From positions 1 through 42,154 of the IMG/VR virus record IMGVR_UViG_3300010362_000043: a stretch of DNA of 42,154 nucleotides. One strand, given 5' to 3'. Below, piece by piece: positions 1 to 42,154 of this stretch. Below the pieces are notes generated by a model. The model ran no database searches. It saw nothing but the letters and a program-made list of their open reading frames with translations, and was not told the origin of the DNA. Position 1 is the first letter of the stretch, and every line of letters begins with the position of its first letter. Both the position numbers and the translations under genes were made by a program. The DNA is from a virus. Taxonomy: Duplodnaviria > Caudoviricetes.

Positions 1-31
1 CCGCACGCGCGAAGTGTACGGCTCATCCGTC

Positions 32-466
32 ATGCCAAGCCAACCCAAGCCGCCCGGCAAGACGCGCCGGCGCAACCTCGCCGATCACGAATGGCGCTAT
101 CTGCCCGACGAACCGTCCGGGCTTGACGCGCCGCCGATACCGGCCAAGAACCGGCGTGGCCCGTGGGGCAATGACGCGAAGCTCGCGTGGCGCGAGTGGT
201 GGGCGTCGCCGATGGCGCGCGTATGGCTTGAGTCGGACAAGATCGCGCTTCGCCGCGCGCTTCGCTTGGTGGACGACATCGCGTGCGGGCGGTCGTCGGA
301 GCATGGCGCGTTGACCGCGCTGGAAGACCGACTCGGCTTGACGCCGAAGGCGCGCCGCCACCTGCAATGGGAAATCGACCGGGCCACGGCGCAAGCGTTC
401 GCCGCGCCGTCGCCGCCACAACCGCCCGACGCCGATCCACGGCTTCGGGAAGAAAGGGCCGCATGA
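32..466 (+). CDS. terS: terminase small subunit
   Basis: Actinophage TerS-like motifs (WREWWASPMA, EDRLGLTPKARRHLQW); first gene after the putative packaging site. Start could be GTG14 or ATG32. Confidence 0.8.
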   Translation: MPSQPKPPGKTRRRNLADHEWRYLPDEPSGLDAPPIPAKNRRGPWGNDAKLAWREWWASPMARVWLESDKIALRRALRLVDDIACGRSSEHGALTALEDRLGLTPKARRHLQWEIDRATAQAFAAPSPPQPPDADPRLREERAA

Positions 467-540
467 CCGAAACGCCGACGCCGGCGCCCGAGCCGGAAGC
501 GCCGCCCGAGCCGCCCGAGCCGAGCGACGACGACACGTAG
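463..540 (+). CDS. tiny acidic Pro/Glu-rich peptide
   Basis: ATGA overlap with terS stop, preceded by GAAAGGG; MTETPTPAPEPEAPPEPPEPSDDDT. Confidence 0.45.
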   Translation: MTETPTPAPEPEAPPEPPEPSDDDT

Positions 541-595
541 CGCCAATGGCGTCCGGACGCGAACGTGCCGCGCCCGGACGCCGGCGAGCGTACCC

Positions 596-844
596 ATGGA
601 ACTGCGATGGGACACCTACCGCCCGCGCGATGCCGTGCAAGCCGCGCGCCTGGCCGGACCGTATTGGCTGGACGGCCGCTACCACCGCGACGGCTACTTG
701 GTCCGCGATGACGACGGCCGCGTGATCGTCGTGGACGTGGCCGAGTTCGAAGCGGTCTACCGCCCGAGCGAGAATGGCCCGGACACTTCCGCGACGCCTA
801 CTGAGACTTTAGTATCACGACCATGGGAACCAACATCGCCGTAG
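596..844 (+). CDS. hypothetical protein
   Basis: 82-aa ORF filling the gap in the + strand operon. Confidence 0.6.
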   Translation: MELRWDTYRPRDAVQAARLAGPYWLDGRYHRDGYLVRDDDGRVIVVDVAEFEAVYRPSENGPDTSATPTETLVSRPWEPTSP

Positions 845-1338
845 CCACCCGAAGCCGGCTTGTCGTTTCGGCCACCATCGCGCTTTACCTTGGCGCCATC
901 GTCGCCGCCAACCTACTGGCCACGCACTACGGCGCCAAAGCGACGCCGTACATCGCCTTCGCCCTGATCGGCGCGGACCTCACAAGCCGCGACACGCTGC
1001 ACGACGTTTGGACGAAGAACCGTTGGCTTCGACTCGGAATCCTGATCGCGGCGGGCGGCATTCTCTCCTACGTCTTGAACGCCGACGCCGGCAAGGTCGC
1101 CGTAGCGTCCGTGGTCGCCTTCACGAGCGCGGCCATCGTGGATACGGCCATCTATACGGCCGTGCGCGCCGACTGGCAACGGCGCGTCATGTTGTCGAAC
1201 GTTTGCGCCGCCGCCGTGGATTCGGTTCTTTTCCTTTGGATCGCCTTCGGCGTCTTCGGTGCGATCACGTTCGCTCAGTTTTGCGCCAAAGTGGCGGGCG
1301 GCGCCGTGTGGGCACTTGCGCTTGGTTGGCGCAAGTGA
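823..1338 (+). CDS. VUT/YhhQ-family queuosine-precursor (preQ0/preQ1) transporter
   Basis: Multi-pass hydrophobic protein with GADLTSRDTLH and SNVCAAAVDSVLFLWIAFG motifs; coupled to a DpdA-like gene. Confidence 0.8.
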   Translation: MGTNIAVATRSRLVVSATIALYLGAIVAANLLATHYGAKATPYIAFALIGADLTSRDTLHDVWTKNRWLRLGILIAAGGILSYVLNADAGKVAVASVVAFTSAAIVDTAIYTAVRADWQRRVMLSNVCAAAVDSVLFLWIAFGVFGAITFAQFCAKVAGGAVWALALGWRK

Positions 1339-2105
1339 AGTTCTACCTTGGCACGCATCTTCCCGGTTGGTTGAACGACATAGACGTTCCGTTGTTCGTG
1401 AGTCATCGCCAGTTGTCACGGTACAAGTGGCTACCGATTCCGGCCGGCGAATGGGCGTTGGATTCGGGCGCCTTCACTGAACTGTCGATGTTCGGCGAGT
1501 GGAAAACAACGCCGGCCGAATATCTTCGCGCCGTCGATGACTACGTTCACATGGGGAACCTGGCGTGGGCGTCGCCAATGGATTGGCCGTGCGAACCGGC
1601 GATGCGCGAGAAGACCGGGCTATCGGTCGAAGACCACCAATACCGCACGATCATTTCCTATCTGGAACTTCGGGACCACGGACCGTTTATCCCGGTCTTG
1701 CAGGGATGGACGCCGGACGACTACTTGGAATGCGTAGACCTTTACCGCATGGCCAACGTGGACTTGACCAAGGTTCCGTTGGTCGGGCTTGGGTCCGTGT
1801 GCCGACGCCAGGCGACCGCCGAAATCGAAACCATTGTGGCCGAGCTCGCGGGATTGGGAATCCGGTTGCACGGGTTCGGCGTGAAGACGGGCGGCTTCGG
1901 CCGTTACGGGCGTCTACTCGCGTCGGCCGATTCGATGGCATGGAGTTATCAAGCCCGACGCGCGCCGCCGCTTCCCGGCTGTACGCGCCACAAGAATTGT
2001 GCGAACTGTCCGCGCTACGCCTTGCGTTGGCGTGAGCGCGTTTTGGCCAACTTCGATGCGACGCCGGCGCGGTTGTTTGCGTTGGGCCGAAACGGCGCGC
2101 TGTAG
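1335..2105 (+). CDS. dpdA: DpdA-like / TGT-fold 7-deazaguanine transglycosylase
   Basis: GTGA overlap; LDSGAF, DWPCEP, IPVLQGW, VGLGSVCRR, LHGFGVK, SADSMAW motifs and a C-terminal Cys/His cluster. Confidence 0.75.
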   Translation: MKFYLGTHLPGWLNDIDVPLFVSHRQLSRYKWLPIPAGEWALDSGAFTELSMFGEWKTTPAEYLRAVDDYVHMGNLAWASPMDWPCEPAMREKTGLSVEDHQYRTIISYLELRDHGPFIPVLQGWTPDDYLECVDLYRMANVDLTKVPLVGLGSVCRRQATAEIETIVAELAGLGIRLHGFGVKTGGFGRYGRLLASADSMAWSYQARRAPPLPGCTRHKNCANCPRYALRWRERVLANFDATPARLFALGRNGAL

Positions 2106-2183
2106 CCGCAATGTTCGCAGTATCGGGCGCCATGGCCGGCGTCCAAGTTGCGCGATTCCCGGCCGCAATCGGGACAAAGAGTC

Positions 2184-3755
2184 ATGGCACTTCCGCCTTC
2201 GCTTGGTGGTCACGTCTGCCGATGGGTCGAAACCTTCTTGGTTCACGGTCCCGGCGACATTCAGAGCGACCCGATCACGCTGGACGGCGAGTTTCGCGCC
2301 TTCGTGTGGCGCGCCTACGAACTGCGCACGGACGGCGCGCGGCGCTACCGGCGCGCGTTCCTGTCTCGCCCGAAGGGAAGGGGAAAGTCAGAACTGGCGG
2401 CGATGCTCGCCGGCGCGGAACTTCTCGGGCCGGTCCGCTTCGACCACTACGCGGACGCCGGCGAAGTGGACGAACTCACGGGCTACACCTTCACGGCCGG
2501 CGAACCCGTGGGCCGGCCGGTCACGGCGCCCGAAGTGTTGTGTATCGCCACCGAAGAAGGCCAAGCGGGCTTCGTCTACCTGGCGGCGCGCTACATGCTT
2601 CGCAACGGGCACGCGGCCGACTTCTATCCGGTCGATGCCGGCTTGACGCGAACCTACATCGGCGGCGGCGGATCGCTGGAACCCGTCACGGCGGCGGCGA
2701 ACTCCAAGGACGGCGGGAAGTCCACCTTCATCGTGGCCGACGAAACCCACCATTGGGTGACGCCCGAGCTTCGCCGGCTACACGCGACCGTGAAGCGCAA
2801 CATCGTCAAGCGCCGCGTGGCGGACGGGTGGCTTCTTGAGACTTCGACCGCGTACCGGCCAGGGGAACAATCGGTGGCCGAAGGGTCGTTGGAAGTGTGG
2901 CGTCTGATCGAAGCCGGCGAAATCGAAGACCCCACGCTTCTCGTGGATCACCGCCAGGCGCCCGACGAACTGGACGTGGGCGACGACGAAGCGCTACGCG
3001 CCGCGCTCGCGCGCGTGTACGGCGACGCGGCCGGCTGGACGAACCTTGAAGGCATCTTCTCCGAGTTCCGCGACCCGAGCGCCGACGAAGCCGAGAATCG
3101 GCGCTATTGGCTCAATCAGGTGGTCAAGGCGACCGATCAATGGATGGACGCCGGCGTGTGGCGCGAGCGCGCGGCGCCGGCCACCGAAGTGACACCGGGC
3201 GAAGCGATCACGCTCGGCTTCGACGGTTCGATCACGGACGACGCCACCGCATTGATCGGTTGCCGCTTGGCGGACGGCCATATCTTCGTTGTGGGGCTTT
3301 GGGAACGCCCGGAGGGAGATAGACACTGGACGGTGGACCGACGCGCCGTAGACGCGGCCCTGGCCGACGCCATGGCCACGTTCCGCGTGGTGCGCGTCTA
3401 CGCCGATCCGGCGCTATGGCAAGACACGTTGGACCGTTGGTCGGCCGAGTGGCCGAAGATCGTCGTGGGGTGGCCGACCAACCGCGACCGGGCGATGGCG
3501 TTCGCGCTTGAGCGCTTCCACACGGGCGCGGCCACGGGCGAACTGTCGCACTCCGACGACGCGCGTCTGACGCGCCACGTCCTGAACGCTCGGATTCGGC
3601 GCGTGCGGTCGGGCGACCTGATCGCCAAGGACGGCACCCACTCGCCGCGCAAGATAGACGCGGCCATCGCCGCAACGCTCGCCTACGAAGCTCGGGCGGA
3701 CGCGATAGCGGCGGGCGAACTGCGACCGAAGGCGTCGGGCTTCGCGTTCATGTAG
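2184..3755 (+). CDS. terL: terminase large subunit
   Basis: Walker A RPKGRGKSE, Walker B IVADETH, nuclease LGFDGS..DDAT and KIDAAIA. Start may be TTG2148. Confidence 0.95.
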   Translation: MALPPSLGGHVCRWVETFLVHGPGDIQSDPITLDGEFRAFVWRAYELRTDGARRYRRAFLSRPKGRGKSELAAMLAGAELLGPVRFDHYADAGEVDELTGYTFTAGEPVGRPVTAPEVLCIATEEGQAGFVYLAARYMLRNGHAADFYPVDAGLTRTYIGGGGSLEPVTAAANSKDGGKSTFIVADETHHWVTPELRRLHATVKRNIVKRRVADGWLLETSTAYRPGEQSVAEGSLEVWRLIEAGEIEDPTLLVDHRQAPDELDVGDDEALRAALARVYGDAAGWTNLEGIFSEFRDPSADEAENRRYWLNQVVKATDQWMDAGVWRERAAPATEVTPGEAITLGFDGSITDDATALIGCRLADGHIFVVGLWERPEGDRHWTVDRRAVDAALADAMATFRVVRVYADPALWQDTLDRWSAEWPKIVVGWPTNRDRAMAFALERFHTGAATGELSHSDDARLTRHVLNARIRRVRSGDLIAKDGTHSPRKIDAAIAATLAYEARADAIAAGELRPKASGFAFM

Positions 3756-3760
3756 GCAAC

Positions 3761-3785
3761 AAAAAAGCCCGCCGAAGCGGGCTTT
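3761..3785 (-). terminator. intrinsic terminator, possibly bidirectional
   Basis: AAAAAAGCCCGC-CGAA-GCGGGCTTT; U-tract on the minus strand downstream of the antisense cassette. Confidence 0.85.
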
Positions 3786-3803
3786 GGTGGGAAGTCGCTT
3801 GCG

Positions 3804-3965
3804 CTACGCGACTTCGGCCAGTCCGCGCGCGAGCGACGCGCGGAAGACGCCGTGGACCTGTGCCCACGTAAGCGTGCCCGACTCGGCGAGCGCCACCGCG
3901 CGAAGAACGTTCGGCGTGGGGAACTCGCGGGCGAACTCGCGGACTTCGGACTCCATGGTGGTCAT
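3804..3965 (-). CDS. hypothetical protein, 53 aa (not in ORF track)
   Basis: RBS AGAAAGGATGG, then MTTMESEVREFAREFPTPNVLRAVALAESGTLTWAQVHGVFRASLARGLAEVA. Confidence 0.7.
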   Translation of the reverse strand: MTTMESEVREFAREFPTPNVLRAVALAESGTLTWAQVHGVFRASLARGLAEVA

Positions 3966-4001
3966 CGGACCATCCTTTCTGGCGCGGCGCGCCGTAGGTG
4001 A

Positions 4002-4193
4002 CTAGCGAAGGTCTTCCGGACGTTCGGCGGTCACGTCGCCATCGGCCCACTGGACTTCAACCAAGGTCGGCTCGGTAACGGAACCCTTGGAAGTGATGAC
4101 TTCGACGCCGGCGTGAAGACCGATCACGGTTCCGGTCAGGATGCGACCCTGAACGGTCGTAATGGTGATGGTCTGTCCGATTTCGTAGGTCAT
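4002..4193 (-). CDS. small beta-rich (SH3-like) hypothetical protein
   Basis: RBS GAAAAGGAATCCGC directly before ATG4193; 63 aa. Confidence 0.75.
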   Translation of the reverse strand: MTYEIGQTITITTVQGRILTGTVIGLHAGVEVITSKGSVTEPTLVEVQWADGDVTAERPEDLR

Positions 4194-4236
4194 TTGCGGA
4201 TTCCTTTTCGGTCTTGGTTTCTGCTCTCTAATACAC

Positions 4237-4275
4237 CTATCGGCACGACGCGTTACAAACCTTAGCGAATTTCCC
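4237..4275 (-). promoter_or_regulatory. sigma-28 (FliA/WhiG)-like promoter P1
   Basis: Minus strand GGGAAATTCGC-TAAG-N16-GCCGATAG. Confidence 0.7.
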
Positions 4276-4285
4276 AAGAAATTTC

Positions 4286-5689
4286 ATGGCCGATATAGCG
4301 CCGACAATTCCACGGCTTGAGAATCGAACGCCGGTCGATTGGCTTTCGATCCTTCTTGCGCGGCTTGACGCCCAAGCCCGCCGTGTCGCCGTGCCGGAAG
4401 CGTATTACAACGGCGTCCATCCGCTGCAATTCGCCACAACGAAATTCCGCGAAGCGTTCGGCCAGTTGTTCGGCGCCTTCGCGGATAATTGGTGCGGCAT
4501 CGTCGTGGACGCGCCCGTGGAACGCCTACAGGTGATCGGCTTCCGCTTGGCCGGCGCCGAAAGCGCGGACAACGACGCGTGGGGAATCTGGCAACGCAAC
4601 TCCATGGACGTGGAGTCCGTCATCGCCCACACGGAAGCCGGGAAAGCCGGAACCGCGTACATCTTGGTTGACCCAAACGACGGCGAGCCGCGAATCACGG
4701 TCGAACACGCGTCGCAAGTCGTGGTGGCGAGCGATCCGGGCGACCGGCGTTCGCGCCTAGCCGCGCTCAAGCGATGGCAGGGCGACGACGGCCACCTGTA
4801 CGCCACGGTCTATCTGCCCGACTACGTGGTGAAATTCGAATCCGTCGAACCCGTGCAAATGATCGGCGGCGGGCAAACCGAATACCGGATTCGCACCGAT
4901 GACGCGAGCGGCCCGAACCCGCTCGGCATCGTGCCCGTGGTGCCGTTGCAAAACACGCCCACGCTTCTCTACGGCGGCGAATCGGACTTGAAGCCCGCGA
5001 TTCCGATTCAAAACGCGATCAACAAACTCTGTTCGGACCTCATGGTGGCGTCGGAGTTCGGCGCGTTCCGCCAACGCGTGTTGACCGGCGTGGAGATTCC
5101 GCGCGATCCGGAAACCGGCCGGCCACTCGGCCGCTCCGAGATTACCGCCGCCATGTCGCGACTCTGGACGTTCGAAAGCCCGGACGCCAAGGTGACGGAC
5201 CTTGGGCAAACCGACCTTTCGAATTTCACCAAAGCGGTGGACATGTTCCGCCAAGACCTTGCCGCGCAGACGCGCACGCCACCGCACTACCTACTTGGCC
5301 AGGTGGTCAACGCTTCCGGCGACGCGCTCAAGGTGGCCGAAGCGGGCTTGGTTTCCAAGTGCCGGCGAAAGATTCTCTACTTCTCCGATCCGTGGGAAGA
5401 AGCCATGTCGTTGGCCCTGGCGGCAACGGGCCGCACCGTTGCGCCGGCCGACGTGCAATCGCTTTGGGCCGATCCGGAGCGGACAAGCCTGGCCGAGCTT
5501 GTGGACGCGTCCGTGAAGAAGCGGACGTTGGGCATTCCCTTGGAAGTGATTTGGCTGGAACTCGGCTACACGCCGGCCGAAATCGAAGACATGAAGAACT
5601 TGGCCGGTCTACCCGACCGGCCGCCGCGAACGGCAACGCTCGCGAACGTGCCGCCCGTGATCGACGGCGGCACGCCCACCAACGCATAG
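4286..5689 (+). CDS. portal protein (SPP1 gp6-like)
   Basis: Follows terL; YYNG.HPL, NWCGIVVD..VERL, TRTPPHYL, SGDAL motifs. Confidence 0.93.
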   Translation: MADIAPTIPRLENRTPVDWLSILLARLDAQARRVAVPEAYYNGVHPLQFATTKFREAFGQLFGAFADNWCGIVVDAPVERLQVIGFRLAGAESADNDAWGIWQRNSMDVESVIAHTEAGKAGTAYILVDPNDGEPRITVEHASQVVVASDPGDRRSRLAALKRWQGDDGHLYATVYLPDYVVKFESVEPVQMIGGGQTEYRIRTDDASGPNPLGIVPVVPLQNTPTLLYGGESDLKPAIPIQNAINKLCSDLMVASEFGAFRQRVLTGVEIPRDPETGRPLGRSEITAAMSRLWTFESPDAKVTDLGQTDLSNFTKAVDMFRQDLAAQTRTPPHYLLGQVVNASGDALKVAEAGLVSKCRRKILYFSDPWEEAMSLALAATGRTVAPADVQSLWADPERTSLAELVDASVKKRTLGIPLEVIWLELGYTPAEIEDMKNLAGLPDRPPRTATLANVPPVIDGGTPTNA

Positions 5690-5701
5690 GAGGGGGAACC
5701 C

Positions 5702-6235
5702 GTGGCCGAAGCCACGCCCACCGCCGACGCCAAGCCGGTCGAACCGGCCACGTCGGATACAGGGCCGAAGCCCGCGACGGAACCCGAGAAGGCGCCCGAG
5801 AAGGCGCCGGCGAAGGTTCCTGACGAAGCCTACGTGAAGTCGCTTCGCAAGGAAGCGGCCGACACGAGAAAGCAACTGGAAGCCGCCACCGCGCGGCTAC
5901 AGGAACTTGAAGACCGCGACAAGTCCGAGTTGGAGCGTGCGACCGCACGCGTGGCCGAGAGTGAGCGGCGCGCGGTGGACGCGGAAGCCAAACTTCTCCG
6001 ACTGGAAGTCGCGGCCGAACGCAAATTGAAGGCGTCGGCCGTGGCGCTTCTCCACGGCGACACGCGAGAAGAAATCGAATCTTCGGCAGACGCGCTCGCC
6101 GCGTTCGCCAAAGACAACGAAACGCCATCGCCCGGCTTCGACGGCGGCGCGCGAACAACGCCCGCCGAAACGAAGAAGCCGGAAGTCGCACACAACGATT
6201 GGCTCATGCAAGCGTTGGGTCGCACGCCTTCGTGA
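5702..6235 (+). CDS. capsid scaffolding protein
   Basis: RBS GGAGGGG; coiled coil with KSELER and GDTREEI motifs; precedes capsid gene. Confidence 0.85.
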   Translation: MAEATPTADAKPVEPATSDTGPKPATEPEKAPEKAPAKVPDEAYVKSLRKEAADTRKQLEAATARLQELEDRDKSELERATARVAESERRAVDAEAKLLRLEVAAERKLKASAVALLHGDTREEIESSADALAAFAKDNETPSPGFDGGARTTPAETKKPEVAHNDWLMQALGRTPS

Positions 6236-6267
6236 ACTCGGGCGCGTAGTCGCCCGGAGAAGGAACC

Positions 6268-7206
6268 ATGGCAAATCAGATTCCCATTTCCGGCGCAACG
6301 CCGGCGGCGGGCGGGTATATCCTGCCCTACGAACAGGGCGACATTTTGACCAAGGGCGTCTTGCAGGAAGCCGGCGCTCTGGCCCTGGCGGGCGACTCGC
6401 GCGCCACGTCGGCCCGCAAAACTCAGTTCGGTATTTGGCTCGGCGCGCCCACGGCCGCGTTCGTCGGAGAAGGCGCGGACAAGCCCGTGACGGGTGCCGA
6501 GTTCGGCCAAGCCGTCCTGAACGTCAAGAAGGTGGCAACCATCGTCCTGTTCACGGACGAAATGCTGGAAGACGTGCAAGCGGGCGACCTGAATCCGCTT
6601 GTCGATGCCGGCGTGCGCGAAGCCATCGCGGACGTGATCGACGCCAACATCATCGGCATGGACAACGGCGCCGCGATCACGACCAACTTCGACAACGCCT
6701 TGAACGGCACCACGGCGTCGGTCGAATACGACCAGACCAAGCCGGACGCGATGGCGAAGGCGGTTTCGGCCGCCATGGGCGTCTTGGAAGCCAACGGCTA
6801 CGGCGACGTGGGCCAAATGGGTCTTCTTCTCGCGACCGGCTTCGCGCAAATTCTGCGTGACGCGCGGAGCGCGGCCGATGCCGCGCAACCGATCTACGGC
6901 GCGGGCGGCATGGGCCTTGACCCCACCTACGGCGTCCAGTCGTCCGTGTCGTCCAACCTGACGCCGGCCGGCGCCGCGCCGGCCGCAGGTGGCGTGGTCG
7001 GCTTCGTCGTCTACCGGCCGAATCTCCACGTTCGCCTTCGGCGCGACGTGACCGTGACGACTTCCACGGAAGCGACCGTGAACGACGGCACGGCCGACCG
7101 TTCGCTATTCCAAGAAGACCTGACGGCCGTTCGCTACGAAACCCGGCTCGGGTTCTACGCGCACGACCTCGCCCGCGCCGTCGTGAAGATCACCAACGCG
7201 GCATAA
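6268..7206 (+). CDS. major capsid protein (HK97 fold)
   Basis: AAFVGEGADKP, KKVATIVLFTDEMLED, SLFQEDLTAVRYETRLGF. Confidence 0.95.
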   Translation: MANQIPISGATPAAGGYILPYEQGDILTKGVLQEAGALALAGDSRATSARKTQFGIWLGAPTAAFVGEGADKPVTGAEFGQAVLNVKKVATIVLFTDEMLEDVQAGDLNPLVDAGVREAIADVIDANIIGMDNGAAITTNFDNALNGTTASVEYDQTKPDAMAKAVSAAMGVLEANGYGDVGQMGLLLATGFAQILRDARSAADAAQPIYGAGGMGLDPTYGVQSSVSSNLTPAGAAPAAGGVVGFVVYRPNLHVRLRRDVTVTTSTEATVNDGTADRSLFQEDLTAVRYETRLGFYAHDLARAVVKITNAA

Positions 7207-7210
7207 CGCC

Positions 7211-7507
7211 ATGGCCACCAAGGATGAATTGGTGGCGTTCGGCCAGGCGCACGGCATCGCCGTGGATATGTCGATGTTGAAGGGCGACATTGAAGCGGCG
7301 ATTGCCGACGCCGGCTATGACCCAACGACCATCGGAGTGCAAGCCGTGTCCGAAGAACCGACCGCGCCGGCCAACGGCGAAGAAGAACCGCGTGGGTCAA
7401 GCGACGCGCAGTTTTCCACCTACGCGGAAGTGCAACCCGACACGGACGAACGGCCGGCGCCCGGCCGGCAAGTCGAACAGACTCGCGGAGAGGCGAGCGA
7501 AACCTAG
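7211..7507 (+). CDS. hypothetical head-associated protein (short N-terminal helical motif, acidic tail)
   Basis: ATKDELVAFGQAHGIAV...KGDI resembles HeH-type motifs found after capsid genes. Confidence 0.6.
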   Translation: MATKDELVAFGQAHGIAVDMSMLKGDIEAAIADAGYDPTTIGVQAVSEEPTAPANGEEEPRGSSDAQFSTYAEVQPDTDERPAPGRQVEQTRGEASET

Positions 7508-7747
7508 ATGCCACTTCCCGAACCCCGGTCCGTCGTGGTGCAAATGCCACGGCGGGCAGGGGTCGGGCTAGAGATACCGGAACGCCAAGCGGATTGTTCC
7601 GGTCATCGCCCGTCGTGGTTTCCGTTCCAAGTGAACGTGTGCGACTGCGACGACGCGCCCGACCCCATCCTGTACAGCGGTCGGCAACTTGCCTTGCCGC
7701 CGCCCGCCACGGTCTTGCCGTGGCCACGAACCGACCCGTGCGCATGA
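7508..7747 (+). CDS. hypothetical protein
   Basis: Abuts both neighbours (TAGATG and ATGA junctions). Confidence 0.55.
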   Translation: MPLPEPRSVVVQMPRRAGVGLEIPERQADCSGHRPSWFPFQVNVCDCDDAPDPILYSGRQLALPPPATVLPWPRTDPCA

Positions 7748-8235
7748 CCGTAGAGCCGGCCACCGTTCCGCCGCTCGCCAAGCCCACGCCCGACGACGTG
7801 GCCACGCTTCTCCGCGCGCGGACCAAAGACCTTGACGGTTCCGAGCTTGGCGTGTTCACGGACGCCACGCGGCCCACGGCCGATGAAGTCCAACGGATCA
7901 TCGACCTTGCCTACGCGGAAGTGACGGGCCGCGCCGGCGTCTACATCGGCTCACGATGCGCCGAAGGCGCGAAATCGCTGGTCGTCATCCGCGCCGCCGC
8001 GTGGGTCGAACTCTCCTACTGGCCCGAGCAAATCCGGTCCGACCGTTCCGTCTACGCGGAATTGATCGACCAATGGACGACGGGCATCCTGGCGCTTCTT
8101 GAGTGCGTGCAAGGCAACTTGCCCGGCGATGCCGGCGAGGACGGCGGCACGCTTCACTACCGCTTCGGCGTGCTGGACGTTCACGGCTGGACGGCATCGC
8201 CCTACTACGGCGCGCCGGACGTGCCGGCCGAATAG
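7744..8235 (+). CDS. head-tail adaptor
   Basis: PTPDDVATLLRART, TRPTADEVQRII; position in head-neck module. Confidence 0.7.
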   Translation: MTVEPATVPPLAKPTPDDVATLLRARTKDLDGSELGVFTDATRPTADEVQRIIDLAYAEVTGRAGVYIGSRCAEGAKSLVVIRAAAWVELSYWPEQIRSDRSVYAELIDQWTTGILALLECVQGNLPGDAGEDGGTLHYRFGVLDVHGWTASPYYGAPDVPAE

Positions 8236-8237
8236 GC

Positions 8238-8276
8238 AAAGAAAAACCCGGATCGGAAGCCACTAACCGATCCGGG
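8238..8276 (-). terminator. intrinsic terminator
   Basis: Minus strand CCCGGATCGG-TTAGTGGCTT-CCGATCCGGG-TTTTTCTTT. Confidence 0.85.
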
Positions 8277-8393
8277 CCTTTGGGGGAACCTATCACCACT
8301 AACTTGGTTCCTTCACGTCGGTTCCGGGTTTTCTAGGGTGGTTTCCGGTTCCGCCGCCGCTTTGGGATTTTCCTTGGTGGTTTCCCTTTGCAC
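8238..8393 (-). ncRNA. candidate small RNA, or leaderless 26-aa micropeptide mRNA (8313..8393)
   Basis: Bounded by promoter P2 and a terminator; six GGAA motifs; two hairpins with UUAGUGG in their loops. Confidence 0.55.
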
Positions 8394-8398
8394 TAAGA

Positions 8399-8435
8399 GT
8401 ATCGGCATTGTAGCGCAAACCTTTAGCGAATTCCC
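8399..8435 (-). promoter_or_regulatory. sigma-28-like promoter P2
   Basis: Minus strand GGGAATTCGC-TAAA-N15-GCCGATAC. Confidence 0.7.
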
Positions 8436-8444
8436 GACGACAAT

Positions 8445-8900
8445 ATGCCCGACGATTTCCTACAGGCCAAGGGCGTGGATCGCGCCGTTCGGGACATGAC
8501 CGGCGTGTCCAAGCGCGCGGCCGATATCAAGAAGGCGTCGTTCAAGGTCCGCACGATCTACCGCCAGTCCGAAGAAAAGCGCTTCCAGTCTCGCGGCCGT
8601 GGCACATGGCCACCGCTCAAGGAATCCACCAAGGAATCCAAAGCGCGCCACAACTACGATCCGCGCGTCATGCGCGCGACGAACGCGCTACATCGCGCGC
8701 TCACGTCGCCACGCGCTCGCGGCCAGATTGACGAACGCGACACGGACGAATTCCGGTTCGGCACGGACATTCCCTACGCGCGGTATCACGACACGGGCCA
8801 GGGCGTGCCGCAACGAAAGCTGATCGAACTCACGCCCGCCGAACGCCAGGACATTAGCGACGCTTTGGGCGACTTCATCGCCAAGGGCGAGACACGATGA
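8445..8900 (+). CDS. neck / virion morphogenesis protein (Mu gpG-like)
   Basis: WPPLKEST and FGTDIPYARYHDTG..VPQR motifs. Confidence 0.8.
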   Translation: MPDDFLQAKGVDRAVRDMTGVSKRAADIKKASFKVRTIYRQSEEKRFQSRGRGTWPPLKESTKESKARHNYDPRVMRATNALHRALTSPRARGQIDERDTDEFRFGTDIPYARYHDTGQGVPQRKLIELTPAERQDISDALGDFIAKGETR

Positions 8901-9532
8901 CCGCGCCGTATATCTCCGAAGTCGGGCCGATGGTCACGGGCCGCGACGTGGAGTTGGCCGCAATCGCCACGCTCAAGAAGTGGTCGTCCACCTACTTGGC
9001 CGACGCCGAAGCGCAACTTGGCCGGCCACGCGGAAGTCTGCCGCGCATTCGCGCGTGGACGACCTCGCACGACTTCGAAAAGTGGCCGGAAGACCAACTT
9101 CCGTGCGTGTTGCTTATCTCGCCAGGCTTGGCCGAAGCGCCGAACATGGACGGCGGCGGCGCCTACCGCGCGAACTTCGGGCTTGGCATTGCCACCATCG
9201 TGTCGGCCGCCAGGATGGACGACACGGCCGCGCTCGCCAAGTTGTATTGCGCGGTCATGCGGACGTGTCTCATTCAGAAGCAATCGTTGGAAGGCTTCGC
9301 GTCCGGCGTGACATGGCTGGACGAAAACTACGACGACCTACCGTCGATTGACGACAGGTCGTTGGGCGCCGGCCAAGCGATCTTCGCCGTACAGGTAGAC
9401 AACGTGTCGCAACGCTGGAACGGGCCGGCTTACCCGTGGGCAGTCGTGCCCGAGCCGCCGACCGATCCGATACCGGACGACCCGACCGCTACGCGCGTCG
9501 TGGTCGAAGAAAACCCAATCCCCATAGCCTGA
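8897..9532 (+). CDS. tail completion/terminator protein
   Basis: Position immediately before the sheath gene; ATGA coupling. Confidence 0.6.
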   Translation: MTAPYISEVGPMVTGRDVELAAIATLKKWSSTYLADAEAQLGRPRGSLPRIRAWTTSHDFEKWPEDQLPCVLLISPGLAEAPNMDGGGAYRANFGLGIATIVSAARMDDTAALAKLYCAVMRTCLIQKQSLEGFASGVTWLDENYDDLPSIDDRSLGAGQAIFAVQVDNVSQRWNGPAYPWAVVPEPPTDPIPDDPTATRVVVEENPIPIA

Positions 9533-9545
9533 AAGGCGGCACGAT

Positions 9546-10664
9546 ATGACGCGGCCCGGAGTGGTCGTTACCTCGCGCGCGGAACCGCCGCCACGCTCCG
9601 CGCCGACCGACGTTGGAATGGCGTTCATGGTGGGCGCCACCGAAAAGGGCGACGACGTGCAAATGGTCACGTCGATGCTGCAATATCAAACGGTCTTTGG
9701 GGTCCGCCAGGGCTTCACGGACACCTACGACGCGGCGGAAACCTACTACCAAGAAGGTGGCGCCAAGCTCACGGTTGCGCGCACCAACGGCACCGATGCC
9801 ACGGACGTGGAAACGGCGTTGGCGCTTCTCACCCGTGACCTTGGCCCTGGCCAGGTCTTCGCGGTCGGGTCGGCCGGCTTCGCCGCACACGACGAATTGA
9901 TCGCCCATGCCGCCGCCAACAATCGCATAGCGATACTGGACAACGACCCGGCGTCGATGACGGCGAGCGCGCTGGAAGCCACGGCGGCGGGCCTACAGTC
10001 CAACATGAACGCGCGCTATGCGGCCCTGTTCGCGCCTTATGCCATCGTGCCGGGCGTGACGACGGCGGACCTTCGCACGGTTCCCTTCTCCGCGCTGGAA
10101 GCCGGCATCATCGCGCGCAACGACGCGCGCTTCTCGCCCAACGTGGCGGCGGCGGGCGTCAACGGTCGGTCGCGTTTCGCGGTGGACTTGACGGCACGTT
10201 TCACCGATCCGGAGCGCGAGTCGCTGAACGACGCCGGCGTCTGTATCGCGCGCACGGTCTACGGCGAAGTGCGCGCCTACGGCTATCGCACGCTCGCGGC
10301 GCTCGACACCGGATGGGGTCTTCTCTCCAACGCGCGACTCAACATGGAAATTGTGGCCCTGGCCGAAGAAATCGGCGAGCGCTACGTGTTCAGTCAAATC
10401 GACGGCCGGCGCGTGACCATTTCTCAGTTCGGCGCCGACCTGACCGGCATGCTCATTCCCTACTACGAAGCCGGATCGCTATTCGGTACGTCGTTTGACG
10501 ACGCATGCTACGTGGACGTTGGCCCGGCCGTGAACACGCTGGAAACCATCGCGGCCGGCGAACTCCGAGCGATCATCGGGCTACGTATGTCGCCGTTCGC
10601 CGAGCTTGTGACCATCGAAATCGTGAAGGTGGCAACGGAAACGCCACTTTCCGTGGCCGCGTAA
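9546..10664 (+). CDS. contractile tail sheath protein (compact)
   Basis: MTRPGVVV start, NRIAILD, PNVAAAG, YGYRTL, SPFAELVTIEI. Confidence 0.9.
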   Translation: MTRPGVVVTSRAEPPPRSAPTDVGMAFMVGATEKGDDVQMVTSMLQYQTVFGVRQGFTDTYDAAETYYQEGGAKLTVARTNGTDATDVETALALLTRDLGPGQVFAVGSAGFAAHDELIAHAAANNRIAILDNDPASMTASALEATAAGLQSNMNARYAALFAPYAIVPGVTTADLRTVPFSALEAGIIARNDARFSPNVAAAGVNGRSRFAVDLTARFTDPERESLNDAGVCIARTVYGEVRAYGYRTLAALDTGWGLLSNARLNMEIVALAEEIGERYVFSQIDGRRVTISQFGADLTGMLIPYYEAGSLFGTSFDDACYVDVGPAVNTLETIAAGELRAIIGLRMSPFAELVTIEIVKVATETPLSVAA

Positions 10665-10676
10665 AGGGGTGGCCGT

Positions 10677-11087
10677 ATGTCTCGCCAGGATCAATACGCG
10701 GTTTCGATGACCGTGGACGGAACGAAGTTCGGCGTCTTCGACAAGTTGTCGGGCGGCGAAATCGACTCGGAAGAAACGAAGTACAAGCCAGGCGGCATGG
10801 CGCCGCCCGTGTCGCTTGGTGGTTCCGTCGAAGTGGGGAACCTGACCATTTCGCGCCTGTACGTGTTGAACCGCGACCACGACACGATCCATTGGCTTAT
10901 CTCCCGCGTGGGGAAGGGCCAGGTGGTCGTGAGCCGTCAACCGCTGGACGTGGACGGCAACGCCTACGGCCGGCCGCTCGTCTACACGGGCACGCTCAAG
11001 ACGGTTACGCCACCCGAAGTGGACTCCGAATCGTCCGACGCGGCCCTAGTGGAGTGCGAAATCACGCCGGCCGGCACGGTCGGATGA
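10677..11087 (+). CDS. tail tube protein
   Basis: Follows sheath; FDKLSGGE, YKPGGM, DSESSDAA. Confidence 0.85.
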   Translation: MSRQDQYAVSMTVDGTKFGVFDKLSGGEIDSEETKYKPGGMAPPVSLGGSVEVGNLTISRLYVLNRDHDTIHWLISRVGKGQVVVSRQPLDVDGNAYGRPLVYTGTLKTVTPPEVDSESSDAALVECEITPAGTVG

Positions 11088-11584
11088 CCGACAACGGAAC
11101 CAACGGCGCCGGCGCGTCGCACTTGGACTTTCTCCGGGCGCGACACGCGGCGCTCACCAAGGACCGCACGCTGGACTTGGAAGTGCCCGGCTACGCGCAC
11201 CGCTTGGTGATCCGCTACGGCCGCGTGCCGTGGTCGGTCGTCGGCCGCGCGCAAGAGTTGTTCGCCAACCCTGGCCCGGACCACGAAGGAACGCTTCTCG
11301 CGCAAGTGGACTTCTTGGTGGCCGCGTGCCGAGAAGTGTTGGTGCGCGACGACGACGGCACGTTGAAGTCCATCGACCCGTCCGGCGAGCCGCGCCGCTT
11401 CGACCCGACGTTGGCCGAACTCTTGCGCTTCGATACCAAGACGGCACGCGAAGTAGTGCGCGAGTTGTTCCGCAACGACCCGGCCGTGGCCGTGCAAGCC
11501 GGCGAAGTCATGTCGTGGTCGGTCAACGCCGAAGAAGACGCGGCCGAAGAATTCATGGGGGAATCCGGGCCAGTCGTGAAGTGA
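11084..11584 (+). CDS. tail assembly chaperone
   Basis: Between tube and tape measure; ends just after a slippery G GGG GAA at 11557-11563. Confidence 0.75.
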   Translation: MTDNGTNGAGASHLDFLRARHAALTKDRTLDLEVPGYAHRLVIRYGRVPWSVVGRAQELFANPGPDHEGTLLAQVDFLVAACREVLVRDDDGTLKSIDPSGEPRRFDPTLAELLRFDTKTAREVVRELFRNDPAVAVQAGEVMSWSVNAEEDAAEEFMGESGPVVK

Positions 11585-11763
11585 CGACGGCCGCAATCCT
11601 CTGCCTTCTCGGGCTGGACGGATGGCGGCTCATCACGACTGGCGATCCGGTCGAAGCCATGGTTTTGCAAGCCGTTGGCGAACAAGCCGGACGGCAAATC
11701 CAGACCATTCACAAGTCGTTGGCCGTGGAAATCGCCAACGCCATCGCACGGTCGCAAAAGTAG
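11557..11763 (+). CDS. -1 frameshift extension of tail assembly chaperone (or separate GTG11581 gene)
   Basis: The -1 frame is open across the slippery site to TAG11763 (GIRASREVTTAAILCLLG...). Confidence 0.6.
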   Translation, partial: GGIRASREVTTAAILCLLGLDGWRLITTGDPVEAMVLQAVGEQAGRQIQTIHKSLAVEIANAIARSQK

Positions 11764-12162
11764 ATGGAACCTTGCATTCTCTGGACGGGTAGCCGCAACG
11801 CGGACGGCTACGGAACCATGTCGCGCAATCGGAAGGCGCATCGCGTCGCGTGGGAGCATGAGCGCGGGCCAATTCCGGCCGGCATGTCTGTTCTTCACCG
11901 TTGCGACACGCCGGCGTGCGTGAACGTCGCGCATCTATTCCTTGGCACGCAAGCGGACAACATGGCCGACATGATGGCCAAGGGTCGCGGAGCGCGGCAC
12001 GATGGCGTCCACAACGGGCAAGCGAAGCTGAGCGCCGAAGACGTGCGCGCGATTCGTGCCGACACTCGCGGCGCCTTTGCGCTAGCGCGTGCCTACGACG
12101 TGGCGCCCGTGACTATCTGGCGCGTGAAGACTGGCCGTGCCTACGCTCGCGTGGGGCGATGA
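11764..12162 (+). CDS. HNH homing endonuclease
   Basis: CILWTG..GYG..AHRVAWE..VLHRCDTPACVNVAHLFLGTQADN plus a C-terminal HTH. Confidence 0.92.
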   Translation: MEPCILWTGSRNADGYGTMSRNRKAHRVAWEHERGPIPAGMSVLHRCDTPACVNVAHLFLGTQADNMADMMAKGRGARHDGVHNGQAKLSAEDVRAIRADTRGAFALARAYDVAPVTIWRVKTGRAYARVGR

Positions 12163-12165
12163 CCT

Positions 12166-13698
12166 ATCGCGGATCTAGTTGAACTCATCCTTCGCCTTCG
12201 TGGCGCTCGCCAGTTCGTCGGCGACATGGGCAAGGCGACGAAGGCGACGGACGACCTTGGCAAAGCGACCGACGACACGGCCAAGAAGGCGAAGCCCGGA
12301 TGGAAGGAACTCGGCAAGTTCGCGGCCAATTCGGCGATGGTCTACGGCGCCGGAAAGTTCCTGAAAGGGTCGGCCGACGCCACCATGGACTTGGCCAAGG
12401 GAACCATGGCGTTGTCGCGATCCACGGGCATGGACTCCAAAACGTCGTCCGAGTGGGTTTCGGTACTCAAGACGCGCAACATCGACACGAACCAATTCAA
12501 CGTCGGCATGGTCAAGTTGTCCAAGACCATGGAAGCGGCGCGCGGAGGCAACGACAAAGCGGCGAAAAGCCTGGCCGCGCTCGGCGTCACGCAAGACCAA
12601 ATCACCAAGGGCGACGTGTCGGGCGTTCTCATGAAGTCGGCCGACGCCTTTGCGTCGATGGACAACCCGGCACAGAAGGCGGCGACGGCGCAAGCCCTGT
12701 TCGGCAAAGCCGGCCAAAAGCTCATGCCGATCCTCTCGGGCGGTTCGAAGGGGATTCAAGATCAACTGAACATGGCCAACAAATACGGCGCGGTCTTGGA
12801 CGACAAAGCCGTGGGCGGCACCAAGAACCTGATTCAACAACAACGCGAATTGCAGTTGGCCCAAACCGGCGTGAAGGTGCAACTAGGTTCGGCGCTTCTC
12901 CCGGTCATGGTCGCCTTCGCCGGCATCCTGCAAAAGGTCGTGGCGTTCGGAGCGCCGTTGTTGAAGAACTCCACGCTTCTGACCACGGCCATCGTGCTAC
13001 TGACGACGGCGTTCATCGCCTACAAGGTCGCCATGATCGCGTCCACCATCGCGACGCTTTCCTTCAACGCGGCGCTTCTTCTGATACCGCTCGCCATCGT
13101 GGCCGTGGTCGCCGGCTTGATCATCGCCTATCAGAAGGTCGGGTGGTTCCGTGACGCCGTGAATTGGCTACTGGACGCCGTGAAGAATGCGTTTGGGTGG
13201 ATCAAGTCGCATTGGCCGCTTCTCGCCGCCATCCTGGCCGGCCCGTTCGGCATCGCGGTACTGACCATCATCCGCAACTTCGACAAGATCAAAGCGGGCG
13301 CGCGCAAGGTCGTGGATTCCGTGCGAAGCATCTTCGGCGCCATTCCGCGCATCTTGAAGAACATTTTCAGCGCGGCGGGCGGGCTTGCCGCCGACTTCGG
13401 CAAAGGCATTCGGGATTGGTTGAACAACAACACGCCGTTCGGCGACAAGATCAAGGTCGGCCCGTTGCACTTCACGGTTCCCAAGCTCGCGCAAGGCGGC
13501 ACGGTCACGCGGAGTGGCGCCGCGTTGGTGGGCGAGCGCGGCCCGGAGATAGTGACGCTACCGCGCGCCGCGCAGGTGATTCCGAACGACGCCATCGGCG
13601 CCGGCGCGCAAACCATCGTCACGCAAGTGTTCCTTGACAAGCGCCAGATTGCCGAAGCCGTGGGCATCTACGCGTCCGACCGGATCGCCCGCCGATAA
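12166..13698 (+). CDS. tape measure protein
   Basis: Helical and hydrophobic, C-terminal LAQGG..ALVGERGPE. Start is either non-canonical ATC12166 or ATG12226. Confidence 0.85.
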   Translation: MADLVELILRLRGARQFVGDMGKATKATDDLGKATDDTAKKAKPGWKELGKFAANSAMVYGAGKFLKGSADATMDLAKGTMALSRSTGMDSKTSSEWVSVLKTRNIDTNQFNVGMVKLSKTMEAARGGNDKAAKSLAALGVTQDQITKGDVSGVLMKSADAFASMDNPAQKAATAQALFGKAGQKLMPILSGGSKGIQDQLNMANKYGAVLDDKAVGGTKNLIQQQRELQLAQTGVKVQLGSALLPVMVAFAGILQKVVAFGAPLLKNSTLLTTAIVLLTTAFIAYKVAMIASTIATLSFNAALLLIPLAIVAVVAGLIIAYQKVGWFRDAVNWLLDAVKNAFGWIKSHWPLLAAILAGPFGIAVLTIIRNFDKIKAGARKVVDSVRSIFGAIPRILKNIFSAAGGLAADFGKGIRDWLNNNTPFGDKIKVGPLHFTVPKLAQGGTVTRSGAALVGERGPEIVTLPRAAQVIPNDAIGAGAQTIVTQVFLDKRQIAEAVGIYASDRIARR

Positions 13699-14438
13699 TG
13701 CCCGAGCCGCCGCCCGTTGGCTTCGTCGCCATTTGGTCCGACGATCCGCCCGCCACCGTCATCGCCCGGCTCGGCCCGGATCGGCCCGACGTGTCGTCTG
13801 GCTATGGCGGGTGGGAAGAAGTCGCCCGACCGCGCCGCACCACGGTTACGACGTGGACGGGCATGCCGGCGCGGCGGATGACGCTTTCGATCCTTCTGGA
13901 CAACCACTACGTCGGCACGTCGATTGAAACCGACATTCGCCGGCTGGAACGGATGGCGCTTCCACGTTCAGGCGGCGAGCCGCCGACCGTGCGCGTCCTG
14001 GCCAGGGGAAGCCACGTTCCCTACAACGACCTTGTGTGGGTCATCGACGCGCTCGCGTGGGGCGACGCGCTCATGAACGACGCGGGCAACCGCACGCGCC
14101 AGGCGGCGACCCTGACCTTCTTGGAGTACGTGCCGGACGACCTGATCGAAGCCCGCACGCGCCAATCGTCATCGCAACGCCGGCGCGCGAAGAAGAAGAA
14201 GGCGTCCGGCGTCAACCGCAAGAAGAACGCGCGCGAGAAGCGCAAGCCGGCCGGCCGCAATCGCCGCTCGCGGTCCACGGGTTTGCGGGCCACGACGACG
14301 CCGTGGGCCGGCGACGACCTCATGAACATTGCGGCCCGCGAGTTGGGCGACGCGCGGCGGTGGCATGAACTCGCGGAACTGAACGGTATCCGCGATCCGC
14401 GCCACGTTGAAGTCGGCCAGGTTCTTCGCCTTCCCTAA
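13698..14438 (+). CDS. tail tube initiator / LysM-domain baseplate protein
   Basis: C-terminal GDDLMNIAARELGDARRWHELAELNGIRDP..VGQVLRLP. Confidence 0.8.
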   Translation: MPEPPPVGFVAIWSDDPPATVIARLGPDRPDVSSGYGGWEEVARPRRTTVTTWTGMPARRMTLSILLDNHYVGTSIETDIRRLERMALPRSGGEPPTVRVLARGSHVPYNDLVWVIDALAWGDALMNDAGNRTRQAATLTFLEYVPDDLIEARTRQSSSQRRRAKKKKASGVNRKKNAREKRKPAGRNRRSRSTGLRATTTPWAGDDLMNIAARELGDARRWHELAELNGIRDPRHVEVGQVLRLP

Positions 14439-16426
14439 TGCCACCCGAACTGGACATTCCCGACGCGTTTTCGGGCGCGATGCTCCCCACGTCGTTGCGT
14501 GGCGCGGCCCGGACGAATCCCGAGTTCTACCTAGACGTGGTGGTCAAGTCGGGCTTGGACGTGTCGATAGCCGACGCGATCACGGGCGGCGAAGTCGAAC
14601 GGACCATGGAAGGCGCGTCCACGCTCACGCTTACCCTGTTCGATCCTCACCGCGCGCTTCTCCGCAACCCGGACCTTGCGCGCGCCATCGACATGCAATG
14701 GGGTGGCTATTGGTGGCGGCTGGTCAAGGTGTCCAAGTCGGGCGACAACCTGACCTTGACCTTCGAAGACCGCGACGTGGCCTACCTTCGCAAGCACACG
14801 AAGCCACGCAAGGCTTCTCGGGATTCGGTCACGCGAGCCGAATTCATCCGGCAACTTGTGCGCGAAGTCGGGCAACGCAAGGTCGTTCCTGGCCGAAGCA
14901 AGAATCGTCCGGTCGCACAAAAGCCGATCAGGTTCGTTTGCCCGGAGCTTCACACGAAGCAACCCGTGGCCGACGCGGCGAACACGAAGGCGCCGGCCAA
15001 ACGCAAGAAAGCCGGCCGCGACGCGGACAAGCAACCCGGCTTGAATGAGAAGGCGAGTCTCACGGTCAAGGGTGCGCGGGCCACGGCGGAACAACGGCGC
15101 AACGGCGAACGCGTCTTGGACGTTGCCGACGAACTTGGCGCCGGTCCGAAGGCGACCTTGGCGCTTATGGAAGCCGTCATTATCGAATCGCAAATAAGGA
15201 ACCTGTCGCACGGCGACCGCGATTCCATCGGCATCTTGCAGATTCGTGTGGGCTTGCACGGTCGCGAAGTCGCGTCCGACATCGAAAAGGGTTGTCACGC
15301 CTTCCTGGCCAGGGGATTCACCGGACGCGGCGGCGCGATCAAGCTCGCGCGCGAGCATTCGGAGTGGACGGCGGCGGAAGTCGCGCAGGGCGTCCAAGGG
15401 TCGCAACCGGCCGTCTACGGAACGGTGGCCGACGAAGCGCGCAAGTGGCTTGACGCCTACGGCGGCGCGAGCGGATCGGATACGGGCGGCACCGCTTCGC
15501 GTGGGTCTTCTCGGAGCAAAAAGAAGTATGAGTTCCGGCGCGGCGAACCCGGCAAACCCGAGTCGTCGTGGGATGCCATTCAACGCCTGGCCGACGAAGT
15601 GGCGTGGCATGCCTTCATGGACCGTGGCCGCCTGTACTACGTGAGCGACGATTGGCTCATGCGTCAGAAGGCGCGTTACATCATTGACGAAGACGACGAC
15701 GGCGTTCAGGAAATCAACTTCGATATCGACTCGGGCAAGGTGTCGTCCGACGTGCAGGTTTCCGCTCGCGCCGAAGTCTTCGACGTGCCCGTGGGGTGCG
15801 TCATCGCCATTCGGGAATGCGGCATCGCCAACGGCCGCTATGTCGTTCGGAGCGTTCGCCAGTCCATCTACGACCTTGGGTGCGACATCACGCTACAGGC
15901 GCCGACGCCGGCGCTTCCCGAGCCACAAGCCGAAGACGTGGGTTCCACCGCTCGTGGCGCTCAAGCGGACGCCACCGCGAGCGTGTCGGGCGGATCGCTT
16001 CGCAACCGAATCGTGGCCGTGGCGAAGGCGAGCGCGGCGAGCTACAAGCGAAACCCGAACGCGTGGTTCTACTCGCAAAGCGGCGCGTGGAACACGGACG
16101 ACCCGACGCGGCCACCGCGACGCGGCAACCGCTCCGACTGTTCGCAATGGGTCGCCGCCGTCTATAAGAAAGCCGGCGCGCCGGCGCCAGGGCCGAACTA
16201 CAACGGCATCTACACGGGCAACATGCGCTTGCGCGGCCACGGCGTGCCCACGTCGCAAGCCAAGCCGGGCGACATCATCCTGTACGGGCCGCCGCCATCC
16301 CACCACGTCGAACTGTATGTGGGTCCGGGCCAAACCACCATCGGGCACGGCTCGCCGCCCGTCGATGAAGGCACCATCGGCATGATGGGCGACCCCCATT
16401 GTTGGCGCTACGACTTCTTGGACTAG
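14438..16426 (+). CDS. baseplate hub with inserted lysozyme-like domain and C-terminal NlpC/P60 peptidase
   Basis: IESQIRNL..GDRDSIGILQ; SDCSQWV...PGDIILY..HHVELYVG. Confidence 0.8.
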   Translation: MPPELDIPDAFSGAMLPTSLRGAARTNPEFYLDVVVKSGLDVSIADAITGGEVERTMEGASTLTLTLFDPHRALLRNPDLARAIDMQWGGYWWRLVKVSKSGDNLTLTFEDRDVAYLRKHTKPRKASRDSVTRAEFIRQLVREVGQRKVVPGRSKNRPVAQKPIRFVCPELHTKQPVADAANTKAPAKRKKAGRDADKQPGLNEKASLTVKGARATAEQRRNGERVLDVADELGAGPKATLALMEAVIIESQIRNLSHGDRDSIGILQIRVGLHGREVASDIEKGCHAFLARGFTGRGGAIKLAREHSEWTAAEVAQGVQGSQPAVYGTVADEARKWLDAYGGASGSDTGGTASRGSSRSKKKYEFRRGEPGKPESSWDAIQRLADEVAWHAFMDRGRLYYVSDDWLMRQKARYIIDEDDDGVQEINFDIDSGKVSSDVQVSARAEVFDVPVGCVIAIRECGIANGRYVVRSVRQSIYDLGCDITLQAPTPALPEPQAEDVGSTARGAQADATASVSGGSLRNRIVAVAKASAASYKRNPNAWFYSQSGAWNTDDPTRPPRRGNRSDCSQWVAAVYKKAGAPAPGPNYNGIYTGNMRLRGHGVPTSQAKPGDIILYGPPPSHHVELYVGPGQTTIGHGSPPVDEGTIGMMGDPHCWRYDFLD

Positions 16427-16429
16427 CCC

Positions 16430-18745
16430 GTGCCCGTGGACTTCTCCGACCTGCTCACGGATCGACGCTTCCGCGATGCGCCGCCCGCCGTCAAGGGCGA
16501 AGTGGCCACGCTGGACGACGGCGAACTGTACGTGCGGATTCCCTACTACGATCCGCAAGTTCGCTTCGGCCCGTGCGATTGGATCGGGCCGGCCGACGCC
16601 GAGCGCGGCGACCCGTGCCTAGTCGTCTTCGATGACGAACGCGAGCCGTGGACGTTCATTCCCGGCGTGACGGGCGGCGGCGGTGGCGGTGGCGAAGTCG
16701 TGTCCGGCACATGGACGTGGACGACTTCGACCGCGAGCGTGGCGAGCGGCCGTGTCGGTATCAACGCGACGACATGGGCCGGCGCTTCGGTCGTCAACAT
16801 CGCCAAGGAAAACGCGGCGCACAATGACGCCACCAACGTCTTGAAGCTCGTCAAGCCCGGCGATCACTTCTACCTTCAAGACGCCGACGACGCGACGAAA
16901 TGGGGTCGCTACGAAGTAGGCGAAGCCGGCACCGATCACGGAACCTACTTTTCCTTTCCGGTCACGCCGATAGACCACGGCACGGGCGGCTTGCCGAACA
17001 ACAACGCCGACACGTCCGTGGCTATCTCCACGCCGGCCACGCCCGGCCCGCCAGGGCCAGAGGGTCCGCAAGGTCCGCCAGGGCCAACCGGCCCTACGGG
17101 TGCCACGGGCGCGACGGGCGCGCCCGGACCAACCGGCGCCACGGGCCTACAGGGACCGAAAGGCGATCCTGGCAACGCCGGCGCGACCGGACCGCAAGGC
17201 ATTCCCGGTCCGCAAGGTCCGGCCGGCTCGGGCGTGACCATGAAGGGGTCCGTGCCCACGTCGGCCGACTTGCCGGCGAGCGGCAACAACCAAGGTGACG
17301 CCTTCATCGTCCAAGCCGACGATTCGCTTTGGCTATGGGACGGCACGCATTGGGTATCGGGCGGTTCGATCCAAGGGCCGCAAGGTCAACAGGGCATCCA
17401 AGGGCCGAAGGGCGACCCTGGCGCGACCGGGCCGACTGGCCCGCAAGGCAACGTTGGCCCGCCAGGGGCGACCGGACCCACGGGCGCGCAAGGTCCGCCA
17501 GGAGCGACCGGGCCGACCGGCGCGACCGGCGCCCAAGGGCCGCAAGGCGTCAAGGGCGACACGGGCGCCCAAGGGCCGCAAGGCGTCAAGGGCGACACGG
17601 GCGCCACTGGCCCGGCCGGACCCACGGGCGCGACCGGCGCCCAAGGGCCGAAGGGCGACACCGGGCCGATGGGCACGGTCTACGACTCCGACCAAATCGG
17701 CACGGTAAAGGCGTTTACTGGCAAAACGATTCCGACAAATTGGATGCTTGCGGACGGCCGCACGTTGAACCGCGTGGATTACCCGCAACTAGCCGACGTG
17801 TTGGGCGTCGCGGCGGGTGCCGTCACGTTCACGATTCCGGACCTACGAAACAAGTTCATCATGGGTCCGAAAGCCGACCTTTCGGACATGTACGGCGCGG
17901 GTGGCGAAGCGGCCCACCTACTTACCGCCGCCGAATCCGGCTTGCGCGATCACTTCCACGCGTTCAATGGTGGCGGATGGTTCCTTGGTTCGACCTTGGC
18001 AACTGGCCTTGCCGGCGACGGTGGCGCGCAACCAAGTTGGCTACCGAACACTTGGCAGACGACCACCGCCGCGTCCGGTGCGCTTGACGCTTCGCAGGCG
18101 CATAACAACCTACCGCCCTATGTGATCCTTGCCTTCATCGTCAAGGCGACCGGCGCGCAGATTGACTCTGCCGGCGCGTTGGTCGGGCCGCAAGGTCCGC
18201 CAGGACAAGCCGGCGCCGGCGCGACTGGCGGTACGGCGGGCCAGTATCTCGTCAAACAATCAAGCGCCAACGCCGACGCGACTTGGAAGCCTGGCGCGTT
18301 CGTAGACTTTCGTTCGACGGGTGGCCAACCTGGCAATAACGGCACGGTCGGGCCGAGCGGAACCTATACCGACTCCGGTACGCCGGCGCGACTTATCACC
18401 TACACGACGCCCGCTTATCCGGTGCGCGCTCGCGTGACGTGGAAATCGCGGTGGGACTTGGCGGACGCGTCATGGCAATGGGCGGGTGCCGGCGTCAATA
18501 TTTCGCCGGCGGCCGTAGCCGACTACGACGGCCACGCGGCGGCAAACAATCTCAACATGCGCGCCATTCGGAGCGGCAACGCGGCCGGTCCGCCGTACCA
18601 GAATTTCCAAGGAACCTTCTACGCTGACTTGGCGGCATCGACCGCATACACGTTTGCCCACTACTTTCAATCAGGTGGCGGCACCTGGCGGTGGGATAAT
18701 TCGATGACGTTGAATGTCATCACTGTCGAAGTCTTCTCGCGATGA
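16430..18745 (+). CDS. baseplate spike-like N-terminus fused to collagen repeats, tail-collar domain and C-terminal receptor-binding region
   Basis: N-terminal [17 protein letters not shown]; long G-X-Y repeats; [29 protein letters not shown]. Confidence 0.8.
17528..17599 (+). repeat. exact 36-nt tandem duplication in collagen region
   Basis: GGCGCCCAAGGGCCGCAAGGCGTCAAGGGCGACACG x2. Confidence 0.85.
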
Positions 18746-19062
18746 CCGACATTCCCCACTTCGGGCTTCCGTTCCGGATCGAATACGGCCGCGCCGTCGT
18801 CAACGAACAGGACACGACCGACGACGTGTTGGCGTGCGTGTTGGCCATCCTTCTCTGCCCGACCGGGTATCGGGCCGAGTTGCCCGAGTTCGGCATAGAC
18901 GACCAAACGTTTCATGAGAACGGGCCGGACGAAGAATCCATCGCGCTTTCGATTGCGCGTTGGGAACCGCGCGCCGACACCTTGATTACCGGCGAGCGCG
19001 ACCGCGTGGACGAACTCGTCTACTACGTGGCGGTTCGGCTCGGCACGCGTTCCGCCGACTAG
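18742..19062 (+). CDS. baseplate wedge protein (gp25/W-like)
   Basis: [20 protein letters not shown]. Confidence 0.85.
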
Positions 19063-19104
19063 CCCACACCTAGAACTCTTCTCGCCCGTCACGGGCACTT
19101 CGCC

Positions 19105-20283
19105 ATGGCCGAATTCATCGAACCGCCGATTGTCACGGAACCGGACGACCTTTCCCAAGAAGCGTTCGAATATCTGGAAGCCGCGATACCCGGATGGTTG
19201 CCGGCGCCCGGCAATCTGGATACGTGGCTTATCGAATCGCTCGCGCAACTGGCCGGCGAGCTTATGGACGTGGCGTCGGCCGTGCCCACGTCCATCTTCC
19301 GCTACTACGGAACGTCCGTCTTGGGCTTCCCGCCGTTGGTCGCGCAATCGGCCACGGGCACGACGACGTGGACGGCACGCGACGATCAGGGCTACACAAT
19401 CGACGCCGGCACGCTCGTGGGCATCGCGGCGGCGGGCGACGAACTCTTGCCGTTCGAAGTCCAGACGCAAACCGTCATTCCGCCCGGAGCGACCACGGTT
19501 GAAAACGTCGTGGTCGTCGCCGTGGACCCTGGCACGGACGCCAACGGACTGACCGCGCAACCGCAAGTCATCGACCCACTGGATTGGGTCGTGTCGGTCA
19601 TCTTGACCGGCGATCCGGCGCAAACGTCGGGTGGCGTCGATGAAGAAAGCGACGCCGACTACTTGGACCGACTCCATGAGCTTCTTACGCTCATGGCGCC
19701 GCGCCCGATCCTGCCCAACGACTTCGCGGTCATGGCGCGCACCGTTCCGGGCATCGGGCGAGCCACGGCCATCGACCTCTACAACCCTGGCCCGCCGCCA
19801 CAAACCAACGTCGAACGGTGCGTGACGGTGGTGGTCACGGGCGACGACGGCTACCCGGCCGCGCCTGGCACGGCTTCGCCGCCGACCGGGAAAGCCGGCG
19901 TCGATGCCGTTCTTCAAGCGGCCCGAGAAGTGAACTTCGAAGTGTTCGTGATCGACCCGACCTACACGGACGTGTCGGTCGATTTCACCTTCACGGTCTT
20001 TGCGCAATTCTCGGGCGCGAGCGTGGCGAGCGCGGCCATCCAAGCTGTGACCGACTACCTGTTGCCGGCCAACTTCGGCTTGGTTCCCTTCGGCGACCAA
20101 CCGCAATGGGTGTCGGACACCTACGTTCGGTATCTGGAAGTGGCCGAAGTAATCAACCGCGTGGAAGGCGTCTGGTACATCGTCACGCTCACCTTGAATG
20201 GCACCACGGCCGACGTGCCGTTGGCCGGCCCTGGCCCACTTCCACGACCGGGAGCGATCACGGGTAGCGCGGTGGCGCCATGA
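19105..20283 (+). CDS. baseplate J/gp47 protein
   Basis: GGVDEESDADYLDRL, DF..ARTVPGIGRA. Confidence 0.9.
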   Translation: MAEFIEPPIVTEPDDLSQEAFEYLEAAIPGWLPAPGNLDTWLIESLAQLAGELMDVASAVPTSIFRYYGTSVLGFPPLVAQSATGTTTWTARDDQGYTIDAGTLVGIAAAGDELLPFEVQTQTVIPPGATTVENVVVVAVDPGTDANGLTAQPQVIDPLDWVVSVILTGDPAQTSGGVDEESDADYLDRLHELLTLMAPRPILPNDFAVMARTVPGIGRATAIDLYNPGPPPQTNVERCVTVVVTGDDGYPAAPGTASPPTGKAGVDAVLQAAREVNFEVFVIDPTYTDVSVDFTFTVFAQFSGASVASAAIQAVTDYLLPANFGLVPFGDQPQWVSDTYVRYLEVAEVINRVEGVWYIVTLTLNGTTADVPLAGPGPLPRPGAITGSAVAP

Positions 20284-20951
20284 CCGAAGTTCCCACCGCG
20301 ACCGCGCTCGCGGTCATCGAAGCGCGCGACATACCGCCGCCGCCCACGCTTGAGTCGTTCGCGGACGACCTCTACGACTCCATGCTTCCGGTCGCATGGC
20401 TGGACGGCGAATCGGGTTGGCACCTGGCGTTGTATTGCGCCGCCGTGGGGGTGATGTTCCAGTGGGTTGCGTCACTGGCCCGAGACACGCCCGAAGGGCC
20501 AGGATGGTCGGCGGTCATGGACTTGGCCCGGTGCCCGGACGATTGGTTGCCGTGGCTTGGCCAGTTCGCCGGCGTCACGGTTCCGCCCGACCTCACGCCG
20601 GCGCAAGCGCGCGTGTGGATCGCGCAGACGGACGGCTTCCGGCGTGGCACGCCGGCCGCGCTCCGAGCGGCGACGCAAAAGACGTTGACCGGCTCGCGAA
20701 CGGTCGTCATGCAGGAACGGCTAGGCGGCAACGCCTACGTGTTGGGTCTTTACACGCTCACGAGCGAAACGCCCGACCAAGACGCCACGCTCGCGGCGAT
20801 CCTCGCGCAAAAGCCGGCCGGCATCCGACTGGACTATTCGGTCGGTCCGGCGAACACGTATCAAGCCATCGAAATCGCCTTCGCGGACTACGCGGCCGTG
20901 AAAGCCGCGTTCCCCACCTACGGCCATATGGCGGCGGGTATCTCGACATGA
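20280..20951 (+). CDS. baseplate protein (P2 gpI-like)
   Basis: CPDDWLPWLGQFAGV, RRGTPAAL, QKPAGI. Confidence 0.85.
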   Translation: MTEVPTATALAVIEARDIPPPPTLESFADDLYDSMLPVAWLDGESGWHLALYCAAVGVMFQWVASLARDTPEGPGWSAVMDLARCPDDWLPWLGQFAGVTVPPDLTPAQARVWIAQTDGFRRGTPAALRAATQKTLTGSRTVVMQERLGGNAYVLGLYTLTSETPDQDATLAAILAQKPAGIRLDYSVGPANTYQAIEIAFADYAAVKAAFPTYGHMAAGIST

Positions 20952-21643
20952 CGATTCAGCACACGCCAATTTTGCAACTGCCGTATCCGCAATCGACGGA
21001 TTCGGCGGACGTGCCGCGCGACGTTCAGGCGTTGGCCGAGAAGTTGGATTCGCCGGCCGGCGCGGGTGGCATCTTCATTGTCGGAGAAGTCCGCTTCATC
21101 GCCATATCGACCGCGCCACGCGGGTGGCTACCGTGCGACGGCGCGCCCGTATCGCGCACGACTTACGCGGCCCTGTTCGCCGCCATTGCCGCCGTCTACG
21201 GGCCAGGCGACGGTTCCACCACGTTCAACGTGCCCGACCTTCGTGGCCGCACGCCCGTTGGCGCCGGCCAGGGGTCGGGCTTGATCATGCGCACGGCCGG
21301 CACGCGATGGGGAGTGGAAGCCGTCGTGTTGTCCATGCCGCAAATGCCGGCCCACGCCCACAACGGCGCCACGGGCGGTTCCGGTAGCACGTTGAACCAT
21401 CGTCACTTCGCTAACCCTAATTCGTGGTTTCAAATCACGAACCTTACGGCTGGACTTTCGCCGGACGGTGGCGCGCAACCCGGATGGTTTCCGAATACCT
21501 ATGCGGCCACGACCGGCGACGCCAACGCCAACCTTGACCACGTTCACACGATACCTAGCAACGGCGGCAACGAAGCCCACGACAACACGCCACCTTCTCT
21601 TGCCATCCCTGCCTACATCTTCGCGGGAGTGATTACGCCATGA
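20948..21643 (+). CDS. tail fibre / tail-collar protein
   Basis: APRGWLPCDGAPVSRTTYAALF...GDGSTTFNVPDLRGR; AHDNTPP. Confidence 0.88.
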   Translation: MTIQHTPILQLPYPQSTDSADVPRDVQALAEKLDSPAGAGGIFIVGEVRFIAISTAPRGWLPCDGAPVSRTTYAALFAAIAAVYGPGDGSTTFNVPDLRGRTPVGAGQGSGLIMRTAGTRWGVEAVVLSMPQMPAHAHNGATGGSGSTLNHRHFANPNSWFQITNLTAGLSPDGGAQPGWFPNTYAATTGDANANLDHVHTIPSNGGNEAHDNTPPSLAIPAYIFAGVITP

Positions 21644-21867
21644 CCCTGCAAGTCTTCGTGTCGGTTTCGTTCCAAGTCGAATCGTCGGCCGACGTTGAAA
21701 GCGTGGTCAACGCTTGGGCGTTGCCCGAAGGCGCGGTGGTTTCCGCGACCGCAAGCGAACAGATAGTGCAAGGAACGGTCGCGGATGGCCAAATCACCGC
21801 GCCGTCGCCGCCGCCCGAGCCGCCGCCCGTCGTGGCGCCGACCAACGGCGAGGAACCGGCGCCATGA
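21640..21867 (+). CDS. hypothetical protein
   Basis: ATGA overlaps on both sides. Confidence 0.65.
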   Translation: MTLQVFVSVSFQVESSADVESVVNAWALPEGAVVSATASEQIVQGTVADGQITAPSPPPEPPPVVAPTNGEEPAP

Positions 21868-22514
21868 AGCTCGGGCAACGCGGAGCGGACCTCATAAAAG
21901 GCTTCGAAGGGTTCCGGTCAAAGCCCTACCGGGATTCGGTGGGCGTGTGGACGATTGGTTACGGATCGACCAAGGGCGTCGGCCCGAACACGCCGGCGAT
22001 AAGTCAGAGGGCGGCCGAAGACCGCATGCGTCGCGAAGTGGACGACACCTACGGCCGCGCCGTGAACGGAATCTCGGGCTTGAACCAAAACCAACACGAC
22101 GCGCTTACGTCGTTCGTCTACAACGTCGGCCCTGGCGGCATCGGCCCGAATACCGGCATCGGCAAGGCGCTTCGCGCGAAACAATGGAACCGCGCCGCCG
22201 ACGAACTCTTGAAGTGGGATAAAGCGGGCGGGCGTCCGTTGGCCGGCTTGACGCGCCGGCGCCAAGCCGAACGCAAGTTGTTCCTGACGCCGGCCGATTC
22301 GCTCGCCGGCTACACGGATTCCGAAAAGCGCTGGATTCGGGAATACGACGACCTGAAACGGCGCAACAAAGACCCACAACGGCGGACCGTGTTGCGGCGC
22401 GTCATGGCCGAACAACGCCAACGAATCTGGCAAGCGGCCGAACACGAACGCGATGGCTGGAACAAAGCCAACCGCCGTAAGCGTTGGAACTCTCTCAAGG
22501 CGCGGACATCATGA
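21864..22514 (+). CDS. endolysin 1, GH24 lysozyme with basic C-terminal domain
   Basis: FEGFRSKPYRDSVGVWTIGYG, DALTSFVYNVG, GLTRRRQAERKLF. Confidence 0.92.
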   Translation: MKLGQRGADLIKGFEGFRSKPYRDSVGVWTIGYGSTKGVGPNTPAISQRAAEDRMRREVDDTYGRAVNGISGLNQNQHDALTSFVYNVGPGGIGPNTGIGKALRAKQWNRAADELLKWDKAGGRPLAGLTRRRQAERKLFLTPADSLAGYTDSEKRWIREYDDLKRRNKDPQRRTVLRRVMAEQRQRIWQAAEHERDGWNKANRRKRWNSLKARTS

Positions 22515-22642
22515 CCGACCAAATGCCGGACTTCGCCGCCGACGAAGCGACGATTCCGCCCGACGAAATCGAAGACGACGAAATCGTGGCGGACGACGAA
22601 ACCCGAGCCAAGCCCGACCAACCCGAAGACAATGGCCAGTAA
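22511..22642 (+). CDS. acidic peptide, 43 aa (not in ORF track)
   Basis: ATGA overlap; MTDQMPDFAADEATIPPDEIEDDEIVADDETRAKPDQPEDNGQ. Confidence 0.65.
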   Translation: MTDQMPDFAADEATIPPDEIEDDEIVADDETRAKPDQPEDNGQ

Positions 22643-23297
22643 CGGACGGCTTCCCGACTCGCAACTTGCCGATATCCCTGGCGGGCGATTGACCAAGCCC
22701 GCCGCCGCGTCGTGGGGTCGGCTACGCGCGAAGATCGGCAAGGCGACCGGCCAATGGATATGCCCGACCTCCACGCGCACGGCTTATCGGCCCTACGCGG
22801 ACCAACAATACTTCTGGAATCTCTACCAGTCCGGCAAGGGTTCGCTCGCCGCCCGGCCAGGCACGTCGAACCATGGGTGGGGGGTTGCGGTCGATGTGCC
22901 GACGCCGGCCATGGCTCAAGCGATCAACCGCTACGGCGCCGAATACGGATGGCAGAAGAAATGGTCGGACGCGCCGTCCGAGTGGTGGCACTTCAAATAC
23001 GCGCCCGAGCATGACCAACACAAAGGCGAGAAGCCGCGCGAACAGAAGCACCCGTACCACGTCCTGACCGCCGACGAAAAGCAACGGCGAAACGTGTTGG
23101 TCAAGGAACGCCGGATAGCCAAGCGCAACGGCGGGTGGTCGAAGGTGGACGCGTCGCACCTTCGCCGCGCCACCGAAGCGAAGAAGTGGCTTGCCAACCA
23201 AGCTCGGCAAATCGAACAGGTGGCGAAGCGCGACGGGTGGGGGAAGGCGAACCGTCGTCGCCGCCACGACTACATCGAAAAGTTGGTGAATGGATGA
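22632..23297 (+). CDS. endolysin 2, M15/VanY-like peptidase with basic C-terminal domain
   Basis: NGRLP, AYRPYADQ, AARPGTSNHGWGVAVD, EWWHF. Confidence 0.9.
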   Translation: MASNGRLPDSQLADIPGGRLTKPAAASWGRLRAKIGKATGQWICPTSTRTAYRPYADQQYFWNLYQSGKGSLAARPGTSNHGWGVAVDVPTPAMAQAINRYGAEYGWQKKWSDAPSEWWHFKYAPEHDQHKGEKPREQKHPYHVLTADEKQRRNVLVKERRIAKRNGGWSKVDASHLRRATEAKKWLANQARQIEQVAKRDGWGKANRRRRHDYIEKLVNG

Positions 23298-23464
23298 CAG
23301 AACAACCGCCCGACGCCGACAACCCGGACATGGCCGACGAACCCGATCCGGCGTTTGACGAAACCGACGACGAAGCCGGCGAGTCGCCCGAGCCGGACGA
23401 ACCGCCCGCCGAACCCGACGAACCGGGCGACGCGGATTCGCCGCCGCCCGCCGAAGCAAGTTAG
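23294..23464 (+). CDS. acidic Pro-rich peptide, 56 aa
   Basis: ATGA overlap; MTEQPPDADNPDMADEPDPAFDETDDE...; followed by a terminator. Confidence 0.65.
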   Translation: MTEQPPDADNPDMADEPDPAFDETDDEAGESPEPDEPPAEPDEPGDADSPPPAEAS

Positions 23465-23483
23465 CCGTTCGACCCGACGAATT

Positions 23484-23514
23484 TGGGCGCCGCACCACGC
23501 GGCGCCCATTTTTT
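23484..23514 (+). terminator. late-operon terminator
   Basis: TGGGCGCCGC-ACCAC-GCGGCGCCCA-TTTTTT. Confidence 0.9.
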
Positions 23515-23639
23515 GTGCCCGACGTGGCACCGTGCGGCGGTTTTTGGCGCGCTTGCAGGTAATTTGTAACCGACGCGTGAAGCGCGGTAGAGTGCCCGTC
23601 CGGAGAGGGAAAGACGACTTGCGCGGGAGGGTCCGGCTT

Positions 23640-23864
23640 ATGAAGACGCCCGACGCCGACGCCATCGCCTACGCGATAGCGGCACGGTCCAACGGCGACC
23701 AATCCGCACGGATAGACCTACGTGGGCATGACGCCGAAGAATTGGGCGTTCTTTTTGCGGATCACCTGGCCGGAATGACGCCGGCCGACGCCATGGGAGA
23801 AGCGCTCGCGGTTGGCTTCATCGCCGGCCGGCGCGCCGCGACGCTACCCGCTTCGGTCCCGTAG
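23640..23864 (+). CDS. hypothetical protein
   Basis: RBS GGGAGG; converges on the repressor gene. Confidence 0.55.
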   Translation: MKTPDADAIAYAIAARSNGDQSARIDLRGHDAEELGVLFADHLAGMTPADAMGEALAVGFIAGRRAATLPASVP

Positions 23865-24248
23865 CCGCTCAAGCGCCGCCCGCGACATGGACAACGCTTC
23901 GTCGCGCGACAGAAGGGCGTCGGTCAACGCGTCGAAGCGGATATCCAGCGCGTCCGTGAATGCCGCCGTGAGCGCGCGCATTTGATCGGCACTGTTGTTC
24001 TTCTCGCCGGCGAAGCCGGCTTCCATGAACTCGCGCGGTACGTCGCATAGGTCCGCGAGCGCGTGAAGGTCGTCTAGCGATATCTCGCGCGAGCCGCGTT
24101 CCATGCGCTTGATCGTCACGACCGACACGCCGAGCTTCTTGGCGAACTCGGCTTGGTCAAGGTCCGCGAACGCGCGCGCTGCGCGCATCCGCGCGGCCCT
24201 GGCCGTGCGCACGGCGACCTTCTCTGTCTCTTTGTCGTCGCGCTTCAT
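23844..24248 (-). CDS. XRE-family immunity repressor
   Basis: HTH LDQAEFAKKLGVSVVTIKRMERG; divergent from a Cro-like gene. Confidence 0.8.
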   Translation of the reverse strand: MKRDDKETEKVAVRTARAARMRAARAFADLDQAEFAKKLGVSVVTIKRMERGSREISLDDLHALADLCDVPREFMEAGFAGEKNNSADQMRALTAAFTDALDIRFDALTDALLSRDEALSMSRAALERLRDRSG

Positions 24249-24430
24249 TGGATCGTCGTTCCCTTCAACCGCGACCTTCGCACAGGATCATCCACAACAT
24301 TACGTGAATGCGTGCCATCGTGCGCAATCATGTTCCAGAATGCGCCGGATGGAACCATATTGGCGTGCTTGCGTTCCAATCTAGGTGTAGGTCTTGACAC
24401 TTTACGATCCATGGTGATACGGATGGCGCC
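24249..24430. promoter_or_regulatory. lysis/lysogeny switch region
   Basis: AT-richer gap; TTGACA at 24394; inverted half-sites GTTCCA(24332), TGGAAC(24350), GTTCCA(24373). Confidence 0.65.
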
Positions 24431-24877
24431 GTGGGAAACGCAACGCCGGAACCGCCCGGCCAAGCCCTCTCGCGCCTTCGTATCGCGGCGGGCTTGAGCG
24501 CTCGACAACTGGCCGAACTGGCCGGCGTGTCGCACACGGCGGTGAGCCAGGCGGAACGCGGGCGCGCGGTCAAGCGCGACGTGTTGGCCGCGCTGGAAGG
24601 CGTGTTGGGTCCGAAGGTCCGCGAAGTCGTGGCGGTTTGGCCGGCCCTGCCGACCGACGACACGGCCGTGGCGAAGGCGTGCCGCGACATGGGCGAGTCG
24701 GTCGCCGAAGCGGCCAAGCGCGCCGGCGTGAGCCACGACGTGATGCGTCGGGCGGCAAGCGGCGAGCGCGTCCATCCGGCCAACGCCAAGAAGATCGCGG
24801 ATGCCTTCGGGCTGGACGTGTCCGACGTGTTGCCGCTTCCCCCATCGCACAAGGGCCACAACCGCCAAGCCGCATGA
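24431..24877 (+). CDS. Cro-like protein with tandem HTH domains
   Basis: LSARQLAELAGVSHTAVSQAERG and SVAEAAKRAGVSHDVMRRAASG. Confidence 0.8.
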   Translation: MGNATPEPPGQALSRLRIAAGLSARQLAELAGVSHTAVSQAERGRAVKRDVLAALEGVLGPKVREVVAVWPALPTDDTAVAKACRDMGESVAEAAKRAGVSHDVMRRAASGERVHPANAKKIADAFGLDVSDVLPLPPSHKGHNRQAA

Positions 24878-25059
24878 AGCGCGGCTTCGGATGGCCCGCA
24901 TGGCTGGAAGCCCGTAGACGGCTTCTCCCGGCCCGAACCGAGCGGCCCGACCGAATCCACGCGCGAGCCGACGAACGGGCCGCACGCGCGGCCCTGGCGC
25001 CCGCCACGGGCGACGTGGCGCCTTCCCCCATCCACCCGCCGACCGAACGGAAGCGATGA
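24874..25059 (+). CDS. hypothetical protein
   Basis: ATGA overlaps with both neighbours. Confidence 0.45.
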   Translation: MKRGFGWPAWLEARRRLLPARTERPDRIHARADERAARAALAPATGDVAPSPIHPPTERKR

Positions 25060-25970
25060 CCACCGAACTTGCGAGCCGGCGCGTGCCGGCGATGGCGATG
25101 GGTTCCCTCTCGGACCCCAAGGAACTCGGAACGATGCTCGCGGCATCGCACTACTTCGAAGACGCCAAGGATGCCGCCCAAGCCGTCGTGAAGGTCTTGG
25201 CCGGCCAGGAACTCGGTTTCGGCCCGATTGCGTCGATGACCGGCGTTTTCATCGTGAAGGGTCGCGTCACCTTGAGCGCGAATCTTATGGCCGCTTCGAT
25301 CAAGCGCCACCCGAAATACGACTTCCGCGTGAAAGACCTGACCGACGACCGGGCGTCCGTCGCGTTCTTCGAAGCCGGAAAGGAAGTCGGCACGTCGGAC
25401 TTCACGATGGAAGACGCGCGCAAAGCGGGCTTGGCCAATCAGGACAACTGGCGCAAGTACCCACGGAACATGCTCTTTGCGCGCGCGTTGTCCAACGGCG
25501 CGAAGTGGTTTTGCCCGGACGTGTTCGCCGGCGCGCCCGTCTACACGCCCGACGAACTCGGCGTGGAGATAGACGCCGAAACGGGCGAGATTTTGGAAGG
25601 CACGATTGCCACGGTCACGACGGAACCCTCAAAGCCCGCCGAACCGTCCGAGCCGGAACCCGCTTCAAATCCTCCCGAAGCGGCGCCGGCGAGTGCGGGC
25701 GCGGACGCGGCCGACGCCATGGGAGAGGGCGAGGAAAAGCCGGCGTCGGCCGCGCCGTCCGACGAAAACCGCCAGGTGACGGATGAAGAAGTGGCGGCGC
25801 TCACGGAATACCTGAACGCGCTTCACGCGCCCGATTCGTTCCGGACCTTCGCGCGGATGGCGTTCGGCGCGGCGGACTTCAAGGCGTTGTCGGTCGGCCA
25901 GGCGCGAACGATCATGAACGAAGCCAAGGAACGCGCCGCCCAAGCCGGGTGGAAGGCGGCGGCAACATGA
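25056..25970 (+). CDS. single-strand annealing recombinase (RecT-like)
   Basis: AGQELGFGP, FTMEDARKAGL, NWRKYPRNMLFARA, YTPDELG. Confidence 0.75.
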   Translation: MTTELASRRVPAMAMGSLSDPKELGTMLAASHYFEDAKDAAQAVVKVLAGQELGFGPIASMTGVFIVKGRVTLSANLMAASIKRHPKYDFRVKDLTDDRASVAFFEAGKEVGTSDFTMEDARKAGLANQDNWRKYPRNMLFARALSNGAKWFCPDVFAGAPVYTPDELGVEIDAETGEILEGTIATVTTEPSKPAEPSEPEPASNPPEAAPASAGADAADAMGEGEEKPASAAPSDENRQVTDEEVAALTEYLNALHAPDSFRTFARMAFGAADFKALSVGQARTIMNEAKERAAQAGWKAAAT

Positions 25971-26188
25971 CCCTCTCGCCGCAAATGGACGCGACGCTTT
26001 GGGCCATCGTCAACCAACCCGGCAAGCTCCCCAATAGCTATCCGGGCGGCGGTCGCACGGTCGGCGCGCTTCGCCGGCGCGGGTTGGTCCGCTACGACCC
26101 GGTGATGGTCTTCGGCATGGAAGCCGACGCCGTATATCCCACCGCGTCTGGTCTTCGCGTGGCGCACGGCGGCGAAGTGCGGCTATGA
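25967..26188 (+). CDS. hypothetical protein (small wHTH-like)
   Basis: Translationally coupled; RTVGALRRRGLV. Confidence 0.55.
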   Translation: MTLSPQMDATLWAIVNQPGKLPNSYPGGGRTVGALRRRGLVRYDPVMVFGMEADAVYPTASGLRVAHGGEVRL

Positions 26189-26916
26189 CCGCGACGGCCA
26201 CCGAACCGACCCGGCTGGAACGCGTCGTGGCCGGCATCGGAACCATCTTCTACGAAGAAAAGCGCGACCGCGCCGGACGCGAGCGCCGCAACTATTGGCT
26301 CTTGCCCGAAGGCGGCACGCGGCGCCAGTCGCTTACGTCGGTCACGACGATTCTTCGCGGCACCTGGCCCAAGCCCGGATTGTTGGAGTGGTACGCGCGC
26401 GAAGGCGAAGGCGTGGATACCGCGTTGGAACGCGCGTCGGCTCGTGGCCGAGCGGTTCACAAGTTCGTGGAAGTGTTCATGACCACGGGCGACATTCTGC
26501 CGTTCGACGCCTTCCCTTCGGACTACGCGCCGTATCTGCAAGCCATCGCGCGCTTCCTTTGGGAATACGACCCCAAGCCCATCGCGGTCGAACGCTTGGT
26601 GGCCTACCCGGAATTCGGCTACGCGGGCCGGCTGGACTTGATCGCCGCGCTGGACGACGAACCCACGCTTCTGGACTTCAAGTCCAACCCGAAGGGTCGC
26701 ATCTACTCCGAAGCGCACGTTCAGGCGCACGCCTACCGGATCGCGGAGAAGAAGTGCGGTGGCGTGGACGTGGCGCGCGTCGCGTTGGTCGGCGTGGCCG
26801 AAGACGGCACCTACAACGTGGTGGCCGGCGCCGACGCGTCGAAGATGTGGGGTTCGGTCTTGGACTTCTATAAGACGCTTGGCCGCTTCGAACGCGAGTT
26901 GGAGAAGGTCGCGTGA
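26185..26916 (+). CDS. PD-(D/E)XK exonuclease
   Basis: SVTTIL, RGRAVH, YAGRLDL, LLDFKS, Q..AY. Confidence 0.85.
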   Translation: MTATATEPTRLERVVAGIGTIFYEEKRDRAGRERRNYWLLPEGGTRRQSLTSVTTILRGTWPKPGLLEWYAREGEGVDTALERASARGRAVHKFVEVFMTTGDILPFDAFPSDYAPYLQAIARFLWEYDPKPIAVERLVAYPEFGYAGRLDLIAALDDEPTLLDFKSNPKGRIYSEAHVQAHAYRIAEKKCGGVDVARVALVGVAEDGTYNVVAGADASKMWGSVLDFYKTLGRFERELEKVA

Positions 26917-27482
26917 AGACGTGCCCGGAGTGTGGCCAGTCCAAGCCGCTTCGGTCGGGCTTCTATCGCTGGAAGAACGACGGCAAGCCGTATTGGTCGC
27001 GCGTCTGTCGCGTGTGCGTGCGCGAGCGCTCGCGCCGCAACTACCGCAAGAACATGGCCGACCCCTACACGGCCGAGAAGGAACGCGAGCGCCGGCGCAA
27101 CTACCCGGATCGCAAGGGGCCACAGAACGCGGAGCGCTGCAAGCGCTATCGCGAGCGGATGAAACGCGAGCGGCCCGACGCCTACGCGCGATATCTGGAA
27201 GACGCGCGGATGCGTCGCAAGCTCGCCAACGAACTGGCGGGCAAGACGCTTCGGCCGGCGACGACGAATTGGGTCGGCAAGGGCCACTACGTCTACCTTG
27301 ATCCGGCGCCGATCCTGACCGTGGCCCTGGCCATGAAGGATACGGCCGACCCGACCGTGGCGCGGTCCATCCGGCGTCTGATTACGGGCGAGTCTCGCCA
27401 CGTCGAATTGTCCGTGGTGGACGCGATCACGCTCCGCGCCGGCTTGTCGCCGCACGACGTTTACCCGGAGTTGGTGGCATGA
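26913..27482 (+). CDS. Zn-finger-containing DNA-binding protein
   Basis: KTCPECGQSKP...CRVC N-terminus. Confidence 0.65.
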   Translation: MKTCPECGQSKPLRSGFYRWKNDGKPYWSRVCRVCVRERSRRNYRKNMADPYTAEKERERRRNYPDRKGPQNAERCKRYRERMKRERPDAYARYLEDARMRRKLANELAGKTLRPATTNWVGKGHYVYLDPAPILTVALAMKDTADPTVARSIRRLITGESRHVELSVVDAITLRAGLSPHDVYPELVA

Positions 27483-27895
27483 CCGATTACGCCTTGACCC
27501 TGGCCGTCTTCGACGCCGGCGAAGCGCGAGACAAACTCCGCGAAGCCACGCGCGTGGTCTTGGACTTGGAAGCCGCCTACGAAGCGGCCGTGAAGGAAGC
27601 GGCCGAAACGGAAGCCTTCTACCGCATTCGCCTGGCCGAGACATTCCGCGCTCACCGCGACACGGGCGCGGCCGTCGAAGCGGCCAACACGCTCGCGCGC
27701 GGCGAGTGCGCGAACGAATCGAAGGCGCGCGACCAAGCGGCCGGCATGCTCAAGTTGGCCGGCGAGAAGTTGGAAAACGCGCGCGACACGCGCCGGTCGC
27801 TTTGGCGGCTCGTGGAGTGGGCGCGCGACCGCGACCTAGCCACGGTCAGGGCCGGCCAACAACTGACGAGCGCGAACGCGTCGTGGCCGTCATGA
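27479..27895 (+). CDS. hypothetical coiled-coil protein
   Basis: Coupled, helical ORF. Confidence 0.65.
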   Translation: MTDYALTLAVFDAGEARDKLREATRVVLDLEAAYEAAVKEAAETEAFYRIRLAETFRAHRDTGAAVEAANTLARGECANESKARDQAAGMLKLAGEKLENARDTRRSLWRLVEWARDRDLATVRAGQQLTSANASWPS

Positions 27896-28020
27896 AGCCG
27901 CCGCCGAAGCCCGACCCGAAGTGCGGCTTCTGCCAGGGGAAGCCGGTCTATTCGGCATCGCATTGGATCGGCGGGCCGCGCCGCGTCGTGCCATGCCCGC
28001 GTTGCGGTGGCATGCCGTGA
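27892..28020 (+). CDS. small Zn-ribbon peptide
   Basis: CGFC...CPRC; ATGA and GTGA overlaps. Confidence 0.55.
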   Translation: MKPPPKPDPKCGFCQGKPVYSASHWIGGPRRVVPCPRCGGMP

Positions 28021-28508
28021 GCGAAGAACTCGCGTTGTCGTGGGCCGAATACGCCATGGGCGCGCACGTCGGCTACCTACGGCGCGTTGTCTCCATTGCG
28101 AAGGGATATCGCACGCTGGACGCGCCCACGTCCAAGACCGACGACGACGTGGAAGGCGCCGTGGCCGAATTGGTCGTGGCCAAAGCGCTACGAACCTATT
28201 GGGATGGTTCCGTGGACGCCATCCACTCGCCCGACGTGGACGGGTGGATTCACGTTCGCCATTCGCTCCGCGCCGATGCTCATTTGATCGTCAAGCCACG
28301 CGACCTTGAGCGCGGCTACGGCGGCGACGCCTTCGTGTTGGTCACGGGCGCGCGCGGCACCTACACGATCCACGGATGGATTCTCGGGCACGACGCGGCG
28401 AAGCCCGAGTGGACGCGCAATCCCAACGGCTACGGCGCGTCGTGGTTCGTGCCGGCGTCGGCGCTTCATCCAATCGCCCAACTACGGACCACGAAGGTGG
28501 CGGCATGA
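28017..28508 (+). CDS. hypothetical protein, possible nuclease-like fold
   Basis: EGAVAELVVAK, PDV, IHGWI, WFVP..LHP pattern. Confidence 0.6.
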   Translation: MSEELALSWAEYAMGAHVGYLRRVVSIAKGYRTLDAPTSKTDDDVEGAVAELVVAKALRTYWDGSVDAIHSPDVDGWIHVRHSLRADAHLIVKPRDLERGYGGDAFVLVTGARGTYTIHGWILGHDAAKPEWTRNPNGYGASWFVPASALHPIAQLRTTKVAA

Positions 28509-28861
28509 CGCTTCTTCTTACCGTCCTGGCGCTCGCCGGCGCCCACCACGAAGGTTGCAACACGAACGCGTGCGAACGTCGCGTGGATCGAAAGGAACAC
28601 GCCAAGACGGTTCACAAGTGGCGGCGCACGGCGCGCCCGTATCGCGGGTGGCTTTCGGCCGTGCGGTGGTGCGAGTCGCGTGGCAACTACGCGACGAACA
28701 CGGGCAATGGTTTTTTCGGCGCCTATCAGTTCACGTTACCGTCGTGGTGGTCGGTCGGCGGTCGCGTCATGCCTCATCTTGCGTCGCCGCCTGAACAGGA
28801 CTACCGCGCCGTGCGGTTGCTTTGGGTCCAAGGTCGTGGCGCCTGGCCCGTGTGCGGCTAG
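28505..28861 (+). CDS. rpf: resuscitation-promoting factor (Rpf)-type transglycosylase
   Basis: CESRGNYATNTGNGFFGAYQFT..W..GG..P..AS..EQ..A..L..QG.GAWPVC; short hydrophobic N-terminus. Confidence 0.9.
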   Translation: MTLLLTVLALAGAHHEGCNTNACERRVDRKEHAKTVHKWRRTARPYRGWLSAVRWCESRGNYATNTGNGFFGAYQFTLPSWWSVGGRVMPHLASPPEQDYRAVRLLWVQGRGAWPVCG

Positions 28862-28863
28862 CG

Positions 28864-29178
28864 ATGGATTCTCGGGCAAAAGGCGCGCGTGGCGAACTGG
28901 AATTCATCCATCGCCACCTTGCGCCGTATTGGCCGGACGCGAAGCGCAACCTAGACCAATTCGGCGACGACAAACGCGACGCCATCCAATGCGCGGGCAT
29001 CCATTGGCAAATCAAGCGCACGGAACGGCTGGAACTCTGGCGCGCCATCCGCCAAGCCGAACAGGAAGCCATCGGCTCGGACGTGCCCGTGGTCGCCTTT
29101 CGCCGCAACCACTCCGGGTGGTATTGCGTCGCGCCGGCCGACTTCCTTTGCGCCTTGATCGCGTGGCGGGACCGATGA
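28864..29178 (+). CDS. Holliday junction resolvase (Hjc-like)
   Basis: SRAKGARGELE, QIKRTE, PVVAFRRN..W. Confidence 0.8.
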   Translation: MDSRAKGARGELEFIHRHLAPYWPDAKRNLDQFGDDKRDAIQCAGIHWQIKRTERLELWRAIRQAEQEAIGSDVPVVAFRRNHSGWYCVAPADFLCALIAWRDR

Positions 29179-31031
29179 CGCGCAAAGGATGGACGCCGGC
29201 CACGCTTGACCGCTTGGGCGTCGGCGTCGATGGCCAGGGCCGCTACGTGTTTACCATCCGCGACGAAACCGGCGAATACGTCGGCGTCCTGCACTACGCC
29301 GACGACGGCCGCGAACCGAAGATGCGCGCGGAGCGCGGCACGACGCGCGACCTCTGGCCGCGACCGGAAGACGTGGCCGGCACCTTCGTGGTGGTGGTCG
29401 AAGGCGAACCCGACGCCGTGAGCGCGGCGGAACTCGGGTTGCCGGCCGTGGCCCTGCCCGGAACCGGCAAGTGGCGCGACGAATGGCCCGAGCGGATCGC
29501 GTCCGGCCGCGATGGCGTCTACTTCGTGACCGACTGCGACGACGTGGGCCGAACGCGCATGAAGCGCGCGGCCGAGCTTGCCGCGCGCACCACGGACGCG
29601 TTCGTGATCGACATGGCGCCCGACCGCACGGACGGCTACGACATCGGCGACGCGTTGGTGGAACTCGGCCCGAGCATGACGCGCCGGTTCCTTGATCGCC
29701 TGTTCAACGACGCGCGGCCCGTGCAAGCGCCAATCCCGGCCGTGCCGCCGGACGTGCGCGTGCCCGTGGTCATCCGTGGCTCGGAAGTGCGCATTCGGCC
29801 CGTGCGCTATCTCTGGCGTCCGTGGTTGCCGTTGGGAAAGGTCGTCATCCTGGCCGGCGCTCCGGGCCAGGGCAAATCTCAGGTGGCCGCGTTCATGGCG
29901 GCGGCGACCACCACGGCGGGCTTCTTGGACGGCGACGTGAACACGCCGGCCAACGTGGTCTTCCTGACGGCCGAAGACGACTTGGCCGACACGGTGGCGC
30001 CGCGCCTTCTCGCGTGCGGCGCCGACATGGCCCGATGGGAAGCCATCGTCATGCGTCGCACGTTGCCGAAGGGAATCACGGCGGACGGGCTTATCAAGTT
30101 GCCGGGCGACTTGGACACCTTGATCGAACGACTGGACGCGGGTGGCGTGCGCTTGGTGGTCTTCGATCCGGTCGCGTCGTTCGTCGGGCGCGACCACTCC
30201 ACGTACGTCAACCAAGACGTGCGCGACGTGTTGGACCCTGTTGTGGCCGTCGCCGCGCACTACGGCGTGGCCGTCGTCTTGGTTATGCACCTGAACAAAT
30301 CCGAGTCGAAGACGTGGGCCACGAAGATCGGCGAAAGCCACGCCTTCCAAGCCGTCGCGCGCACGGTCGTGGCCGTGGCGCCCGATCCGGACGACGAAGA
30401 CGGCGAAGAAGGCGTGGACAAGATCATGGCGCCCACGAAGATGAACTTGGTCCGGCGCGAGCGCGGGCTAGCGCTCAAGTATCGCCTGACGACCACGACG
30501 GTTTACGACGACGATTTGGTGCCCGTGCCCACGTCCATGATCGCGTTCACGGGCCATTCGTCCGTCGCCGCCGACGACCTTCTGGCCGATCAAGGCGAAC
30601 GTGGCGTGCGACGCGAAGTCTTGGACTTCCTTTTGGACGCGCTCGCGGACGGGCCAGTGGCGTCCAACGACCTGAAAGCCGACGCGAAGAAGCTCGGCGT
30701 GGCGTGGCGTTCGATCCAACGCTACTACCGCGAAGTCTGTAAGTCCGCCAAGCGCGCCAAGTCCGCCACGGGCAGAATGGAATACGTCTACGAACTCACG
30801 GCGGACCATGGGCGTACTTCCACCCTAGGCGCAACTGGCGCACTTGGGACCGAAGACGACCCAACTACGCCAGAAACGCCAGGGGTGGGAGTACGCCAAA
30901 GGTCCGATGACGTTGTGACCGAAGGAAATGGCGAACTTGGCGAACATGGCGCACATGGCGCCGACGACTTGGAGTGGTACAGGCGCCGGCGCGACGCGAT
31001 GTTGGGCGAGCGGTGGGAAGACGACGAATGA
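29175..31031 (+). CDS. Toprim primase / AAA helicase fusion
   Basis: VVEGEPDA, DCDDVG, YDIGD; Walker A GAPGQGKS; VVFDP; MHLNK. Confidence 0.88.
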   Translation: MTRKGWTPATLDRLGVGVDGQGRYVFTIRDETGEYVGVLHYADDGREPKMRAERGTTRDLWPRPEDVAGTFVVVVEGEPDAVSAAELGLPAVALPGTGKWRDEWPERIASGRDGVYFVTDCDDVGRTRMKRAAELAARTTDAFVIDMAPDRTDGYDIGDALVELGPSMTRRFLDRLFNDARPVQAPIPAVPPDVRVPVVIRGSEVRIRPVRYLWRPWLPLGKVVILAGAPGQGKSQVAAFMAAATTTAGFLDGDVNTPANVVFLTAEDDLADTVAPRLLACGADMARWEAIVMRRTLPKGITADGLIKLPGDLDTLIERLDAGGVRLVVFDPVASFVGRDHSTYVNQDVRDVLDPVVAVAAHYGVAVVLVMHLNKSESKTWATKIGESHAFQAVARTVVAVAPDPDDEDGEEGVDKIMAPTKMNLVRRERGLALKYRLTTTTVYDDDLVPVPTSMIAFTGHSSVAADDLLADQGERGVRREVLDFLLDALADGPVASNDLKADAKKLGVAWRSIQRYYREVCKSAKRAKSATGRMEYVYELTADHGRTSTLGATGALGTEDDPTTPETPGVGVRQRSDDVVTEGNGELGEHGAHGADDLEWYRRRRDAMLGERWEDDE

Positions 31032-31981
31032 CCGACGCCGACCCGATACCCGGACAAACCACGGTCTACGACTTCTTGGACGACGACGAATGCGTGTGGG
31101 CTCAACTTTCAGTGGCGTGGGCGGTCTTGACCTTGGACTACATCGGGCCGGACACGGCGTCGCTTTCCAAGTCGAATCCGACCCATACCGACGTGCCGTG
31201 TTGGCTCGCCACTGGCCGAACGTACCGCGACACGACGACGTGCGGACCTTCGACGGCCGACCCTGGCGTGGCCACATCGACCTTCTCGCGGGCGGCTTCC
31301 CCTGCCAAGACCTTTCCGTCGCCGGCCAACGCGCCGGACTGGCCGGCAGGCGAAGCGGGTTGTTCTACGACTTCGCGCGCATCGCAGTTGACGCTATTGG
31401 ACCCGGAAACTTCGTTCTTCTTGAGAACGTCGCCGGTCTTCTGTCATCGCACCGTGGCCGAGATTTCGCCATCCTTCTCGCGGCGCTGGACGAACTCGGG
31501 TTTTCGGATATCGCCTGGCGAGTGTTGGATAGCCGTTACTTCGGAGTGCCCCAACGGCGAAGGCGAGTCTTCATCCTTGGCCGACGTGGTGATGGCCGAA
31601 GTTGCGCCACGATTCTTCTTGAGCCGGAAGGCGGCGGCGGGAATTTTGCGGCGCGCCGTGAGGCGCGGAAGGGTCTTGCCGGAAGCGTTGCGGACGGCGC
31701 TAGAAGCGCTCGCACACTCACCCGACGCACGGCCGGACGATTCGACGGCGAAACCGAAGACTTCGTGGTTCAACGGCAAGCCGACCGAAGCTATTGGGTC
31801 GAAGACTTCCGAAACGGAACACTCACGTCCGACCCTGGCCGAACCGACCGAAAGCCCGTCATCTTCGGTGCGGCGCTTGACGCCCACGGAATGCGAACGC
31901 CTACAGGGCCTCCCGATGGGGTGGACGGCGATAGCGTGGAAATCGACCCGCCGCCGGACGGCCGGCGGTACGCGGCCATAG
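31028..31981 (+). CDS. alternative-frame MTase beta-like subunit carrying motif IX
   Basis: ATGA-coupled to the helicase; SSSLADV, FFLSRKAAAGILRRA, VRRLTPTECERLQGLPMGWT. Confidence 0.75.
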   Translation: MTDADPIPGQTTVYDFLDDDECVWAQLSVAWAVLTLDYIGPDTASLSKSNPTHTDVPCWLATGRTYRDTTTCGPSTADPGVATSTFSRAASPAKTFPSPANAPDWPAGEAGCSTTSRASQLTLLDPETSFFLRTSPVFCHRTVAEISPSFSRRWTNSGFRISPGECWIAVTSECPNGEGESSSLADVVMAEVAPRFFLSRKAAAGILRRAVRRGRVLPEALRTALEALAHSPDARPDDSTAKPKTSWFNGKPTEAIGSKTSETEHSRPTLAEPTESPSSSVRRLTPTECERLQGLPMGWTAIAWKSTRRRTAGGTRP

Positions 31982-32055
31982 GCGACGCCGTGACCGTGCC
32001 CGTCGCCGAGTGGATCGGAAAGCGACTCGCCATGTGGGAAGCGGGCGAGTTGTGA
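31090..32055 (+). CDS. DNA cytosine-C5 methyltransferase (alpha-like; N-terminal motifs and motif X)
   Basis: FSGVGG, GGFPCQDLS, ENV, QRRRRVF, RYAAIGDAVTVPVAEWIG. Confidence 0.92.
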   Translation: MRVGSTFSGVGGLDLGLHRAGHGVAFQVESDPYRRAVLARHWPNVPRHDDVRTFDGRPWRGHIDLLAGGFPCQDLSVAGQRAGLAGRRSGLFYDFARIAVDAIGPGNFVLLENVAGLLSSHRGRDFAILLAALDELGFSDIAWRVLDSRYFGVPQRRRRVFILGRRGDGRSCATILLEPEGGGGNFAARREARKGLAGSVADGARSARTLTRRTAGRFDGETEDFVVQRQADRSYWVEDFRNGTLTSDPGRTDRKPVIFGAALDAHGMRTPTGPPDGVDGDSVEIDPPPDGRRYAAIGDAVTVPVAEWIGKRLAMWEAGEL

Positions 32056-32240
32056 ACTCCGCGCCACCCATCTTGGTCACGCGCGAAGAAGCGGCAGAAA
32101 TGCTCGCCATGTCGCTTCGGCATTTCGAACGCTTCGTGCAACCGCACGTCCGAATCGTGCGCGTCGGTCGGCGCCGGCTCGTGCCCGTGATCGAACTTCA
32201 ACGGTGGGCCGAAGAACGCGCGGAGTGCGCGACGGACTAA
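32052..32240 (+). CDS. xis: excisionase / HTH protein
   Basis: VTREEAAEMLAMS...RVGRRRLVP; directly upstream of the integrase. Confidence 0.75.
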   Translation: MNSAPPILVTREEAAEMLAMSLRHFERFVQPHVRIVRVGRRRLVPVIELQRWAEERAECATD

Positions 32241-32265
32241 TGCCCGTCCGCTATCGTGGCGATAG
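32238..32265 (+). promoter_or_regulatory. sigma-28-like promoter P3 (integrase)
   Basis: C-TAAT-N16-GGCGATAG, followed by an arm-type repeat and RBS AAAGGAATCCGC. Confidence 0.45.
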
Positions 32266-32299
32266 AGGGACTACCCCACGACCGTAAAGGAATCCGCTA

Positions 32300-33484
32300 A
32301 TGAAGCCCAAATGGCTACCGACGAAGACGAACCGCCGCGTCTTCATCCGCCACGAACGCGGTTGCCCGGCATACGAAGAAAAGCGTTGCCGTTGCGCGCC
32401 GAAATATCGCGGCGAACTCTGGAACTCGGAGAAGCGCCGGCCGGACAAATCCCACGCCTTCGACGCCTACGGCGAAGCCGAGTCGTGGGTGACGGATCGG
32501 CGCAACGGCGTGGAGAATCCCGCGCCGAAGCCCAAGCCCGGCCAGGGCATGACGAACGACGCGTTCATGGCCATGTTCTTCGCCGCCATGAAGTCCGGTC
32601 ACGCGCGCGGGAAGAAGCAACGGCGCTACGCGGAGAAGACCACGCGCGACTACGAAGCGATTTGGAAGCTGCATTGGTCGGGCCACGTCGGCGCCGACTT
32701 CGTGGACGGCATGACGACCGAAGCGTGGCAACGCGCCTACGTGTTGGTGGCCACCACGGGCGCGCGTGATCGCCACGGCGAACAGACGGGCGAGCCGCTT
32801 TCCGATCACACGTTGCAATGCCTTCTGACGCCGATCCGCGCCGCCTACCGTTGGGCCACGCATCCGTCGCGCAAGCTCGTGGCTTCCAACCCGACCCGAG
32901 ACATGGACGTGCCGGCCGGCGAGCGTTCCAAGCGCAAGCGCGTGGCGCCACCCGAAGACGTGCCGCGCCTTCTCGCCGCGCTCACGGACCTCCCGATGCG
33001 CGTCTTTTGGGGGTTCGCCTTCTACGCGGGCATGCGCCGTGCCGAAATCCTGGCGCTGGATTGGGCCGACGTGGGCGGCGGCGAAATCGTGGTGCCCGAG
33101 TCGAAGACCGCGACCGGCCGCGAACGCCGAATCCCCATCGTGCCGCAACTGGCCGCGATCCTCACGGACTACCGCAAGTCGATGGGCGCCGGCGCGTTCA
33201 TCGGCCCGATCCTGCCCGGCGTGCGCGCGTTCCGCTTGAGCGACGAAACGGTCTACCGCCGCACGCGCGAGTTGTGGGAAGCGGCCGGCCACACGGTCTA
33301 CACGCCGCACGAAGGTCGCCACACGTCCGCGTCCATCGCCGTGGCCAACCGCGACGTGTCGCTTGCCGATCTACAGGCGTGGCTCGGGCACGCGTCGCTG
33401 GAAGAAACGGCCGGCTACGTGCAAACCCTGCCCGGCTACCGCCGCGAGTCGGCGGCGAACCGACTGGCCGCGTCGTTCGGGTAG
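32300..33484 (+). CDS. int: tyrosine integrase
   Basis: GMRRAEI (R), SKT (K), HEGRH, LGH, Y in TAGY. Confidence 0.93.
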   Translation: MKPKWLPTKTNRRVFIRHERGCPAYEEKRCRCAPKYRGELWNSEKRRPDKSHAFDAYGEAESWVTDRRNGVENPAPKPKPGQGMTNDAFMAMFFAAMKSGHARGKKQRRYAEKTTRDYEAIWKLHWSGHVGADFVDGMTTEAWQRAYVLVATTGARDRHGEQTGEPLSDHTLQCLLTPIRAAYRWATHPSRKLVASNPTRDMDVPAGERSKRKRVAPPEDVPRLLAALTDLPMRVFWGFAFYAGMRRAEILALDWADVGGGEIVVPESKTATGRERRIPIVPQLAAILTDYRKSMGAGAFIGPILPGVRAFRLSDETVYRRTRELWEAAGHTVYTPHEGRHTSASIAVANRDVSLADLQAWLGHASLEETAGYVQTLPGYRRESAANRLAASFG

Positions 33485-33511
33485 TCTCGCGGGCGGTCTA
33501 GCCCGCCATCG

Positions 33512-33541
33512 ACGGGCCACGTCTTCGGGCGTGGCCCGTTG
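33512..33541 (+). terminator. hairpin after integrase
   Basis: ACGGGCCACG-TCTTCGGG-CGTGGCCCGT with a weak U-tail. Confidence 0.55.
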
Positions 33542-33837
33542 TCGTTCTACGAAGGGGTGGGTCGGTTCATCGGCCGCGTCCGGCGATCCATCCCGATACC
33601 CACCCCTAGCCGGTTCCCATCCGGCCATCGCCCGAACCCGGCGCCGGCGCCGGCACCAACGCGTCCGTTGCGTGGGGCGATATCTCCATGACTTGTGGCG
33701 CGCGTCGGCCGCGATTGCCGCCAGTCCGCCGACCCTACGAAGCCTTCGGCACCCTAGCGGCGATTCGGACGGGCCGACCTTTCTTCGTAGCGCTTGCGCA
33801 AGCGCGCCGGCGCGGATTTTGGCACGGATCGCGCGGA

Positions 33838-34047
33838 ACTACCCCATATCGCACCCCACGACTACCCCACGCCTGGCCGGAATGGCTCTAGTTAGCCAAG
33901 GATGGGGCTTGCCGGGTAGATGAAGTCCATGTGCCACAGGCCGCATGGCTATGCGGGTTTTCCGATGGCCAAGCCAAAGTCGAACGTCAGTAGACGACAC
34001 GAAACGCCAGTTCGCGACGCCGTTCTACCCCACGACTACCCCACGCC
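33838..34047. other. putative attP with integrase arm-type repeats
   Basis: Five (CT)ACCCCAC(G)-like units in two clusters; ACCCCACGACTACCCCACGCC is identical at 33853 and 34027. Confidence 0.75.
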
Positions 34048-34064
34048 AGATACCTTTCGGTCTT

Positions 34065-34259
34065 ATGGGAACCATCGGCATAGCCCGACGCTACGAAGCC
34101 ATGTACGGCCCACGCGCCGTGAAGATGTTCGTTCGCGACCTCATGGCCGGCGACGCGGCAACGTTCAAGGTCGGCTACACGCGCGACAACGCGATCTTGG
34201 CGGCGGCGGACGCGTTCGGCATCGACCGCGACGAAGCCGAGAGAAGGGCCGACGTGTGA
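34065..34259 (+). CDS. hypothetical protein, probably leaderless
   Basis: TACCTT -10-like hexamer at 34051 just before the ATG. Confidence 0.6.
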   Translation: MGTIGIARRYEAMYGPRAVKMFVRDLMAGDAATFKVGYTRDNAILAAADAFGIDRDEAERRADV

Positions 34260-34915
34260 CGCGAGAAATCATCGACGCGCCGTCCGTCACGGCCGACGAA
34301 GCGCGGGCCATGACCGAAGACGTGCGCGCCGACGTGCGCGCACTCTGGCGCAAGGTCTTGGGCTTGTACGAAGCCGGCGTTCACCTGGCGCTCGGCTACG
34401 TGTCGTGGTCGGACTATTGGGCGGGCGAGTTCGGCCAGTCGGGCACGCGCGGCGATCAGTTGGTGCGCGCCGGCCGCGTCGTCCGAGCGCTTGAGCGCGC
34501 CGACGTGGAGATTCTGCCGCGCAACGATTGGGTGGCCGGCCAGTTGATACCCGTCTACCGGGTGGCGCCCGAAGACCTACCCGACGTGTGGGCGCGCGCC
34601 GTGAAGCTCGGCAAGGGCCAACCGACGCGCGATCACATAGCCCAAGTGGTCGAACCGTACCGGCGTCGGCGCCAGGGCTACCGCAACGCGGCCGAAGGCG
34701 CGAAGGTCCGTCGCACGCGCGAGCGCGCCGGCGTGCCCATCCTTCACGCGCACGCGAACGCGGAAGAAGCGGCGGCGAACATCGAAGCCGCGTTGAACTC
34801 GGGCATGTCGGACGACGTGATGCGCGAGTGGTGGGAACACGCGCACGAAGCGGCCAGGCTTCTCGCGGAAATCGCGGAGAAAATCCGCCGCGAAATGTCT
34901 TCGGGAATTCGCTAA
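34256..34915 (+). CDS. hypothetical protein
   Basis: GTGA overlap; HLALGYVSWSDY..EFG motif recurrent in phage proteins. Confidence 0.7.
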   Translation: MTREIIDAPSVTADEARAMTEDVRADVRALWRKVLGLYEAGVHLALGYVSWSDYWAGEFGQSGTRGDQLVRAGRVVRALERADVEILPRNDWVAGQLIPVYRVAPEDLPDVWARAVKLGKGQPTRDHIAQVVEPYRRRRQGYRNAAEGAKVRRTRERAGVPILHAHANAEEAAANIEAALNSGMSDDVMREWWEHAHEAARLLAEIAEKIRREMSSGIR

Positions 34916-34940
34916 GGTAATGTAACCGCAGTGCCGATAC
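34903..34940 (+). promoter_or_regulatory. sigma-28-like promoter P4
   Basis: GGGAATTCGC-TAAG-N16-GCCGATAC. Confidence 0.7.
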
Positions 34941-34980
34941 AGCGTATGTAAGGCAAGACCGACTTCGAAAAGGAATCCGC

Positions 34981-35316
34981 ATGAAGAACTGGAACTATCA
35001 CCTTGAAGCGCTCAACACTCACGGTTGCCCGGAGTGCGGAAGCGACGACCTCGCCTTTTGGGGCGAGACTGGCGACCGCACGGACGCCGACATTACCGAC
35101 CATGTGGAGTGCCACGCCTGCGGCACGTCTTGGGAAGCGCCGACCATCGGTCGCCTTCTCTCGGCCATGAATTCCGTGGGCATGCAACCCATCATGGATT
35201 CGGACGGCTGGAACGATGCCCTTCGCCGCGCCGACGACGTGAACCTGAACGACATGGCCGACGAAGACGCGGCCATCGTCGCGCGTGGCATCGTCGCCCA
35301 CGTCGCGCACGGCTAG
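34981..35316 (+). CDS. Zn-ribbon acidic hypothetical protein (monocistronic cassette)
   Basis: CPECGS...CHACG; RBS GAAAAGGAATCCGC; own promoter and terminator. Confidence 0.75.
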   Translation: MKNWNYHLEALNTHGCPECGSDDLAFWGETGDRTDADITDHVECHACGTSWEAPTIGRLLSAMNSVGMQPIMDSDGWNDALRRADDVNLNDMADEDAAIVARGIVAHVAHG

Positions 35317-35343
35317 CCTCACCCGAACATAGGACGGACCACG

Positions 35344-35368
35344 ACGGGCGCCTTCGGGCGCCCGTTTT
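35344..35368 (+). terminator. intrinsic terminator
   Basis: ACGGGCGCC-TTCG-GGCGCCCGT-TTT. Confidence 0.8.
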
Positions 35369-35432
35369 GTCGTTGTATCGGACCTTCGCGCTTCGGGTCG
35401 CCTTTACGTGCCTAGCGTGATACGTTCCGGTC

Positions 35433-36242
35433 ATGGGAACCCAAGCGCCGGCCCGAACCACGGCCGGTCGTGGTGGCGGGAAGCGCCGAACGTGGCCGTA
35501 TCGGTTCGAAATGGTCGGATTGGACCGATTGGTGATCGACGTGGACTACCAACGGCCGTTGACTTCGTTCGTAGAGGAAGTCGCCGCCAACTACGACCCT
35601 GCCATGGTGGGCACTCTGATTGTGTCCGGCCGCAAGAACGGCAAGTGGCCGGTCATCGACGGGCAGACACGCCTTGAAGCCATGCGACGCAACGACGAAC
35701 CGGCCGCGCCGTGTCTCGTCTACGAAGCCTTGACGCGCGAACAGGAAGCCGAGTTGTTCGCGGACCTGCAAACCAAGCGGCGCGGCATGGCCACCTATCT
35801 GCGCTTCCGGGCCGCGCTCGTGGCCAAGCGGCCCGAAGCCGTCGCCATCGCCGGCATTGTCCAAGCGGCGGGCTTCGAACTGGACGTGAACGAAACCGCC
35901 CACACGGTCAAGTCGATAGCGGCGCTGGAATATGCCTACCGCCGCGACCCGGAACTTCTCGCGTCGGTCCTGGCCGTCATCGCCCAAGCGTGGCCCGACC
36001 CTGACACGGAACTGCGCACGGTCGGCGACCTCATTCGTGGCCTGGCCGTCTTTCTCGGCCGAGAAAAGCGCGTGGATCACGACAAGCTCGTGGCGCGACT
36101 TTCGGCCGTCACGCCACGCATGATCCGCCACCGCGCCAACGCGCTCATGGAAGGGTCCGGGCACGGAAGTGGCGGGCGCGCCGGCTACATGGCCGACGCC
36201 ATCCTAGGCATCTACATGAGGGGGAAGCGTGGCGGCGCTTGA
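35433..36242 (+). CDS. ParB/Srx-like N-terminal domain protein (DUF6551-like)
   Basis: IDVDYQRPL, VIDGQTRL, EQEAELF. Confidence 0.75.
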   Translation: MGTQAPARTTAGRGGGKRRTWPYRFEMVGLDRLVIDVDYQRPLTSFVEEVAANYDPAMVGTLIVSGRKNGKWPVIDGQTRLEAMRRNDEPAAPCLVYEALTREQEAELFADLQTKRRGMATYLRFRAALVAKRPEAVAIAGIVQAAGFELDVNETAHTVKSIAALEYAYRRDPELLASVLAVIAQAWPDPDTELRTVGDLIRGLAVFLGREKRVDHDKLVARLSAVTPRMIRHRANALMEGSGHGSGGRAGYMADAILGIYMRGKRGGA

Positions 36243-37140
36243 CGACGCAACCTACGACGCCGGCCGTCTTCTTCGTCAGGCGCGAGCGCTGGACACCCGC
36301 GCCGAAGCGCTCCGCAACGAAGCCCGCGAACTCGCGCGCGAAGCCACGGACCTGCGTATCGAAGCCGGGCGCCTGACACGCGGGCCACTGGAAGCGGCGG
36401 CGGCGGCCGGCGCGCGCGGAGAAGACCCCTTCACGGCGCGCGTAGAAGCCGTCCTAGACGGTTCGGGCGCGCTATCCATGTCCGACCTCACGGACCACCT
36501 GAACGCGACGCCTACGCGCGTGCGGGCGGCCTTGGCGCGGCTTGAGCGCGACGGGCGCGTGGCCCGCTCGGGTATCAAGCGCGGCACGCGCTATCGGATC
36601 GTCAACGCCGACGACGAAGCGGCCAGGGTCCACGACTTCCGGACCTACGAAACCATGGTGCGCGACGCGGCCGTCCGGCTGGACACCTTCGAATTCGTGG
36701 ACCTACAGCGCGAGTTGTCCGACCTCTCGGAAGCGACGTTGCGCCGTTGGCTTCGCCGGCTACAGGAACGCGGGCTATTCGAAGCCGAGCGCGTCGGCAC
36801 CACTTGGGTCTACGCGTACGTGTCGGGCGACCCGGCGAGCAACCCGACGCATCGCCCGCGCCACGAGTCGCCGGAAGCCGAAGCGCGGCGACTGGCCGGC
36901 CCGGAGCGCGCGCGCGGCGACGCGGTGATGGGCACGGGCGCCATGAAGCTCGGCCGCAAGGAAATGGACGACCTCATGCGTGAAGTCCGCGCTCACGGCG
37001 TCACGGTCAAGAAGACCCACGGCGGCCACCTGGCGTGGCTATGCCCGAGCGGCGCGACCGTGCGCACGGCTTCCACGCCGTCGTCGTCGTCCACGGACAA
37101 GATTCGCAAGGAACTGCGCGACGCCGGCGTGCCGGTATGA
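36229..37140 (+). CDS. coiled-coil + two winged-HTH + C-terminal HicA-like domain
   Basis: RVRAALARLERDGRV; SEATLRRWLRRLQERG; GVTVKKTHGGHL...TASTPS...ELRDAG. Confidence 0.6.
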   Translation: MAALDDATYDAGRLLRQARALDTRAEALRNEARELAREATDLRIEAGRLTRGPLEAAAAAGARGEDPFTARVEAVLDGSGALSMSDLTDHLNATPTRVRAALARLERDGRVARSGIKRGTRYRIVNADDEAARVHDFRTYETMVRDAAVRLDTFEFVDLQRELSDLSEATLRRWLRRLQERGLFEAERVGTTWVYAYVSGDPASNPTHRPRHESPEAEARRLAGPERARGDAVMGTGAMKLGRKEMDDLMREVRAHGVTVKKTHGGHLAWLCPSGATVRTASTPSSSSTDKIRKELRDAGVPV

Positions 37141-37250
37141 CGCCGACACCGCGCTACCGCGACGTGCTACGCGCGCGCGACCTCACGTTGACGGGCGGGC
37201 ATCGACGCCCATGGTGGATGCGAGCATGGCGATGGTTCACACGGCGCTAG
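37137..37250 (+). CDS. small basic peptide
   Basis: ATGA overlap; 37 aa, Trp/Arg-rich end. Confidence 0.4.
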   Translation: MTPTPRYRDVLRARDLTLTGGHRRPWWMRAWRWFTRR

Positions 37251-37537
37251 GCGACAACCTTCGTGTGGCCCGGCTCACGCGCGGCTTGTCGGCCGCGCGG
37301 CTTGGCGAACTGGCCGGCGTCGCCCCGTCCCACATATCCAGTATCGAAACGGGCAAGCGACCGAATCCGGGCGCCTTCACGCTGTACGCCATCGCGCGCG
37401 TCTTGGGCGTGCGACTTGAAGACCTTATGGGCGTGCCGCGCGTGGAGAGGACGACCAAGGGTCGTTCCAACGCGCGGCGCGTGGGGAATGTTGTCGATTT
37501 TGGGGAACGATGGAGTTCGCGCAACGTGACGAGCTAG
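37226..37537 (+). CDS. XRE HTH regulator
   Basis: LGDNLRVARLTRGLS..HISSIETGKRPNP; start uncertain (37211/37226/37232). Confidence 0.8.
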   Translation: MAMVHTALGDNLRVARLTRGLSAARLGELAGVAPSHISSIETGKRPNPGAFTLYAIARVLGVRLEDLMGVPRVERTTKGRSNARRVGNVVDFGERWSSRNVTS

Positions 37538-38028
37538 GGGCGAACGTCCACCGAATCCGAGAAGTGCGTGGCTTGACGCAAGGCATGCTCGCGGCCAGGG
37601 CGAACACGACGCGCAGCTACATCGCGTCGCTGGAAGGCGGCCGGATTCGCAACCCTGGCGTCGAATCGCTGTACCCCATCGCTCAAGCGTTGGGCGTGAC
37701 CATGGAAGCGCTCATGGGCCGGCCGTCGTTGACCATGGAAGCGGCGCTCCGCGAGCCGGCCGACTACACGATGGTTCACGCGCAACGCGAGTTGGAAGCG
37801 CGCTTGCCATTGATCGGCACCAAACCCTTCGACTCCATGACCGTGGGGCAAATGGAAGCCTACGTGCCTGGCGTGGACGGCGCCGACATGCTGGAAGCGG
37901 CGGCCGAATGCGTCGGGCGGTTCCTGGCCGCGTCGTTGGAGTTGCCGGCCGATTGGTCGGCCACGTCGTTTTACGCGGCCGGCGCATTGGCGATGGCATT
38001 GGTACGCGATAATTCCCCACCGAAATAG
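37510..38028 (+). CDS. XRE HTH regulator
   Basis: RGLTQGMLAARANTTRSYIASLEGGRIRNP. Confidence 0.8.
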   Translation: MEFAQRDELGANVHRIREVRGLTQGMLAARANTTRSYIASLEGGRIRNPGVESLYPIAQALGVTMEALMGRPSLTMEAALREPADYTMVHAQRELEARLPLIGTKPFDSMTVGQMEAYVPGVDGADMLEAAAECVGRFLAASLELPADWSATSFYAAGALAMALVRDNSPPK

Positions 38029-38031
38029 GGC

Positions 38032-38059
38032 TATAGTCTTCGGCCGGCCTAGTCGATAC
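38032..38059 (+). promoter_or_regulatory. sigma-28-like promoter P5
   Basis: C-TATA-N16-GTCGATAC in an intergenic gap. Confidence 0.5.
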
Positions 38060-38123
38060 AGTCCGAAGACAAAATTAGCCGCGTCAGGGGAACCCGTCAC
38101 GGCATGACGAAAGGATGGTTGCC

Positions 38124-38345
38124 ATGTCAACCGACACGACCGAAGCCGTCACGGCTTCGACGGCATCGCTCAAGGAAGTGGTGGCGGCGCTGGAAGCGGA
38201 AGAAAACCGGCTCGCCACCGAACTGGCCACGGTCAAGTCCAAGCGTACGGCCGTCGCGAAGGCGCTCGCCGCGCTGGAAGACACGACACCGCGCCGGCGC
38301 CGTGGCCGGCCGCGCAAGTCCGACGCCACGCCGGTAGCCGCGTGA
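38124..38345 (+). CDS. coiled-coil protein with AT-hook
   Basis: RBS GAAAGGA; C-terminal PRRRRGRPRKS. Confidence 0.7.
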   Translation: MSTDTTEAVTASTASLKEVVAALEAEENRLATELATVKSKRTAVAKALAALEDTTPRRRRGRPRKSDATPVAA

Positions 38346-38623
38346 GCGCCGAAGAACAGGTGGGGGATGAACGGGCGCCTACGGGCGCCCGTCGTCGTTT
38401 CACGGTGCGGATCGTCAACGGCGGAACGTGGGTGGAAGGCTTGGCGCCACCGCTCGGGCCGCGCCACGACGATTGGCAGGGCGAAGGCACCTTCGACCTA
38501 CCGGCGTCCATCGGCGAGCGCATAGACGCCTTGAGCGTGGACGTGCAAGGCGTGACCAAGGGCCAAGCCCGCTTCGTCACCTACCGCGCCGTCTTCGTAT
38601 CGCTTCACGGCGGCGACGCATGA
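38342..38623 (+). CDS. hypothetical protein
   Basis: GTGA and ATGA coupling. Confidence 0.6.
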   Translation: MSAEEQVGDERAPTGARRRFTVRIVNGGTWVEGLAPPLGPRHDDWQGEGTFDLPASIGERIDALSVDVQGVTKGQARFVTYRAVFVSLHGGDA

Positions 38624-38832
38624 CCGGAATCAACGTGCCCGAAGGCACCATTCCCGCGAGCGTTGCGCTTGTGGGCGGGGACGGAAACGCGTTCGCCATC
38701 ATCGGCCGCGTGTCTCGCGGCTTGAAGAAAGCCGGAAACCCACCCGAAGTCGTGGACGCCTTCGAAGCACAAGCGATGGCCGGCGACTACGACCACCTAC
38801 TACGGGTCGCACTCGCCTTCACGGACGCGTAG
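38620..38832 (+). CDS. small phage protein with DGNAF motif
   Basis: LVGGDGNAFAIIGRV...AMAGDYDHLL. Confidence 0.75.
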   Translation: MTGINVPEGTIPASVALVGGDGNAFAIIGRVSRGLKKAGNPPEVVDAFEAQAMAGDYDHLLRVALAFTDA

Positions 38833-38854
38833 CTATGGCCGGAAAGGGACGTTC

Positions 38855-39064
38855 ATGATGCAGACTCCGCGCATGTACGACGACCGGCCCTTGACCGACA
38901 AGGAGCGCGCGCTGATCCGCGCCGTCGAGATGCAGGTATGGGACGCCGATCTACGAACCATGCTCCGCGACGCGGTACAGGCGCGGGGCTTTCAAGTCTC
39001 GTCATACGACTCGCCGGGCGACCTGGCGCGTGTGCTTGAGCAGGCCGGGAAGGGGCGTCCGTGA
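38855..39064 (+). CDS. hypothetical protein
   Basis: RBS GAAAGGGA. Confidence 0.6.
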   Translation: MMQTPRMYDDRPLTDKERALIRAVEMQVWDADLRTMLRDAVQARGFQVSSYDSPGDLARVLEQAGKGRP

Positions 39065-39273
39065 TGGAGCACTACATGGAGAATAAGTTCATTCGTTCGC
39101 CCGAGCGGCGTTGCGGCCACCGCTCGCCGCTCACCTACGACCACGCACGCTGGGCGACCTGCACGCTCCCCGAAGGACATCACGGCGATCACACTGACGG
39201 CACCTACGGGTGGCGTCGTGGCTTCATGCCGAGCAAGCTCAATCCGGCCGGAAAGCGAGCGAGCGATGTGTGA
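39061..39273 (+). CDS. small Cys/His metal-binding protein
   Basis: RCG...CTLPEGHHGDH...W. Confidence 0.6.
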   Translation: MMEHYMENKFIRSPERRCGHRSPLTYDHARWATCTLPEGHHGDHTDGTYGWRRGFMPSKLNPAGKRASDV

Positions 39274-39382
39274 ACACCGATGGGCCTGCCGCCGTGGCTG
39301 CGAGTCGTGTGGCGTATGGTGGCGCTGCCTCTTGTGCGGCGTTCGCTACAACGTCGCTAAGAGCGAAGACCGGGCTAGCTAG
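39266..39382 (+). CDS. tiny Cys-rich peptide (not in ORF track)
   Basis: MCEHRWACRRGCESCGVWWRCLLCGVRYNVAKSEDRAS; overlaps the previous stop. Confidence 0.45.
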   Translation: MCEHRWACRRGCESCGVWWRCLLCGVRYNVAKSEDRAS

Positions 39383-39392
39383 ACTCCACGGC

Positions 39393-39440
39393 GCGCGCGG
39401 TCGGGTTGGTTCTTTGCGGATTCCTTCCCTGGCCGCGCGC
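39393..39440 (+). promoter_or_regulatory. hairpin whose loop is antisense to the shared RBS AAGGAATCCGC
   Basis: 13-bp stem with two G-U pairs; loop TTGGTTCTTTGCGGATTCCTTC. Confidence 0.55.
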
Positions 39441-39476
39441 CTTTCTCTCGCCGGCCGGTTTGCTTTCTTGGCCGGC

Positions 39477-40055
39477 GTGGATGCGCGCACGTTGTTGTTC
39501 CGCATGTCGCTTCTGAGCTACGGCGACACGCAACGACTTGGCGGACGCGGCGGCGAGTCGGGCCGGATCGGGCCGCCCGGAGAAGCGCGGCCGATGGCCG
39601 ACCGATGGGCGCGCGCGTTCGCCGGCGCAACGCCCGAAACCCTGCCCGGACTGATCGAAGAAGCTCGGGCCGAGTTCGACGCGTGGATTCGTCGGCCGCT
39701 CGCGCCCGACACGACGGAAACGTGGGAAGAACTCGCCGAGCGGATCGTCACCGATGCGTGGGGAATCACGGCCGACGAATGCGCGGTGGCCATGCGTTGC
39801 ACGCCATCCATGGTTCGGCGCGCTCGCCTGGCCGAAATGCGGCATCCGGAAACGGGCTATTCGCTTCCGGTCGAACGCGACGTGGTGGCGTGGGCGCGAG
39901 CGCTGGACGACGCCGGCTTGACCTTGGGCCAGATAGAAACGCTCACGGGCGTGCCCAAGACGACGCTTCACGACCGCTTGACCGGCAAGACCAAGCGGCC
40001 CGCGACCGGGCGTCAGGGGAATTCCGTAACCGGCCGCGAGCCGGTCAAAGCGTAG
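39477..40055 (+). CDS. HTH regulator, candidate late-gene activator
   Basis: C-terminal GLTLGQIETLTGVPKTTLHDRL; last gene before the presumed late operon; start uncertain. Confidence 0.6.
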   Translation: MDARTLLFRMSLLSYGDTQRLGGRGGESGRIGPPGEARPMADRWARAFAGATPETLPGLIEEARAEFDAWIRRPLAPDTTETWEELAERIVTDAWGITADECAVAMRCTPSMVRRARLAEMRHPETGYSLPVERDVVAWARALDDAGLTLGQIETLTGVPKTTLHDRLTGKTKRPATGRQGNSVTGREPVKA

Positions 40056-40266
40056 GCGCGTGCCTAGGGTTTTGGTAGCGTCCGAACGGTCGGCGCGGCG
40101 GCGCGCGCCCGAATGCGCGCGCACTCGCGTTCCCATCGCACGCGCCGACGAACTTTCCTGGCGCGAAATCTAGCGCCAAAATCGGAAGATCAATGCCACT
40201 AGGCAGAGAAGGCACACGGCCGCGAGAATGATCCACGGCGCCACTTGATCTTCAAGGGAAGAAGGC

Positions 40267-40551
40267 ATGGCACCACTGAAAGCCAAACGCCGGTCGAAGC
40301 TACCGAAGTCGGCGTTCGCGATACCGAGCCAAAGGCTGTATCCGATAGACACGCCGGCGCGGGCCAGGTCCGCGCTCGCCTACGCGGCGCGCCCGACCAC
40401 GCGCGGCGCCTACACGACCGTGCGCGCGGCCATCGCCAAGCGCTACGGCAAGAACCACCCGATCTTGCAGGCGTCGCGCAAGCGCGCCGGCGCCACCACC
40501 ACGGCGAGCGCCAAGCGCGGCACGTCGCGCAAGACCGCGAAGCGGACATGA
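40267..40551 (+). CDS. small very basic protein (DUF6582-like)
   Basis: LKAKRRSKLPKSAFAIP..RLYPI..ARARSAL. Confidence 0.7.
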   Translation: MAPLKAKRRSKLPKSAFAIPSQRLYPIDTPARARSALAYAARPTTRGAYTTVRAAIAKRYGKNHPILQASRKRAGATTTASAKRGTSRKTAKRT

Positions 40552-40757
40552 AGGTCATCGGTCAACGCATATGGCGCGAGCCGGCCGTGTTCATCGGCTT
40601 GGTCGCATCGGCCGCGCTTCTCGTCATAAACCTTCTGGCGGATACGAACATCGACGCGGCCACGGGCTTGGCCATCGCCGGCCCGCTTCTCTCCGCATTG
40701 GGGATTCGGCAAGCCGTATCGCCGGCCGCTGGTCCGCGCGAGAAACCACCCGAGTAA
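40548..40757 (+). CDS. holin-like two-TM protein
   Basis: IWREPAVFIGLV...IRQAVSP, actinophage holin-like. Confidence 0.7.
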   Translation: MKVIGQRIWREPAVFIGLVASAALLVINLLADTNIDAATGLAIAGPLLSALGIRQAVSPAAGPREKPPE

Positions 40758-40769
40758 TTCCCGCGTGTC

Positions 40770-41045
40770 TTGTCCGCCGCCATCCCCTTGGTCATCGGGC
40801 TATTCGGGCTTGCCGGCATCGTCTTTACGGCACTCCGATTCAATCGCGACGACACGACCGCGATAGTCCAACAACAATCGACCGTGTTGGGTTCGATGAA
40901 GGAACTGAACGACGAGCTTCGGGAAACGGCCGACCGCATGCGAGCCGAACGCGACGAACTCCGCGCCGAAGTAGCGCGCCTGACCGGGCAAGTCGAAGCC
41001 CTGAGAACGGAACTGCGCGATGCCATGGCACGGCGGATTGGATGA
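40770..41045 (+). CDS. membrane-anchored coiled-coil protein (lysis accessory)
   Basis: N-terminal TM segment plus heptad repeats. Confidence 0.65.
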   Translation: MSAAIPLVIGLFGLAGIVFTALRFNRDDTTAIVQQQSTVLGSMKELNDELRETADRMRAERDELRAEVARLTGQVEALRTELRDAMARRIG

Positions 41046-41781
41046 ACTCCACGACGAATTGAAAGGCGCCACGGGCCGCACGTTGAACTACAGCCGCACG
41101 CGGTTTCTGGCGACGTGGTTGGCCCTGTCGCTTCTCGCCGTGTTGATCGCGGTCGCGCTGTATGCGGCCAACGACCTGAACCATCGCGTCAACGAAACAT
41201 CGCAAGACCTGGCCGCCGAAGCGGCGAAGGATGCCGCGCAAGCCGGCCACACGGCCACCGTGTCGGCCAGTGGAACCCGCAACATCTACGCCTACATGCG
41301 TGGCGACCGTGGGCTACCGGGCGTGCCCGGTGCCGATGGGCAGAACGGATCGCCAGGGCTACCCGGTTCCAAAGGATCGCTCGGGCCACGCGGCCCACGC
41401 GGGCCGGCCGGTAGGCAGGGCGACCAAGGAACGGCAGGGGCGACGGGCGCGACCGGCAACACTGGCGCGGCCGGCGCTACCGGAGCAACGGGCAACACGG
41501 GCGAGACTGGCGCCACGGGCGACACGGGCAAAGCCGGCGAGACTGGCGCCAAGGGAGACACGGGCGCCGTGGGTCCGGTCGGCGCGACGGGCGCGCCCGG
41601 ACCATCCGGACCACCCGGCCCGCAAGGTGACGCCGGAGCGGACGGCGCGCCAGGCGTGGCCGGACCACCCGGACCCAACGCGTGCCCGGACGGAAGCCCG
41701 CTCACGCAGATAGACGTTCACGCCCGCAATCCGGAAGCCACGGCCACGTTGCTCGTGTGCGTGGTGGCGGTGGTGCCATGA
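41038..41781 (+). CDS. membrane-anchored collagen-like protein
   Basis: TM segment, long G-X-Y run, terminal CPDG...VC; start TTG41038 or ATG41020. Confidence 0.75.
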   Translation: MDELHDELKGATGRTLNYSRTRFLATWLALSLLAVLIAVALYAANDLNHRVNETSQDLAAEAAKDAAQAGHTATVSASGTRNIYAYMRGDRGLPGVPGADGQNGSPGLPGSKGSLGPRGPRGPAGRQGDQGTAGATGATGNTGAAGATGATGNTGETGATGDTGKAGETGAKGDTGAVGPVGATGAPGPSGPPGPQGDAGADGAPGVAGPPGPNACPDGSPLTQIDVHARNPEATATLLVCVVAVVP

Positions 41782-42053
41782 CGACCGTATGTCCCGTGCC
41801 CAACTGCCCGCACCTTGAGCCGTGCCCGATCCACCCCCATCGCACATGGGCCGAAGGCCACAACGGTTGGGCGTGGGCGCGCATCCGGGCCAGGGTCATG
41901 GCTCGCGACCGTGAGCGTTGCGTGTGCGGCGCCCGAGCCACGACGGTTCATCACGTCGTCGCACTGATCGACGGCGGCACCGATGACATGGCCAACCTTC
42001 GGAGCGTGTGCGCCGTGTGCCACGGCCGCGCCCATCCTGGCCGGCACCACTAG
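41778..42053 (+). CDS. HNH endonuclease, packaging-associated (HK97 gp74-like)
   Basis: RDRERCVCG..VHHV...GGTDDMANLRSVCAVCH; precedes terS on the circular map. Confidence 0.88.
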   Translation: MTTVCPVPNCPHLEPCPIHPHRTWAEGHNGWAWARIRARVMARDRERCVCGARATTVHHVVALIDGGTDDMANLRSVCAVCHGRAHPGRHH

Positions 42054-42073
42054 GTAGCCCGCGCCGGCCGACC

Positions 42074-42154
42074 CCACCCCCACCCCTGGCCGCTACTCCG
42101 CTCGCGCGATGGGGTGGGGGTGGACCCCCTTCGCCCCCGTTGGAGTCGCGGCAG
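42074..42154. other. putative cos/packaging region with G/C-run inverted repeat
   Basis: CCACCCCCACCCC (42074) / GGGGTGGGGGTGG (42111), between HNH and terS. Confidence 0.5.

Follow-up and report, generated by a model that had tools for sequence, protein, structure and literature searches.

Candidate host WhiG (sigma-28)-type promoters ahead of accessory units and the integrase gene of a temperate actinobacterial myovirus

The 42-kb window analyzed here (42,154 nucleotides) is a soil phage, a temperate actinobacterial myovirus whose record is 91% complete by CheckV. A sequence-only reading had proposed five sigma-28-type motif sites, P1 to P5, and each was found in its place. That reading had every site opening a short unit, which holds for P1 (two open reading frames [ORFs] and a terminator), P2 (no credible ORF, about 150 nt and a terminator), and P4 (one ORF and a terminator), and not for P3, which precedes the integrase gene (int), or P5, which points into a series of small genes, at least five in number.

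The P1 promoter (positions 4229 to 4275, minus strand) consists of a −35 box, CTAAGG (4265 to 4260), and a −10 box, GCCGATA (4244 to 4238), with a predicted start at 4229, the upstream element GGGAAATTCG, and T/A at +8/+9. Behind the leader AAAAGGAATCCGCAAATG lies a 63-amino-acid orphan ORF (4002 to 4193, minus strand) for which no relative was found; a small beta-barrel is predicted for it, with SH3/Tudor-like as a lead only. A suspected likeness to a 77-amino-acid protein of the related phage L048 was not supported on comparison. The second gene of the unit, a 53-amino-acid ORF (3804 to 3965, minus strand), had no family match, and the unit closes with an intrinsic terminator (3757 to 3785) that has a 9-bp stem and a T run on the minus strand. 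The P2 promoter (8391 to 8435, minus strand; CTAAAG at 8426 to 8421, GCCGATA at 8406 to 8400, predicted start at 8391) is a perfect copy of the host-class motif described below, and its leader is degenerate and lacks an ATG. Its product is likely a GGAA-rich RNA of about 150 nt (8240 to 8391, minus strand), predicted to be noncoding, with six GGAA words, two copies of GGAAACCACC, and a 10-bp terminator stem (8247 to 8276). A 104-amino-acid antisense frame (8299 to 7985) was rejected as a gene; it crosses the terminator and belongs to no family.

At the P1 locus the gap is 530 nt; 35 of the 37 rows compared for this locus have −42 to +30, and the other two are both the distant phage L141. The P2 gap is 209 nt, versus at most 78 in 28 of 28 rows. 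Insertions at these two places are absent from relatives except L141, which has the same promoter and different cargo. By this comparison, the P1 and P2 units are antisense insertions with their own promoters and terminators, the arrangement of a moron-type cassette. Lambdoid morons are genes inserted among the head genes, each bringing a promoter and a terminator of its own, and are sigma-70 driven; the P1 and P2 units resemble them in being inserted and self-contained but differ in being antisense and in the host alternative sigma factor proposed to drive them.

P3 lies between an excisionase-like helix-turn-helix (HTH) gene (xis, 32052 to 32240, plus strand), whose stop codon overlaps the P3 −35 box, and the tyrosine integrase gene (32300 to 33484, plus strand), which runs in the same direction as the early genes upstream of it. 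This two-mismatch site (32237 to 32273, plus strand; CTAATG, GGCGATA) has its predicted start at 32273, covered by a CTACCCCAC repeat (32271 to 32279, plus strand) that is a candidate Int arm site and is also present in L048. A candidate attP (33839 to 34044, plus strand) contains CTACCCCA(C) repeats at 33839, 33862, 34025, and 34036, with a 22-bp candidate core (33915 to 33936) between them; in one DNA run, possibly the source of the record, the region is contiguous, with no joint at the core. In lambda, the promoter pI at the end of xis expresses int alone and needs phage CII. P3 likewise sits at the end of xis and would express int alone, unlike pI in that a host alternative sigma factor is proposed instead of CII. 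The relative L048 (integrase identity, 71%) has a one-mismatch WhiG-type site after xis, in the same slot as P3, and keeps this site and the overlapping repeat despite a changed spacer and changed cargo. Support for P3 from relatives comes from L048, the sole close relative with DNA. The recurrence agrees with the earlier placement of the integrase among predicted sigma-28 targets, and P3 is probably a WhiG promoter for int.

The P4 promoter (34903 to 34948, plus strand; CTAAGG at 34912 to 34917, GCCGATA at 34933 to 34939, predicted start at 34948) precedes a 111-amino-acid protein (34981 to 35316, plus strand) that is zinc-ribbon-like, with two CxxC pairs and a Lar-like match at only E 0.035, and an intrinsic terminator (35343 to 35372, plus strand). 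No relatives were found for the neighbors of P4, and the insertion comparison covers P1 and P2. P5 (38031 to 38058, plus strand; CTATAG, GTCGATA) is a doubtful site. The inverted repeat GTCTTCGG around it was given no weight, being a common word with 17 copies.

Sites were scored in the register CT[A/C]AAG-N14/15-GCCGATA, a pattern shaped after the phage sites had been seen. Against it P2 has no mismatch, P1 and P4 have one each, and P3 and P5 have two each. With up to one mismatch in the −35 box and an exact −10 box, the window contains 3 sites, whereas 300 genomes simulated by an order-4 Markov model averaged 0.10 and none reached 3, and five control spacer pairs gave 1, 0, 0, 0, and 0 sites at the same tier. 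At the two-mismatch tier there were 9 sites versus a simulated mean of 1.8; because control spacers reach 0 to 6 there, the sequence by itself does not make P3 and P5 significant. The CGA in the middle of the −10 box is intact throughout: GCCGATA is exact at P1, P2, P4, and the L141 site, and P3, P5, and the L048 site each have one mismatch outside CGA. With the spacing of the family, a −35 box of T(A/C)AA or CTCA is exact at P2 and in L141 and L048, with one mismatch at P1 and P4 (both CTAAGG, a weakly enriched host variant), P3, and P5. A T-purine step at +8/+9, a feature not used in any search pattern, occurs in P1 to P4, L048, and L141 and matches the pyrimidine/purine (Y/R) step of the host class; P5 (A/A) fails this test, and Y/R occurs at +8/+9 in 5 of 18 other GnCGATA words of the window (window background, 0.27).

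The element GGGAA(A)TTCGC, which the sequence-only reading had assigned to three sites, has exactly three copies, directly before P1, P2, and P4. A leader, GACC..AAAGGAATCC(G)C..ATG, which that reading overlooked, is common to P1, P3, and P4. Since P2 and P4 are identical at 16 of 18 upstream bases, the sites are not independent origins.

The host is likely an uncultured member of the Thermoleophilia, as judged from integrase and excisionase matches. Of 11 integrase matches in species genomes, 8 were labeled as Thermoleophilia lineages (27 to 35% identity over the longer alignments), and xis matches reached 61% and 54%. The candidate att core occurs in 5 of 151 class and 14 of 301 phylum genomes; not being class specific, it is of no help in narrowing the host. 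A search with the capsid protein at 1e-20 found nothing in 291 phylum or 121 class genomes and therefore gives no host clue, and a tRNA search of the window found none.

In 61 genomes of the host class, the motif gave 181 matches versus 18 for reversed-pattern controls, a tenfold excess, with a spacer of 13 in 3 of 150 among the matches listed. The motif tracks whiG: 5 of 7 genomes without an over-cutoff WhiG had no match, versus 2 of 54 with WhiG. The CTAAGG variant carried by P1 and P4 is the rarer form (38 matches versus 24 controls) and has spacer 14/15 in 36 of 38 matches. Host sites have Y/R at +8/+9 in 57 of 81 cases, versus 11 to 29 at neighboring offsets. Of 151 class genomes, 135 had WhiG over the cutoff; in answer to the suggestion that the predicted host be checked for fliA or whiG, so did 5 of 5 integrase-neighbor metagenome-assembled genomes (MAGs), the candidate hosts. 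RsiG (PF22802), whose co-occurrence with WhiG marks the WhiG2/RsiG switch, was also over the cutoff in all five, so WhiG is likely gated.

The proposed link to a motility sigma factor was not borne out. Of 151 class genomes, 15 had flagellin; it was detected in none of the five candidate MAGs, which are incomplete genomes, and a flagellar FliA/WhiG1 regulon was dropped on this ground. WhiG-type sites instead lie upstream of pilus genes in two candidate hosts, and the genes downstream of host sites include those for pilin, PilM, PilN, a PilC-like protein, FlaG, and RpoD-like sigma factors. An exact site lay within 350 nt at 4 of the 30 top pilin loci, and 2 of 5 candidate MAGs had no site. The WhiG/RsiG system of Rubrobacter is likewise predicted to control type IV pili, with start sites mapped (PMC8325347).

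The promoter signal was seen in three phages, the window phage, L141, and L048, each with different cargo. In the same slot between terL and portal, L141 (portal identity, 51%) has a perfect WhiG-type site, two copies of the leader, two ORFs that are unrelated, and a hairpin; the search pattern that found it did not include its −35 box. Among 31 portal/capsid relatives picked without reference to the motif, none had an intergenic WhiG-type site. A viral scan with the extended motif gave 17 matches, none related and roughly the number expected by chance by estimate, with L008 and L015 looking promoter-like. Two scans for the −10 box plus leader (24 and 23 matches) and one for the leader only (12 matches) returned only L141 as relevant. 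No close relative emerged when viral contigs were scanned with the integrase; a metagenome integrase scan yielded L048 and L047, the latter being the window's own record and excluded.

CsrB and RsmZ RNAs sequester CsrA, and the predicted P2 RNA resembles RNAs of this type in being short and ORF-less, with repeated GGA and a terminator; CsrA occurs in 5 of 5 candidate host MAGs and 46 of 151 class genomes. Six GGAA words within 110 nt make this the single highest window in the genome, and 0.6% of genome windows reach six by plain GGA count. It differs from CsrB/RsmZ RNAs in having no Rfam match and no homologue found (the unit had no match among cultured phages), and ANGGA exposed in hairpin loops, as in those RNAs, was not seen: ANGGA makes up three of the six GGA motifs, and one of six is predicted unpaired. 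Of 81 host sites, the 15 richest in GGA showed no GGA-rich ORF-less host RNA that stood out. The CsrA motif is given as CAAGGAUG (PMC13418256).

A narrow host-WhiG regulon in this phage is likely real. We put at about even chances the fuller reading that P1, P2, P4, and probably P3 are host WhiG (sigma-28) promoters firing accessory units and an int-only message in a predicted pilus-making state. The earlier claim that a host sigma-28/WhiG factor reads the phage sites agrees with their match to the motif of the likely host class and with the window itself, where, as had been noted, there is no clear sigma gene: no sigma region 2 domain was found at E ≤ 1, and the sole region 4 match is an HTH repressor under the cutoff.

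WhiG promoters might also sense nothing. If WhiG, near-universal in the class and predicted to drive RpoD-like sigma factors, is mostly active in growing Thermoleophilia, the sites would be strong early or lysogen promoters for moron-like cargo and the int site incidental; the varying cargo of the three phages, the lack of a site at cI/cro, and TANNNT-type words seen by eye in the xis-int slot of the related integrative elements L036 and L054 fit this account. RsiG in all candidate hosts and the int site with its overlapping repeat in L048, kept while spacer and cargo changed, speak against it, and we hold it possible but somewhat unlikely. Housekeeping-sigma (HrdB/SigA) promoters in another register would explain TACAAT directly before GCCGATA at P2, TATCGT likewise placed at P3, and TGTTATATT in the L048 spacer. 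Such promoters are highly improbable: TT[GT]-N-16/19-TANNNT and TGn-TANNNT are absent at all five sites, scans of positions 1 to 20000 and 22155 to 42154 found no sigma-70 consensus promoter, and each site needs a separate register while GnCGATA, spacer 14/15, and the +8/+9 step stay constant. We give equally little credence to a phage-encoded sigma factor or regulator as the reader of the sites or as a binder of the GGGAA(A)TTCG element that they share. That element is no host feature (TTCG lies directly upstream of 1 of 58 host sites), the phage encodes several HTH proteins, and a weak sigma-like ORF occurs in an unrelated phage that has 15 boxes of this kind; against this, besides the missing sigma domain, the core boxes and start step are identical to the host-class motif, and L141 retains the boxes without the upstream word. 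That the sites arose by chance, or are decayed from a single old promoter and have no function now, would suit the ATG lost at P2 and the upstream identity of P2 and P4 but is extremely improbable, the −35 box, −10 box, +8/+9 step, and terminators having been kept while spacers diverged.

If the sites are host WhiG promoters, free WhiG, predicted at low c-di-GMP, would transcribe from P1, P2, P4, and P3. The phage signal matches the predicted WhiG motif of the likely host, and therefore the genes would switch on in the predicted pilus-making state. A module of promoter and leader (an upstream tract richer in AT, the −35 and −10 boxes, and the AAAGGAATCCGC leader) may have been copied ahead of changing cargo. 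It would fire when the phage enters a cell in which WhiG is active, or when a lysogen passes into that state, and would not depend on the cI/cro switch. Because P3 overlaps the end of xis, it is proposed to yield Int without Xis, which would favor integration or retention, and Int bound to the CTACCCCAC repeat over the P3 start could shut P3 off. The idea that lysogeny is tied to host state would hold at int, where P3 is the one site bearing on it, and not at the cI/cro switch, which carries TTGACA at 24394 to 24399 and no WhiG-type site within two mismatches; we infer that WhiG sites may control lysogeny to this extent. An unlikely extension is that free WhiG takes the place of a CII-type activator at the int promoter and also fires the accessory units, one of whose products, the GGAA-repeat RNA, soaks up CsrA; via the c-di-GMP switch, integration and the control of superinfection would then track the cell's piliated, phage-susceptible state.

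Host master regulators read by phages are already known: CtrA, Spo0A, and LexA. CtrA sites in pili- and flagellotropic alphaproteobacterial phages ("lytic deferment") likewise put a few uncharacterized genes under a host appendage regulator, with the difference that CtrA is a response regulator whose role was tested by binding and transcription, whereas the sites here are predicted sigma-factor sites and include int (PMC9437464). Bacillus phage phi29, with its Spo0A sites, and prophages controlled by LexA also wire a host state regulator into phage control, but those systems repress or release lytic genes (PMC9437464), while here the sigma factor would turn on accessory units and no site lies at the lytic switch. 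The SAS/ESAS elements of Cluster K mycobacteriophages resemble the shared leader here in being a conserved word, made of the Shine-Dalgarno core and further conserved bases, immediately ahead of the ATG of nonstructural genes, often with a second upstream element; their sequence differs, and that element is a 17-bp inverted repeat rather than a bipartite sigma-28-type promoter (PMC3203893).

Rubrobacter radiotolerans and other Actinomycetota have a WhiG2/RsiG regulon with the same T(A/C)AA-N-GCCGATA promoters and predicted pilus targets under a c-di-GMP-gated sigma factor of nonsporulating basal Actinobacteria, with a single-motif RsiG reported in Thermoleophilia; the targets described are chromosomal, whereas the sites here are on a phage (PMC8325347; PMC12871210). 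P1 and P4, with CTAAGG, would fail the exact −35 query used in PMC12871210, in whose main text "phage" and "Thermoleophil" do not occur. A literature search at the level of titles and abstract openings found no paper describing a host FliA/WhiG promoter that drives phage genes. The analysis provides a first motif, start-site rule, and pilus-centered target list for WhiG in Thermoleophilia, and the promoters are open to in vitro tests with already purified Rubrobacter or Streptomyces WhiG/RsiG. Since WhiG is described as the only sigma factor known to be under direct c-di-GMP control (PMC12871210), such promoters, if real, would let a phage read c-di-GMP with DNA alone.

All five motifs that the sequence-only reading had described as WhiG (sigma-28)-type promoters (P1 and P2 on the minus strand; P3, upstream of int, P4, and P5 on the plus strand) were recovered in the window as reported, along with its three GGGAA(A)TTCGC words. 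Scored against CT[A/C]AAG-N14/15-GCCGATA, P2 had no mismatches, P1 and P4 one each, and P3 and P5 two each. The top tier held 3 sites; simulation of 300 order-4 Markov genomes gave 0.10 on average and never as many as 3. At the two-mismatch level, 9 sites compared with 1.8 expected, but control spacers gave 0 to 6 and four of the nine lay within or antisense to genes, so P3 and P5 need further support. No SigA-type pair fit any of the five sites. The A+T fraction 5' of P1, P2, P4, and P5 was 0.47 to 0.56, versus 0.34 for the genome. Because the shared upstream word is no host feature (1 of 58 host sites), we attribute it to shared descent or to an UP-like tract, to which the UP element of Bacillus subtilis hag is a parallel.

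The pattern was picked with P2 and two relatives, L048 (a close int relative) and L141 (a distant phage), already known, and was therefore tested in host genomes. The window, which comprises an entire virus record (42,154 bases; 66% G+C; 91% complete by CheckV), runs from the small terminase gene to an HNH gene and encodes a contractile tail, recT/exonuclease, primase, xis-int, and several HTH proteins; the nearest portal matches are actinobacterial phages, at <40%. Thermoleophilia is the likely host class judging from sequence matches, since 8 of 11 loci from an integrase-alignment scan of species genomes were labeled Solirubrobacterales, Solirubrobacteraceae, Thermoleophilaceae, or Gaiellales (the other three only Actinomycetes or Actinomycetota), and the xis-like protein matched two Solirubrobacteraceae metagenome-assembled genomes (MAGs) at 61% and 54%. 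Three further loci were observed on the plus strand: YhhQ/Vut_1-like and DpdA genes between the terminase genes (823 to 2105), not found in the related loci compared and with the remaining 7-deazaguanine pathway genes not found among the open reading frames (ORFs) scanned; an Rpf-like transglycosylase amid replication genes (28376 to 28861); and a collagen-repeat membrane-like protein immediately 5' of the HNH gene (41020 to 41781).

Across 61 genomes of this class, taken as that of the Solirubrobacteraceae MAG G004, the exact pattern matched 181 times (in 54 genomes), versus 18 for the reversed-pattern control, and spacer 13 occurred in 3 of the 150 matches listed. Matches were lacking in five of the seven genomes without an over-cutoff WhiG and in 2 of the 54 with one. 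P1 and P4 have the CTAAGG form, which was rarer (38 matches versus 24 controls in 151 genomes), with spacer 14 or 15 in 36 of the 38. WhiG exceeded the cutoff in 135 of 151 class genomes, CsrA was found in 46 and flagellin in 15 of 151, and the pilin motif in 80 of 101. Downstream ORFs, omitting wrong-looking frames, were scanned for 19 of the 32 sites listed in one set and 10 of 13 in another; they encoded pilins, PilM, PilN, a PilC-like protein, FlaG, three RpoD-like sigmas, an ECF sigma, LuxR regulators, and PAS/GAF proteins. Among the 30 best pilin loci, an exact site lay within 350 nt in only four; many of those without one may be operon-internal. Several pilin leaders downstream of WhiG sites were GGA-rich, and in three class genomes (L193, L197, and L202) RpoD-like sigma genes followed WhiG-type promoters, two of the three leaderless at +9. 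WhiG, the anti-sigma RsiG, and CsrA were each present in all five of the integrase-neighbor MAGs tested (G001 to G005), three of which carried exact WhiG-type sites; flagellin was found in none of the five, so that CsrA occurs without a flagellin match in these Solirubrobacterales-type MAGs. This picture of the class agrees with PMC8325347, which reports WhiG and single-motif RsiG in Rubrobacter and Thermoleophilia and predicts pilus genes as Rubrobacter targets.

An independent test came from the predicted start site, as the +8/+9 step was used in none of the search patterns. A pyrimidine-purine step at this position after GCCGATA occurred at 57 of 81 host sites (neighboring offsets, 11 to 29), with ATG or GTG exactly at +9 in 12 of the 81, and it likely marks the start. 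P1, P2, P3, and P4, as well as L048 and L141, all have T-purine there; P5 has A/A. The starts predicted for P1 to P4 are 4229 and 8391 (minus) and 32273 and 34948 (plus), respectively. The remaining GnCGATA words of the window have the step in 5 of 18 cases, matching the background of 0.27. The motif is genuine, with P1, P2, and P4 as probable WhiG promoters, P3 as a somewhat less probable one, and P5 as doubtful.

The P1 unit, two small ORFs and a terminator, lies antisense in a terL-portal gap of 530 nt. At 35 of the 37 loci compared in relatives (three rows repeat a record), this gap measured −42 to +30. The other two both belong to L141 (portal, 51%; terL, 32%), which was retrieved by −10 and leader with the −35 outside the query. 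Its slot has a perfect site, two copies of the leader AAAGGAATCCGCAAATG, two unrelated ORFs, and a closing hairpin. The P4 unit encodes a 111-amino-acid (aa) CxxC protein followed by a terminator, and cargo ORFs of the window units had no confident family match. Right after this terminator, TG-A-TACGTT (35418 to 35435, plus), seven bases 5' of the ATG of a DUF6551/ParB-like gene, is likely a leaderless extended −10 housekeeping promoter. The P2 gap is 209 nt, whereas none of the 28 relative loci exceeds 78 nt there, and the predicted transcript of about 150 nt comprises a leader without ATG, six GGAA words (the highest GGAA density in the genome), and a 10-bp terminator. Such an RNA might act as a decoy for CsrA, but only three of the six words are ANGGA and one of six is predicted to be unpaired, which makes a decayed cassette an equally likely reading. 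The first gene after P5 (38115 to 38345, plus) encodes a 76-aa coiled-coil protein whose AT-hook-like C terminus, RRRRGRPRKS, resembles Lsr2/H-NS-type DNA binders. Another leader-like word, AAGGAATCCGC (39418 to 39426, minus), has no WhiG site upstream and no ATG.

At P3, whose leader is common to P1 and P4, the −35 and the stop codon of xis overlap, and the message would thus carry int alone. The xis-int slot of L048 (xis, 84%; int, 71%) has CTCAAG-N15-GTCGATA, the same leader, and an inserted 77-aa ORF; no WhiG site was found in this slot of more distant elements in MAGs. The word CTACCCCAC covers the predicted start in both phages and recurs four times at 33839 to 34044 (plus), where CTACCCCA(C) repeats flank a 22-bp core exactly matching cobalamin-independent methionine synthase-like genes in actinobacterial genomes. 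Repeats and core are, by their sequence, the anatomy of a candidate attP with arm sites; the core is not class specific among the class and phylum genomes compared. Because an arm-site-like word covers the P3 start, Int could repress its own promoter.

Several results argue against a broad regulon. The cI-like HTH gene (23844 to 24248, minus) faces a cro-like gene across a switch with TTGACA at 24394; allowing up to two mismatches, no site for WhiG was found there. No sigma region 2 was found in the phage, which bears out the earlier view that the window lacks a clear sigma gene. The trait was seen in three phages only: 3 of 32 related virus records matched at ≤1 mismatch, these being L141, included for its motif, and two with coding-looking matches, and the eight records at least 90% complete gave one coding-like match. 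In an unrelated 161-kb phage (L015/G634; G+C at the locus, 38%), 15 sites differ from CT[A/C]A[A/G]G-N14/15-GCCGATA by at most one mismatch, versus 0 controls; all are on the minus strand, mostly at 118300 to 158488. Most among the matches listed have the +8/+9 step, and a 259-aa ORF weakly matches sigma region 2, below the cutoff.

Features of lambda pI/CII, morons, and CsrB/RsmZ served for comparison. The literature searched, which took in few subscription papers, showed no case of a host FliA/WhiG promoter driving a phage gene. The best single mechanism, for which we consider the chances about even, is that WhiG promoters would couple phage genes to the c-di-GMP and pilus state of the host, a host-regulator capture by a phage in a new form, through host WhiG.
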